Under the pieces are notes generated by a model. The model saw nothing but the letters and a program-made list of their open reading frames with translations. It had not been told where the DNA came from and ran no database searches. This document shows, piece after piece, positions 1 through 42,001 of a stretch of 42,001 nucleotides of DNA. Each line of letters starts with the position of its first letter. Within the stretch, counting starts at the first letter, position 1. The position numbers were made by a program, and so were the translations under genes. Source of the stretch: Nanobdellota archaeon. GTDB taxonomy: Archaea > Nanobdellota > Nanobdellia > Woesearchaeales > GW2011-AR9. The stretch is taken from assembly GCA_038045005.1 (NCBI GenBank), contig JBBSYZ010000008.1, positions 1 to 42,001 on the forward strand, given 5' to 3'.

Positions 1-74
1 AGTTTCATAACCCCAAAAAGCTTATCGTAGGGAAATAGTTTCGGGATAACACAACTTCGATGGAAACCTAAACG

Positions 75-83
75 TTTATAAAA
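75..83 (+). promoter_or_regulatory. Archaeal TATA box (TTTATAAAA) upstream of the tRNA-Ser leader duplicate at 107
   Basis: TATA consensus about 25 nt upstream of the first GCCACCGTCGCAT copy. Confidence 0.5.
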
Positions 84-167
84 CAAATAGATTATTTATT
101 CTTAGTGCCACCGTCGCATTCATAAAGGCAAATGCCTTTAGACGCGACGTTGTCTTCATTACATTAC

Positions 168-340
168 GCCACCGTCGCATAATCCGGTATTGCGCAGGTC
201 TTGAATAAACTTTTTAAAAAAAAGTTTAATCAAAAACCTCTATGAAGAGAACCTGTTCCTTCGGGAATTCTCGGTTCAAACGAGAAACTGCGTTTCTCAC
301 CCAGAAAAACGCAGTTTTTCTGAATGTCCGAGCGGTGGCG
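168..340 (+). tRNA. tRNA-Ser(TGA) with two introns (206-249 at 37/38; 281-326 at 59/60)
   Basis: Acceptor GCCACCG/CGGTGGC+G; anticodon stem CAGGT/ACCTG with loop CT-TGA-A; long variable arm; T arm CTCGG-TTCAAA..T-CCGAG; TTCA/TGAA BHB helix. Confidence 0.92.
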
Positions 341-483
341 CTTTTTTTATTGTTTGTTTTGGATCTAAAACACCGCAGCTCTGCTGGGGTTGGATTTTTT
401 ATTCCTAATCCAGTATCCTTTCGGTAAAGAGCAAGAACATCCTAACAAACTTTAAAAAAGAATCCATATTAGAATTCTAAAAT

Positions 484-586
484 ACGGCTGTGGTCTAGTG
501 GTTTGATCCGAGCTTCCCAAGCTTGTGGCCCGGGTTCGATTAGCTGAATGCTATTAATGCACAGCTCGATTTTCCCGGCAGCCGTA
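484..586 (+). tRNA. tRNA-Gly(CCC) with T-loop intron (about 541-572)
   Basis: Acceptor ACGGCTG/CAGCCGT+A; anticodon arm CGAGC-TTCCCAA-GCTTG; T stem CCGGG/CCCGG interrupted by a 32-nt hairpin. Confidence 0.88.
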
Positions 587-594
587 CTTTGCCA

Positions 595-659
595 GCGCAA
601 GAAAACTGACAAAAATCAGTTTTCTGCGCAGAAATGTGGTATCTTCCACATTTCTTGCG
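595..659. mobile_element. Bulged twin-hairpin micro-insertion with GCG duplication
   Basis: Two overlapping hairpins; removing 598-659 restores GCCAGCGTCGCAT, identical to 706-718. Confidence 0.7.
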
Positions 660-705
660 TCGCATACACAAAATGAGTACGCATTTTGGTCGCGACTTGG
701 CTCAC

Positions 706-926
706 GCCAGCGTCGCATAATCCGGTAGTGCGGCAGTCTCGAAAGCAACTTTTGGAAAGTTGCATCAAAATGGGGGCATAAAGCCCACCAAGAGTTAACT
801 GCTCCCTCTGGGATTCCCGGTTCAAACAAATGGTTACGCGCATTTGATACGCAAGAGCGGGTTAGGCATAAAGCCTAACGCACTGCGGATTAATGCGTAA
901 TCATTCTGAAAGTCCGGGCGCTGGCG
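706..926 (+). tRNA. tRNA-Ser(CGA) with two introns (744-796 at 37/38; 827-912 at 59/60)
   Basis: Acceptor GCCAGCG/CGCTGGC+G; stem GCAGT/ACTGC with CT-CGA-A; variable arm TCCCTCTGGGA; T arm CCCGG-TTCAAA..T-CCGGG. Confidence 0.92.
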
Positions 927-1003
927 CTTTTTTTTTACAACCAGCTTTTATCACCACATATTTTAAATACCATGCATTTTTCTTCATTGTGGAGGTGTCT
1001 ACT

Positions 1004-1411
1004 ATGACATATTATGAAACTTTGTTTCCGGTGATATTTTTAGCCGGAAGGATTATAGTCGGAGGATATTATCTTTTGAGCGCCGGCCATCATTTTCTCA
1101 AATTAGATATGCTGACGCAATATGCAAAATCTAAGAAAGTGCCGCTGGCAAGAGAGGCAGTACTGTTTTCCGGATTGCTTTTGCTGCTGGGAGGAGTTAG
1201 TGTCCTGCTGGGAGTCTATCCGCAAGCAGGAGTTCTGCTGTTAGTTCTATTCTTGACCGCGGCATCATTCAAGATGCACGATTTTTGGGCGGTGCCGGAA
1301 GAGCAGAAGATGGCTGAGAAGATGAATTTCCTGAAGAATATGGCTCTTCTTGGATCGGCATTGATGTGGCTGGCGATACAGACCCCTTGGGCTTTTAGCC
1401 TAACGATTTAA
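1004..1411 (+). CDS. DoxX family membrane protein
   Basis: SD GGAGGTG before ATG 1004; four hydrophobic segments; H-D-F-W and 'NFLKNMALLG' DoxX/SURF4 motif. Confidence 0.85.
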   Translation: MTYYETLFPVIFLAGRIIVGGYYLLSAGHHFLKLDMLTQYAKSKKVPLAREAVLFSGLLLLLGGVSVLLGVYPQAGVLLLVLFLTAASFKMHDFWAVPEEQKMAEKMNFLKNMALLGSALMWLAIQTPWAFSLTI

Positions 1412-1473
1412 TTTTATTTTTAATTTTATTTTTTAAAATTTATTAGGCCATAAATACAAGCAAAAAATGAAAA

Positions 1474-1660
1474 ACCCAGTCGCCCCAAGGGGCGGGGTAT
1501 CTGTAACAATATACCCTAAATATTTGGGCGCCTTGGTTTTTCGTCCAGAAAACATATATGAATGATTTATTTCATCCCAATCACCGCAAGCACACAATGA
1601 AGCAAAGACTTCATTGGTGCGCCAGTAAAATCGTTGTTTTACTGTGCGCGGAGGGGTATG
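1474..1660. repeat. REP-like hairpin cluster (hairpin + GGGGTAT); one copy interrupted by a twin-hairpin insertion at 1590-1649
   Basis: ACCCAGT-CGCCCC-AA-GGGGCG-GGGTAT (1474-1500); TCCCAATCACCGCAA[insert]GCGGAGGGGTATG (1575-1660); lies between convergent genes. Confidence 0.65.
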
Positions 1661-1673
1661 TTTTCTGAAATCA

Positions 1674-2738
1674 TCACAGCTTCAATCCTTCTTCCGCCAA
1701 TAATTGTCTCTGCCATTTCCTCAGGCAATCGGTTTTGTTAGCAGAAGCGATCTCGCTCATCTGTTCCTTGTTGATGATCAAATGCCCTTTGATGCCAATC
1801 TTGTCGGCTGCTTTCAGCTGCAGTTCATTAAGCTGTTCAAACAGGTCTTTCTGCTGCTGGGAATACCTCTTTTTTTCTTTGATTTGGATATCTACCGGCT
1901 CTCTATTCCCTTCCTCCACAGCAGCATAAAACTGAGCAGCTTCCTTCCGCACAATAGGATGAACTCCCCGCAGATTTTCCCATTGCGGCGGATGGAGAGA
2001 ACATTCACGCAGATGATTGTTGTTGATTATGAAATGCGACGGCCGATCAACTCTCTTAGCCAATTTCTGGCGGAGAAGAAACAATTTTTTGAAAATGCCC
2101 AGCTGTCCGGGAGAAAAAACTTTTACGCCGCGGACATCGATGAAAGCCTGTTCGTTATAACTAAAATCTGCCCGCTCCAGCACTGCAAATTCTTCTTCGG
2201 CCCAGGACCAGCGCCCTTTCTGCTGCAGTTCCTTTTTGAAAATGTCGCGAAGCTGGATCAAATATTGAGTGTCTTTTGCCGCATAAGAAAGCATTTTAGT
2301 ATCCAGCGGCCTTTTGGTCCAGTCTGCCATCTGGTATTTCCGCTCTTTTTCAATGCTAAAATATTCTCTCAGCAGATCGCCGAGGCCCAGCTGCTTTTTT
2401 CCCAGCAATAAAGCGGCCAGCTGCGTGTCAAAAACATTTCTGGGCCGGCATGAAAACTGTTCGTGAAGAATCCGGAAATCGAAACTCACGTCATGGAATA
2501 TTTTCTGAATGTTTTTATTTTCAAATATATCTGCCAGGGGCTGGATTTCCTTCATGACCAATACATCAATTATCCAGATTTTATCCAGACTGGAGATTTG
2601 AATCAAAGTGATGTAAGCTCCGTAATGATGGAGATTATTTTCGCATTCCAGATCCACTGCCAGATCAGCAGCGGAATTCCATTCCCGCACCGCTTCGTAG
2701 AGCGCATCTTTGGTATCTACATAAGTAAATGAAACCAT
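1674..2738 (-). CDS. rnd: Ribonuclease D-like 3'-5' exonuclease with HRDC domain
   Basis: DEDDy motifs DLECE, FHDVSFD, YAAKD; DWTKRPL motif; C-terminal HRDC-like 'RQKLAKRVDRPSHFII'. Confidence 0.88.
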   Translation of the reverse strand: MVSFTYVDTKDALYEAVREWNSAADLAVDLECENNLHHYGAYITLIQISSLDKIWIIDVLVMKEIQPLADIFENKNIQKIFHDVSFDFRILHEQFSCRPRNVFDTQLAALLLGKKQLGLGDLLREYFSIEKERKYQMADWTKRPLDTKMLSYAAKDTQYLIQLRDIFKKELQQKGRWSWAEEEFAVLERADFSYNEQAFIDVRGVKVFSPGQLGIFKKLFLLRQKLAKRVDRPSHFIINNNHLRECSLHPPQWENLRGVHPIVRKEAAQFYAAVEEGNREPVDIQIKEKKRYSQQQKDLFEQLNELQLKAADKIGIKGHLIINKEQMSEIASANKTDCLRKWQRQLLAEEGLKL

Positions 2739-2951
2739 AGCCCCAATATCTGATAAATATATATAAATATATGGCGGGTTTTTATTAAAATTAAGAGTAA
2801 TATCGTCAGGATAGGTTTCAGGTGGGTGGGGATGAAACTCAATGAAGGGGAATTGAAACCTGCCGGTGAATTCATCCGGAAGCAGATTTGGAATAATTGA
2901 TGGGAAGAAGGAATTTCAAAAATAAGCAGTGAAAAGTAAGGAATAAAAAAG

Positions 2952-3111
2952 TGCCCCGGCCGGGATTCGAACCCGGGTCACCGCCTATCCTTGGTTTCCC
3001 ACGAAAGGGCAGTATGATAGTTTGTCCCCAGACAAACTTTACATATCTGTTTGTCTTGGTCCGGATAGTGTCAATAAACCAGCAAAGATTTATCGTCTAC
3101 ACCACCGGGGC
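2952..3111 (-). tRNA. tRNA-Glu(TTC) with three introns (3066-3096 at 15/16; 3022-3060 in the D loop after GG; 2987-3001 at 37/38)
   Basis: Spliced sequence GCCCCGGTGGTGTAG-TCCGG-ACTATCATACTGCCCTTTCG-AGGCGGTGACCCGGGTTCGAATCCCGGCCGGGGCA folds as a canonical archaeal tRNA-Glu; each intron has a BHB-like junction. Confidence 0.88.
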
Positions 3112-3210
3112 GTTAATTGGCAAAACATTACCTGCTTTAAAAAGATTTCTGAGACTACTCGCTTAATCACAACAAAAACCTTATAAAACGAAATCCAAAT
3201 TCACCCCTGC

Positions 3211-3576
3211 ATGAAAGATAAGGTTATTTTACGATTGACTGAAAATGTTACTGTTAAAGGCAACAACGGACAGGAGGCTAAAGTGGTAGCTAGAATCGAT
3301 ACCGGAGCTACTTCTTCCTCTATCGATGAATCACTAGCAGGAGAACTGCAGCTAGGCCCGGTCCTGCGTTCTAAAGTGATTAAATCTGCGTCGGGAATCC
3401 GTAAACGGCCAGCGGTAAAAGTTACAGTGATCTTAAAGGACATCTGCATCGAAGAAGAATTTACTCTGGCTGACCGAAGCCACATGACCTACAAAATGCT
3501 CATAGGCCAAAATGTGCTGAATAAAGGCAATTTCCTTATCGATCCGTCTAAAGATGCAGAACCGAGGGATAAATGA
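3211..3576 (+). CDS. RimK-associated retropepsin-like (putative ATP-dependent zinc protease family) protein
   Basis: ARIDTGATSSS aspartic-protease motif, 'FTLADRSHMTYKMLIG'; overlaps rimK start (ATGA). Confidence 0.85.
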   Translation: MKDKVILRLTENVTVKGNNGQEAKVVARIDTGATSSSIDESLAGELQLGPVLRSKVIKSASGIRKRPAVKVTVILKDICIEEEFTLADRSHMTYKMLIGQNVLNKGNFLIDPSKDAEPRDK

Positions 3577-4652
3577 AAGCCGCGCTCATCTCGCTGGGAA
3601 GTAAAAGTTCAGAGATGTCCGGGGAAGCCATGAAGAAATATTTCCAGCAGGTAGACTTGCTTTACCTGACCAAGATTGAAGTGCGCCTGGGAAAAGAAAG
3701 CGGCATCTTCTATGAAAATAAGCCGCTTGATAATTACGACTGCGTCTATGTAAAAGGCTCATTCAGATATGCTAATCTGCTCTGTTCCATCGCTTCCATG
3801 CTGGAAGGAAAAGTTCCGTATATGCCCCTTCCTGCCAATGCCTTCACTACTGTGCATAATAAACTGCTAACGCATCTGGTGCTTCAGCAACACAATATCC
3901 CCATGCCCCGAACTTATATTTCTTCCACCACGGAAACTGCAAAAGAACTGCTTAAGCGGGTCAATTATCCAATAGTTATGAAGTTTCCTGAAGGAACACA
4001 GGGAAAAGGGGTTATGTTTGCCGATTCAATAAGTTCTGCTTCTTCGTTATTGGATGCCTTAGGAGTTCTTAAGCAGCCGTTTATCATTCAGGAATATATC
4101 GATACCGGAGGCACAGATATCAGAGCTCTGGTGGTCGGAGATAAAGTTATAGCCGCCATGAGAAGGAAAGCGCAGACTGAAGAAAAAAGAGCAAACATCC
4201 ATGCCGGAGGAAAGGGACAACCGGTGCAATTAAGTCCTGCGATAATCAATCTGGCGCTGGCTACCTCCAAAGCATTAAAAACAGATGTTTGCGGAGTCGA
4301 CATCCTTGAAGGACCGACCGGGCCGCTGGTTATCGAAGCTAATATTTCTCCCGGACTGCAGGGGCTGGGTGAAGTAAGCACGCTCGATCTTCCGGATCAA
4401 ATCGCTAAATTTTTATTTCGCAAAACGGAAGAGATACTCAACGCAAGCAGGAGAACTGCCTCTGACACAGCAATAAAAGAACTTACTGAAAAAGGTCCAG
4501 AAAGCCCGCAGGAAATTATCACGCGGCTGCAGTTTCGTGGAGAACGTATACTTTTGCCGGAATGGATCACTAGAATCTGCAAATTCCAAGAGCTGAAAGA
4601 ATTTTCCGTAAAAACCAAGAAAGGAAAAGTAGATATTGAAGAGATGAAGTGA
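3573..4652 (+). CDS. rimK: RimK family alpha-L-glutamate ligase (ATP-grasp) with C-terminal extension
   Basis: GTQGKGV, IIQEYI, DIRALVVG, RANIHAGG, GVDIL, EANISPG motifs. Confidence 0.88.
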   Translation: MKAALISLGSKSSEMSGEAMKKYFQQVDLLYLTKIEVRLGKESGIFYENKPLDNYDCVYVKGSFRYANLLCSIASMLEGKVPYMPLPANAFTTVHNKLLTHLVLQQHNIPMPRTYISSTTETAKELLKRVNYPIVMKFPEGTQGKGVMFADSISSASSLLDALGVLKQPFIIQEYIDTGGTDIRALVVGDKVIAAMRRKAQTEEKRANIHAGGKGQPVQLSPAIINLALATSKALKTDVCGVDILEGPTGPLVIEANISPGLQGLGEVSTLDLPDQIAKFLFRKTEEILNASRRTASDTAIKELTEKGPESPQEIITRLQFRGERILLPEWITRICKFQELKEFSVKTKKGKVDIEEMK

Positions 4653-4722
4653 GGGAGTTGCGGCCTTATAATCCAAAAAACACTATTTATTCCTTGATAT
4701 CATAATTCTTAAGAATAATAAT

Positions 4723-4989
4723 TTATTTCCTTTTTCTCACTGACTTGGTAGCTGATTTTAATGGTGTTTCCCACCTGCGCTTCGGCTTGAACCAGGCCAG
4801 ATAGATGATCGGCAGCAATCCAAAAGTGTTCAGCAGCAGCATGGCAATGAACCAGCCCTTTTGCTTATTCTCTGCGGCATGCCATAACGCAAACCCTTTC
4901 CACGCCAATTCCCAAACTGAAAGCAAAATCAGAATCACTAAAAAACTCTCCGACTGTTGGTACAGACTATACATCACGGTTTGATACAT
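4723..4989 (-). CDS. Small membrane protein (DUF5652-like)
   Basis: 'WELAWKGFALWHAA..QKGWFIAMLLLNTFGLLPIIYL' pattern. Confidence 0.75.
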   Translation of the reverse strand: MYQTVMYSLYQQSESFLVILILLSVWELAWKGFALWHAAENKQKGWFIAMLLLNTFGLLPIIYLAWFKPKRRWETPLKSATKSVRKRK

Positions 4990-5125
4990 AAAAAGGAAAA
5001 CTCATCATAGATATTTAAATATTTGTATTTTTGAATCTGCCAGCTCATCTGTGAGCAACTATACAAAACCAAAGAAAAAACAAAATAAAACAAAAAAATA
5101 ACTGAGAAAAGAAACCTAAAAAAAT

Positions 5126-5338
5126 TCACTTCTTCTTTTTCTCTGACATAGCGCAATGGCCGCACATAGGCTTAACGAGCTTTATAACTCCTGCTACAAC
5201 TAATAAGCCGCCAAGAACAAGCCGCCAGTCAAGTGAAGACCACCAAAGAGCCCAAACTAAGACTAAAACCCCTAGTACTAGTTTCTTAACTCCATGGCAA
5301 CGCACACACATACCATCCGAACAACATCCGCAACCCAT
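5126..5338 (-). CDS. Small two-TM protein with Cys clusters
   Basis: SD GAGGTGA before ATG 5338; CGCC/CVRC at N-terminus, CGHC at C-terminus. Confidence 0.7.
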   Translation of the reverse strand: MGCGCCSDGMCVRCHGVKKLVLGVLVLVWALWWSSLDWRLVLGGLLVVAGVIKLVKPMCGHCAMSEKKKK

Positions 5339-5392
5339 TGTATTCACCTCATAAAAGTTGATACAACCAGAATAGTAAAAGAATATAAAAGG

Positions 5393-6265
5393 CTATCTCT
5401 TTTTCTTGCTTTTCTCGATTCCGCGTATTTTTTCTAAATCATCCAGAATGTCCGAAGCGATAAACACATACCCTTTCTTTTTCTTCAGCAGCTGGTCGCC
5501 GACAAATCCGTTGATGTATGAAGCAGCAACCGCGCTTTTGAACAGATCTTTGGATTTGGCTAAGAAACCTGCCGCTAACCCCGCTAAGATGTCTCCGGTG
5601 CCTCCTTTGGTCATGCCTTGATTACCGGTCCGATTAAAAGCAATTTTATTGACTGAGATAATTAAATCTGTAGGTCCTTTCACCAAGAGAACATTATTAT
5701 TCTGCAGAAAATAACGCAGATTGCCTTGCAAAATTTCCGCTTTCTCCTTGGCGTTTGCTTCCCGCAGTTTAGGCAGTAAAAACTCCTTATTGCTGTGCAC
5801 CAGCATCAACTCTAATTCAGTTTCGTGCGGAGTCACGATGCTGTTATTGAAATCTTTAAAAGAAAGGGATTTTAAAGCGTCGGCGTCAATTACTTTCAAT
5901 TTCTGTGACTTATGCACAAAATACTGGCAGAACTTTTCTGCTTTTCGAGTAACTCCGTTGCCTATCAGGACCGCATCAAACTTGTCTGCGTATTTCACCA
6001 TCTCTTTGGCGTTCTTGATCGTGAAAGTGCTCCCTTTAACTTTGTAAGTCATCAAATCTGGCGTATATTGATGTACTGCCCAAGCTACTTTCTCCGGCGC
6101 AGCTACTGTCGCCATGTCGCAGCCGGAGCGGAGAGCCGCCAAACCAGCCAGAACCACTGCACCTACATATTCCTCTGAACCGCCGATTATCAGCGCGTGG
6201 CCATTCTCTCCTTTATGAGAAGTCTTTTTCCTCTCCATTAACTTTTTAATTTGATTTATGTTCAT
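5393..6265 (-). CDS. nnrD: ADP/ATP-dependent NAD(P)H-hydrate dehydratase
   Basis: HKGENG, IGGSEEYVGA, DADAL, TPHETE, GGTGDILAG motifs. Confidence 0.92.
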   Translation of the reverse strand: MNINQIKKLMERKKTSHKGENGHALIIGGSEEYVGAVVLAGLAALRSGCDMATVAAPEKVAWAVHQYTPDLMTYKVKGSTFTIKNAKEMVKYADKFDAVLIGNGVTRKAEKFCQYFVHKSQKLKVIDADALKSLSFKDFNNSIVTPHETELELMLVHSNKEFLLPKLREANAKEKAEILQGNLRYFLQNNNVLLVKGPTDLIISVNKIAFNRTGNQGMTKGGTGDILAGLAAGFLAKSKDLFKSAVAASYINGFVGDQLLKKKKGYVFIASDILDDLEKIRGIEKSKKKR

Positions 6266-6443
6266 GGGATACGAAAATTAAGAAAATATTTATTTTTTGG
6301 TTTAAATAAGTTTGTAGTAATTGGGGGGTAGATAAAAGCAGGTTATAAGCTTCGTTTAAAAAGAATTTAAAAGCCTAGCTAAAAAGAGAACCGCTTCCAA
6401 AACTACAATAAACCTTTTAAAGAAGAATACTTCCCCCCTTCCC

Positions 6444-6643
6444 GGCCCCATAGCTCAGCCTGGTTCAGAGCGCTGGTCTTATACGACCATTAATGGCACA
6501 ATTTAACCAAACCATTAATTCCGCTTGGAAAGCCAGAGGTCCTGGGTTCAAAACAAATGTCACGCCATTTGCGAGGCGGAGAGATTTCGCAGGTGCTCAA
6601 TCCCAAGTAATCGTGACAATTGGTGAAAGTCCCAGTGGGGCCA
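6444..6643 (+). tRNA. tRNA-Ile(TAT) with two introns (6484-6530 at 37/38; 6553-6629 at 59/60)
   Basis: Acceptor GGCCCCA/TGGGGCC+A; D arm GCTC/GAGC; stem CTGGT/GCCAG with CT-TAT-A; T arm CTGGG/CCCAG; anticodon call assumes the canonical intron position (BHB helix is weak). Confidence 0.75.
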
Positions 6644-6732
6644 CTTTTTTCATAAAACAATTACCTCCCACGACCATATCTTCTTTTATCATTTTTTTCA
6701 AAAAGCATTATCGACGGCATTATCAAAAAACA

Positions 6733-7320
6733 CTAAGAACACTGTTCATTTACGCTGTCCAAAGTCATGGTAAAAGAAATTCCTTTGATTACAGGATGAG
6801 TGATGATGCCGCTAGTTTCTTTCTCCTGCAAGGTAATCACTTGCTCGCCGATGATTTTGCCGGTGGTCTTTTTAATGACGGTAATAACCACGAGCGGATC
6901 TTCGCCCTTGCAGTAAGGCATAGTCTTCATCAGTCTCCATTCCAACGCTCCGGCATAAGTATAACTTCCCCTGCCCATGGTTAAATCATACACTTCTTTA
7001 TCGCTGGTAAATATCTTTGCGCCGGAGATGCTGCATTTTTCTTCGCAATCAGTTTCAAACAGGCTGCTTAACGTCTTGCAGGTTCCTTCGATGCATAAAA
7101 AATCCTGCTGACAATCGCTGTTATACTCGCAGGCAGGCGGCGTTTCCGGGGTTTCCGATTCTTCCGAAGGCTCTGCTGCAGAGATATTTTCAATATCCGC
7201 GATCGTTCCTGCACTATCTTCTGAAGTTACAGGAACAGCTGATTTATTGGGGCCGCAACCGACCAGGATAATTGAAATAAACAACCATATACAGATTAAA
7301 AAAATAGATCTTATCTTCAT
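6733..7320 (-). CDS. Putative lipoprotein with Cys-rich segment
   Basis: Lipobox-like LVGC after a hydrophobic signal; acidic linker; C-x4-DC-x5-C-x4-C motif; SD GAGGT. Confidence 0.75.
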   Translation of the reverse strand: MKIRSIFLICIWLFISIILVGCGPNKSAVPVTSEDSAGTIADIENISAAEPSEESETPETPPACEYNSDCQQDFLCIEGTCKTLSSLFETDCEEKCSISGAKIFTSDKEVYDLTMGRGSYTYAGALEWRLMKTMPYCKGEDPLVVITVIKKTTGKIIGEQVITLQEKETSGIITHPVIKGISFTMTLDSVNEQCS

Positions 7321-7530
7321 TTTACCTCTCGTGCAAAAAATGGAGAAGGATTATATAAACTCTTCTGCCAGCAAATTTCCGGGCATATAAACTATTTCGC
7401 AGCCAAAACTTTCGAGACAGGTTTTACAACCATTCGATAAACCAGCTGGATTTAACAAGCTCAACCTCTTCTTTCGAATCTGGCTGCTGTAACAATTAAA
7501 TCATTGAAATTTAAATGCTTATCTATACTC

Positions 7531-7695
7531 GGCTAATATGAAACCCTATGCTTCGCAGGTCACTAACAGCCTCGCTAAACCGATGTTTTACGTCGTTGGT
7601 CGGCGTTCCCCGTAAGGGACAAGCCCCTTGCCGACGTGAATGTGATTTTTGAACACGCTCGGAAAGGGTTAGTGACCGAGGGTTTCATATTAGCC
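7531..7695. mobile_element. MITE, 165 bp, 17-bp perfect TIR, 9-bp target-site duplication
   Basis: GGCTAATATGAAACCCT (7531-7547) / AGGGTTTCATATTAGCC (7679-7695), flanked by TCTATACTC at 7522-7530 and 7696-7704; no ORF. Confidence 0.92.
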
Positions 7696-7704
7696 TCTAT
7701 ACTC

Positions 7705-7846
7705 TAAGAAATAATAATAGAAAATAATAGTAAAAGATAATAATAGAAAATAGCAGTGAAAAATATAGGATAATAACCATGGATATGAAATGATAGCTAC
7801 GATAAATAATGATAATAATGGTGATAGTCGCAATGAAAAGAATAAC
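7705..7846. repeat. Low-complexity A/T-rich (ATA/AAT-like) tract
   Basis: Degenerate ATAATAG(A) units downstream of tRNA-Gly(GCC). Confidence 0.6.
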
Positions 7847-8032
7847 TGCGGTAGCGGGGACTTCCGCGGCATTTCCTGCCTTTCGAACCCCGGTCACAGC
7901 CTCATTACAGACTTTTACAATCTTTCGTCAAGGGGGGACTAAGGAGTAAACTCCGAAGGTCGCCCGCTTTTTACGAGATTTTTTGCAAAAATCTCTGGCA
8001 AGGCCGTATACTAACCACTATACTACTACCGC
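7847..8032 (-). tRNA. tRNA-Gly(GCC) with two introns (7903-7995 at 37/38, 93 nt; 7861-7881 at 59/60)
   Basis: Acceptor GCGGTAG/CTACCGC+A; stem CGGCC/GGCTG with TT-GCC-A; BHB helix TTGC/GTAA; T arm CGGGG/CCCCG. Confidence 0.9.
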
Positions 8033-8116
8033 ATCAAGAATGCAAAATGCAGATTATTAATAAAGTTTATCGTTTTATACATTAAAAAAGATAAAAAGAA
8101 AAAAAAACAAACGATT

Positions 8117-8476
8117 TTATTTTCTTGCCAAGGAAAATGCAGCTCGCAGTGCCACGATTATAGTAGCAGGGACGAACAAAGTCAAAATTGATTGTAGAAC
8201 CCCGACTAAAACATCAACTCCGGCGCCTTGGACTGAACCTAAAACATTTGCTCCCAGGAACGATACTAAAACAAGCACGGTTCCGCTGGTCAGGAACGCA
8301 GAAGTCTCCTGCGAGGTAATGTTCAACAACCCCACGACTAAACCTAGCAAGAATACAACCCATAACATTTGCCCTGCGTACGGACCGGTAAGTCCGACTC
8401 CCAGAAGCACTGCTAGGACCAATCCGACTAGAAATGACCAAGCTCCAAGCATATTGCTGGCACCTAATTTCTTCAT
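8117..8476 (-). CDS. Hypothetical 4-TM membrane protein
   Basis: SD GAGGTG; four hydrophobic helices; 'GLVVGLLNIT..E..AFL' pattern. Confidence 0.8.
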   Translation of the reverse strand: MKKLGASNMLGAWSFLVGLVLAVLLGVGLTGPYAGQMLWVVFLLGLVVGLLNITSQETSAFLTSGTVLVLVSFLGANVLGSVQGAGVDVLVGVLQSILTLFVPATIIVALRAAFSLARK

Positions 8477-8665
8477 TTAAAACACCTCTTTTTTTGTATT
8501 GAAGCACAAATATTCCTAAAAATATTTGACACTTCGCACATAATTGGAAACGTTATGTTCCCACACAGATATTGTAGAAAAACTTTTTCATTTATAAGAG
8601 TTTTGATTTTGGGAACACTAAAACAAACAAAAACTTAATAAACCAACCTAAACTCAAGAGAAAAT

Positions 8666-8822
8666 CCCCCCTTAGTTTAGCGGCTAGAACACTCGGCTGT
8701 AGAAACTCTTTAGAATTGTCACCGATGACTGAAATGAAAAAGAGTCAGCCAGTAGTCACCGAGGAATCCCCGGTTCGAAAAAACAACAAACCAATTGTTG
8801 TCTGAAAATCCGGGAGGGGGGA
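8666..8822 (+). tRNA. tRNA-Tyr(GTA) with two introns (8703-8757 at 37/38; 8780-8808 at 59/60)
   Basis: C1-G72 acceptor CCCCCCT/AGGGGGG+A; stem CTCGG/CCGAG with CT-GTA-G; short variable loop typical of archaeal tRNA-Tyr. Confidence 0.92.
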
Positions 8823-8870
8823 CTTTTTTCTTGACACGGTAAACACTAAAAGATGTGCGAAAACAGAAAG

Positions 8871-8879
8871 CTTTATAAA
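8871..8879 (+). promoter_or_regulatory. TATA box (CTTTATAAA) with purine-rich BRE upstream of the hairpin/tRNA-Asp/tRNA-Lys cluster
   Basis: GAAAGCTTTATAAA about 25 nt upstream of the hairpin at 8903. Confidence 0.6.
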
Positions 8880-8978
8880 CAACCCCCCGTTTTTATCGAA
8901 AAATGACAGCAAACCTTCTATATGTTACCCTCTAAAAGTGGAAATTTAACATATAGGCGAAGTGCTGTCATAAAAAAT

Positions 8979-9123
8979 GCCCTGGTAGTGTAGTGGCCTA
9001 GCATGGGGCCCTGTCGTAATCATTTGGGGGTATGGCCTAAATGATTTGGAGAAAGGCCCCGACCCGGGTTCGAATGTGGTTGGGAGAGGTTTCACAATCA
9101 GTAAGAAAATCCCGGCCAGGGCG
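8979..9123 (+). tRNA. tRNA-Asp(GTC) with two introns (9017-9053; 9075-9109)
   Basis: Acceptor GCCCTGG/CCAGGGC+G; stem GGGCC/GGCCC with CT-GTC-G; T arm CCGGG/CCCGG. Confidence 0.92.
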
Positions 9124-9129
9124 TTCCTT

Positions 9130-9266
9130 GGGCCGGTAGCTCAGCTTGGTTGAGCGCTTGACTTTTAAGCAAGCGAACAAAGAGATCAAGAGGTCAGGGG
9201 TTCAAATGGTTTCCGAAACTCGGCAAACTGCCTGGATACGGAAACTTGAATGTCCCCTCCGGCCCG
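9130..9266 (+). tRNA. tRNA-Lys(TTT) with two introns (9168-9184; 9207-9252)
   Basis: Acceptor GGGCCGG/CCGGCCC+G; stem CTTGA/TCAAG with CT-TTT-A; BHB helices CTTT/AAAG and TTCA/TGAA. Confidence 0.92.
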
Positions 9267-9302
9267 CTTTATATTCAATTGAAAAAACATCATAGGGGGT
9301 AA

Positions 9303-9551
9303 TTGACGGACAAAATGGGTTTTGACGTACGCAATCATCATTTGGTTTGTAACCACTCGAAGGCAAGCGACGCAGAAAAAGAAACGCTGCTGAAGAGATA
9401 TAATATAGGTATCAGGGATTTACCGAAAATTCTGCGGCTGGACCCAGCAATTGCCGCACTTAATCCTCAAGAAGGAGATGTTATTAAAATTGAGCGGATC
9501 AGCAAAACTGCCGGCAAAACAGAATATTACCGCATGGTAATAGAGAGTTGA
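9303..9551 (+). CDS. rpoH: RNA polymerase subunit H (Rpo5); start may be ATG 9315
   Basis: H-LV..H, LPKI..DPA, GDVIKIER.S.TAG..YYR.V. Confidence 0.95.
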   Translation: MTDKMGFDVRNHHLVCNHSKASDAEKETLLKRYNIGIRDLPKILRLDPAIAALNPQEGDVIKIERISKTAGKTEYYRMVIES

Positions 9552-9557
9552 TAAAAC

Positions 9558-11030
9558 ATGGAAAAATCCGCCCTCATCAAAAAATATTTCGAAGAAAAAA
9601 AGTTTGTAGAGAGCAATATCAAATCATACAACAACTTTATTGAAAAAGGCCTGCAGGAAGTTATCGAAGAAAACAAAGAAGCTGAACCAACCATCATCCC
9701 CCATAACATTGAAAAGTTCAAGATCCGTTTTGGCAGAATTACCGTCGGAAAGCCGGAGATAACGGAAGCTGACGGAAGTAAGCGGCCGATTCACCCTATG
9801 GAATCACGCCTGCGGAAAATTTCTTATTCTGCCCCCATCTTCTTGGAGATTAGCACTTATATTAACGACGTGCAGCGGGAAAATTTTGTCGCAGAAGTAG
9901 GTAAAATGCCTATCATGCTGCGCAGTAAATTCTGCCACCTGCACGGTTTGGGCAAGGAAGAGCAGATTAAACGTGGTGAAGACCCCACCGACCCAGGGGG
10001 ATATTTCATCATTAATGGAACTGAAAAATTAATAGTTACAGTGGAAGATTTGGCCGGAAATAATTTCATGGTTGAAGACGGCGCTTCCGGATTCACAGGG
10101 AGATATTTTGCCAGTAAAGGATCTTATAAGATACCCCACACTTTTGAACGGAAGAAAGACGGAATTTATTATATGACTTTCACCAGAGTAAAAAATATGC
10201 CTATTATAATAATCCTCAAAGCTCTGGGCTTGGTAAAAGATGAGGAGATCATTAAAACTCTATCTACAGAAAAAAATTATGAGGAAGTAATCCTTAATCT
10301 GTTTGAATTTGTAGAGATCAAAAGCCAGGAAGATGCAGTAGATTATATAGCTAAGAGGGTTGGCGCAGCCCAGCCAAAAGAAATCCGCATGGAGAGGACC
10401 AAAGAGCTTCTTAATAAATATTTACTGCCAAACGTAGGCATGGAGCCTTCTGCTATGCGGGTAAAAGCAATAAACCTATGCAAGATGCTGAAAAAATTCA
10501 TTGACGTCAGCAACGGAGTAAGACCTGCTGAAGATAAAGACCATTACATGAACAAAAGGCTGCGCATGAGCGGAGATTTACTGATAGATTTATTCCGGGT
10601 GAATTTTAAAATATTGGTCGGAGACATACTTTACAATTTCCAGAGAATAATTAAACGGGGAAAACTGCCTTCCGTCCGCGTCATTATCCGCGGAAAACTA
10701 TTAACTTCGCGGCTGTACTCTGCCATGGCGACAGGGGAATGGGTCGGCGGCCGACAGGGGATTTCGCAAAGGATGAGCAGAACTAATTACCTAGATATGA
10801 TTTCCCATCTTCAAAGGATAGTAAGCCCGCTGTCTGCCTCGCAGGAGAACTTTGATGCGCGGGCTTTGCATTGCACACATATTGGGCGGCTTTGCCCTAT
10901 TGAAACTCCGGAAGGCACCAATATTGGTTTAAGAAAAAATCTAGCCATGCTTTGTTCCATCTCACAAGACCACGAAGAGAAGGAAGTTCTTGAAAAAATA
11001 AAAACCCTAGGGGTTATGGAGATGCGGTAA
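9558..11030 (+). CDS. rpoB2: RNA polymerase subunit B'' (Rpo2N)
   Basis: DPGGYFIINGTE, DKDHYMNKRLR, CPIETPEG motifs. Confidence 0.97.
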   Translation: MEKSALIKKYFEEKKFVESNIKSYNNFIEKGLQEVIEENKEAEPTIIPHNIEKFKIRFGRITVGKPEITEADGSKRPIHPMESRLRKISYSAPIFLEISTYINDVQRENFVAEVGKMPIMLRSKFCHLHGLGKEEQIKRGEDPTDPGGYFIINGTEKLIVTVEDLAGNNFMVEDGASGFTGRYFASKGSYKIPHTFERKKDGIYYMTFTRVKNMPIIIILKALGLVKDEEIIKTLSTEKNYEEVILNLFEFVEIKSQEDAVDYIAKRVGAAQPKEIRMERTKELLNKYLLPNVGMEPSAMRVKAINLCKMLKKFIDVSNGVRPAEDKDHYMNKRLRMSGDLLIDLFRVNFKILVGDILYNFQRIIKRGKLPSVRVIIRGKLLTSRLYSAMATGEWVGGRQGISQRMSRTNYLDMISHLQRIVSPLSASQENFDARALHCTHIGRLCPIETPEGTNIGLRKNLAMLCSISQDHEEKEVLEKIKTLGVMEMR

Positions 11031-11032
11031 AA

Positions 11033-12838
11033 ATGGCTGAAGTTTACCTTAACTCCAAATTCGTAGGAATGGTTGAAAATCCGCCCAGTTTTATTTCTGA
11101 AGTCAAAGATTTGCGGAGGAAGGGCGCCATCTCTGAGGAAGTAAGCGTCTATTACGACGCGGAAGCGCAGGAAGTTCACCTTGCCTGTGATGCCGGAAGA
11201 GCACAGCGGCCGCTGATAATCGTCAAAGAAGGAAAATCACTGCTTACAGAAAAATATCTTAGACAGCTCGGCGAGGGAGAAATTACCTGGCACGATCTGA
11301 TCAGGCAGGGCGTCATCGAATATCTTGATGCCGCTGAAGAAGAAAACGCTTTTGTCGCTTACGACGAAGCAGAACTCACTCCGCAGCATACCCATGTCGA
11401 AATTACTCCCGGATCAATCTGCGGGATTACCACCTCCTTAGTACCTTTTGGAAACTACAACCAATCATCCCGTCTTATCATTGGAAGTAAAAACCAAAAA
11501 CAGGCCTTGGGATTTTACGCTTCTAATTATCACTTGCGCATGGATATGGATTCAAATCTTCTCCATTACCCGCAATATCCTATTGTAAAAACAAAAGTCC
11601 ACGAAATCATTGAATATGAACAGCACCCTTCAGGACAAAATATGATTGTTGCGGTTATGAGCTACGACGGCTACAACATGGAAGACGGAGTAATACTTGG
11701 CAAGGCATCAGTTGAACGCGGCCTAGCAAGAAGCACTTATTTCAGACCCGTAGAGACGCAGGAACTGCGGTACTCCGGCGGATTAATCGACGAGGTTTCC
11801 GTTCCTGATAAAGATGTAAAAGGGTACCGGAGCGAACACGACTACCGATTTCTGGAGGGAGATGGAATTATTTATCCTGAAGCTAAAGTTAATGAAGGAG
11901 ATGTAGTTATCGGGCGAACCAGTCCGCCGCGATTCTTAAACAGCATGGACGAATATAATCTAGCTGCCGCTACCCGGCGCGAAAGTTCTGTGAGTTTGAA
12001 ACATGGAGAGAGAGGCGTAACTGACTTTGTAGTCCTTACTGAAAACGAAGAAGGGAATAAATTAGTCCAGGTGCGCCTGCGAGATGAAAGAATTCCAGAA
12101 ATTGGGGATAAATTCACCAGCCGGCACGGTCAAAAAGGAGTTACCGGAATTTTAGTGCCGGCCGAGGATCTTCCATTTTCTGAAAGCGGAATAACCCCTG
12201 ACGTAATTTTCACACCGCACGGGATTTCTTCAAGAATGACGGTTTCTCATCTGATTGAACTTATCGGCGGAAAAGTAGGAGCATTGGCCGGAAGATATGT
12301 TGACGGAACTTTATTCGAATCTGAAAAAGAAGAGGATCTGCGGAAAGAATTGCTCAGTTTGGGATTTAATGGGAATGGCACGGAAATATTCTATGATGGT
12401 AGAACTGGAAAACAGATGCTCGCCAGAATTTTCGTCGGAAATATGTACTATTTACGATTGCGCCACATGGTCGCTAACAAAGTGCAGGCGAGAGCGCGCG
12501 GCCCTATACAGTTATTGACCCGGCAGCCCACCGAAGGTAAAGCTAAAGAAGGGGGGCTTAGATTAGGTGAGATGGAGAAGGACACTTTTATCGCTCATGG
12601 GGCAAGCCTGCTCTTGAAAGAAAGATTTGACTCTGATAAAATTACCGTGCCGGTCTGTGAAAAGTCGGGACTGATGGGATATTATGATCCCCGTAAAGGC
12701 GGAAGGGCCATATCAACTATTTACGGAGAGAATGCTGAAATGTCTAACATAGAAATAAGTTATGCCTTCAAGCTGCTGCTTGATGAAATAAGAACTTTGG
12801 GTATTTATCCTAAATTACATTTAAAAAGCAAATATTAA
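11033..12838 (+). CDS. rpoB1: RNA polymerase subunit B' (Rpo2C)
   Basis: GYNMED, GDKFTSRHGQKG, GGLRLGEME motifs. Confidence 0.97.
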   Translation: MAEVYLNSKFVGMVENPPSFISEVKDLRRKGAISEEVSVYYDAEAQEVHLACDAGRAQRPLIIVKEGKSLLTEKYLRQLGEGEITWHDLIRQGVIEYLDAAEEENAFVAYDEAELTPQHTHVEITPGSICGITTSLVPFGNYNQSSRLIIGSKNQKQALGFYASNYHLRMDMDSNLLHYPQYPIVKTKVHEIIEYEQHPSGQNMIVAVMSYDGYNMEDGVILGKASVERGLARSTYFRPVETQELRYSGGLIDEVSVPDKDVKGYRSEHDYRFLEGDGIIYPEAKVNEGDVVIGRTSPPRFLNSMDEYNLAAATRRESSVSLKHGERGVTDFVVLTENEEGNKLVQVRLRDERIPEIGDKFTSRHGQKGVTGILVPAEDLPFSESGITPDVIFTPHGISSRMTVSHLIELIGGKVGALAGRYVDGTLFESEKEEDLRKELLSLGFNGNGTEIFYDGRTGKQMLARIFVGNMYYLRLRHMVANKVQARARGPIQLLTRQPTEGKAKEGGLRLGEMEKDTFIAHGASLLLKERFDSDKITVPVCEKSGLMGYYDPRKGGRAISTIYGENAEMSNIEISYAFKLLLDEIRTLGIYPKLHLKSKY

Positions 12839-12877
12839 ATATAAAAAAAAATATAAATAAAAAATAAAGGAATCAAA

Positions 12878-15451
12878 ATGAACCACGAAGTCCATAAAAA
12901 AATTGACCGCATTTCATTTGGAGTATTTTCTCCAAAAATGATGATCGACGCTGCGGCAGCTAAAATTGTAACCCCGGAACTGTATGATCAGGAAGGATAC
13001 CCAGTAGACGGCGGCTTGATGGATTTACGTTTAGGAGTTATTGATCCGGGGCTGGTATGTAAGACTGACGGGCTAAAACTCAAAGAAAGCCTGGGGCATT
13101 TTGGATACATAGAGTTAGCCCGGCCGGTAATTCATATCAAGTTTGTACGGCAAATATTGGATTTATTGCGGTCAACATGTAAAGTTTGCGGAAGAATTCT
13201 CATACCGGAAGAAAAAGTTAAACGCTATGTTGCTATGCTCAACAAGACGGGAGAAGAAGAAGGGCTGGAAACACGAAGAAGAAAAGTGAAAGTTATTGTA
13301 GCCAAATATAAGGCTAAGGATAAATGCCCGCATTGTAACAGTAAGCAGGAAAAGATCAAGATTGAAAAACCATACAACTTCTATGAAGGGGAAACGCGTT
13401 TAAGCCCCATCGAAGTGCGGGCCAGATTGGAAAAATTGTCTGAAGAAGATTTGTTTATTTTCGGGTTCAGTCCGGAAAATTTCCGTCCGGAATGGATGGT
13501 GCTTACTGTTCTTCAAATCCCGCCTGTAACCATGAGACCGAGCATCACTCTTGAATCCGGAGAGAGAAGTGAAGACGACTTGACACACAAACTGGGTGAT
13601 ATTGTGCGGATTAACCAGCGATTATTTGAAAATATCAATGCTGGTGCTCCGGAAGTCATCATCGAAGATCTCTGGGACTTGCTGCAATATCACGTCACTA
13701 CATTTTTTGATAACGAAGTTGCTCAACTTCCGCCGGCGCGCCACCGTGGCGGACAGCCGCTTAAAACATTGACTGAAAGGATCAAAAGCAAAGAAGGGCG
13801 CATTAGGCATAATCTGGCCGGTAAGAGAACTGATTTCTCTGCACGGACGGTCATCAGCCCCGATCCGATGATTGCTTTGAACGAAGTTGGAGTCCCTTTG
13901 AGCATAGCTATGCAGCTAACAGTTCCTGAACGAGTTACGGAATGGAACAAGGAATATCTGCGCAAGTTGATTGAAAGCGGCCCTAAAAAATATCCGGGAG
14001 CCAATTACGTTATCAAGCCTAACGGAAGAAGAAAAACGATTACTGAAGAGACTAAGCAAGAAATCCTGGAAGAGCTTGGTGAAGAATATATTGTAGAAAG
14101 ACATTTGGTCAACAAGGATATTGCTCTTTTCAACCGACAGCCTTCGCTGCATCGAATGAGCATGATGTGCCATTTAGTCAAAGTCCTGCCCGGAAATACT
14201 TTCCGTTTAAATCCGGCAGTATGTAATCCGTATAACGCCGATTTCGACGGAGACGAGATGAACCTTCACATCCCCCAGAATGAAGAAGCCCGGGCTGAAG
14301 CGCGCATCTTGATGCTGGTAGAAACACAGATCATAAGCCCGAGGTATGGACTAAGCGTGGTAGGTTGCATCCATGATGCCATTACCGGCAATTATTTACT
14401 GACTAAAGAATTGGTCCTCACCAGGAACGAAGCAGTGGATTTGCTTTACAGCTGCGGCGTAGAAGACGTATCTCATTTACTGCAGAAAGATAAGATTGAT
14501 GGAAAAGAAGTTTTCTCTGTATTGCTGCCAAAAGATTTCAATTTCATGGGTGAGGATAAAAGCGGAAATCAGGTTAAGATAGTAAATGGCGTGTTGAAAA
14601 CTGGAGTCATGGATAAATCAAATTTAGGTCAGGAAAGCGGATTGATGCTGCGGAATATCTATGAAAAGTATGGTTCTGCCTTCACCGCCGATTTATTAGG
14701 CAAGATATCAAAACTGGGAATTGCCGTATTGACGCGCCGTGGGTTCACTATTGGCGTCGGTGATTTTGATCTGCTTGAAGAAACCAAGGAAGAAATCAAT
14801 GCCGCAATCAGGAAAGCGGAAGAAGAAGCATTAAAACTTATAGATGAATATTATGCCGGAAAACTGCACGCGCTTCCAGGAAGAACAGTCGCAGAGACTT
14901 TAGAGCTGCGTATTTTAGAAGTGCTGAACCGCGCCAGAAATAAAAGCGGAGATATCGCGGTACGGCAAGTTCGTGAAAGTTCAGCACTGACCATGGCCAG
15001 ATGCGGTTCGCGGGGAAACCCATTAAACATTGCACAGATGACTGCTATCGTCGGTCAGCAAGCCCTGCGCGGAAAGAGAATCGAAACCGGTTTCAAAGGA
15101 AGAACTCTCCCTTATTTTAAGCGAAATGATCTTAGCCCAAAAGCGCATGGATTCATCAAAAATAATTTCAAAAGCGGATTGACGCCGAGCGAATTTTTCT
15201 TTGGAGCCATGACTGGGCGGGACGCTCTTATGGATACTGCTCTGCGTACTCCAAAATCAGGGTACCTATATAGACGATTATCTAACGCCATGCAGGACCT
15301 CAAAGTAGTGTATGACGGTTCGGTGCGCGATGCCAGCGGAAAGATCGTGCAATTTTCTTATGGAGAGGATAATCTTGACGTTTCCAAAACCAAGAACGGC
15401 GTAATTGATGTGAAAGAAATAATCCAACAGATAGTTGGCGGGGAGAAGTAA
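12878..15451 (+). CDS. rpoA1: RNA polymerase subunit A' (Rpo1N)
   Basis: [11 protein letters not shown] catalytic motif; NRQPSLH; SGYLYRRL. Confidence 0.98.
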
Positions 15452-15452
15452 A

Positions 15453-16595
15453 ATGAAAAGCGAGCATGAAAAAATGGTGGACGAATACGCTGACCGGCTT
15501 CCCTATCTGGTGCTTGAAGACATCAAAAAGAACCTTCCGGCAAATCTTTCAAAGAGCGACTGCAGTAAAGCAGTGGAAGCCATTCTTGCCGCCCATAACG
15601 CTGCGAAAGTAAATCCCGGAGAATGTGTCGGGCTGGTGGGAGCGCAAAGCATCGGCGAACCGGGCACGCAGATGACCCTGAACACTTTCCACTTCGCAGG
15701 AGTCTCTGAGATGAACGTCACTACGGGACTGCCAAGAATCATTGAAATTTTTGATGCGCGAAAAGACATCAAAACGCCGATGATGGAAATTTTCTTAAAA
15801 ACTCCGCATAATAATGATATCGAGCTGCTAAAGAAGTTCGCTGCAAAGATCAAGGAAACAACTTTTGGAGAATTGGCTTCAGAATATTCACTTAATATAT
15901 TTGATCAAGTCCTGCAGGTAAAACTAAATCCTAATCTGTCGGATTACGGGCTATCGGCAAAAGATTTAGTTAAAGTCATTAAAGCTAAAGTGAAAGGTTT
16001 TGGTGTCGAGAGTACGGAAGATGAAATTACAGTCACTAAATCCGGAAAGAAGGAAGACCTCAAAGATATCTACAATTTAAAGGAGAAGATAAAAGAATTT
16101 AAAATTGCCGGAATAAAGGGCATAAAACAGGTGTTGCCGGTAAAGCGGGGAGAAGAGTATGTAATTTTAACATCCGGCACCAATCTGAAAGATATTCTTC
16201 CTATGCCGGAAGTTGATGCTGCCAGGACCACCAGCAATGATATCTGTGAAGTCCAGAATTTATTGGGCATTGAAGCTGCCCGGCAGGCTATAATCAATGA
16301 GGTCTACAAAGTTATCGACGCTCAGGGGTTGAATATTGATATCCGCCACATAATGATAGTGTCTGACATCATGTGCGCCACCGGAGAGGTTAAAGGAGTG
16401 ACCCGTTACGGAGTAGTAAAAGAAAAAGCCAGCGTGTTGGCCAGAGCTTCATTTGAAACGCCGATTAAGCATCTTATCAATGCCGCTTTGGAAGGAGAAG
16501 TAGATAAACTTTCATCCGTGGTTGAAAACGTCATGGTCAACCAGCCGGTCCCGGTAGGAACAGGACTGCCCGGATTGGTGACGAAGATAAAGTGA
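15453..16595 (+). CDS. rpoA2: RNA polymerase subunit A'' (Rpo1C)
   Basis: [17 protein letters not shown] trigger loop; ARASFE. Confidence 0.97.
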
Positions 16596-16633
16596 AGATA
16601 AATCAATAAACATTTAAAAAACAGACCGGAATA

Positions 16634-16921
16634 ATGATAAAAATGGCAGAAAATCTTGAGAAAGAAATGAAAGACCTGAAAGCTAAAGTTCAGGAAGGCA
16701 AAGCAGTGATAGGTAAAGAACAGACCTTAAAATGCCTGCGGGCAAAATCATTGCGCAAGGTATATTTAGCCAAGAACTGCCCGGAAAGCCTTAAAGAAGA
16801 CATCCATCGTTACGCTAAACTAATTAATACGCCAGTGGTAGAACTTGAACTTGACAACGAAGAGCTGGGCCTGTTCTGCAAGAAAAACTTCTTTATTTCT
16901 GTCCTGGGAACAACTGAATAA
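16634..16921 (+). CDS. rpl30e: Ribosomal protein L30e
   Basis: L7Ae/L30e pattern 'GKAVIG..T..VYLAKNCP..ELGLFCKKNF'; conserved operon position. Confidence 0.92.
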   Translation: MIKMAENLEKEMKDLKAKVQEGKAVIGKEQTLKCLRAKSLRKVYLAKNCPESLKEDIHRYAKLINTPVVELELDNEELGLFCKKNFFISVLGTTE

Positions 16922-16923
16922 AA

Positions 16924-17340
16924 TTGACACGACTAATACTTGACCAGGAATCCATGGGGCTTTGCTTGCTTATGGAAAGGATTACCAAAGCTAAGGTCAA
17001 GGACTGTTTTAAAGACGAAGAAGGCACCGTCTATTTTGTTGTCGGAAAAGGAGAGTTCGGCAAGGCAGTGGGAAAAGCCGGAAGCAGCATCAAGAACGTC
17101 CAGCAGGAGCTGGGGCGCAAAGTGAAGGTCATCGAATACAGCGACTCGGTCACGGAGTTCATCAGGAATATCATCTATCCCCTTACCGCTGCCGAAATTG
17201 TTGAAGACAACGGTCTTATCAGCATAAAAGAACCGTATAAAAAAGCAAAAAGTTTATTAATCGGACGTGGTGGAAAGAACATAAAACTAATAAACCGGGC
17301 TGTAAAACGGTTTTTTAACTATGAAGTAAAAGTGGTATAA
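16924..17340 (+). CDS. nusA: Archaeal NusA (two KH domains)
   Basis: GKAVGKAG and [11 protein letters not shown] loops; operon position. Confidence 0.92.
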
Positions 17341-17345
17341 TCAAC

Positions 17346-17765
17346 ATGGGGAAAAAAACTAACGGATTGGCGGCGGCCAAGAAACTTAAGAAAAGAAGAA
17401 ATCAGTACAAGATAGTCAGCAGAACTAAAAGAAAGAAGAAGGTAGACCCATTAAAAGGCTCTTCGCAGGCTAAAGCTATCGTTCTGGAGAAAATTCAGGT
17501 AGAAGCTAAACAGCCAAACTCCGCTATGAGAAAATGTGCTAGAGTCCAGTTAGTCAAAAATGGAAAACAGATAACTGCTTTCATGCCCGGCGATGGAGCT
17601 CAGAAATTAATCAATGAGCACGACGAAGTCATCATAGAATGCATCGGCGGGAAAATGGGCCGCTCTAAAGGAGATTTGCCTTGTATCAGATGGCAGGTCA
17701 TCAAAGTTAACGATCAAAGCTTAGATGCCTTATTGAGAGGTAAATTGGAGAAAGCAAGGAGATAA
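17346..17765 (+). CDS. rps12: Ribosomal protein uS12
   Basis: [22 protein letters not shown]. Confidence 0.98.
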
Positions 17766-17767
17766 AC

Positions 17768-18166
17768 ATGGCAATTGGAATTATTTACTACTTATCTATT
17801 GAAGACAGAATTAGAGATGAGAAAGGAAATGTTGTTCAGCGTGCTGTTATAGCTAGAGCTAGTGGAAATCTTCCAGCTGAATGGACATATAACCCAAAAG
17901 CAAAACCGCAAAAAACGTTCAATTCCGAGGATACCGAATTTGATACTTCTTTTAGCATAATTCATCCTTTTAGAGATGCTGCTAAAACTATTGCAGAACA
18001 TTATGCGCAAAATGGGGATGCAAGCGCACCCAAAGTAAAATACAACACTAGCATCAATGATGCTCAGAAAACATTGTTTGAAAATATTCTTGCTCAGGAA
18101 TATGATGCAGTAAAAAAACAAGAAAACAAAGGATATACTTCCCGAGCGAGTCATCCATTAGACTGA
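17768..18166 (+). CDS. Hypothetical protein inserted between rps12 and rps7
   Basis: 132-aa ORF, ATG 2 nt after the rps12 stop, stop 6 nt before rps7; no recognisable motif. Confidence 0.75.
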   Translation: MAIGIIYYLSIEDRIRDEKGNVVQRAVIARASGNLPAEWTYNPKAKPQKTFNSEDTEFDTSFSIIHPFRDAAKTIAEHYAQNGDASAPKVKYNTSINDAQKTLFENILAQEYDAVKKQENKGYTSRASHPLD

Positions 18167-18172
18167 ATAAAA

Positions 18173-18772
18173 ATGTCAACGATAAAATTTTTCAACCGCT
18201 GGACCGCAGAAGGCGTTAAAGTAGCTGATGTAGGTTTAGTTCCTTACCTTACGATCGAACCCAAGATGGCTCCTAAGACCGGAGCGCGCTATGCAGGAAA
18301 CCGGTTCCATAAATCCAATACTTTCATCGTCGAACGGCTAGCCAGCAAATTGATGCAGTCCGGCCATAAAGGGAAAAAACATTTCATGAGTTCCGGACAC
18401 AACACCGGGAAAAAGATCAAAGCGTTAAACACGGTAAAGAATGCCTTGGCTAAAGCGGAAGCTAAGCTCAAGCAAAATCCTCTTGCTATTTTGGTGCGCG
18501 CGGTTGAAAATGCCGCTCCCAGGGAAGAAGTCATCGCTATCGAATACGGAGGAGCGCGATACCCTAAAGCAGTGGACGTTGCTCCGCAGCGAAGAGTTGA
18601 TTTGGCTCTCCGCAACATGACTCAGGGAGCATATGTAAAGACATTCAACAAGAAAACCAAGATTGACGACGCTTTGGCGGACGAAATAATTTCTGCCGCT
18701 CAATCAAGCGGGCGAAGCAACGCCATCGCCAAGAAAAGAGACTTGGAAAGACAGGCTGCTAGTAGTAAGTAA
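18173..18772 (+). CDS. rps7: Ribosomal protein uS7
   Basis: AVENAAPREE, AVDVAPQRRVDLALR. Confidence 0.97.
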   Translation: MSTIKFFNRWTAEGVKVADVGLVPYLTIEPKMAPKTGARYAGNRFHKSNTFIVERLASKLMQSGHKGKKHFMSSGHNTGKKIKALNTVKNALAKAEAKLKQNPLAILVRAVENAAPREEVIAIEYGGARYPKAVDVAPQRRVDLALRNMTQGAYVKTFNKKTKIDDALADEIISAAQSSGRSNAIAKKRDLERQAASSK

Positions 18773-18880
18773 GGATTAGTGTTTTTGAAGTCGTGGGGCA
18801 TGCACTACTTTTAGTGGGGACAATGCTAATCACCAAATCTATTCGATTAATTTTTAAATATTCTCCGTAATTCTAAACCT

Positions 18881-19831
18881 ATGATCATCCTCGGCGTCGA
18901 AAGCACCGCACATACCTTCGGGATAGGCATCGTAACGGACAAAGGCAGGATACTTGCCAACGTTAAAGCCAGTTACACTTCCAAAGATGCGGGCATGATT
19001 CCGCATGAGATTGCCGAACACCATGAAAAAGTCGCAGAAAGAATTCTCCTGGAAGCGTTCAAAACTGCCAAAGCCGGATGGGATGACGTCGAATTCATCG
19101 CCTATTCTGCCGGACCCGGTTTAGATCCGGCCTTATGGAAAGGATACCATATCGTCACGGAATGGGCGAAAGAACAGCACAAAAAAATAGTTCCCGTAAA
19201 TCACTGCTGTGCCCATCTTTCCATCGGCAAAATGTGGAATAAGCTGAAAGAACCGGTTTATCTTTATGTCTCCGGCGTAAATACGCAGGTTATAATTCAG
19301 GAAAAAAACAAATATTTAGTTCTGGGGGAAACTCTCGATATAGGCCTGGGAAATATGCTGGACAAGTTTGGAAGAATTTTGGACTTAGGTTTTCCTGCCG
19401 GGCCGAAGATAGAAGAATTGGCCAAGAAAGGCAAATATCTTGAATTGCCGTACGTAGTTAAGGGGATGGACGTTTCTTTCTCCGGCTTGCTGACTAAAGC
19501 GCAGCAATTGTTCGAGCAAAAAAAAGCCGCTAAAGAAGATTTATGCTTTTCACTGCAGGAAACTTGTTTCGCCATGTGCGCGGAAGTCGCTGAAAGAGCA
19601 TTAGCCCATACCGGGAAGAAAGAACTGCTCTTAGTCGGCGGCGTGGGGGCGAACAAAAGGTTCTGTGAGATGCTGGACCTGATGTGCAGAGAACGCGGCG
19701 CAAAATTCTATCAAGTACCGGCTGATTTAGCCGGAGACCAGGGTGCCATGATTGCTTGGGAAGGGTTCCTGCGAAAAGATGAGATTAAAGAGATGACCGT
19801 AAATCCGCATTGGAGAGCTGATGAAACATGA
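18881..19831 (+). CDS. kae1: tRNA t6A threonylcarbamoyltransferase Kae1 (stand-alone)
   Basis: ILGVESTAHT, GPGL, HCCAH, YVSG.NTQ, GET.DI, GGVGAN motifs. Confidence 0.95.
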   Translation: MIILGVESTAHTFGIGIVTDKGRILANVKASYTSKDAGMIPHEIAEHHEKVAERILLEAFKTAKAGWDDVEFIAYSAGPGLDPALWKGYHIVTEWAKEQHKKIVPVNHCCAHLSIGKMWNKLKEPVYLYVSGVNTQVIIQEKNKYLVLGETLDIGLGNMLDKFGRILDLGFPAGPKIEELAKKGKYLELPYVVKGMDVSFSGLLTKAQQLFEQKKAAKEDLCFSLQETCFAMCAEVAERALAHTGKKELLLVGGVGANKRFCEMLDLMCRERGAKFYQVPADLAGDQGAMIAWEGFLRKDEIKEMTVNPHWRADET

Positions 19832-19952
19832 TAAAAAGCAGTATCCTGCGGAATTGCCAAAATCCCACAAAATTTTAGAAACTTTTATAAAGCTAAAATA
19901 CCCCTGATTCTACATAGTTTATCGACGATAAACAATATTTCGCCCCTTTTAA

Positions 19953-23210
<3,258 letters not shown>

Positions 23211-23277
23211 TAGGGAATGTTTTTAATCAGAAATCTTTTTAAAGAGGCTCACACCGCAGGATATAGGTGATGTTAAA

Positions 23278-23514
23278 ATGCCAGGATTTGATAAAAGTTT
23301 AGATAAGGAAATGTTTTCCAAGACCGTAGATTTTGAACGCTCTAGGATTACCGTAGCAGTATTCGCGTACAACAACGGAACACCCAAGCTGCAGTTAAGC
23401 CGCGAGACCAAAAGCGCGGACGGAGAATATACTTTCGCAAAATTAGGCCGGATGCTTAAAAGCGAAGTAGAAGCAGTAATGCCGCTGATGGAAGAAGCGA
23501 AGAAATATCTTTGA
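23278..23514 (+). CDS. Small hypothetical protein, possible PC4/YdbC-like nucleic-acid-binding fold
   Basis: SD AGGTGA; beta-rich 'ITVAVFAYNNGTPKLQLSR' followed by a helix; fold is an inference. Confidence 0.65.
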   Translation: MPGFDKSLDKEMFSKTVDFERSRITVAVFAYNNGTPKLQLSRETKSADGEYTFAKLGRMLKSEVEAVMPLMEEAKKYL

Positions 23515-23580
23515 TTTTAATTTTTTATTGTTTTCTCAATCCCCATAATTTATTAAAATTTATTTTGCAAAAATACCGCC

Positions 23581-26500
23581 CTAAATCTTCAGGCTGGTGA
23601 TCTTGCTGACGCCGTCTTTCATACTTACGCCGAACAAAGTGTCCGCTTCAGAGATTATCGCGTCATTGTGAGAGATGACAATATACTGCGCCCGGTCAGC
23701 ATAACTTCTAATCAGCTTTGCCAACACGTCTGAGTTCTGTTTGTCCAAGGCCGCATCGATCTCATCCAATACATAGAATGATGCCGGCTGATATTCCTGG
23801 ATGGCAAATATGAACGACAACGCCGTCAGGGTCTTTTCCCCGCCGGACAGGGATTTGATATCCATGAATCGGTTCCCGGTCAATTTTACTTTGACGGACA
23901 AACCGCCTTCAAAAGGACTGTTGAAATTTTCCAATTCCAAATACGCTTTTCCCTTGGTAAATAATGAACTGAAGATTTTCTGAAAATTATCGTCGGCTTT
24001 GCTGAAGGTTTTCATGAAATGCTCTTTCTTTTTGGATTCGATCTCGTTCATCAGGGTAAGGACGTCGGTTTTCTCCTTGCCTAAACTGTCTTTCTTTTCT
24101 ATCAACTTGTTGAATTCCAGTTCTACCTGCTCATATACTTCCAGGGCTTTCATGTTTACGGCTGACATCTGCCCCAGCATCACTTCAAACTTGGCGATTT
24201 CATGCTTTAATTCTTCCGCAGTCTTATTGGAGAATATTTTTGCGCCATTATACCGGCCGAATTCTTCCTGCAGTCCGGCTAATTTAGCTTTCACTTCAGC
24301 ATTTTTCAGAGAGACCAAATTAATTTCCCGCTCATGCTCCCGCATCTTATCGCGGAAGGATTCTATCTCATTCTCCGCTTTTCCGGCATCCGCGCTTAAT
24401 TTTTCTCTGATGACAAACAATTCCTTATAGGTCGAATAAAATTCCTTGCTTTCTTTCTCTTTGACTTCCAGCTCTCTCTCTTTAGTTTTAATGCTGCTGC
24501 TGAGCCGGTTAATTTCCGCCGTGAAACGCTGCTCTTCCTTATCGTGCTGTTTCAGGATTTCCTTGATTTTTTCCTTCTCCGGCGCAATCACCTGTTCCGC
24601 CTGCAGCAGCATATTTTTGAGATCGCTTTCGGAACGCAAAATATCTTCCCGGCATTTCTGCCTTGATTCTTCAAACGCGCTCAGCTGCGCCAATAATCGT
24701 GGATCGCGAAGCTGGCTGACTTCGGAACGCAGCTCCTGTTTGCTGGTCTTTAAATCCGCCAACTCTTTGTTGATAGAACTTACATTCTTTTGCACTGCTG
24801 CCAGAGAATCGTCCACTTTCTGCAGCCGCCCCCTCAATTCTTTATTTAAATCGGCAGAAGCGTCCAAATCCTGAGAGCTTAAATGCAGGGTCTTTTCCAA
24901 TTTTATCATTTCTGCTTCCAGTTCAGCTTTTCCAGTCCGCAGCGCGGATATTTCCTGCAGGTTCGCTTCCCGTTTCTGTTCGACATTGACTAACACTCCC
25001 TGCCATTCACCCAGCTCTTTTTCAGATAGTTCTAATTCATCCAAAGTATCTTTTTCTTTAAATCCAGCCGAGATTCTCTTGGCAAAAAATCCGCCCCGCA
25101 TAACTCCGCTTTCTTCGGCTAAACTTCCGTCCAGGGTGACCATGCGCGCCGTTCCGACGCCAATTTTCCTTACTGCGTCAAGATCTTCTACGATGGCCGT
25201 TTTTCCAAACACATAAGCAAAAGCTTTCTTGAACTGCGGTTTGAAAGTTATTAAGTTAAATGCAAAATTATGCACGCCCGGTTTTTTAAGAACGGCCTGG
25301 TCCTCGGCAGTAAGATCATGATATTTTATTTTATTCAACGGAATGAACGAAGCCGAACCCAGCTTGTTTTCTTTTAAGTAAGCGATGCAATCTGCGGCCG
25401 TCTTGTCATCTTCCACCACTATATTGTTCATGCGCGCACCGGCAGATGCTTCTAAAGCCCGAGTATATTTCTTATCGGCCTGTCCCAGTTCAGCTATGGT
25501 GCCGTGCACGCCGCCCTTGAATTTTTTCCGGTTATCTAAGATGCTGCGAAGAGCTAAATCCGTAGCCAAATTAGCCTGATAAGAAAGAGTTTTAGCGTTT
25601 AATTGAGCTTGTTTTGCCTGCAATTCCACCATTTTACGCCGGGCATTCCCTAATTGGGAAGCATAACCGCTGTCCAGTTCCAGGCATTTATTCAGTTTTA
25701 ACGTAGCAGTTTTAAAATCATTTTTGTGCTTCTGCAGCAACTCTATCTGCTGTTTATCCTCCTTTTCTACTTCTTTTACTTTTTTGATGCGCTCTTCCAG
25801 GCCTGCTAATTGATATTCGATCTGGTCTTTTTCCCGCAGTAGCTCCTGCTGTTTCTGCCGCACCAGCTGGATTTCTTCCTGCTTTTTTTCTATCACTTGT
25901 TCTTTAAGCTCAATCTCTTTTTCCAGTTCTTGTGAAGATTCGATCTTATTCTTTTTCTTGAACTGCAGGACGCTCTTTTCTAATTCCTGCAGCTCTTTCT
26001 GCTTTTTATTGATATTTTGCTGGAGTTCCTGCTGCTGCCTGCTTTGGGAAAACGTTTTATCTTCAAGATCGCGTATCTCTACTGAGAATTGGTCTTTTCT
26101 CTGGCCGATTTTGTTAATCTCATCTTTTAATGCCGAAACCCGGGTTCTTTCTTCCGCCAAGGAAACTTTCAGATCTTCCAGCTGGCGGTGCACTTTTACC
26201 TGTTCTTTTTCACCCTTCTGCTCAATCTCCTGGTTGATCTTGACTATCTTGCCTTTATGTTCCTCAGCAGTTTTCCTAAGCGCTTCAGTTTTCTCTTCCC
26301 ACGCTTTTATCTTCGCTTCATGCTGCGCAATTTCCAGATCATATTTCTCTTTGACCGATTCTCTTTCTTTAATCTGCTGGTGCAGATAAGTAGCTTTATG
26401 AGAATCTATATGGTCTTTCAGCTCTTTAAATTTTAACGCCTGGTCGCGGTCCTTTTTTAACTCCTTCAGATAAGTTTTTCTTTCCGCCAGGATGATTTCC

Positions 26501-27075
26501 GCATTGTTAAGTTTCTCGTCCACTTTCTGCAGCTCTAACATGGCTTTATGCTTTTTATCTTCGTAGATAGAAACATCACTGATCTCTTCGATGATTTTCC
26601 TCCGGTCTACCGGATTCATGTCCACGAAGCTGGTGATGTCGCCCTGCAGAATTATATTGTACCCTTCCGGATTGATTTTTGCAGAAGACAACAGGTCCAG
26701 AATTTCAGTCCTGGTTTTTTTGCTTCCGTTTACTTTATACACACTGTTCCCATTCTTGGTGACGGCCCGGGTAACGACCACTTCTTCCGCATTTAAAGGG
26801 AAAATCCTGCTTTTATTATCAAACGCGATTTCCACATATGCACCTGAAGCGGGCTTCTTATCCTTGCCGCCGTTGAAAATAAGGTTAGCTGCCTTTTCCG
26901 CCCGAAGCGATTTGGCCGAGAGCCGACCCAGAACAAAACATAATGCATCTCCTACATTGGATTTTCCGGAGCCGTTCGGGCCCAGGATGCAGTTGTATTT
27001 CCCATCGAACAGGATATCTGTTTTATGCGCGAAACTCTTGAATCCGTAGATGGTGATGCGATTGATTACCGTCAT
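23581..27075 (-). CDS. smc: Chromosome segregation protein SMC
   Basis: Walker A GPNGSGKSN, coiled coils, hinge, LSGGEK signature, DEIDAALD. Confidence 0.97.
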   Translation of the reverse strand: MTVINRITIYGFKSFAHKTDILFDGKYNCILGPNGSGKSNVGDALCFVLGRLSAKSLRAEKAANLIFNGGKDKKPASGAYVEIAFDNKSRIFPLNAEEVVVTRAVTKNGNSVYKVNGSKKTRTEILDLLSSAKINPEGYNIILQGDITSFVDMNPVDRRKIIEEISDVSIYEDKKHKAMLELQKVDEKLNNAEIILAERKTYLKELKKDRDQALKFKELKDHIDSHKATYLHQQIKERESVKEKYDLEIAQHEAKIKAWEEKTEALRKTAEEHKGKIVKINQEIEQKGEKEQVKVHRQLEDLKVSLAEERTRVSALKDEINKIGQRKDQFSVEIRDLEDKTFSQSRQQQELQQNINKKQKELQELEKSVLQFKKKNKIESSQELEKEIELKEQVIEKKQEEIQLVRQKQQELLREKDQIEYQLAGLEERIKKVKEVEKEDKQQIELLQKHKNDFKTATLKLNKCLELDSGYASQLGNARRKMVELQAKQAQLNAKTLSYQANLATDLALRSILDNRKKFKGGVHGTIAELGQADKKYTRALEASAGARMNNIVVEDDKTAADCIAYLKENKLGSASFIPLNKIKYHDLTAEDQAVLKKPGVHNFAFNLITFKPQFKKAFAYVFGKTAIVEDLDAVRKIGVGTARMVTLDGSLAEESGVMRGGFFAKRISAGFKEKDTLDELELSEKELGEWQGVLVNVEQKREANLQEISALRTGKAELEAEMIKLEKTLHLSSQDLDASADLNKELRGRLQKVDDSLAAVQKNVSSINKELADLKTSKQELRSEVSQLRDPRLLAQLSAFEESRQKCREDILRSESDLKNMLLQAEQVIAPEKEKIKEILKQHDKEEQRFTAEINRLSSSIKTKERELEVKEKESKEFYSTYKELFVIREKLSADAGKAENEIESFRDKMREHEREINLVSLKNAEVKAKLAGLQEEFGRYNGAKIFSNKTAEELKHEIAKFEVMLGQMSAVNMKALEVYEQVELEFNKLIEKKDSLGKEKTDVLTLMNEIESKKKEHFMKTFSKADDNFQKIFSSLFTKGKAYLELENFNSPFEGGLSVKVKLTGNRFMDIKSLSGGEKTLTALSFIFAIQEYQPASFYVLDEIDAALDKQNSDVLAKLIRSYADRAQYIVISHNDAIISEADTLFGVSMKDGVSKITSLKI

Positions 27076-27277
27076 TGTAAAAGCTCCTTTTCAATAACCA
27101 TGGCCAAACCTGCAATTTTTACTGATTCAGCTGCTGATCCGGCGCTGGACTGCCATTTAAATTGTCAGCATTTCTATTGGTAGAATGTTTTATTTTTGGT
27201 TTATAAAGGTTACTGTTATAGAGTACATGATGTGGCGGTTTTAAGCCTTGAAGAATGGTATTTAGTTGTCATTATCC

Positions 27278-27907
27278 TTACTTTCCCCATTTTTCTTTCC
27301 CAACCATCTTCCTGCCAATCTTATGCGCCAGATGCAACGGCTCCGGCAATTTATGCGGATGCACAATCGTTTTTGGAATTATGTCCTGCACCGTATCAAA
27401 AGAAACGTGATGCCCCGGAGAGACGTAAATAGGATTGGAATGCTCTCGGGTCTTGATTTCAAACCCCATAACTTCTCCATCAACTAATACTTTCCCTTCC
27501 TGAAGATTTCCGAAAGTAACTTTATCCTGCACACCTATGGTCGACATATTTAATGCCAAGCCCAGATGAGATGCTACCCCCATATTATGCTGATGCAGGA
27601 CACCGGCACCTTTCACCAGCAATATATCCGGCTCTTCGTCCAACTGATTGAATGCTTCGATTATCGCCGGCATTTCCCGGTAAGCTGTAAAGCCCGGCCG
27701 GTAAGGAAGCGGATTATCTAACACGTATGTTTTCTGTTCCTTAACTTTGAAAGAAGGGAACTCACAGACTACTATGCAGGCCAATAATTTATTTCCCATC
27801 TGCAGGCATACTGCGCCGCCCAAGGTCTTGATTTCCTTGAAACTATCGTTAAGCACAATCTTCGGCGCAAGTTTCAGCTGTTCCCTTCGAAGTTCAAATG
27901 TATCCAT
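27278..27907 (-). CDS. nfi: Endonuclease V homolog (catalytic aspartates substituted)
   Basis: PYRPGFTAYRE wedge, GVASHLG, PIYVSPGH, KLPEPLHLAH. Confidence 0.88.
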   Translation of the reverse strand: MDTFELRREQLKLAPKIVLNDSFKEIKTLGGAVCLQMGNKLLACIVVCEFPSFKVKEQKTYVLDNPLPYRPGFTAYREMPAIIEAFNQLDEEPDILLVKGAGVLHQHNMGVASHLGLALNMSTIGVQDKVTFGNLQEGKVLVDGEVMGFEIKTREHSNPIYVSPGHHVSFDTVQDIIPKTIVHPHKLPEPLHLAHKIGRKMVGKEKWGK

Positions 27908-27919
27908 TTTGCATTTACC

Positions 27920-28846
27920 TTATTTTCGCGCTTCCTGCTCGCTAACGCTCGCACCACGCACCCGACGAGCACGGCCGTCGTAGTAGATAGGGTCGCTGTA
28001 GCAATCGAGGAGGAACCTACCTGCATAGCCACTGAGCCAGACCGCCCTTTCTGGCATTTCTGCACGAGTGTAATATTTCTCGCTTTTAGTGGGAGCAGTC
28101 CAGCTAAAAATATCGTTTCTGCTCTTACCGCCGATAAATTCTAATGTTTGAATTATTATTTCAGCATCATCTTCGGCATCTAAAATCGTTTGCAGATAAG
28201 TCAAACCGGAACCGCTGTCGGCAACTTCTTCAATTAGAGTTCCTTTATAAACCGGAACTTCGATAACTCTTTCTTTAGTCAGTTCAGGTTTTTTACATTT
28301 ATAGTGCTGCACCACTCTGGCATCCAAACTGTTTGCAGAGTAAAATAATCTGGTGTTGGCGATCAGCCCGCCCATACCATCTTTCCAGGTAAAATCTTCC
28401 CGCAGGCCGTTTAAGTATGATTGAGCTTTAGCCTGCCCTTCAGCAGTTCCCGATTCGCGCATTTTCTTTATGATCTTAAAATTAGCATACAAGTCGCCCA
28501 TGGAAGCCATGACTCTGCCGTCTTTGATTTTATTCCAGTATTTGATCCATTCATCCGCAGTCTTTTTCTTTCCATTTTCCGCCGATTTCTCGTCAAGAGT
28601 TAATTCGTGCTCTGAGGTTGATTCCGAACGGCAAACCCGTTCCAGAATATCAATCAGGCTTTCTCCGCTGCTTCTAAATATTCCCAATAAACTTTTTTGC
28701 TTCATACGCTGCCGGAGAGCTTGGTCCATCTCTTCTCCCTTTCCGCAGTTTATAGCGTAAGCTAACGCAGTCTGTTCGTCAGAAATATTTAATTGTTCCC
28801 GGTTAATCTTAATGATTTTCTCAGCTTCTTCACGATGGTAAGTCAT
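27920..28846 (-). CDS. Hypothetical protein with DGR-variable-region-like C-terminus
   Basis: C-terminal 'RAVWL..RFLLD..DGRARRVR' encoded by a run of NNC/NNT codons; overlaps upstream gene (ATGA). Confidence 0.7.
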   Translation of the reverse strand: MTYHREEAEKIIKINREQLNISDEQTALAYAINCGKGEEMDQALRQRMKQKSLLGIFRSSGESLIDILERVCRSESTSEHELTLDEKSAENGKKKTADEWIKYWNKIKDGRVMASMGDLYANFKIIKKMRESGTAEGQAKAQSYLNGLREDFTWKDGMGGLIANTRLFYSANSLDARVVQHYKCKKPELTKERVIEVPVYKGTLIEEVADSGSGLTYLQTILDAEDDAEIIIQTLEFIGGKSRNDIFSWTAPTKSEKYYTRAEMPERAVWLSGYAGRFLLDCYSDPIYYDGRARRVRGASVSEQEARK

Positions 28847-29778
28847 TTTTCATCCCCGCTTTTTTCTCCGTCTTTTGAGAAATATATTTTCGGCCCGAAA
28901 ACAACATCATTTTTTATGTCAAATCCATAAAGTAGTTTTTCAGAATCGTCGGTGATCCTTACAATCTGATAGTAATCATAAGAACGCCCTGCAAAATTTG
29001 CGGCTTCTTCCATACTTTGGAAATTTGCTTCAGTCTGTTCGGATTCGTTAATGCTTATTATACCGTATTTTCCATCCTCCCGGTACGCATAAACAATATG
29101 CGATATAACTGCCGGATCTTTAGAATCTAAATAAATGCCCGCGCCGTTATTAAGCAGGTAATGTGAAAATGCCAGCACGTCATCACAATCGCCTTTCTTA
29201 GTGCGATAAAAATGGACTGCGGTAGTAAACACATCGCAACTGCCCTCTCCGTTTTGGCTCCCCGCGCATAAATTACCGCTAAATTGCTTTTCATCAGATA
29301 AATATTTAGTCTTATTAACTATGAAGTTCTGTACAGATTTGCGTTTTCCGAACAATGAATCCAGTCTTGAACCTTCTCTGGAATTAAGCGGAGGATAAAC
29401 CTTATTCGGCCCGGGATGGTAAGTTACATTTACAGAACCGGGATTTAATCTTATTTCGGCTGCAGTTCTGATTGCAGATTCTGAAATTTTTGCTGGAACT
29501 TCTTGCTTGAAGAGTTCCAACTTTCTTCCTAAATATGCGCCCCAGCCAGAACCGGCTAAAACAGCTAAACTGCAAGATATTAAAAAAAATGGGAGGGGGA
29601 TGCGACATTTATGGCTGCCGGTGTCTTCTTCCGATTTTGATAATTTACTTACTTCTATCAGCTTGGTGCGGTTTTCAACCAAATATCTTCCGTCAGCAGT
29701 TCTGTAAACAGTGCATTCTTCTTTTACCAGACGTTCTAATTGACCGTCTTTTTGGACGCCATCTTTTTGAGAAACCAT
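28843..29778 (-). CDS. Membrane-anchored transglutaminase-like (papain-fold) protein
   Basis: One TM near residues 62-84; KKGDCDD catalytic-Cys motif and downstream SHIVYAY His strand. Confidence 0.65.
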   Translation of the reverse strand: MVSQKDGVQKDGQLERLVKEECTVYRTADGRYLVENRTKLIEVSKLSKSEEDTGSHKCRIPLPFFLISCSLAVLAGSGWGAYLGRKLELFKQEVPAKISESAIRTAAEIRLNPGSVNVTYHPGPNKVYPPLNSREGSRLDSLFGKRKSVQNFIVNKTKYLSDEKQFSGNLCAGSQNGEGSCDVFTTAVHFYRTKKGDCDDVLAFSHYLLNNGAGIYLDSKDPAVISHIVYAYREDGKYGIISINESEQTEANFQSMEEAANFAGRSYDYYQIVRITDDSEKLLYGFDIKNDVVFGPKIYFSKDGEKSGDEK

Positions 29779-29804
29779 TTTTATAAATTGTCCATAGTTT
29801 TATT

Positions 29805-30356
29805 TCAATCTCTCCTTATTCCTCTTACCCGGCAATAAACTGAATAACTGGGCAGTATTTCGTCGCTTATCCTGATTTCAGCAAGCTTTTCGCGCGTATC
29901 AATAACAATTTCTCCCCGTTCCAGCGCATAATTTTCTGGAAGTATTTCTGTATAATCATCAATATGGTTAAGATCCCTTTTACCGCAGTATCTTCGCTTA
30001 ATTTTTTTTCGGTTAAACCCAAGCTCTGCAAGAACATCGTCAATCTGCGAGTCTATGCGCATAGCTTCATCATAAACCCTGGCTCTTTCCCACTGGCACA
30101 GACAGCGCATCCCCGATAGCAGCACATTATAATCTGCCGGATTGCCGTCAATTTTTCCGTCAATTTCAGGGAACAGCAAATCGTGCGCATTCGCGCCTTC
30201 GAAAGGCAGCTTGGCCAGCAGATAGCCGGTATTAGTCTGCTGATTATATAATCCCAGCCCCAAAGCAGCAGAAAGAGATATGGTTGACCCTATCAAAGGC
30301 TCTTCAATCTTCGTCAACGGCCAGCCGATATCCACCCTAATGATATTCCAGTTCAT
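29805..30356 (-). CDS. Hypothetical protein, weak CheD-like pattern
   Basis: 'TISLSAALGLGLYNQQTNTGYLL' resembles CheD 'TxGLGSCVGIALYD..GGLAH' but lacks the Cys and His. Confidence 0.55.
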   Translation of the reverse strand: MNWNIIRVDIGWPLTKIEEPLIGSTISLSAALGLGLYNQQTNTGYLLAKLPFEGANAHDLLFPEIDGKIDGNPADYNVLLSGMRCLCQWERARVYDEAMRIDSQIDDVLAELGFNRKKIKRRYCGKRDLNHIDDYTEILPENYALERGEIVIDTREKLAEIRISDEILPSYSVYCRVRGIRRD

Positions 30357-30404
30357 TCCTGTTCACCAGTTTTGAATATTGTTTAAAACAAAAAAATAAA
30401 AAAT

Positions 30405-30674
30405 TTAGTATCTTATATTGATGATACGCAGAGGTCGGTAAGCAAACCATCCTTGGTTTAGTTCTTGGCCTACTGCTTTATCTGAAGCTGCGTCAACAGT
30501 TTCTACAGGTTTACGCCTATACTTATCAAACCAAGCACTAAACCCTATGCTTCGAAGCAATTCCGCTTCTAATTGGGCTTCTTGGTTCGGTTTAAAGCTG
30601 ATAGCAATCTTATTGTAGCTTGCAGCGGTCTGTTCTAAATCTAATGGTATTTGTGTCATTTTAGGTAACCTCAT
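30405..30674 (-). CDS. Hypothetical protein
   Basis: ATG-initiated 89-aa ORF heading a co-directional gene run; TTTATAAA upstream. Confidence 0.55.
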   Translation of the reverse strand: MRLPKMTQIPLDLEQTAASYNKIAISFKPNQEAQLEAELLRSIGFSAWFDKYRRKPVETVDAASDKAVGQELNQGWFAYRPLRIINIRY

Positions 30675-30785
30675 TGGTACTCTTTTTTTAACTTAAAATG
30701 AGCTCAGAGTTTATAAATCTTACCACGATTTACTACGGTACAGTAGATAATAAGGTTTAAAATCGCAGCAGTTTACTTAGTGGAC

Positions 30786-31148
30786 ATGACTTCAGAAAAC
30801 TGGTGGTGGGGGCGTTCTGCCTCTGTTGATTTGCACGGCTGCGATCCTCTGTTGGTAAAGAATCCTGCAGCTATCCGGCGTTTCATACGCACCTTGATAA
30901 CAGAATTGAAAATGAAACGCGTCGGCCCGGCGATAATCAAGCGTTTCGGCCACAAAAAACTGCGCGGTTATTCCCTGATGCAGTTCATCGAGACCAGCAC
31001 CATCACGGCTCACTTCGATGAGCAGGGCAACCGGGCGTTTATCGACATCTTCAGCTGCAAGACTTACGACACTAAGAAAGTAGCGCTGTTCTGCAAGAAA
31101 TTCTTTAAGGCTAAGGATTACGTGCTGTATGTGGAAGAGAGAAGATAA
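30786..31148 (+). CDS. speD: S-adenosylmethionine decarboxylase proenzyme
   Basis: DLHGC, GYSLMQFIET|S self-cleavage site, H, DIFSCK motif. Confidence 0.9.
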   Translation: MTSENWWWGRSASVDLHGCDPLLVKNPAAIRRFIRTLITELKMKRVGPAIIKRFGHKKLRGYSLMQFIETSTITAHFDEQGNRAFIDIFSCKTYDTKKVALFCKKFFKAKDYVLYVEERR

Positions 31149-31223
31149 AACTAAAGATGATACGTAAGCATATAGAAAGATATTTATAATCTATTTCTTC
31201 TATAAAGAAGAAAGAGGCGCAAG

Positions 31224-31697
31224 ATGGTTTTTCGCGAAGAAGACAAACATTTCTTATCTTCATTATACATAGCTGTTGCCATTATCTTGACCTGGAAAGG
31301 GCTGTGGACAGGCATTTATGAAGTACCTTTCATTGGCAGCTTGCAATGTAAAATTTTAGGTCCATACTGCGGATCGTTCGTATTCCTCTTCATAGGTTTT
31401 GCCATGCTTATGTTCTCGGGAGCAATTTTCAAAGAATTTGATCCTCTGGGGGGGATCCAAAAAGCAGTAAATAAAACTTTGCATTCTATTTATACCCACC
31501 AGGATAAAAAAAATTTTCAATTTAAATATTATGATAAATCACAAAAAAAGAATGTTGCCATTCCGGCTGCTTGGGTAAAAAAAATAGAAAAAGACGCTTT
31601 AATAGTTGTGCTCCCGCACCAGAAAAAGGAGATATTCATCCCCATACACAGAGTAACAGAAGTTCTTTACAAAGGAAAGAGTTACTGGAGACTATAA
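31224..31697 (+). CDS. Two-TM membrane protein with C-terminal MJ1316/DUF504-like domain (paralog 1)
   Basis: Two hydrophobic helices (W.G.W), then 'FKYYD...FIPIHRVTEVLYKGKSYW'. Confidence 0.7.
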   Translation: MVFREEDKHFLSSLYIAVAIILTWKGLWTGIYEVPFIGSLQCKILGPYCGSFVFLFIGFAMLMFSGAIFKEFDPLGGIQKAVNKTLHSIYTHQDKKNFQFKYYDKSQKKNVAIPAAWVKKIEKDALIVVLPHQKKEIFIPIHRVTEVLYKGKSYWRL

Positions 31698-31698
31698 T

Positions 31699-32133
31699 AT
31701 GATGGCTTGGGAAGATATAAAAAAATATTTTTGGTACCTCTTTGGCATCATAGGGGTGGTATATTTCTGGGCGGGTGTCTGGGATGGAGTTGGAAGCATC
31801 GGACCGCTTCAAAATCCGCTTTATAGTTTTATTGCCGGCGTAGTTTTACTCAGTCTCTCCCGTGTGATCCTTAAAGATGCCAATCCCTTATGGGGCTTAG
31901 AAAAACCGGTCAAATTAGAGGCCAAGAAAGTACACCGCCATCCGCAGAAGCAGGAGTTTCATTTCAAGTATGAAGACCATATGAAAAACAAAGAGCTTCT
32001 GTTTCATGCACAGAAATTAAAAAGGATTGAAAAAGAATTCTTAGTCTTCCTGGACCACGGAAAAGAAGTCTTCATCCCTTTGCACCGAGTAACCCAAATC
32101 ATGCATAAAGGAAAGACGCATTGGAAGGCATAA
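31699..32133 (+). CDS. Two-TM membrane protein with C-terminal MJ1316/DUF504-like domain (paralog 2)
   Basis: Same architecture: WAGVW, 'FKYED...FIPLHRVTQIMHKGKTHW'. Confidence 0.7.
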   Translation: MMAWEDIKKYFWYLFGIIGVVYFWAGVWDGVGSIGPLQNPLYSFIAGVVLLSLSRVILKDANPLWGLEKPVKLEAKKVHRHPQKQEFHFKYEDHMKNKELLFHAQKLKRIEKEFLVFLDHGKEVFIPLHRVTQIMHKGKTHWKA

Positions 32134-32134
32134 G

Positions 32135-32602
32135 ATGCAATACTTAAATAAGGAAGCGATTACCCCGTTGATGATCGCGTTCCTGCTCATCTCCTTTGCA
32201 GTTGCGGTCGGAGTGGTGATCATGAATTTAGGTAGCGCAGAAGTGGAAGATAAAGCGGAATGCGCCATCGAGATCGGGCTGCGATTTTCTGAAATAAGCG
32301 GCAAAGAGCAGATATGTTATGATGCTGATAAAAAGATATTCGCATTTGCGGTAGAAAACGGAGTCAATATCAATGTAGAAGGCCTGGTGGTGAACATCAT
32401 CGGGACGGAAAAAGCAGAAACCTTTGAATTGAACGAAGCGAAGATGGGGAAAGCGGCGGTATATTTAGGAAGAGTGCCGTTTGATACCGCTTCATCCGGA
32501 GAGATCAGGCAGGTAAAAATATCCCCAAAGATCATTCCTTACGATCAAGAAGAAGTCTGCATCGAGCAGGCCATTTTAGTAGAAAGCGTTAAAGCCTGCT
32601 GA
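32135..32602 (+). CDS. Archaeal type IV pilin-like protein
   Basis: Class III signal-like N-terminus NKEA|ITPL + hydrophobic helix; two-Cys globular domain ending in Cys. Confidence 0.75.
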   Translation: MQYLNKEAITPLMIAFLLISFAVAVGVVIMNLGSAEVEDKAECAIEIGLRFSEISGKEQICYDADKKIFAFAVENGVNINVEGLVVNIIGTEKAETFELNEAKMGKAAVYLGRVPFDTASSGEIRQVKISPKIIPYDQEEVCIEQAILVESVKAC

Positions 32603-32641
32603 AATATATATCGGTTGATGTTTTGCCCCATATGATTTTAG

Positions 32642-33430
32642 GTGGAAAAAATGGAAATTGAAATTAATCTAACCAAATCAATTGAAGAGAACGCAGGAAA
32701 ATATTTTGAATCCGCCAAGAAAGCCAAGAGGAAAGCAGAAGGAGCCAAAAAAGCCCTGGCTGAGACTAAAAAGAAACTAGAATTGCTGTTGAAACAGGAA
32801 TCAAAATTTCTGGAAGAAACTGCTGTCAAGCAGGCCAACCGGCAAAAGAAGCGCGAATGGTATGAAAAATTTCACTGGTTCTTCTCCTCAGAAGGGTTCT
32901 TGTGCGTCGGCGGAAAAGATGCGACCTCTAACGAGATCATAATCAAGAAACATCTGGAAAAAAATGACTTGGTTTTGCACACGGATATGGCCGGTTCTCC
33001 ATTTTTTGTCATCAAGAACGGGCAGGAAGCCGGAGAACAGACCATCAAAGAGACAGCGCAGGCCGTAGCCGTGTATTCCCGCGCCTGGAAATTGTGGCAC
33101 ACTTCTGCGGACGTATTTTATGTCAAGCCCGAACAGGTGACTAAGGAAGCCAGACCGGGAGAATATCTGGCCAAAGGAAGTTTCATGATTTACGGCAAGA
33201 CCAATTATCTTCATCCCTCTCTGGAATATGCCATCGGGCTGGCCGACGGAGAGATCATCGGCGGACCAAAAACCGCAGTAGAAAAAAACACCAAATCTTT
33301 TGTGGTAGTAATCCCGGGAAAAGAAAATAAGGGAAGTTTAGCCAAAAAGATCAAACATAAACTTAAGGGGGGAGATTTGGATGATATTATCAAGTTTCTT
33401 CCTGCTGGCGGCGGGGAATTGAAAAGATAA
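32642..33430 (+). CDS. NFACT RNA-binding domain (DUF814) protein, short RqcH/NEMF-related form
   Basis: ENAGKYF, WYEKFHWF, GGKDATSNE, H.D..GSP, GEYL.KGSFMIYG. Confidence 0.9.
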   Translation: MEKMEIEINLTKSIEENAGKYFESAKKAKRKAEGAKKALAETKKKLELLLKQESKFLEETAVKQANRQKKREWYEKFHWFFSSEGFLCVGGKDATSNEIIIKKHLEKNDLVLHTDMAGSPFFVIKNGQEAGEQTIKETAQAVAVYSRAWKLWHTSADVFYVKPEQVTKEARPGEYLAKGSFMIYGKTNYLHPSLEYAIGLADGEIIGGPKTAVEKNTKSFVVVIPGKENKGSLAKKIKHKLKGGDLDDIIKFLPAGGGELKR

Positions 33431-33786
33431 TGGGATCCGAACTAAAACTGTGGGAAATTGTTATCCGTTACGATGCTCACCATATCGATGGTATCACCCC
33501 TCTGAAAAAATCATACCAAGTCATCGGAATAGATAAAGAAGAAGCGCTGGAAAAAGCCCGTTCTCTGTTTTCTGAGCAGGAATGGAAAGGAAAAGAACTT
33601 GTAGAAAATGCCGGGTACATAAGCAGAGAAGTTACGCTTGACAACTATAGAGAAAGTATCCGAGAATATCGTAAAAAAATCCCTGCGCCTGAAATGAATG
33701 GCCCTGATGCACGGAAATTCAAATTAACACCCAGAATATCAGATGATGGCAGGAGCATTGAGTTTATTGTCAATGAGAAGCCATAA
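33430..33786 (+). CDS. Hypothetical protein
   Basis: Translationally coupled (TAATG) to the NFACT gene. Confidence 0.7.
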   Translation: MGSELKLWEIVIRYDAHHIDGITPLKKSYQVIGIDKEEALEKARSLFSEQEWKGKELVENAGYISREVTLDNYRESIREYRKKIPAPEMNGPDARKFKLTPRISDDGRSIEFIVNEKP

Positions 33787-33854
33787 AAGCGCGGAGAGTA
33801 AGCCATTCTAATACATCAACGTTTTTAAAGAAAAGGCATTTTTAACTATCTTAT

Positions 33855-33978
33855 GCCCCCGTCGTCTAGCCTGGATAGGACGCGAGCTTGCGGTCAGGAA
33901 CGACAAAAAGCTTGAAGCCGGAGTTCAAAATCAGCGGCTGCTGAAATCAGATGCTGGATGAAATTCTCCGCGGGGGCG
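33855..33978 (+). tRNA. tRNA-Arg(GCG) with two introns (33894-33908; 33930-33964)
   Basis: Acceptor GCCCCCG/CGGGGGC+G; D loop AGCCTGGATA; stem CGAGC/GCTTG with TT-GCG-G; T arm CGGAG/CTCCG. Confidence 0.9.
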
Positions 33979-33983
33979 TTGCG

Positions 33984-34005
33984 GCGGGGGCGACCCCGCT
34001 TTTTC
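33984..34005 (+). terminator. GC hairpin plus T-tract after tRNA-Arg
   Basis: GCGGGG-GCGA-CCCCGC-TTTTT. Confidence 0.55.
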
Positions 34006-34025
34006 TTAATCATCCAAATAAAAAA

Positions 34026-34457
34026 TCATTTCTCGAACACGGCATCAATCCCGTTGATATGCTGAATATCACGACTGAATCCGTAGTAGGTATCAAGAGC
34101 TCTAAGGCGCAGAGATTTAAACGGGCCGTATTCGATATTATGTCTTAAGTCTAAAATCTGGCAGGCATCGTCTTCTCCAACAATCTGTTCATGATAAGCG
34201 CCGGCCACGTCAAGGCGATAAATACGCGGCCGGTACAGCTGCAGGATTAAGTCGCATACTTCAGAAAATTCCTGTCCGCCGGAAGCTAACGACCACCCGC
34301 CCGTTTTCTTAAAAATATCTGCAAGATCGGATGCGACAAGCTGGTCCTGCAATCCATATCTAACCCGTAGTCGTAATAATCCGGTTTCCCAAATAATCTC
34401 TACCGCAGACTGCGGCGAACTTGATAAGACCGGATAGTCCATTTTTATTTTGTCCAT
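34026..34457 (-). CDS. Hypothetical protein
   Basis: Likely start ATG 34457 (MDKIKMD), which avoids overlap with the upstream gene. Confidence 0.6.
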   Translation of the reverse strand: MDKIKMDYPVLSSSPQSAVEIIWETGLLRLRVRYGLQDQLVASDLADIFKKTGGWSLASGGQEFSEVCDLILQLYRPRIYRLDVAGAYHEQIVGEDDACQILDLRHNIEYGPFKSLRLRALDTYYGFSRDIQHINGIDAVFEK

Positions 34458-34501
34458 GTTTATTTGAAAAAAGATTTTATTTGAAAAGCCGCCCGTTATT
34501 T

Positions 34502-35035
34502 TCAATTGAATTTCCCAGTGCATTTTAGGGGAAGCAGATGACACTCGCCGCCGGCGCCTAATTGCTGCAAGGCTTCGTTTATTTTTTTGATGTGTTCTTC
34601 CGCTGCTGGTTCCCACCCGGAGATATCGCAGACGCGCAACGCCTGAAAGACATCCTGCGGCACATAACTTGTTGCCTTATAGTTTCCGTGGTGAGTTAGG
34701 ACCGCGGCAAGATTTCCCACCGCCTGCGGCTTTAAACGAGATTGGTAGGATTTAAAATAAGGCACCGATTCAAGCCGGATTTTTGCGACAAAATCTTCAG
34801 TGAGGGGAACTTCAGCATATTCATTTCCTGCGACTAAACCTTCAAAATCAAATCCAAGTGTTCCTTTAGAAACTTCAATAATATGTTCCACTCCTGCCGG
34901 GGCATTTGGATCACGCCCCACTACTTCCACATCTTGTTTTGCAAACCAATCCAGCCATTCCACGATATCCATCTTATCACGTGCATAAACATCTCTGACG
35001 GGGAAAAAAGCGAAGGGAAGCTTATAGAGAACCAT
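34502..35035 (-). CDS. Hypothetical protein
   Basis: 177-aa ORF with GTGGT SD-like site, co-directional with neighbours. Confidence 0.7.
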   Translation of the reverse strand: MVLYKLPFAFFPVRDVYARDKMDIVEWLDWFAKQDVEVVGRDPNAPAGVEHIIEVSKGTLGFDFEGLVAGNEYAEVPLTEDFVAKIRLESVPYFKSYQSRLKPQAVGNLAAVLTHHGNYKATSYVPQDVFQALRVCDISGWEPAAEEHIKKINEALQQLGAGGECHLLPLKCTGKFN

Positions 35036-35045
35036 TCTAATACCA

Positions 35046-35462
35046 CTATAGATTATACAGTTTTAAGTTGGGTACTTCAACGTTGCAATAAGGGCAATTG
35101 TGGGGCATTTTCTTGGAAGGATCGTACTTGAATTTATAAGCGCACTTAAAGCAGCCCAGCTTCACCAGATTGCTGCCGGGAATCTTTTCAATGTTAGTTT
35201 GTGGCTCGCTTTGCCGTTTAAGCCTAGCCATCTTTTCCAGGTATTCGTCCTCTTTATCCCAGCCGGCCGGCTTTCTCTGCTCAGCCGGAGCCGCTACGGC
35301 TGCTGCCTTTTTTCTTTCTTCCTGCTCAAACTTCCCGCTGGTGCAGTTCGGACATACTACCTGTTTATATTTATAATGCAGCTTAAATTGGCTGGCGGGG
35401 GCAAAACCCTTGCAAACACGGCATTGTATACGCAAATTGTCATCCATATTCGCGTAAAACAT
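35046..35462 (-). CDS. Double zinc-ribbon protein
   Basis: CRVC..CPNC and CFKC..CPYC separated by a charged linker. Confidence 0.8.
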   Translation of the reverse strand: MFYANMDDNLRIQCRVCKGFAPASQFKLHYKYKQVVCPNCTSGKFEQEERKKAAAVAAPAEQRKPAGWDKEDEYLEKMARLKRQSEPQTNIEKIPGSNLVKLGCFKCAYKFKYDPSKKMPHNCPYCNVEVPNLKLYNL

Positions 35463-35520
35463 GAGGAGATATTTATACTTTTTGGGTGCGGAAAAGAATT
35501 ATTTGCATGATAAATCAAAA

Positions 35521-35860
35521 ACCCAATCGGAGCAGAGCTCCGGGGTATGAATCAAAATCCCCACAGCAAGCTGTGGGGTATGAAATGTAACTACAGCTTT
35601 GCTATTTAGCGTGGGGATTTTGGTGCAAAAAGGGATAGATTTCCCTTTTGCACAGAAGGACTTTGTCCTTCTTGTGTTGCTTTCGTATCCCCACTGCAAG
35701 CAGTGGGGTATACTCATCAACAATCAATATTGGGTTTTTGGTACATTCCTTGGGTCTAATTGCATCGCAGTAGAACTGCGGGGTACATGAAATACAACAT
35801 GGATTGTATTTCAGTACTAAAAATCAATAGTTTTTGATTTTTATGTATGTGACCCAGCGG
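35521..35860. repeat. Cluster of REP-like hairpins (..GGGGTAY) with a twin-hairpin insertion at 35623-35676
   Basis: Copies at 35521-35547, 35557-35581, 35687-35711, 35766-35786; additional bulged hairpin at about 35816-35848. Confidence 0.8.
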
Positions 35861-35965
35861 AAGTAATTGAGTTACCCATATAATGCCGTGTAACTTTACG
35901 GGAATAACGCTGGTACGATACCCGTACAACAAATACTTTAAAAATCACTAAAATATTCTTCTCTT

Positions 35966-36460
35966 ATGCATCCTTTCTGGGAAAAAATCGAGCACTATAA
36001 CCGTAAGTTGATAACTCCAGCCCTTATTTTGCTGTTAGGCATCATCATATACGAATTGTTCTTCCATGCCGAAAACCAAGCCTTAGAACTTGCCGTTGAA
36101 ATCACCGATGCCTTGGTTATCGCGGTGTTCGCCATCGACCTCGTCTTTTTGGCCATAAGATCGCGGAGCGCAAAATTTTTCTTCAAGAATTATTGGCTGG
36201 ATGTTCTGGCGGTGTTTCCATTCGTCCTTTTCTTTAATTTCATCAACTCGCTTTACCGGGCGATCGTAGTGACCGAACAGCTGGCAGTAGGACAGGCGCT
36301 TCTTCACGAAACGGTAGAAGTTGGCCGGGAAGCTAAAGGCTTATCCAAGGGCGGAAAGATTGCCCGCTTCCTGCGGATTGCTGCAAGAATATTAAGAGTA
36401 GTGACCAAATCAAGATTATTTGCTAAAATACACCACCGCAGGACTAAAAAAAGGCGTTGA
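35966..36460 (+). CDS. Stand-alone voltage-sensor-like (S1-S4) membrane protein
   Basis: S2 'D..VIAVFAIDL', S3 'NYWLDVLAVFPF', S4 'RFLRIAARILRVVTKSR'; no pore segment. Confidence 0.75.
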   Translation: MHPFWEKIEHYNRKLITPALILLLGIIIYELFFHAENQALELAVEITDALVIAVFAIDLVFLAIRSRSAKFFFKNYWLDVLAVFPFVLFFNFINSLYRAIVVTEQLAVGQALLHETVEVGREAKGLSKGGKIARFLRIAARILRVVTKSRLFAKIHHRRTKKRR

Positions 36461-36483
36461 ATCAAAAACTCCAGCGGAAGTTA

Positions 36484-36846
36484 TCATTCCACGTCCAGAT
36501 TCAGCGCACGAACCATGGTTTCATTATACCTTCGCGCCAATTCTTCAATCCCATCGAGGTTTCTGAAAAAGGTGTATCGGACAAAATTGAATTCCGTCCT
36601 AGTCTCCAGCACTGATGCTACGGTTCTTCCATAAAAAGACAGATAGGTCACTCGTTCATCAGATTGAATGCCGGAATACACTATCATCCCGGATTTGATC
36701 TCAAAATAATTAAGCCCCGGTTCCAGGTTGTAAAATGTCCTGATGTGTTCAACAGTATCGCAAAAGAAATCATCGATGGTCGGTTGAACCTCATGTTGTT
36801 CTCCGGTATTGACCGTAACCGATTCCGGAATTGGTTTTGGTTCCAC
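36484..36846 (-). CDS. Hypothetical protein
   Basis: 120-aa ORF downstream of cca, same strand. Confidence 0.6.
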   Translation of the reverse strand: MEPKPIPESVTVNTGEQHEVQPTIDDFFCDTVEHIRTFYNLEPGLNYFEIKSGMIVYSGIQSDERVTYLSFYGRTVASVLETRTEFNFVRYTFFRNLDGIEELARRYNETMVRALNLDVE

Positions 36847-36883
36847 AAATCCAAGAAAAGCACGCCTCTTTAAAAGAATTAGG

Positions 36884-38143
36884 TCAGATAACTTTTAACA
36901 CTTTCAACCTTTTGATCCGTTCACGGACATAATCATCTTTCAGCGCGCCGGCGGCAAAATCGGCGATCTTCGGATGCCCCACCTTAACTTTAGCCATTAT
37001 CCTTCCCTGACCTTCAAAAGTATGTTCATTCTTACCTTTGAAGTCGGCGACATATTCTTTCATCTTGAGGGGCGGGCCGATCTTGACTTCGTATTCCGGC
37101 AGTTCTTTTTTATTGAGGACAAAATAAAGAGCCGCATCCTGCTTTTTATCCCAATCCCATCCGGAAGCGAGCACCGTGAATGGATCTAATTTTTTTTTCA
37201 GGCATTCAAACACTTTCAGGATTTTAGCTCCGGTTACGTCTTCTTTTCCTTTCAGCGCGATGAGTTCAAGATACAGGATAGTCCCTTTATGATTCTTGCG
37301 CAAGGCAGATAATTCCAATCTCTCTTTTTCAAAAAAATCCTCTCCCGGCTTCTGCAAATATTTTTTAGCGATCTCTTTGAACCGCAGGAATTTATCTTCG
37401 GACAGGGCAGCTGCTGCATTCCTGCTTTTATCCACCGGATCGACTACGACCAACGGCGACTGTAATTTGGAGCTGTTGATGTGGAATAAGGCTTCTCTGC
37501 CTTTGTAAAAGCGAGAAGGATCAACAATATCTTTCTCTTTCCATTTCAGCGCTGCTTTTAAGACTTTCTCAAACGAACCGTAATGCGCAATCAAGATTTC
37601 CAACACATACCCGCTGAAGCCGCCGATATACGATTCAGCACCGTAAAGATTCTGCGCTTTGCAGAACCGTTTCAGCAGACGGATATCATCCTTGCTTTTT
37701 GCCGCGTGTTTATTCACCCATCGCGAATGCAGCGGTGAAATGTCCGTGATGTTAACTGCCTGTTCGGCCCGGGAGATTTTCAGGATGGGGACTACTTCAA
37801 AATTAAATCCTTCAAAAGAAAGCTTGAAGTAATCCCTGCTCCCGTGCACCCGGCTCATCTTAGTCCCAGAAAATGCTTTTTTCAGCACTGTTTCCAAGAG
37901 ATCAGATAATCCGGGAGACTTATCCCTAAACTTAGAATATTCATATAAAACAAAAATATCCATATCGTGATTTCCGGACAGCCAGGTGCCTTTAGCTCCG
38001 CTACCCCCCAGAATTGCTTTCCCCTCTTTCAGAGAAGAATTAAGTTTCCGTAAAAATAAAGTCGTGGCGGCAGAAAATCTTCTTTCTTCTGCCGGTTCCG
38101 GCCTGATTTTTGCAGGAATTTTTGGGACCGGAATTTTTTTCAT
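36884..38143 (-). CDS. cca: Archaeal class I CCA-adding enzyme
   Basis: GGS.AKGTWL..D.DIF, YGAE..GGFSGY..E, DPVD..RNAAAAL. Confidence 0.95.
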   Translation of the reverse strand: MKKIPVPKIPAKIRPEPAEERRFSAATTLFLRKLNSSLKEGKAILGGSGAKGTWLSGNHDMDIFVLYEYSKFRDKSPGLSDLLETVLKKAFSGTKMSRVHGSRDYFKLSFEGFNFEVVPILKISRAEQAVNITDISPLHSRWVNKHAAKSKDDIRLLKRFCKAQNLYGAESYIGGFSGYVLEILIAHYGSFEKVLKAALKWKEKDIVDPSRFYKGREALFHINSSKLQSPLVVVDPVDKSRNAAAALSEDKFLRFKEIAKKYLQKPGEDFFEKERLELSALRKNHKGTILYLELIALKGKEDVTGAKILKVFECLKKKLDPFTVLASGWDWDKKQDAALYFVLNKKELPEYEVKIGPPLKMKEYVADFKGKNEHTFEGQGRIMAKVKVGHPKIADFAAGALKDDYVRERIKRLKVLKVI

Positions 38144-38883
38144 GGTAAAATGATCCTCATGCCTTTTTGAAGGGTTTTCTTGATGGACTTCCCTTCTTTT
38201 TCTATGCGGTGCAGATCCCTGATGATTAAAGCATGGATGTCCTCTTTGAATAAAAACAAAATCAATAAACCTGTCACTGCCAGGGTTATGACGATTAAGG
38301 GCATGCTGACATTTCCTGCGCTTAGTTCTGCTCCAAAATAAGTCAACAGAATCATCTGCACTACAAATCCGGCGGTGGAAACTAAATTGAACCGCAGCAG
38401 ATCTATATTTGTAAGACCTGCGGTAAAGCTGACCAGATCATTCGGAAATATCGGCGCAACTCTGGCTAAAAACAAAGCCAGCAGTTTCTTCTGCTTGAAG
38501 AACAAAGTGAAATGAGTGATGTCGTGATGCTCAAAAAAAGTACTGGCAATCCTGGCCCCGTATTTCCTGGCTAAAGTGAATATAATCATTGAACCTATGA
38601 AAGCTCCGATTACACTGTAAACTAAACCCCATAACGGGCCGAATATGAATCCTGCCAGAACCGTCGTGAGCTGCGAGGGGACGATAGAGATAGTAGTCTG
38701 AAAAGCCTGCAGCAATATGATGCCTAAAGGCGCTAAGATGCCAAAGCCCAGAACAAAAGAACGAAGAGATTCCGGATTGGCCAACGAATTTTTCACCGTT
38801 TCCGATTCGGAAACAGCATAGAAAATGCCTAAGATTACCGCAATCAACAGAAGAAACCGCAGTTTGGTAGTGCCTCTTTTCAT
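38140..38883 (-). CDS. DedA/VTT (TVP38/TMEM64) family membrane protein
   Basis: P..AG.IFG..WG, F.LARKYG, RVAPIFP.D.VS..AG. Confidence 0.88.
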   Translation of the reverse strand: MKRGTTKLRFLLLIAVILGIFYAVSESETVKNSLANPESLRSFVLGFGILAPLGIILLQAFQTTISIVPSQLTTVLAGFIFGPLWGLVYSVIGAFIGSMIIFTLARKYGARIASTFFEHHDITHFTLFFKQKKLLALFLARVAPIFPNDLVSFTAGLTNIDLLRFNLVSTAGFVVQMILLTYFGAELSAGNVSMPLIVITLAVTGLLILFLFKEDIHALIIRDLHRIEKEGKSIKKTLQKGMRIILP

Positions 38884-38996
38884 AGGCCGGTGAAAGTCGT
38901 ATGCGTTTATAAATTTTAGTGAATATGGCGCATTTCTTACCCCACGACGATAGTGACAACAATTTTTTAAACTTTAACCGCTTTTAACTTAATCAA

Positions 38997-39293
38997 ATGG
39001 CTTTATCAACTGCTAAGATGCAATGTTTCGGCTGCGGGAAATCGATGGAAAAAGCGCAGATGTTTTCAACTTTAGATTCTTCGCGAGAGATGCGCTTTCA
39101 ATGTTCCGGCTGTTACAAGCACAACAAGACTGATTTCATGGGAGAAAAAAAAGCAGTGGCTGCTCCGACCAAAAAAGAATTCTTCTGCGGAAGATGCCGC
39201 TATAAATTCAAAGCCAAAAGTACCCTCTGCCCTTACTGCAGCAAGGAAGACCAAGTGGTAGAACAGCTTCATTCAGTAAAAGATTTTCTGTAA
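38997..39293 (+). CDS. Double zinc-ribbon protein
   Basis: CFGC..CSGC and CGRC..CPYC. Confidence 0.8.
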   Translation: MALSTAKMQCFGCGKSMEKAQMFSTLDSSREMRFQCSGCYKHNKTDFMGEKKAVAAPTKKEFFCGRCRYKFKAKSTLCPYCSKEDQVVEQLHSVKDFL

Positions 39294-39405
39294 ATGGAGT
39301 TTATTGCCTCCTGACAAAGCATAATAGTTTTAGATTTATTTTCAGATAGGATTTATTCTCAGAACATTTTAGGATAAACTATTCAAGAATAAGTGTCCTG
39401 ACTAC

Positions 39406-40122
39406 TCAAGAATAAGCATCCTGTTTCTCAGTAAACTTGACGTCATCATCCTCTACCCGGTTGAAGACCGGAATATCGAATTCATGCCGTTTATCCCCCG
39501 CATCCACACGCAAAGGCAGCCCGGAGAAAATATCTACCCACATAGAGATTTCCTGATTGGTCTTTAACACCCACACTTTACGATTAAATACCAGTTCTTC
39601 AGATGTCTTTTCAGCGCTGGTGATTTCTTCTGCCCAATCAAATGGGGTCTTGATATAATATTGGTCGTAATCCGCTGAACCTATATCCCCGGTTTTAATG
39701 CAGTATTTCTGGCTTTCACAATAAAAATTAGCGGTCCTGCTTACAGTATTAAAGATAACTACATCCATTTCATTTTTATTAAGGACTTTCTTCTCGATTG
39801 GCAGTTCCCTTTTTACCATGATGCCCTTGACCCAGAACTTCAGAGGAGCTTCCAAGGGCTGATCAAACCGCTTATAATTGTAGAACATGCTGGCTATATC
39901 TTTTCGCTGGTCAAGAAGCTCCTGAACATCTGCCGGGACGAGATTGGAAGTTTTTTCTGTCGTAATCTGTTCCGGTTCCGGCTGGTCTGCTGAAGAGCAG
40001 AGACTTGAATCCAAAACTTCGCTTCCATCGGGACAAACGTACTTTACTGTGCAGGATGAAACGGCAATTACTAACGCCAAAAGCAATAACGACTGCAACC
40101 GTAATAACCGCGCTCTTTTCAT
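39406..40122 (-). CDS. Putative lipoprotein
   Basis: Signal with VSSC lipobox; YVCPDG motif; C-terminal 'WVD..SGLPLRV' LolA-like strand. Confidence 0.75.
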   Translation of the reverse strand: MKRARLLRLQSLLLLALVIAVSSCTVKYVCPDGSEVLDSSLCSSADQPEPEQITTEKTSNLVPADVQELLDQRKDIASMFYNYKRFDQPLEAPLKFWVKGIMVKRELPIEKKVLNKNEMDVVIFNTVSRTANFYCESQKYCIKTGDIGSADYDQYYIKTPFDWAEEITSAEKTSEELVFNRKVWVLKTNQEISMWVDIFSGLPLRVDAGDKRHEFDIPVFNRVEDDDVKFTEKQDAYS

Positions 40123-40197
40123 GTTTCAGAGGTTATTGCCAAGGTATATAAAATTTACCCTGAATGATTTTTAAAGAGAACATAGATTTAATCATTC

Positions 40198-41220
40198 ATG
40201 GTACGGAAAATATCTGTTGAAAAGGCATTTTCACTGCAAAATACTCTTTTCATAGATGTACGGACGCCGAAAGAATACGCAGAAGACCATATCCTCGGCG
40301 CAGTAAACGTGCCTTTGCTTGATGATCAGGAACGGCATGAAATAGGCATCATTTTCAAACAGCAATCGCGGGAGAAAGCTATCGAACGGGGGATGGAATT
40401 ATTCCCGGCCAAGATCCCCAGCATCCATAACGCCGTCAAAGATCACCGCGATAAGAACATCATAGTGTATTGCGCCAGAGGAGGTATGAGATCTAAAATT
40501 GTCGCTTCCTTACTCGAGTCGATAGGTTACAACGTTTTACAGCTTGACGGCGGTTATAAGTCCTTCCGGCATCATATCCTAGAGGAACTTAATAATTTCA
40601 GATTAAAGCCGCAGATAATTTGTTTATATGGCTTAACCTGTACGGGCAAAACTGACTTGTTGAAAAATCTGCCTAATGCTCTTAATCTGGAAGATCTGGC
40701 CCAGCACCGCGGAAGTTTATACGGCGGCGTCGGATTGAAGCCCAATTCGCAGAAAAGATTCGAGAATTTATTGCTGCAAAGACTGAAAGAATTGAACGAA
40801 GAAAAATTTATCATCACGGAGGGAGAAAGCAGAAAAATAGGCGACGTCGGAATACCGGCATTCCTGTATGCGGCGATGAAGAAAGGCACTAACATATTAG
40901 TGAAAAGAAGCCTGGGACGCAGGGCTGAAGAGGTGGTCTGGGAATATTTTTCCACGCCGGAAAAAGTCCAAGAAATAAAAGAGATCACGCCCAAGCTGAA
41001 AGAAGTCATCAGCGGAAAAAAGAAAGAAGAAGTCCTGGAATTGATCGAAAACAAACATTATCTGGAAGCGGCCAGGATTTTGTTAGAGCAGTATTACGAC
41101 CTGCGGTATGCGCATCACCTGAACAAGCAGTCATTTTCCTACGAGATCAACAATGATGTCCTGGAAGAAGGAATAAAAAAAATAAAAAAGATAATTAACT
41201 TGAAGAGGGGGTGTTATTAA
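40198..41220 (+). CDS. selU: tRNA 2-selenouridine(34) synthase
   Basis: Rhodanese domain DVRTP.EY..H, CARGGMRS, GGYK; P-loop GLTCTGKT; LE.LA.HRGS; EGES. Confidence 0.93.
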   Translation: MVRKISVEKAFSLQNTLFIDVRTPKEYAEDHILGAVNVPLLDDQERHEIGIIFKQQSREKAIERGMELFPAKIPSIHNAVKDHRDKNIIVYCARGGMRSKIVASLLESIGYNVLQLDGGYKSFRHHILEELNNFRLKPQIICLYGLTCTGKTDLLKNLPNALNLEDLAQHRGSLYGGVGLKPNSQKRFENLLLQRLKELNEEKFIITEGESRKIGDVGIPAFLYAAMKKGTNILVKRSLGRRAEEVVWEYFSTPEKVQEIKEITPKLKEVISGKKKEEVLELIENKHYLEAARILLEQYYDLRYAHHLNKQSFSYEINNDVLEEGIKKIKKIINLKRGCY

Positions 41221-41878
41221 TAATTGGCCCTTCCATTTGGCAGGTTGCAGAACATCCGTCGCCGGAAACCATGTTTCCGTCGTCACATTGTTCTGGGCTT
41301 TCCGTAATGCCGTTGCCGCAGAGATTCTGCTGGACTTGTTCCTTCTGGCAAGTTGCTGAACAGCCATCGCCGGAAACAGCATTGCCGTCATCACAGAATT
41401 CTCCGAGATTAGCCTGTATAACGCCGTCACCGCATACAGCCGTCAGACAAGCCCCGTCTTTACAGCCGTTGGGACATTTCGTGCCCTGATAAGAGAATTT
41501 ATTATCGACACAATAATACTCCTTTAATGTGTCAGAATCAACACAACTGTCGGGATAAGCTTTTTCTCCTTTAACACCATTGGAATCATAAGTTAATGTT
41601 AATTCTCCTTTATTTGCCGGTTTAATTCCGCCATCTGAATCGGTACAGCTCAGCCAGGTAAAATAATACTTAACCGCTGTTTTTAAGCTTTTTAACTGGG
41701 GGGTTTGGTACGCCTGCCCAGCTACTGCTCCGCTATCTTCTGCCATGACCGCATTTAATTCTTCAGCGGAAAGGCCATCTAATTCCGCCAACGCTTCTTC
41801 CTCAGTAAGCTTGGGAGCGCAGGAAACTAAAAACACCGCTAAAACCAAACTCATAAAAAACAATATCTTTTTCATCAT
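41195..41878 (-). CDS. Lipoprotein with Cys-rich (Myxococcus/DUF4215-like) repeats
   Basis: LVSC lipobox; CTDSDGG domain; two CGDG..E.CDDGN.VSGDGCSATCQ repeats; 3' end overlaps selU by 26 nt. Confidence 0.85.
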   Translation of the reverse strand: MMKKILFFMSLVLAVFLVSCAPKLTEEEALAELDGLSAEELNAVMAEDSGAVAGQAYQTPQLKSLKTAVKYYFTWLSCTDSDGGIKPANKGELTLTYDSNGVKGEKAYPDSCVDSDTLKEYYCVDNKFSYQGTKCPNGCKDGACLTAVCGDGVIQANLGEFCDDGNAVSGDGCSATCQKEQVQQNLCGNGITESPEQCDDGNMVSGDGCSATCQMEGPIINNTPSSS

Positions 41879-42001
41879 CAACACCTCGTTTTATAATTTT
41901 AATTAGATATAAAAGAACAGTAGATTATTTAAATGTTATTATTTTCGACACTGTTTCTTTATGAGCAATAGGCCTTTGGCGTTAGCCAAAATCTCGTTTT
42001 A

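What the first reader, a model, noticed from the sequence alone, without database searches (positions are those of the whole stretch)
120..3060. The same bulged-hairpin module recurs singly in tRNA leaders and inside tRNA introns
Seen: TC-a-TAAAGGCA/TGCCTTTA-GA (120-142); AC-a-CAAAATG/CATTTTG-GT (666-690); CC-a-AGACAAAC/GTTTGTCT-GG (tRNA-Glu intron 3022-3060, minus strand); the mirror form TAC-TAAAAATCAA/TTGATTTTTA-t-GTA at about 35816-35847. The Ser(TGA) T-loop intron (281-326) can fold either as twin hairpins or as one long hairpin. Inference: the micro-elements may be the raw material that creates or enlarges tRNA introns and are tolerated because EndA splices them out, which would link a DNA parasite to intron gain.
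Basis: inference. Interest (0 to 1): 0.8.

Follow-up and report, generated by a model that had tools for sequence, protein, structure and literature searches.

The report
Twin-hairpin mobile element invades tRNA introns
The hairpins seen beside and inside the tRNA genes of this tiny archaeal genome are three different things, one of which is a small mobile twin-hairpin DNA element that in related genomes has landed inside tRNA introns, showing one way such introns grow.

Summary
All four hairpins exist and fold as described, but they are not one module. A covariance model of the one real repeat family recognises only the 'mirror form' at 35816-35847 and none of the three tRNA-linked hairpins.

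(1) 598-657 and 35786-35845 are copies of a 60-nt twin-hairpin element ('THE'). It is found in 16 of 16 genomes of the genus and in 27 of 40 other genera of the family. It is flanked by a duplicated dinucleotide that is the reverse complement of its own central dinucleotide (49 of 55 copies).

(2) 120-142 and 666-690 lie in a conserved block inserted into the 5' end of tRNA-Ser genes: copy of nt 1-13, hairpin, antisense, spacer, true 5' end. It is most likely a leader, not an intron.

(3) 3022-3060 is a complete 39-nt BHB intron in tRNA-Glu, present in 1 of 15 genus genomes.

THE sits inside T-loop introns in 6 of 40 sampled relatives' copies, with clean filled and empty orthologous alleles. 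It therefore enlarges introns. No case of THE creating an intron was found, and its mobilising enzyme is unknown.

The parts
598..657 (.). Twin-hairpin element (THE) copy 1. Sequence plan: CAAGAAAACTGA-loop-TCAGTTTTCTG / central CG / CAGAAATGTGG-loop-CCACATTTCTTG. It is flanked by CG (596-597) and CG (658-659). It is inserted into the upstream copy (U) of the tRNA-Ser(CGA) 5' 13-mer.
   Evidence: BLAST copies in 16 of 16 genus genomes. R1 hits 595-629 (+) and 626-660 (-), 52-53 bits. Removing the element and one CG restores GCCAGCGTCGCAT, identical to 706-718 (sequence).
35786..35845 (.). THE copy 2 (flanks TA, centre TA). It is intergenic.
   Evidence: R1 hits 35783-35817 (+, 32.5 bits) and 35814-35848 (-, 41 bits); this copy was not in the training set. 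Flanks TA/TA/TA. No ORF of 90 aa or more overlaps it.
35623..35677 (.). Weaker, short-stemmed THE-like twin (flanks TG, centre CA).
   Evidence: R1 hits at 20.4 and 16.5 bits; sequence.
1590..1649 (.). Weak THE-like twin in the spacer between ORFs 893-1411 and 1674-2738.
   Evidence: R1 hits at 20.0 and 12.3 bits; identical-scoring copies on two other contigs.
107..167 (+). tRNA-Ser(TGA) upstream block: U = copy of tRNA nt 1-13 (107-119), bulged hairpin (120-142), C = antisense CGCGACG (143-149), spacer (150-167).
   Evidence: Sequence; fold; direct and inverted copies of the 5' 11-mer found upstream. A TATA box TTTATAAA at 75-82 lies about 24 nt before U (sequence). The same architecture is seen in relatives.
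168..340 (+). tRNA-Ser(TGA) with a canonical-site intron (about 206-249) and a T-loop intron 281-326 at 59/60.
   Evidence: Acceptor and T-arm scan. Strict hBHBh' for 280|281...326|327: H = TTCA/TGAA, outer helix 5 bp, inner helix 14 bp.
484..586 (+). tRNA-Gly(CCC) with a T-loop intron. It lies 4 nt upstream of the U copy of tRNA-Ser(CGA).
   Evidence: read by eye.
591..705 (+). tRNA-Ser(CGA) upstream block: U split by THE (591-597 and 660-665), bulged hairpin 666-690, C = CGCGACTTGGC (691-701), spacer 702-705.
   Evidence: Sequence; fold; orthologous blocks in G002, G009, G013 and G016.
706..926 (+). tRNA-Ser(CGA) with a canonical-site intron (about 745-796, two hairpin modules) and a T-loop intron 827-912 (86 nt).
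   Evidence: Relatives' contigs replace 745-796 by 12 nt, and one contig replaces 827-912 by 29 nt. The G007 orthologue has no T-loop intron. The 3' part is 99% identical over 113 nt to tRNA-Ser(GCT) on contig C15.
3022..3060 (-). tRNA-Glu(TTC) intron 2, 39 nt, between nt 19 and 20 of the D-loop. H = exon GTCC paired with intron GGAC.
   Evidence: Contigs of close relatives in 3 runs join 3019 to 3059, skipping 39 nt. All 14 other genus genomes with a match read TCCGGACTATC. Coordinates computed.
2952..3111 (-). tRNA-Glu(TTC) gene with three introns: 3096-3066 (15/16), 3060-3022 (19/20), 3001-2987 (37/38).
6444..6643 (+). tRNA-Ile(TAT) with a 77-nt T-loop intron that lacks THE. It is the orthologue of the THE-bearing introns of G007, G006 and G003.

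Best explanation
The four hairpins belong to three unrelated classes.

(A) A 60-nt twin-hairpin, MITE/REPIN-like mobile element (THE). It consists of two imperfect hairpins with conserved feet (CA-AGAAA...TTTCT-G and C-AGAAA...TTTCT-TG) around a central dinucleotide. It inserts at a dinucleotide that is the reverse complement of that centre and leaves the dinucleotide on both sides. I infer that it moves through a folded single-stranded form in which the centre pairs with the flank, so that base pairing guides target choice. The enzyme is unknown. Because it is short and tightly folded, it is tolerated in spacers, leaders and the interior of BHB introns. There it is transcribed and discarded with the intron by the splicing endonuclease EndA.

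(B) The hairpins at 120-142 and 666-690 are the core of a 55-61-nt block that was inserted, with duplication, into the first 13 nt of tRNA-Ser genes. The downstream copy is the functional 5' end. The block is a structured 5' leader removed by RNase P.

(C) 3022-3060 is an ordinary but very young BHB intron. Its 'bulged hairpin' is the inner helix of the splice motif.

Shown: dispersal, insertion polymorphism, the dinucleotide rule, intron presence and absence, BHB geometry. Inferred: the single-stranded route, splicing, RNase P processing, and the origin of the Ser block.
For: THE dispersal and context:
- 16 of 16 genus genomes by BLAST.
- 61 R1 hits at E<=1 in G000, which I grouped into 26 loci; 20 of the 26 have no overlapping ORF of 90 aa or more.
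- 27 of 40 other genera of the family.

THE structure:
- Compensatory changes in stems and boxes: 171 both-side-changed cells against 60 in shuffles.
- The rows of that alignment were pre-selected for pairing, so the independent test is the following one.

THE dinucleotide rule:
- 55 copies were anchored only on inner conserved sequence.
- 5' flank = 3' flank in 50 of 55; 5' flank = reverse complement of the centre in 52 of 55; all conditions met in 49 of 55. Seven different centres occur.

THE filled and empty sites:
- C20:23965 (filled) against the paralogous flank at C15:53177 (empty); dinucleotide TG.
- tRNA-Ile(TAT) intron reads GCGCT-CA-TTGCATTC in G011 and G015. In G007 and G006 it reads GCGCT-CA-{element}-CA-TTGCATTC; G003 is also filled.
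- The window U copy is restored to the exact 13-mer by removing the element and one CG.

THE in introns:
- 6 of 40 sampled relatives' copies lie in T-loop introns with intact TTCA/TGAA BHB helices.

Ser block:
- The same U-hairpin-C-spacer-D plan occurs in 6 genes of 5 genomes, one of another genus. It is absent from 5 orthologous genes in G006 (two genes), G007, G014 and G017.
- The TATA box sits 23-28 nt before U, the same distance at which it sits before the tRNA in genes without the block.
- U decays (G7A in G009; one C lost in G016), while D stays complementary to the 3' acceptor strand.
- No strict BHB brackets the block.
- RNase P RNA is present (131 bits).

Glu intron. An EndA gene of 202 aa is present.
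Against: - No RNA data: no listed run is on record as RNA. Splicing, the RNase P cut and transcription of THE are therefore all inferred.
- The candidate enzymes do not track THE. Y1 (IS200/IS605-type) transposase is found in 9 of 28 THE-positive and 4 of 13 THE-negative genomes. Serine recombinase is found in 11 of 28 and 2 of 13. Eight Y1 loci carry no R1 hit. G005 has 20 BLAST matches to THE and no Y1.
- The flanking dinucleotide could instead be a 2-bp target duplication made by an unknown DDE enzyme. That would leave the complementarity to the centre unexplained, but it is not excluded.
- The relatives' copies examined were the best BLAST matches, not a random sample. Several intron copies are orthologous or were copied together with their intron, so independent insertions into introns may number only 2-4.
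- All genomes are metagenome assemblies, and repeats can be misassembled.
- The three tRNA-linked hairpins share the C-A-stem-G foot with THE. A very old common origin cannot be excluded with sequences this short.
Confidence: 0.68

Rival explanations
1. One reading: all four hairpins are diverged solo copies of one bulged-hairpin parasite, which both creates and enlarges tRNA introns.
For: All share the foot C-A-stem-G, with one more flanking pair. That signature is found in 6 of 26 tRNA-region hairpins against 44 of 1172 elsewhere. THE really does enter introns. The Glu intron is new and consists of such a hairpin plus flanks.
Against: R1 gives no hit at E<=10 for three of the four. Arm similarity is not above the null (0.10-0.26). 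After removing signatures forced by BHB or anticodon geometry the enrichment is p = 0.078. No other copy of the Glu-intron stem exists in 16 genomes. The leader hairpin occurs only at tRNA-Ser genes.
Confidence: 0.1
2. The tRNA-Ser upstream block is a hidden intron: the upstream copy is the true 5' exon, and the block is removed by EndA through a relaxed motif.
For: The promoter is spaced for a transcript that starts at the upstream copy. The minimum-free-energy folds pair the upstream copy with the 3' acceptor strand. D-arm introns are commonly missed by annotators, according to the abstract of preprint 10.64898/2026.10.13.758758.
Against: Equal splice positions in two identical copies would need a self-complementary 4-nt helix, and none exists in the 13-mer (sequence; one search finds no strict BHB). 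The upstream copy has lost acceptor complementarity in G009 and G016. In G000 Ser(CGA) it is split by THE.
Confidence: 0.08
3. THE is not selfish DNA but a functional RNA or DNA motif, such as a protein-binding twin hairpin, terminator or processing signal, kept by selection wherever it occurs.
For: The feet are strongly conserved and the stems carry compensatory changes. It is mostly intergenic. It is widespread in the family. No transposase tracks it.
Against: Copy number varies from 0 to 39 R1 hits per genome. There are filled and empty alleles at orthologous and paralogous sites, with a duplicated dinucleotide. It occurs inside introns, inside a decaying tRNA fragment and nested beside another copy. 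It looks the same on both strands, which fits a DNA-level element.
Confidence: 0.12
4. The Ser block is the scar of an integrase-mediated integration of a virus or plasmid into the tRNA-Ser 5' end. The direct repeats would be attL/attR cores and the interior would have been lost.
For: A direct repeat of the tRNA end with a 5' tRNA fragment upstream is the pattern described for Caldiarchaeum (abstract of PMC3293823).
Against: The interior has the same small size and plan (hairpin plus antisense) in 5 genomes and 2 isoacceptors, with compensatory stem changes. Independent deletions would not produce that. No integrase gene is adjacent in the window: the Pfam scan of the two neighbouring ORFs gave DoxX and a 3'-5' exonuclease.
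Confidence: 0.1

Closest known systems
Archaeal BHB tRNA introns at non-canonical positions, and their 'transposition' between tRNA genes in Thermoproteales (Sugahara 2008 and Fujishima 2010, as cited in section 2.5 of preprint 10.64898/2026.10.13.758758). Heavy tRNA disruption in DPANN with alpha4-type EndA carrying the L3 loop (passages of PMC5829648).
   Same: - Multiple introns per gene at 15/16, 19/20, 37/38 and 59/60.
- Strict hBHBh' motif at the T-loop site.
- Related introns at the same position in different tRNAs.
- A single alpha-type EndA gene.
- Standard tRNA finders fail: 0 genes in the window.
   Different: Here a separate, dispersed DNA repeat is nested inside the introns. Orthologous introns at one site belong to several unrelated sequence families within a single genus.
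REP / REPIN elements of bacteria (PMC3116915; only the search listing and the start of the abstract were seen).
   Same: Short, imperfect palindromes arranged as an inverted pair; tens of copies; mostly extragenic; the hairpin is conserved by compensatory change.
   Different: No RAYT-like Y1 gene tracks the element. The host is archaeal. The two hairpins abut around a 2-nt centre that matches the flanks. Copies occur inside tRNA introns.
IS200/IS605-family single-strand transposition, with target and cleavage sites read by pairing with an internal guide next to a bulged hairpin (recalled knowledge, from no call).
   Same: Bulged sub-terminal hairpins. The flank and the element end carry the same short sequence. 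That sequence is complementary to an internal 'guide'. There is no long duplication.
   Different: The guide is only 2 nt. One shared guide serves both ends. There is no coding capacity. There is no association with Y1 transposase genes. Membership is not supported; the resemblance is mechanistic only.
Classical MITEs (terminal inverted repeats plus a short target duplication).
   Same: 7-nt terminal inverted repeats CAAGAAA/TTTCTTG, an apparent 2-bp duplication, about 60 nt long, non-coding.
   Different: The duplicated dinucleotide varies between subfamilies and always complements the element's centre. A DDE cut-and-paste mechanism does not predict this.
tRNA 5' fragment left upstream of an intact tRNA gene by a mobile-element integration in Caldiarchaeum (abstract of PMC3293823).
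   Same: A copy of the tRNA 5' end lies upstream of the functional gene.
   Different: The spacing is 42-48 nt rather than 1.8 kb. The interior is a conserved hairpin plus an antisense copy of the tRNA end. No recombinase gene is present.

Membership tests
Archaeal BHB tRNA intron (for 3022-3060 and 281-326) | Removing it restores a canonical tRNA sequence. | tested here: met
   3022-3060: all 14 other genus orthologues, and relatives' contigs in 3 runs, lack exactly these 39 nt and read TCCGGACTATC. 281-326: removal gives the T-loop TTCAAAT between complementary T-stems.
Archaeal BHB tRNA intron (for 3022-3060 and 281-326) | Two 3-nt bulges separated by a 4-bp helix at the splice sites. | tested here: met
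   281-326: strict hBHBh' (H = TTCA/TGAA, outer helix 5 bp, inner helix 14 bp). 3022-3060: the HBh' form was read by eye (H = GTCC/GGAC, bulges GG|A and AA|A). H is perfect only after intron 1 is removed, and there is no outer helix. My strict scanner did not list it.
Archaeal BHB tRNA intron (for 3022-3060 and 281-326) | Excised by the splicing endonuclease. | not testable with these tools
   An EndA gene is present (PF01974, 103.9 bits, 202-aa ORF). No run on record as RNA is listed.
BHB intron (for the tRNA-Ser upstream blocks 107-167 and 591-705) | A BHB motif bracketing the segment at positions that give the mature sequence. | tested here: not met
   There is no strict BHB at matching positions. 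The 13-mer contains no self-complementary 4-mer, which identical splice positions would require (sequence).
REP/REPIN (RAYT-mobilised) | A dispersed, mostly extragenic pair of imperfect palindromes. | tested here: met
REP/REPIN (RAYT-mobilised) | A cognate Y1 (RAYT/TnpA) gene in the same genomes, flanked by the repeats. | tested here: not met
   Y1_Tnp is found in 9 of 28 THE-positive and 4 of 13 THE-negative genomes. None of 8 Y1 loci has an R1 hit at E<=0.1.
IS200/IS605-derived non-autonomous element | Target and end sequences complementary to an internal guide beside a hairpin; no true duplication. | tested here: inconclusive
   Flank equals the reverse complement of the centre in 52 of 55 copies, and one copy of the dinucleotide is present at empty sites. 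This is compatible with the feature, but 2 nt cannot separate it from a 2-bp duplication.
MITE (DDE transposon derivative) | Terminal inverted repeats, a fixed-length target duplication and a related autonomous element. | tested here: inconclusive
   TIRs and a 2-nt repeat are present. No autonomous partner was sought beyond Y1 and serine recombinase.
THE family (for the four hairpins of the finding) | A significant score against the half-unit covariance model R1. | tested here: not met
   Met only by 35814-35848 (41 bits). 120-142, 666-690 and 3022-3060 give no hit at E<=10 with filters off.

The most novel reading that the evidence does not exclude
THE, the tRNA-Ser block and the new tRNA-Glu intron could be products of one insertion logic. 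In that logic a hairpin element carries an antisense 'guide' to its target and ends in a copy of that target: X - hairpin - antisense X - ... - X. X would be 2 nt in THE, 11-13 nt in the Ser block and 7 nt (GACAAAC) in the Glu intron. Any insertion of this kind brings sequence complementary to the neighbouring exon. It would therefore build the helices of a BHB motif automatically and could be spliced at once. That would be a concrete DNA-level route for the gain of archaeal tRNA introns, a question that a 2026 preprint on Asgard tRNA genes leaves open.
Probability: 0.15. Interest if true: 0.85.

Novelty: new variant of a known kind. Interest (0 to 1): 0.62.

Why it matters
How archaeal tRNA introns arrive and grow is unsettled. 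[quoted passage not shown]

This lineage carries record titles naming Nanoarchaeota, Nanoarchaeia or Woesearchaeota, i.e. DPANN. It offers three directly comparable events within one genus:
- a small mobile hairpin element caught in filled and empty states inside an otherwise unchanged BHB intron;
- a 39-nt intron present in 1 of 15 genomes, with exact boundaries;
- a duplicative insertion into the 5' end of tRNA-Ser genes.

The data show that introns can act as safe landing sites for DNA parasites and so grow by insertion. The element itself shows an unusual rule, a central dinucleotide complementary to its flanks, that points to target choice guided by base pairing.

Practically, tRNA finders miss these genes: ARAGORN and Rfam at gathering score found none in the window. 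Rfam's tRNA model found 5 above its cut-off in the whole genome.

Tried and rejected
- ARAGORN (default) and Rfam at gathering score found no tRNA in the window. Rfam at E<=1 gave only a T-arm-like tmRNA fragment. I located genes with my own acceptor and T-arm scan. That scan misses genes with introns in the T-stem or acceptor stem, so the list of 24 is incomplete.
- A strict BHB scan found nothing bracketing the Ser upstream blocks.
- RNA evidence: no RNA holder is listed.
- Donor for the Glu intron: no other AGACAAAC...GTTTGTCT hairpin in 16 genus genomes. No direct or inverted 8-mer of the intron lies within 400 nt either side, so a local template-switch origin has no support. Genome-wide there are only scattered 11-mers.
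- BLAST of 24 tRNA regions against the genome found no intron module outside tRNA genes other than THE.
- The strict pattern for the antisense plus 5'-end part of the Ser block was not found in 250 other genomes of the order, only 3 of them from the same family. The pattern is narrow, so this bounds little.
- Y1 transposase and serine recombinase as mobilisers: no association.
- Preference of THE for hairpin loops: flank stems of 5 bp or more in 31% of 55 copies, against 14% with shuffled partners (maximum 33% in 200 shuffles). This is too weak to claim.
- Similarity of the Ser(TGA) T-loop intron's two AGAAA...TTTCT hairpins to THE: not above the null.
- Literature: searches listed no paper describing a hairpin repeat in DPANN tRNA introns. 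These cover only the held open-access library, and supplements were not read.

Full report
**Setting**

The window is contig C8 of a 497-kb, 41-contig, 72%-complete genome. It encodes archaeal split RpoB and RpoA'. The closest RpoB relatives carry record titles naming Nanoarchaeota, Nanoarchaeia or Woesearchaeota, and some are labelled 'uncultured Methanosarcinales' by their submitters.

ARAGORN and Rfam at gathering score find no tRNA in the window. Rfam's tRNA model finds only 5 above its cut-off in the whole genome. My own scan for an acceptor stem plus a T-arm that tolerates an insertion found 24 plausible tRNA genes, 10 of them in the window and nearly all interrupted. This fits passages of PMC5829648 on DPANN lineages that have alpha4-type EndA, many disrupted tRNA genes and incomplete tRNA predictions. 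The genome has one EndA gene (202-aa ORF) and an RNase P RNA (131 bits).

**Check of the observation**

All four hairpins are present and fold as drawn, with the single bulged base. The T-loop intron of tRNA-Ser(TGA), 281-326, can fold in two ways: long hairpin -20.0 kcal/mol, twin hairpins -15.5 kcal/mol. That intron is a textbook hBHBh' at position 59/60 (H = TTCA/TGAA, outer helix 5 bp, inner helix 14 bp).

**The real repeat family (THE)**

Aligned copies give the plan NN | CA-AGAAAnnnnn-loop-nnnnnTTTCT-G | N'N' | C-AGAAAnnnnn-loop-nnnnnTTTCT-TG | NN. The stems and the boxes change in a compensatory way. Those rows were pre-selected for pairing, so that count is not independent.

A covariance model of the half-unit (R1) gave these results:
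- 61 hits at E<=1 in the genome, which I grouped into 26 loci. Of these, 20 have no overlapping ORF of 90 aa or more.
- Hits in 27 of 40 other genera of the family, from 0 to 39 per genome.

**The dinucleotide rule**

I anchored copies only on the conserved inner sequence, which gave 55 copies. The two flanking dinucleotides are identical in 50. The 5' flank is the reverse complement of the central dinucleotide in 52. All conditions hold in 49. Seven different centres occur.

Empty sites contain one copy of the dinucleotide:
- A paralogous pair within this genome: C15 flank ...CCCCT-TG-CCGACG, against C20 with the element and a second TG.
- An orthologous pair in the tRNA-Ile(TAT) T-loop intron, described below.
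- The window copy itself. Removing 598-657 and one CG turns GCCAG-CG...CG-TCGCAT into GCCAGCGTCGCAT, which is the 5' 13-mer of tRNA-Ser(CGA).

The element therefore inserts at a dinucleotide matched to its own centre.

This resembles guide-directed site choice in IS200/IS605 elements, which I recall from no call. The candidate enzymes, however, do not track the element:
- Y1 transposase: 9 of 28 THE-positive and 4 of 13 THE-negative genomes.
- Serine recombinase: 11 of 28 and 2 of 13.
- Eight Y1 loci carry no R1 hit.

**THE inside introns**

Among the 40 best-matching copies fetched from relatives, six lie inside T-loop (59/60) introns of complete tRNA genes whose TTCA/TGAA BHB helix is intact:
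- tRNA-Ile(TAT) in G007, G006 and G003;
- two other tRNAs, in G011 and G003;
- a class II tRNA in G009, where the element sits at a second site in the intron.

A seventh copy sits in an intron-like sequence that is not in a tRNA (L026).

For tRNA-Ile(TAT) the orthologous intron reads GCGCT-CA-TTGCATTC in G011 and G015. In G007 and G006 it reads GCGCT-CA-{element}-CA-TTGCATTC. The intron therefore pre-exists and the element enlarges it by 62 nt. In this genome the orthologue (6444-6643) has no THE. Across the genus the same 59/60 site holds at least four unrelated intron sequences. The same intron-plus-THE composite in different tRNAs suggests that introns are copied between genes.

**tRNA-Glu intron (3022-3060)**

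The gene (3111-2952, minus strand) has three introns: 15/16, 19/20 and 37/38.

Contigs of a close relative in three runs join 3019 to 3059 and skip 39 nt, with 2 nt of ambiguity. All 14 other genus genomes with a match lack it, while 11 of 15 have intron 1 and 7 of 15 have the canonical intron. It is therefore a recent gain, or much less parsimoniously many losses.

Its splice motif is an HBh' form. The exon sequence GTCC pairs with the intron sequence GGAC once intron 1 is gone, and the bulges are GG|A and AA|A. The bulged hairpin is the inner helix. This was read by eye; my strict scanner did not list it.

No donor copy exists in 16 genomes and there is no local template.

**tRNA-Ser upstream blocks (120-142, 666-690)**

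Both Ser genes here show the same plan, as do Ser genes in G002, G009, G013 and G016 (G016 is another genus). The plan is:
- U, a copy of tRNA nt 1-13;
- a bulged hairpin;
- C, the antisense of nt 1-11 (shorter in Ser-TGA here);
- a 4-18-nt spacer;
- D, the real 5' end.

Five orthologous genes in G006 (two genes), G007, G014 and G017 lack the block. The TATA box lies 23-28 nt before U, the same distance at which it lies before the tRNA in genes without the block. The block (hairpin, C, spacer and a 13-nt copy) was therefore inserted into the gene's first 13 nt.

U has lost acceptor complementarity in G009 and G016 and is split by THE here, whereas D is intact. No BHB brackets the block. Identical splice positions in two identical copies would need a self-complementary 4-mer, which the 13-mer lacks.

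The most likely reading is a structured leader removed by RNase P. Hairpin stems differ between genes by compensatory changes (CAAAATG/CATTTTG, CAAAACG/CGTTTTG, TAAAGGC/GCCTTTA). Among 24 tRNA genes of this genome, only the two Ser genes have the arrangement. One other gene, on C34, has an upstream degenerate 5' fragment followed by intron-like sequence.

**Are they one module?**

- R1 gives no hit at E<=10 for the three tRNA-linked hairpins.
- Their arms are no closer to THE arms than those of 2396 background arms (0.10-0.26).
- The C-A-stem-G foot occurs in 6 of 26 tRNA-region hairpins and 44 of 1172 others (p = 4.7e-4). Three of the six follow from BHB or anticodon geometry, which leaves 3 of 26 (p = 0.078).

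The resemblance is therefore one of form, not demonstrable common descent.

**Comparison and novelty**

BHB introns at many positions, intron families shared between tRNAs, and disrupted tRNA sets in DPANN are all known. Hairpin repeats of the REP/REPIN and MITE kinds are also known (listing only).

What I did not find in the held literature (searches; supplements not read) is the following:
- a dispersed hairpin element nested in archaeal tRNA introns with filled and empty alleles;
- the flank and centre complementarity rule;
- the duplicative Ser block.

I class the whole as a new variant of known kinds.

**Caveats**

- All genomes are metagenome assemblies.
- The copies sampled from relatives were the best BLAST matches, not a random sample.
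- The insertions into introns may represent few independent events.
- There is no RNA evidence.
- The mechanism and the enzyme of THE are inferred.

Noticed in passing
window 344-404: The spacer just 3' of tRNA-Ser(TGA) matches a 60-nt stretch in G009:C17:11538-11597 (80% identity). That stretch lies directly beside a Y1 transposase fragment at 11610-11804. It may be a remnant of an IS200/IS605 end. Close relatives' contigs join across 348-444; what lies between is not known.
   Followed up: partly
window 813-925 and G000 contig C15:3304-3416: The T-arm, the 86-nt T-loop intron and the 3' end of tRNA-Ser(CGA) are 99% identical over 113 nt to those of tRNA-Ser(GCT) on another contig, although the 5' halves differ. 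This points to gene conversion or intron copying between isoacceptors.
   Followed up: partly
window 6444-6643 and orthologues (L213-L228): The same 59/60 site of tRNA-Ile(TAT) holds at least four unrelated intron sequences, 27 to about 150 nt long, within one genus. This suggests intron replacement rather than slow divergence.
   Followed up: partly
G000 contig C34:2328-2437: Upstream of a tRNA gene (2438-2612) lies a degenerate copy of its first 19 nt. It is followed by sequence resembling the start of the T-loop intron family (AAATGTCACGCC...). It looks like a relic 5' exon with an intron.
   Followed up: no
L026 (G007:C37:3801-4261): A copy of the T-loop intron family sequence, itself carrying THE, lies outside any recognisable tRNA gene. 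The intron sequence may therefore also exist as a free-standing element.
   Followed up: no
G000 C22:8122-8187, C22:20221-20286, C41:3783-3848; also C15:8277 with C29:5461, and C20:23887 with C15:53112: Several THE copies share identical 40-nt flanks on both sides, so they are nested in larger repeats. Contigs C15 and C31 end inside a THE copy, which suggests that the element breaks assemblies.
   Followed up: no
window 19956-23210: The DNA gyrase B gene carries an intein between its conserved domains (Pfam Intein_splicing, residues 457-882).
   Followed up: no
window 7848-8032 (-), 8666-8821, 8979-9122, 9130-9265, 33855-33977: Five further intron-bearing tRNA genes, each with a 21-46-nt insertion in the T-loop. 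None is found by ARAGORN's default run or by Rfam at gathering score. Their anticodons and remaining introns were not worked out.
   Followed up: no

Follow-up and report, generated by a model that had tools for sequence, protein, structure and literature searches.

BHB-type introns at the T-loop 59/60 site in the tRNA genes of a Woesearchaeota-like DPANN archaeon and its relatives

Interrupted tRNA genes in other archaea

BHB introns at non-canonical sites of archaeal tRNA genes are an already known kind of intron, and they are common in the whole lineage described here. The primary papers on the multi-intron tRNA genes of Thermoproteales are reportedly Sugahara 2008 and Fujishima 2010. Review passages on these archaea place BHB introns at non-canonical positions, with 59/60 among those listed (PMC4090602), and describe multi-intron tRNA genes as well as related introns in different tRNAs, which suggest transposition (PMC4090602; PMC4033280). 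The genes analyzed here resemble those of Thermoproteales in their non-canonical BHB introns, in having several introns per gene, and in the sharing of related introns by different tRNAs. However, they belong to mesophilic DPANN archaea with ~1-Mb genomes, 59/60 is the dominant position (15 of 25 genes), and there is a single EndA gene of the alpha type, whereas Thermoproteales possess an (alpha-beta)2 EndA with a crenarchaeal loop.

For the DPANN archaea themselves, the main-text passages of one study, whose panel held one Woesearchaeota genome, report (alpha-beta)2 EndA in N. equitans, epsilon2 in ARMAN-2, and the alpha4 type in several lineages, together with more disrupted tRNA genes and incomplete tRNA sets that needed manual curation (Kaneta et al., 2018; PMC5829648). 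The raised share of disrupted genes is common to that study's DPANN and to the genome considered here. Neither a 59/60 hot spot, nor how widely it occurs, nor movement of introns in Woesearchaeota is described in these main-text passages, and Figure 7 or the supplements may contain intron positions for each genome (PMC5829648). Similarly, passages of a preprint on Asgard archaea describe tRNA genes that are mostly interrupted, mainly at 37/38 and in the T-arm, with a canonical BHB at the T-arm introns, repeated intron gains, and many tRNA genes overlooked by annotation software (bioRxiv 10.64898/2026.10.13.758758). All of these traits, from the heavy interruption and its two foci to the T-arm BHB, the repeated gains and the missed annotation, recur here, but in another superphylum; DPANN are not mentioned in the Asgard passages searched.

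Taken together, the loci described below are very probably functional tRNA genes belonging to a DPANN archaeon of the Woesearchaeota type (GTDB Nanoarchaeia), with BHB introns that EndA and RtcB would splice, a 59/60 site that is the T-arm twin of 37/38, and an interrupted state that is old and lineage-wide yet subject to turnover.

The tRNA genes of the window

The window, 42,001 nucleotides in length, comprises an entire 42-kb contig from the 497-kb, Woesearchaeota-like DPANN bin of a tiny groundwater archaeon (G000). Standard tools find almost nothing in it: ARAGORN with default settings and Rfam at gathering thresholds each recover 0/10 tRNA genes, Rfam at E<=10 adds only a 20-bit partial tRNA match (6444-6550), and ARAGORN in intron mode detects one of the ten and wrongly types it as Phe. 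The genes were found with a custom scan for an acceptor stem plus a T arm, followed by in-silico excision of BHB-bounded inserts and by ARAGORN on the products. This procedure yields ten tRNA genes, all interrupted, with one to three introns per gene and 20 in total (nine at 59/60, nine at 37/38, and two in the D-loop of tRNA-Glu). Excision restores a standard cloverleaf, and ARAGORN types 9/10 of the spliced products; the remaining gene is tRNA-Glu, whose exons were set from intron-less 74-nt orthologues in three relatives (G010, G008, and G020). As a control for chance, the scan returned 15 tRNAs with a T-loop insert and eight with a normal T-loop from the real genome, versus 0-2 and 0, respectively, from six shuffled genomes. 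A preliminary description of this DNA had proposed that every tRNA gene is interrupted, with about 20 introns in ten tRNAs and a 37/38 intron in nine of them, and that standard scans would probably miss many such genes; these counts bear it out on each point, with Gly(CCC) as the gene that lacks a 37/38 intron.

All genes lie on the plus strand unless stated. The first, tRNA-Ser(TGA) (168..339), has a 44-nt intron at 37/38 (206-249) and a 46-nt intron at 59/60 (281-326), and its segment 270-334 forms a full BHB in the MFE fold (z -5.6). The sole intron of tRNA-Gly(CCC) (484..585) is at 59/60 (541-572; 32 nt), with three of four pairs in the central helix. tRNA-Ser(CGA) (706..925) contains introns of 53 nt at 37/38 (744-796) and of 86 nt at 59/60 (827-912). 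On the minus strand, tRNA-Glu(TTC) (2953..3111) has a normal T-loop, a 15-nt intron at 37/38 (2987-3001), and two D-loop introns at 3066-3096 (31 nt) and ~3020-3058 (39 nt), the boundaries of the second being ambiguous by 2 nt. tRNA-Ile(TAT) (6444..6642) is interrupted by 47 nt at 37/38 (6484-6530) and by 77 nt at 59/60 (6553-6629), the latter with a full BHB in the MFE fold. The second minus-strand gene, tRNA-Gly(GCC) (7848..8032), has a 93-nt intron at 37/38 (7903-7995), in place of which DNA contigs from other groundwater runs have 14 nt, and a 21-nt intron at 59/60 (7861-7881).

Further along, tRNA-Tyr(GTA) (8666..8821) carries introns at 37/38 (8703-8757; 55 nt) and 59/60 (8780-8808; 29 nt), as does tRNA-Asp(GTC) (8979..9122; introns 9017-9053, 37 nt, and 9075-9109, 35 nt). 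A gap of 7 nt separates the latter from tRNA-Lys(TTT) (9130..9265), which is interrupted at 37/38 (9168-9184; 17 nt) and 59/60 (9207-9252; 46 nt). The last gene, tRNA-Arg(GCG) (33855..33977), combines a 15-nt intron at 37/38 (33894-33908) with a 35-nt intron at 59/60 (33930-33964) that shows a full BHB in the MFE fold. CCA is encoded by none of the ten genes, and a CCA-adding enzyme gene with a tRNA nucleotidyltransferase domain is present at 36884..38143 on the minus strand (Pfam PF09249, E 1.4e-38).

In nine of the ten genes, the insert follows TTCRAN, that is, it lies between positions 59 and 60. The outer helix is the 5-bp T stem in 9/9 sites. The central 4-bp helix pairs T54-T55-C56-R57 with an intron tetramer, mostly YGAA, and has all four pairs in seven sites and three in the other two; the 3' end of the intron reads NGAA-NN in 7/9. 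T-loop inserts of 21-86 nt that mostly end in (T/G/A)GAA-NN and pair with TTCR into a BHB had indeed been anticipated, and the measured sizes and helices agree. An inner helix directly adjoins the bulge in 5/9 sites. By this strict adjacency measure the other four (Ser-CGA, Gly-GCC, Tyr, and Asp), which have no inner helix directly beside the 5' bulge, would count as slightly relaxed BHB motifs; by eye, the inner helix of Ser-CGA and Gly-GCC is shifted by one nucleotide or contains a mismatch. MFE folds of the T arms close the T stem in 9/9, give the complete BHB in 3/9 and three of four central pairs in two more, and leave the weak A/U-rich central helix open in 3/9; Gly(CCC) folds differently. 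One exact register of a 4-bp helix and 3-nt bulges is shared by 71 different introns (28 genomes), by 46 aligned sequences, and by 16/16 further loci. Most 59/60 sites are near-canonical BHBs. The sequences support the view that the inserts are BHB-type archaeal tRNA introns, from which we infer splicing itself, and the T-loop 59/60 position is supported as a real hot spot. Among sequencing runs, no RNA run contains this stretch.

Spread across the lineage and turnover

In the whole assembly 25 tRNA genes were found, 25/25 of them interrupted and 15/25 at 59/60. The genome is 72% complete and yielded no tRNA for six amino acids (Ala, Val, Pro, Asn, Met, and the initiator), so this census is incomplete; some of the missing tRNAs could be encoded by split or permuted genes. 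Beyond this genome, inserts in the T-loop occur in 34/56 of the sampled tRNAs in the genus, 13/38 in the family, and 21/40 in the order. A T-arm motif model (R1) has matches in 97/151 sampled genomes of the phylum, and all of the 16 matches that were fetched are tRNAs with the same insertion. In the ~1-Mb genomes of the genus, the standard model RF00005 detects only 4-22 tRNAs each, and in a complete 1.3-Mb relative (G040) it is likewise only 13 standard tRNA hits that are obtained, with the same inserts present. With such figures, and with standard finders recovering 0/10 in the window, the tRNA counts of these DPANN bins are badly underestimated, which bears on their quality scores and on metabolic and translational inferences drawn from them.

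The 59/60 pattern is thus not special to the present genome; it is routine from the genus up through the family and the order, and in further orders of the same class. Here the preliminary description, which had treated a pattern routine across the lineage as the case that would undo its reading, is overtaken by the data. The 59/60 intron of tRNA-Asp is found in 12/12 sampled genus members (G000 included), and the copies in the other 11 share 74-95% identity with that of G000; to judge from this conservation, at least this one 59/60 intron is old and vertically inherited.

Other introns vary at short evolutionary range. Within the genus, the Lys 59/60 intron is missing in G004 and G009 and replaced by unrelated sequences in G011 and G015, the Tyr and Gly(GCC) 59/60 introns are different or missing in congeners, and of the two D-loop introns of tRNA-Glu in G000, the second is missing from G002, a relative with 96% identity along the Asp-Lys stretch. 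Some of these events are recent, and the differences could be taken to mean that the 59/60 introns were lately gained in this one genome, in a specific burst. Such an event is very unlikely, however, given the occupation of 59/60 up to other orders of the class, the Asp intron kept throughout the genus sample, and RF00005 counts that are low in the lineage generally.

Introns are also shared between tRNA genes. A family of ~70 nt occupies 59/60 of Tyr (G009), Gly-GCC (G014), Glu (G011), and Ile-GAT (G000), with pairwise identities of 70-82% versus a background median of 56%. The 86-nt 59/60 intron of Ser(CGA) is 100% identical to that of tRNA-Ser(GCT) on another contig (C15), and the 59/60 introns of Cys and Thr(CGT) are 89% identical over 27 nt. 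At 37/38, the introns of Ser(CGA) and Thr(CGT) are 81% identical over 47 nt and the loop nucleotides 32-35 are identical too; the shared intron and loop can be counted as a sign of portability at this site. Clearly homologous introns therefore occur in non-orthologous tRNA genes, the mark of mobile introns as proposed for Thermoproteales. In addition, introns from different orders, at 37/38 as well as at 59/60, share a recurrent 5' module made up of a hairpin and then AAUCAAAA. The intron bodies had been called mutually unrelated, and this is true inside the window, where the longest shared sequence is 11 nt, but not across the genome and the genus. Likewise, of the active or recent intron gain that had been suggested, the activity is supported: a polymorphic site, introns of unrelated sequence at one tRNA's site in different species, and one family in four tRNAs support gain, loss, and movement that are probably ongoing. 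What does not stand is its restriction to this genome, or its recency in the case of Asp. The lineage offers a natural experiment on archaeal tRNA intron gain: there are dozens of closely related genomes, a single structurally defined site is variously occupied, vacant, or occupied anew in one and the same tRNA, a recognizable intron family occurs in four tRNAs, and the splicing enzyme is minimal.

DPANN archaea depend on hosts. With an assembly that is just 72% complete, the loci might accordingly be disrupted pseudogenes or relics, and functional tRNAs might be encoded elsewhere or derived from the host. This is highly implausible: each of the ten isoacceptors occurs only once in the assembly, uninterrupted further copies being what the preliminary description had named as contrary evidence; exons are conserved, introns are variable, and the BHB geometry is kept; the complete G040 also has few standard hits and carries the same inserts; and most of the ten genes have TATA-like boxes upstream, with T-rich tracts 3' of many.

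Splicing machinery and proposed mechanism

The genome has one EndA gene, on contig C13 (PF01974, E 1.9e-30, plus PF02778), which encodes a short alpha-type subunit of 202 aa, and an RtcB gene on contig C10 (E 1.3e-174). PF01974 has a single match in G000, with no gene for a second (beta) subunit and no three-unit fusion; the query detects the N. equitans beta subunit at 1.3e-12, so a beta subunit should have shown up. Among 40 relatives, 34 (including the complete G040) have exactly one match, G002 and G038 have none, and G003, G010, and G014 have two, the extras in G003 and G010 being short fragments, of which two or more lie at the end of a contig. The protein aligns over its full length (E 5e-36) with PDB 1a79, the homotetrameric enzyme of Methanocaldococcus jannaschii, and every gap in the alignment is a single residue. 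Unlike the alpha subunit of N. equitans, which has six extra residues between the catalytic Tyr and His, it shows no insertion at that place in the alignment, which may correspond to the C-terminal specific loop L3 of broad-specificity enzymes (L1 and L2 being N-terminal). An EndA of relaxed specificity had been expected, and classification of its subunits had been proposed as a check. The result is a single alpha-type gene, not a known broad-specificity subunit set; with most 59/60 sites near-canonical, relaxed specificity is not evidently needed or present.

Structurally, 59/60 would be the T-arm equivalent of 37/38, the canonical site, whose geometry its motif copies: in a loop of 7 nt on a 5-bp stem, it comes after the sixth nucleotide. 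T54-T55-C56-R57 is nearly invariant, its partner tetramer would end two nucleotides before the intron end, and the bulges A58-N59|i1 and NN|N60 would be the two cleavage sites. Transcription probably starts from a TATA-like box ~25-35 nt upstream. The single alpha-type EndA, as a homotetramer, would cut both bulges of every BHB, RtcB would join the exons and possibly circularize the introns, and the CCA-adding enzyme encoded in the window would complete the 3' end. Historically, this state would be old and lineage-wide, with gain, loss, replacement, and movement still going on. That the inserts are instead tolerated as retained expansions, or removed by another nuclease, is scarcely credible: EndA lacks the insertions linked with broad specificity at the place compared and some sites show slight departures from the strict motif, but the register that EndA measures is kept in the 71 introns and the 16 further loci, and a T-loop with 21-186 extra nucleotides is incompatible with the canonical fold of established tRNA structure.

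Nearly all tRNAs share one exon half of the 59/60 BHB, and any intron ending in YGAA-NN should therefore be spliceable in any tRNA without co-adaptation. Such portability would account for the frequent filling of 59/60 and for one family in several tRNAs. More tentatively, and with some doubt on our part, the 59/60 introns may be small selfish elements: TTCR would supply half of the splicing motif everywhere, making any tRNA gene permissive at low cost to the host, and the elements would spread between tRNA genes, perhaps between genomes, across Nanoarchaeia, with a plain homotetrameric EndA being enough and the hairpin-AAUCAAAA module acting as element machinery or a recognition signal. The earlier idea that T-loop introns mask integrase att sites is speculation.

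Organisms of the M. jannaschii type have few, canonical introns. Unlike its counterpart there, the EndA described here has a Lys-rich N-terminal extension of ~30 residues and a load of about 42 introns, spread over at least six positions.

Interrupted tRNA genes in the window and in the genome

The ten tRNA genes of the window carry 20 introns: nine at position 59/60 in the T loop, with sizes of 21–86 nt, nine at the canonical anticodon-loop site (37/38), and two in the D-loop. These figures agree with the preliminary description, which had counted about 20 introns in ten tRNAs, nine of them T-loop 59/60 insertions of 21–86 nt. It had also supposed that standard scans would probably overlook many of these genes, and this is the case: ARAGORN in default mode detects no tRNA in the window, Rfam reports none at gathering thresholds and, at E ≤ 10, nothing beyond a partial match of 20 bits to a tRNA, and the intron mode of ARAGORN recovers one gene, to which it assigns the wrong type. 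The genes were located by our own scan, which looked for a T arm, with a loop insert allowed, together with an acceptor stem of 7 bp. Inserts with bulge-helix-bulge (BHB) boundaries were listed and excised in silico, and the products were judged by ARAGORN; to be found by the scan a gene must have U8, G53:C61, and the T-loop sequence TTCRA, and other architectures escape it. Nine genes gave clean solutions after excision: Ser(TGA), Gly(CCC), Ser(CGA), Ile(TAT), Gly(GCC), Tyr(GTA), Asp(GTC), Lys(TTT), and Arg(GCG). The tenth, at 3111–2953 (−), was ambiguous alone and was solved as tRNA-Glu(TTC) via intron-less 74-nt orthologues in three relatives, whose overlay gives two D-loop introns and a 15-nt intron at 37/38. 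The tRNA-Ile (6444–6642) has a UAU anticodon; the reading of AUA by such a tRNA, instead of by a modified CAU tRNA, is known in Nanoarchaeota and Korarchaeota.

The contigs of four other DNA sequencing runs were compared with the window, a comparison that concerns population variants only. In two groundwater runs (X9 and X10), DNA contigs have a 14-nt sequence in the place of the 93-nt 37/38 intron of Gly(GCC) (7903–7995). One contig of run X7 resembles the Asp gene without its T-loop intron; the likeness is 85%, with one side short, and this contig probably comes from another organism.

The window is the entire contig C8 of an assembly of 497 kb in 41 contigs (completeness rating 72%). A search of sequencing runs found it in 20 DNA runs, the source type being groundwater metagenomes, and in no RNA run. 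The relatives retrieved with the EndA of this assembly and the homologues of its RpoA' are labelled Candidatus Woesearchaeota, Nanoarchaeota, or Nanoarchaeia archaeon, and sequence comparison places the source organism among the DPANN archaea, as a Woesearchaeota type. In the whole genome, 25 tRNA genes were found and 25/25 are interrupted, at 59/60 in 15 genes, at 37/38 in 18, and further in the D-loop and at or near 9/10, 29/30, 31/32, and 53/54, for a total of about 42 introns, the parses outside the window being provisional. The Rfam tRNA model finds only five genes in this genome, all of 92–116 nt. The 72%-complete assembly has none of the window isoacceptors in a second copy, and neither our scan nor separate searches of it found tRNAs for Ala, Val, Pro, Asn, or Met; these may belong to the missing 28%, or their disruption may be of a kind beyond the reach of the scan. 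The tRNA-Trp(CCA) (C13:35336–35470), detected only by a search separate from the scan, has, besides a 37/38 intron, an insert of 29 nt that separates the T stem from T54 (53/54), which indicates that T-arm positions other than 59/60 are also used.

The same contig holds an odd class II tRNA (C13:17695–17809; loci L188/L191) with a Ser-like D-arm, G73, and the anticodon loop of a tRNA-Leu(UAA). A normal Leu(UAA) is also present, on contig C25. The odd tRNA is confined to the genus, where it occurs in 11 of 15 species, in multiple copies in some (up to six matches); a separate TATA-like box accompanies each copy. A reassignment of UUA to Ser was rejected: in an alignment of 99 RpoA' homologues, 16 of 18 TTA codons fall in Leu-majority columns and none in Ser columns.

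The 59/60 site and the predicted splicing machinery

The nine T-loop sites of the window share one geometry. In all of them the outer helix is the 5-bp T stem, and the tetramer two nucleotides before the intron end pairs with T54-T55-C56-R57 at four of four positions in seven sites and at three of four in the other two. Chance does not account for this, as the same scan returned 15 T-loop-insert tRNAs and eight with a normal T-loop from the real genome, vs. 0–2 and 0, respectively, from six shuffled genomes. When the nine T-arm segments are folded thermodynamically, the T stem closes and an intron hairpin forms in 9/9. The minimum free energy (MFE) structure is a complete BHB in three (Ser-TGA, Ile, and Arg) and holds three of the four central pairs in Gly-GCC and Asp; the weak A/U-rich central helix is open in Ser-CGA, Tyr, and Lys, and the pairing in Gly-CCC is slightly different.

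Besides EndA, the genome encodes RtcB and a CCA-adding enzyme. By the usual archaeal pathway, EndA would cut both bulges of each BHB and RtcB would ligate the exons; CCA would then be added, since none of the ten window genes encodes it. EndA has 202 residues, with N-terminal and catalytic domains, and its best PDB matches are the M. kandleri alpha unit, the M. jannaschii alpha4 enzyme (full length), and the N. equitans alpha subunit. Exactly one EndA gene is found in 34 of 40 relatives, a closed 1.3-Mb genome among them, which points to a homotetramer. Against M. jannaschii, the alignment as printed has gaps of one residue only. The six residues that N. equitans alpha has in excess between its catalytic Tyr and His are absent from this EndA. 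At its N terminus it carries a Lys-rich extension of about 30 residues. In DPANN archaea, alpha4 EndAs with an "L3" loop, which this EndA may or may not carry, have been associated with more disrupted tRNA genes (Kaneta et al., 2018, PMC5829648). The supposition that a relaxed-specificity EndA is needed may not hold for the 59/60 sites, because most of them are near the strict motif.

The geometry may also explain the hot spot. At 59/60, the exons contribute the near-invariant TTCR to the central helix, so that a single intron end, YGAA-NN, would suit every tRNA; their share at 37/38 includes loop nucleotides 32–35, which vary among tRNAs. Consistent with this idea, Ser(CGA) and Thr(CGT), which bear a related 37/38 intron, have the same nucleotides 32–35.

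Spread and turnover of the introns

Low tRNA counts with the Rfam model extend to the relatives: 4–22 for each ~1-Mb genome among 15 further species in the genus, 7–29 per genome in the family's other genera, 9–41 in the order's other families, and 13 in the closed genome. Orthologous loci were collected from 40 relatives with the window tRNA stretches as DNA queries and then scanned. In this sample, which is skewed to orthologues of window genes, T-loop inserts of the same geometry occur in 34 of 56 tRNAs in the genus, 13 of 38 in the family's other genera, and 21 of 40 in the order's other families; 27 of 37 sampled genomes, this one included, have at least one. As an independent check, 46 sequences were used to build a covariance model for the T arm with its BHB. 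On this genome it recovered nine of the 15 known sites, with no false match among those listed. In a phylum sample of 151 genomes, each at least 80% complete (E ≤ 0.01; 36 candidates scored per genome), it matches at least 97, including at least 15 of the 16 family genomes and at least 14 genomes in the class's other orders. Sixteen matches were fetched, ten of them from other orders, and all were tRNA genes interrupted at 59/60, with every pair of the central helix in place. The pattern is thus routine across the lineage, an outcome that the preliminary description had itself named as a refutation.

Judged from their distribution and sequences, the 59/60 introns are both old and recent. The Asp intron is present in 12/12 genus members sampled (this genome included) and is 74–95% identical to that of the window in the 11 relatives, and so has come down by vertical inheritance. 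Of seven genus members, five have the tRNA-Lys intron, which falls into three unrelated sequence types, and two lack it; in tRNA-Tyr, it occurs in seven of nine, with lengths of 27–141 nt and several unrelated types; and in tRNA-Gly(GCC), in three of seven. One congener (G002), which has 96% identity with the window along the Asp–Lys stretch, lacks the second of the D-loop introns in tRNA-Glu, and two others (G011 and G015) have in tRNA-Glu a T-loop intron that the gene of the window lacks. The proposal of an active or recent gain of introns is therefore supported by presence, absence, and unrelated types within the genus, but does not extend to the Asp intron.

Nor does the non-homology that had been claimed for the intron bodies hold beyond the window, in the genome or the genus. 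One family of about 70 nt occupies 59/60 in tRNA-Tyr (G009), tRNA-Gly(GCC) (G014), tRNA-Glu (G011), and tRNA-Ile(GAT) (this genome), with pairwise identities of 70–82% vs. a background median of 56%. Within this genome, Ser(CGA) and Ser(GCT) have identical 86-nt introns in the T loop, Ser(CGA) and Thr(CGT) have 37/38 introns with 81% identity over 47 nt, and Cys and Thr(CGT) have 27 nt of their T-loop introns in common at 89%. Such related introns in different tRNAs are clear signs, at the level of sequence, that introns move or are copied among tRNA genes while the structural site is kept.

These introns belong to an already known type of archaeal intron. Position 59/60 is among the published non-canonical positions (PMC4090602), Thermoproteales have tRNAs with several introns as well as introns that are related to one another across different tRNAs (PMC4090602, PMC4033280), and a concentration of introns in the T arm with repeated gains has been described in Asgard archaea (bioRxiv 10.64898/2026.10.13.758758). 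In the literature searched, no account of the Woesearchaeota 59/60 pattern was found; the supplements of Kaneta et al. (PMC5829648) may list positions, for one Woesearchaeota genome. What is noteworthy is that all 25 genes are interrupted, with one dominant site and clear signs of mobility, in the presence of a minimal EndA that would carry out the splicing.

Repeats, intron modules, and other features of the contig

A palindromic element of 65–70 nt with two hairpins lies between tRNA-Gly(CCC) and tRNA-Ser(CGA) (595–667). By BLAST, about ten further full or partial copies are dispersed on seven other contigs of the genome, and every species of the genus has many copies, often matching both strands; the element looks MITE-like. 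A BLAST of all introns against the genome gave no link that would derive the introns from this repeat, and a by-eye likeness of the Ser(TGA) T-loop intron to it received no backing. The 141-nt T-loop intron of tRNA-Tyr in G006, a member of the genus, seems by eye to be enlarged by a similar two-hairpin block.

The first 13–14 nt of tRNA-Ser(TGA) and tRNA-Ser(CGA) are duplicated 61 and 115 nt upstream, respectively (107–119; 591–597 with 652–658), and the spacers look alike by eye. The palindromic repeat splits the upstream copy of Ser(CGA). For Ser(TGA), the sole TATA-like box seen in the upstream stretch read (~73–85, by eye) precedes the upstream copy. A third Ser(TGA) intron, linking the upstream copy of nt 1–13 to the gene, was rejected, as an in-register BHB was found in none of 14 registers.

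Some introns begin with a module at the 5' end consisting of a hairpin (AACTTTTT...AAAAAGTT) followed by AATCAAAA, as at 206–233 in the window. It is found in introns of loci L120, L123, L132, L150, L153, L156, L176, and L178. Among 37/38 introns, it occurs in those of Ser(TGA), Thr(CGT), and Glu, in several genera; two genomes belonging to other orders have it in introns at 59/60. The pattern occurs at five places in this genome, two of them in tRNA introns, and at 0–3 in shuffled genomes. The AACTTTTT...AAAAAG module looks like the upstream TATA-like boxes; as to a promoter inside introns, this is a resemblance only.

The intergenic region 35530–35800 has several like hairpins ending in GGGGTAT(G/A), with AATCAAAA after one of them; an Rfam search of this region gave no match. 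Downstream of tRNA-Gly(GCC), an intergenic stretch of ~170 nt at 7525–7695 (−), bordered by a short direct repeat, forms a long closed fold (MFE −72 kcal/mol, z −6.1) equalled by none of 200 shuffles. It matches no Rfam family and is a structured RNA candidate. The other genes on the contig include RNA polymerase subunits, SMC, an RNase D-like exonuclease, the CCA-adding enzyme, and the DNA gyrase B gene (19956–23210), in which an Intein_splicing domain between the GyrB and Toprim domains marks an intein.

Follow-up and report, generated by a model that had tools for sequence, protein, structure and literature searches.

Three places in a 42,001-nt stretch of DNA from a DPANN archaeon (the window; relatives of the host are labelled Woesearchaeota or Nanoarchaeota) carry pairs of short hairpins that resemble one another in form. 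Are these copies of one element, has that element moved, and what could have moved it? The initial annotation of the window had placed them at 595-659, 1590-1649 and 35623-35676 and had read them as a mobile element recognised by its structure. Taken as a whole, that interpretation was partly supported.

The window holds four twin-hairpin copies

We confirmed that the twin hairpins are real, at the positions first given, and that they had been under-counted. As single-stranded DNA, each of the three loci folds into two adjacent hairpins (-15 to -23 kcal/mol, z -5 to -8; copy 1, -22.4 kcal/mol, z -7). The left hairpin has an A bulged out of its 5' arm, and the right hairpin a T bulged out of its 3' arm. 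For each locus, 0 of 200 shuffles folded as well. The TGC(G/A)C junction reported for them was also found at the loci. A covariance model built from 74 copies, all from outside the window genome, scored all three on both strands, and with them a fourth copy that had been overlooked at 35784-35847 (Table 1). E values ran from 1e-16 to 4e-6, and the next match had an E of 0.69. Copies 1, 2 and 3 represent three different subtypes. The flanking duplications first described (GCG, GC and GTG) are present, but the true repeat is 2 nt (CG, GC and TG), the additional G or C being part of the conserved ends.

Table 1. Twin-hairpin copies and reference sites in the window
Feature	Position	Strand	Parts	Centre	Model match
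Copy 1, main type	596-659	none	CG 596-597; 60-nt core CA..TG 598-657; CG 658-659	GCGC, 626-629	595-660, 82 bits
Paralog of the copy 1 insertion site, uninterrupted	706-718	+	GCCAGCGTCGCAT, 13 nt, weak alone		
Copy 2, 8-bp-stem subtype	1590-1649	none	GC 1590-1591; 56-nt core 1592-1647; GC 1648-1649	GC within GTGCGC	1590-1649, 37 bits
165-bp IS5-type MITE copy, empty for twins	7531-7697	none	empty at TA 7613-7614 and TG 7629-7630		
Copy 3, short subtype	35624-35676	none	TG 35624-35625; 49-nt core 35626-35674; TG 35675-35676	GCAC	35623-35677, 36.5 bits
Copy 4, main type	35784-35847	none	TA 35784-35785; 60-nt core 35786-35845; TA 35846-35847	GTAC	35783-35848, 73 bits

Did each window copy insert on its own? 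Deleting 598-659 yields GCCAGCGTCGCAT, identical to 706-718, and deleting 1592-1649 restores CCGCAAGCGG-A-GGGGTATG; both reconstructions had been proposed, and both are exact. The related genome G002 shares the copy 1 insertion at the same site and has an additional twin-like insertion adjoining it, where the window is empty. Copy 2 sits in a block (about 1448-1672) with no counterpart at the orthologous G002 locus. About 210 bp of this block (1465-1676) is repetitive: copies with 97-98% identity occur elsewhere in the host genome, G000 (C12:6318-6525 and C26:1836-2047), and in a second relative, G012. Copy 3 belongs to a repeat (35550-35727) found at several G012 loci with 98-99% identity. 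Copy 4 splits a motif into GGGGTA and TG; block 35549-35848, which includes it, is absent from the orthologous G012 locus, and G002 also lacks the intergenic block around it, with slightly wider bounds. Hence the copies at 1590 and 35623 ride in larger repeats, and the assumption that every window copy inserted independently was not upheld.

Stems vary in sequence but keep their pairing

Each copy consists of two adjacent hairpins, and each insertion of a core (49-60 nt) plus a 2-nt target repeat, 62 nt in all at exact filled and empty sites. The layout of the main type is R-[YR]-CA-hairpin1-G-[Y'R']-C-hairpin2-TG-[YR]-Y. Within it, CA-WGAAA..TTTCW-GNNC-WGAAA..TTTCW-TG is kept, with ends CAWGAAA..TTTCWTG, MAAMKA loops and the bulged A and T. 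The description "little conserved sequence" is thus right only in part and understates the clearly conserved core of the main type. Each bulge is a single nucleotide; the left one is A in 73 of 75 copies, at a base that the collecting pattern leaves free. Flipped loops are rare (2 of 74 copies). The element is two-fold symmetric, and the model scores copies 1 and 4 equally on both strands (82/81 and 73/73 bits).

Structure statistics were computed on a 75-copy set, collected with a pattern that places no constraint on stem tops or flanks. All five top pairs were complementary in 64 of the 75 copies for hairpin 1 and in 56 for hairpin 2, compared with 4% in a cross-copy control, although the tops comprised 43 distinct 5-mers. 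Paired cells made up 97.6% of the total against 75.5% in shuffles, and 423 cells had changed on both sides against 145. None of 500 shuffles reached the observed values for pairing and both-side change, so the covariation that the initial annotation had suggested looking for is present. We conclude that the stems are Watson-Crick across many different sequences, as is the pairing of the centre with both flanking repeats. Since the stems co-vary, structure matters. G-T pairs occupied at most 11 of 1702 cells, and this near absence fits DNA rather than RNA pairing.

The centre of the element matches its flanks

An identical 2-nt repeat flanks 107 of 115 copies. Target sites conform to a short palindromic consensus, in which R-[YR]-Y stands between a T-rich left side and an A-rich right side: among the 107 copies, T stands at -9 to -7 in 44-47 and A at +7 to +9 in 48-56, with R at -3 and Y at +3, in a register that equals the element's abutted ends. 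Insertion into other structured DNA, as first proposed, was not supported as a general rule: the flanks beyond the repeat are no more self-complementary than a cross-copy control.

In 64 of 75 copies the left repeat equals the right repeat and the reverse complement of the centre, and the same rule holds for 76 of 89 copies in a second set, where the right-hand repeat is TG in 24, TA in 20, CA in 20 and CG in 17. The rule extends to non-YR dinucleotides (TT with AA in G209; CA with TG in the distant G117), and at one orthologous site (L121 versus L140) left flank and centre show a paired change. Against a guide role for the centre, the rule is broken in 11 of the 75 copies, and in the orthologous pairs L039 and L113 both flanks changed together without the centre, a pattern that a guide model would not predict. 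The flanking dinucleotide differs among copies; the data fit its being carried by the element as well as its being duplicated.

Filled and empty sites

A mobile, non-autonomous insertion had been proposed; the twins are indeed a multi-copy, non-coding insertion, with exact filled and empty sites. Three copies of an IS5-type MITE are empty for twins (C8:7531-7697, C40:3680-3844 and C15:54235-54399). Paralogs carry a twin at the TA site (C15:53031-53257) or twins at both sites (C20:23806-24094), each insertion being 62 nt including its 2-nt repeat. Loose contig ends in the X9 and X10 runs, located at 7629 and 7631, continue into twin sequence. One twin contains a second twin at its centre. At the contig level of these data, no circular or excised form was seen.

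Some twins lie within genes. The cysteinyl-tRNA synthetase (CysRS) gene of the host contains a 60-nt in-frame insertion (20 aa) that is absent from 7 aligned orthologs (of 11 retrieved) and from the corresponding position in 12 of 12 matching genus genomes. A paralogous protein family (P0001) has a 63-nt in-frame insertion (about 21 aa) that its closest ortholog, in G012, is without. Two in-frame genic copies are present in the host genome, and in one subtype 4 of 6 copies encode about the same peptide. Genic copies have lengths that are multiples of 3 and are read through. One subtype, to which the CysRS insertion and the additional G002 insertion belong, has self-contained closing pairs and no clear repeat, which counts against the reading that we favor below.

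Abundance and distribution

The 0.5-Mb host genome holds about 25 copies by the model (49 strand-hits). It contains 29 twin perfect hairpins, while dinucleotide shuffles gave none in 19 of 20 cases and one in the other, an excess in keeping with what had been predicted. Among 76 genomes in the taxonomic family, 62 have model matches, and the element is present across 47 of 58 genera; a strict pattern matched only 1 of 296 order genomes outside the family. Most copies (86 of 89) lie outside long open frames, and the adjoining genes have no consistent orientation.

As the initial annotation had supposed, the element belongs to no named family that we found. The window gave 0 Rfam matches at gathering scores, 19 copy-bearing loci at E<=0.1 matched only an unrelated tRNA, and the literature searched yielded no description of the element.

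Comparison with known systems

The twins resemble the bacterial REPIN/BIME elements served by RAYT: both are short, extragenic, high-copy, lineage-specific pairs of inverted palindromic hairpins with bulges, non-autonomous and dependent on an enzyme in trans. Their foot, however, is [YR]-C-A; the REP-type GT[AG]G tetranucleotide is absent, with no GTAG in the consensus. Twin units fold side by side, whereas REPIN units fold into one long hairpin, the 2-nt flank repeat of the twin pairs with its centre, and the host is archaeal. The suggested RAYT/Y1 link was not supported either. A REPIN system has a single-copy RAYT (Y1) gene with the repeats on both sides of it, in every genome that carries them. 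No RAYT gene was found, and a 2018 survey, in its account of Y1 proteins, gives archaea only the IS200-type (PMC6006769). The distribution of Y1/HUH genes (PF01797) is patchy (8 of 16 genomes in the genus, 22 of 61 in the family). The twin-rich, near-complete G341 (2 contigs), G337 (8 contigs) and G005 (96% completeness) lack them, and the six Y1 loci scanned carry hairpins of another kind, not twins. We therefore rejected membership in REPIN/RAYT.

IS200/IS605 elements move through a single-stranded circular intermediate and insert, without duplication, 3' of a fixed tetra- or pentanucleotide with which the internal guide pairs. They and their gene-less derivatives (PATEs) share with the twins hairpins at both ends and a right end that resembles the target. 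A short guide inside the IS200/IS605 element reads the target through base pairing (PMC6006769). In the twin, by contrast, one central guide would serve both ends by plain Watson-Crick pairing and would read only 2 nt; the element has no strand bias and no strand-specific ends; and the patchy Y1 genes have other hairpins at their loci.

The general features of a MITE are all present (short, non-coding, multi-copy, terminal inverted repeats and a target-site duplication), apart from an autonomous partner IS with the same ends, of which we found none in 1.45 Mb of loci; the IS5-family IS has other ends, and the Y1, IS481-like and serine-recombinase loci lack twin ends. Tc1/IS630 MITEs are also small and mostly intergenic, with terminal inverted repeats, a 2-bp duplication and CA..TG ends. 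Their duplication is only TA, whereas that of the twin is any YR (occasionally TT/AA); each twin inverted repeat is moreover a compensated hairpin, and the centre complements the duplication. With TA in only 20 of 89 copies and DDE_3 (PF13358, IS630-type) in 0 of 10 genomes, we rejected this membership too.

Rickettsia palindromic elements are palindromic repeats inserted in frame in protein genes and translated (PMC10969869). A minority of twins recall them (the CysRS and P0001 insertions, and the 4 of 6 copies of one subtype), but twins of 60-63 nt compare with about 150 bp, have an archaeal host and no obvious sequence likeness, and are mostly intergenic. Integron attC sites conserve structure while varying in sequence, depend on extrahelical bases, and have an inverse core that complements the flanking core repeats. 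An attC site consists of one imperfect hairpin bearing R and L boxes (GTTRRRY), lies beside a cassette gene and is served by IntI; the twin has two hairpins, no cassette and a different core. An archaeal bulge-helix-bulge intron is bounded by a pair of 3-nt bulges, one on each strand, with 4 bp of helix between them. An intron of this kind was rejected for the twin, with its single-nucleotide bulges and its genic copies in frame and read through.

How might the element move?

On balance, we think that the twins are probably a new family, tiny, non-autonomous and MITE/REPIN-like, found in one DPANN family and moved as folded DNA by an enzyme in trans, with a guide-like centre. The element would be recognised and moved in its folded form, most likely single-stranded. 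By computation, a 62-nt circle would fold into an almost fully paired dumbbell, in which only two loops and two bulges stay unpaired. The central G-NN-C may serve as a guide that pairs with the target dinucleotide, by analogy with the internal guide of IS200/IS605, and the right-hand "duplicate" may come with the element instead of from a staggered cut. Against this reading, no enzyme could be linked to the element, and the two-fold symmetry makes neither strand special, unlike in IS200/IS605. An ordinary target-site duplication of 2 bp, made by a DDE enzyme, would account for the 2-nt repeat equally well.

Could the twins then be ordinary cut-and-paste MITEs? A Tc1/IS630-like or IS30-like DDE enzyme would bind the duplex CAWGAAA/TTTCWTG and make a 2-bp staggered cut, and the hairpins would be a by-product or of use to the host, for instance by acting in termination or RNA stability. 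The combination of CA..TG ends and a 2-bp duplication is reminiscent of Tc1/IS630, and the terminal inverted repeats, the 2-nt repeat, the palindromic target consensus and the intergenic bias all agree with this account. A MITE census counted 105 MITEs per Mb in one Woesearchaea genome (PMC11602168). Yet duplex binding accounts for neither the compensated stem tops nor the complementarity of centre and flanks, and the TA repeat is found in only about a quarter of copies. Nor was such an enzyme found: DDE_3 was absent from all 10 genomes, and no transposase with twin-hairpin ends turned up, nor any long element with twin ends in the 1.45 Mb of loci. TnpB was not found either. Of the family hairpins there, 285 lay within twins and 44 were "solo", nearly all halves of degenerate twins. 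The resident IS5-family and IS481-like transposases have other ends (GGCTAATATGAAACCC for the IS5-family IS; no twin ends at the IS481-like loci) and make 9-10 bp duplications. We regard a DDE enzyme as possible but rather unlikely.

A site-specific serine recombinase would treat the abutted ends as its site, about 26 bp long with 2 bp of crossover core, and would use look-alike genomic sites sharing that core. This would suit a 2-nt core identical at both junctions, a target that resembles the abutted ends in register, and the few flipped loops. A candidate of about 265 aa (Resolvase and Recombinase domains) is conserved in 27 of 76 family genomes and occurs in 14 of 29 twin-rich but 1 of 14 twin-free genomes, which are kin and not independent. 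However, it was not found in six twin-rich genomes (G000, G005, G003, G209, G353 and G331), and three of its genes have no twin-like sites within about 1.5 kb. The association of Y1 is similarly loose, and both genes may merely mark genomes rich in mobile DNA. A 62-bp duplex circle would be mechanically implausible, and the stem covariation is left unexplained. We consider this account improbable.

Still less probable is enzyme-free template switching in replication, at a 2-nt microhomology beside a hairpin-stalled donor, by which dinucleotide and matching centre would be inherited. Hairpins promote template switching, and the process would explain both the donor dinucleotide at new sites and the lack of a transposase. 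It fits poorly with precise, identical ends in more than 100 copies, a target consensus of about 9 nt on each side, bulges kept although the process tends to perfect palindromes, and a spread over so many genera.

Least probable of all is a mainly functional structured element (an intron or small RNA, a protein-binding site or a terminator) that is kept by selection and only secondarily mobile: the paired changes at one orthologous site and a related strain (X9) with no listed difference over 598-659 and differing flanks, a small sample, speak for it, but the lack of an Rfam match, pairing that is Watson-Crick with G-U type pairs nearly absent, equivalent strands, bulges unlike those of the archaeal splice site, genic copies read through in frame and inconsistently oriented neighbours speak against it.

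Movement as folded DNA with a guide-like centre, which we prefer, has a more specific form that we put forward tentatively and consider doubtful. It is a DNA-guided, structure-specific transposition of DPANN archaea, in which a single-stranded dumbbell circle of about 62 nt would choose its insertion site by pairing its central dinucleotide with the target, the enzyme would lie outside the known transposase families or be a housekeeping one, and the stems would be re-templated in each cycle. Such re-templating, if true, would let the stems stay perfect while diverging fast.

Structure and covariation of the twins

The three loci of the initial annotation lie where it placed them. As single-stranded DNA, each forms a pair of adjacent hairpins; hairpin 1 has a bulged A at its 5' foot, hairpin 2 a bulged T at its 3' foot. 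This element of about 60 nt (core 49-60 nt), here called a twin, has a fourth copy in the window that had been overlooked. The window twins fold with energies between -15 and -23 kcal/mol (z between -5 and -8), values matched by 0 of 200 shuffles. A covariance-model scan had been proposed; our model, from 74 copies that all come from genomes other than the source genome, G000, matched the window at exactly the four twins, on both strands (82, 73, 37 and 36.5 bits; next match E 0.69). An excess over dinucleotide-shuffled sequence was also borne out: G000 has 29 adjacent hairpin pairs, compared with none in 19 of 20 shuffles and one in the other, and 158 perfect hairpins (stem at least 8) against 48-65 in 20 shuffles.

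Main-type twins read R-[YR]-CA-[WGAAA-N5-loop-N5'-TTTCW]-G-[Y'R']-C-[WGAAA-N5-loop-N5'-TTTCW]-TG-[YR]-Y. The layout is two-fold symmetric, being identical in the reverse complement, and the covariance model scores both strands alike. Hairpin 1 has a MAAMKA loop and hairpin 2 the complementary loop; in 2 of 74 copies a loop is flipped. The elements had been described as having little conserved sequence. This holds in part: the stem tops do vary (43 different 5-mers among 75 unique copies), but there is a conserved core; the impression arose because the three loci first seen belong to three different subtypes.

Are the stems maintained by compensatory change? To avoid circularity, we gathered copies with a pattern in which GAAA/TTTC, GYRC and the terminal TG alone were fixed. 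All five free pairs at the stem top were complementary in 64 of 75 unique copies for hairpin 1 and 56 of 75 for hairpin 2, compared with 4.2% in a cross-copy control. In a 74-row alignment, 97.6% of stem cells were paired, against 75.5% in shuffles, and 423 cells were altered on both sides, against 145; neither value was reached in 500 shuffles. Pairing fell to 42-56% when the partner was slid along. G-T type pairs occupied at most 11 of 1702 cells, a frequency no higher than that of other mismatches. A constraint on pairing as DNA would fit this better than an RNA helix would, and so would a copying mechanism.

Locations of twins and associated features (C, contigs of source genome G000 unless another genome is named; C8 is the window contig)
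Feature	Location	Description
Twin copy 1	C8:596-659	main type
Twin copy 2	C8:1590-1649	subtype with 8-bp stems and 4-bp closing helices overlapping by the central GC
Twin copy 3	C8:35624-35676	short subtype
Twin copy 4	C8:35784-35847	main type
Twin in CysRS gene	C22:2161-2225	further subtype, closing helices without overlap
Twin in P0001-family gene	C20:13190-13256	63 nt, in frame
Block holding copy 2	C8:~1448-1672
Repeated stretch around copy 2	C8:1465-1676	~210 bp
Repeat holding copy 3	C8:35550-35727	178 bp
Intergenic block	C8:35549-35848	300 bp
165-bp MITE, twin-free	C8:7531-7697; C40:3680-3844; C15:54235-54399	ends GGCTAATATGAAACCC; 9-bp duplication (TCTATACTC in the window copy)
165-bp MITE with one twin	C15:53031-53257	twin at CCCCG-TA-AGGG
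165-bp MITE with two twins	C20:23806-24094	TA-site twin and second twin at CCCCT-TG-CCGACG
IS5-family IS	G012 locus L192:1430-2452; C9	1 kb; ends as in the 165-bp MITE
IS481-like gene with its two flanking MITE copies	C15:53031-54399	gene 291 aa; 207 bits, cut-off 224
Y1 match	C32:116-574	apparently decayed beyond the HuH motif
Reverse-transcriptase genes	C10:4209-4826; C7:226-849; G003 C24; G015 C29
Putative tRNA-Gly(CCC)	C8:~485-588	intron in T-loop
Putative tRNA-Ser (UGA, CGA)	C8:~165-345; ~706-935	several introns
GyrB gene	C8:19956-23210	intein inside; Intein_splicing match, residues 457-882

The twin centre mirrors the flanking dinucleotides

The search pattern placed no constraint on flanks. 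The flanking dinucleotides were identical in 82 of 89 copies of one set and 107 of 115 of another, and the central dinucleotide was their reverse complement in 64 of 75 copies of one set and 76 of 89 of a second. Such a centre lets each hairpin extend by three more pairs across its bulge, in competition with the other hairpin for the one centre. The rule is also kept in G209, of the same family (TT with AA), and in the lone copy of G117, from a distant family (CA with TG), whose neighbours are the housekeeping genes PCNA, RNase J and YjeF. One hairpin-module pair recurs at different loci with differing centres, each matching its own flanks, and at one orthologous site (loci L121 and L140) left flank and centre have changed as a pair. 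Counter to the rule, both flanks have changed together at loci L039 and L113, and the centre matches neither.

Around the YR repeat, reconstructed empty sites share a consensus that is palindromic. On the left of the repeat, positions -9 to -7 are T-rich (44-47 of 107 sites), with G at -5 and R at -3 (where C occurs in 2 of 107); on its right are Y at +3, C at +4 and an A-rich stretch from +7 to +9 (48-56 of 107). In register, this consensus is that of the abutted element ends, TTTCWTG-NN-CAWGAAA. Insertion into structured DNA, as the initial annotation proposed, found no support: flank self-complementarity of the targets was no higher than in controls. Hence, twins do not specifically seek hairpins.

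Twins as insertions

Copies of a 165-bp MITE were found twin-free, with one twin and with two. Each twin lengthens the MITE by 62 nt, of which 60 are the core CA..TG and the other two a repeat of TA or TG. Copy 1 occupies one site common to the window and the close relative G002 (~90% identity), and G002 has an additional twin-like insertion of about 59 nt directly after it, at a point that is empty in the window. In a nested case, a twin lies at the exact centre of another twin. When contigs of four runs were compared with window positions 1-9000, no joint bypassed a window twin; contigs drop rare variants, so this comparison is uninformative on polymorphism.

The 28 copies in G000 are mostly intergenic, with no rule in the orientation of neighbouring genes, and of the 89 main-type copies with enough surrounding sequence for a call, 86 lie outside long open frames. 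One twin lies in the linker of cysteinyl-tRNA synthetase (CysRS), adding 60 nt in frame and 20 residues. None of the 7 orthologs aligned (11 fetched) has it, nor does the orthologous place in any of the 12 genus genomes with a match, and sequences 88-97% identical to it occur elsewhere in two other genomes, G001 and G011. Another interrupts a member of P0001, a multi-copy protein family (~250-300 aa), whose closest ortholog (in G012, 74% identity) lacks the insertion. We conclude that the twin is mobile and non-coding, is constrained in structure and has a 2-nt flanking repeat complementary to its centre.

Copies of the CysRS subtype (three in G001, at loci L198, L194 and L195, besides that in G000) lie mostly within ORFs of unrelated proteins, to which they add roughly one and the same peptide of 20 residues. 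Four of six are in open frames spanning the entire fetched stretch, in an identical frame, and the peptide of these four is about KEQ[LR]FL[WR]GTNGR[KE]PSHFVKG.

Copies 2 and 3 are carried in larger repeats and do not represent independent insertion events. The block holding copy 2 is missing from G002, and about 210 bp around this copy recur at contigs C12 and C26 and in G012 (97-98% identity). The repeat holding copy 3 is found at several places in G012 (98-99%). The 300-bp intergenic block is missing at the orthologous G012 locus; G002 also lacks it, with slightly wider bounds. Both blocks are built from units of a short GC-rich palindrome plus GGGGTAT(G/C/A). The 300-bp block abuts the 3' side of a pre-existing ..GGGGTATG, and its own end is ..GGGGTA[twin]TG. 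Insertion beside a fixed motif that is also at the element's own end is the signature of IS200/IS605-type or REP-like elements.

Beside copy 1, three stretches look like tRNA genes, on which ARAGORN and Rfam made no call. The first 13 nt of each tRNA-Ser-like gene also occur ahead of it, and copy 1 interrupts one of these duplicates. The intron content of these genes differs between G000 and G002.

Host and distribution

Genes in the window for a split RpoB, RpoA'/A'', an archaeal CCA-adding enzyme, SMC and a GyrB with an intein identify the host as an archaeon. The G000 assembly comprises 497 kb in 41 contigs (completeness 72%); its relatives have genomes of 0.9-1.3 Mb. The sequencing runs listed as containing the organism comprise 14 DNA runs and no RNA runs; its habitat, where recorded, is groundwater or aquifer.

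By BLAST with copy 1, all 15 other genus genomes matched and little beyond, giving the impression of a genus-only repeat. The covariance model overturned this: it matched 62 of the 76 genomes sampled from the taxonomic family, in 47 of 58 genera, with at least 68 or so strand-hits per genome in the richest. A strict pattern was found in 3 of 301 genomes across the order, two in the same family (G000 and G209) and 1 of 296 outside it; the backwards control gave 0 in every genome. Twins occur in at least 116 stretches of public records. Among the matches listed are MAGs labelled Woesearchaeota, Nanoarchaeota/Nanoarchaeia or 'archaeon', and some third-party assemblies labelled 'uncultured Methanosarcinales'. 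A scan of viral contigs gave a single pattern match, which we attribute to chance because it lacks hairpin complementarity. It is common for a contig to end within a twin.

Candidate enzymes and rival explanations

The initial annotation read the twins as REPIN/HUH-transposase-like. Y1/HUH transposases (PF01797) are present in 8 of 16 genus and 22 of 61 family genomes, but the hairpins at six Y1 loci (L141-L146) are not twins. The GGGGTAT(G/C/A) repeat family may instead be what the patchy Y1 genes serve. Reverse transcriptase, another partner suggested, occurs in 5 of 5 genomes checked, yet without a tie to the twin, as do tyrosine recombinases. In the relatives G003 and G015 one reverse-transcriptase gene adjoins a P0001 homolog, which suggests diversity-generating retroelements with P0001-like targets.

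Is the twin a plain DDE-type MITE, mobilized by a conventional transposase? It falls under the generic definition of a MITE. The twin lacks the defining features of Tc1/IS630 MITEs, as it does those of REPIN/RAYT systems and BHB introns, and the IS630-type transposase DDE_3 (PF13358) turned up in none of 10 genomes. TnpB turned up in none of 5 and IS110 in 1 of 5. The IS5-family IS is the partner of the 165-bp MITE and does not account for twins. An IS481-like gene is bracketed by two inverted copies of this MITE, the left one holding a twin; as a mover it was rejected, its flanks being the unrelated MITE and not twin ends. No long element with twin ends was found in 1.45 Mb of loci.

Perhaps a serine recombinase inserts the twins? 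A conserved protein of about 265 aa with Resolvase and Recombinase domains, mostly single-copy and with no C-terminal zinc ribbon seen, is encoded in 27 of 76 family genomes: 14 of 29 twin-rich but 1 of 14 twin-free genomes, which are kin and not independent. For Y1 the counts are about 12 of 20 and 2 of 14, again among kin. Twin-like sites were not found near the recombinase genes of G337, G360 and G381 (L211, L212 and L213). Among nearly complete twin-rich genomes, both Y1 and the recombinase are missing from G005 and G353, Y1 from G341 and G337, and the recombinase from G331.

Enzyme-free template switching and a resident functional RNA or DNA element are further, unlikely rivals. In the window and at 19 copy-bearing loci Rfam gave nothing relevant and ARAGORN no tRNA.

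Discussion

We infer that the twin is handled as folded DNA, probably single-stranded, and that its centre reads the target dinucleotide by pairing. In a model, a circle of core plus repeat would form a dumbbell with its junction paired to the centre, leaving only two loops and two bulges unpaired. Target selection by such pairing would resemble the logic of IS200/IS605 elements, as portrayed in PMC6006769. The twin differs in being symmetric, in using Watson-Crick pairs, in reading 2 nt and in that the matching enzyme is missing.

No description of the twin architecture was found in the literature searched, and the available portions of PMC11602168, PMC6006769 and PMC10969869 do not describe the element. 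In its accessible text, the census PMC11602168 mentions a MITE-dense Woesearchaea genome without detail; its supplementary MITE lists could contain the twin. For archaeal MITEs, the available text of the review PMC10969869 names only Sulfolobus, Halobacterium, Haloquadratum walsbyi, Desulfurococcus and 'several other' archaeal genomes.

Twins would be among the few REPIN/MITE-like repeat systems documented for DPANN archaea. With genomes of about 1 Mb, these organisms are expected to carry little selfish DNA; yet many of the genomes hold tens of copies. Since twins break metagenome assemblies, nest in repeats and lengthen proteins, they matter for annotation, strain typing and protein evolution; the real proteins that they extend, by 20-21 residues, include an aminoacyl-tRNA synthetase. 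Centre-flank pairing is a simple, testable rule; it suggests that targets are read through DNA-DNA pairing and could lead to a new enzyme.
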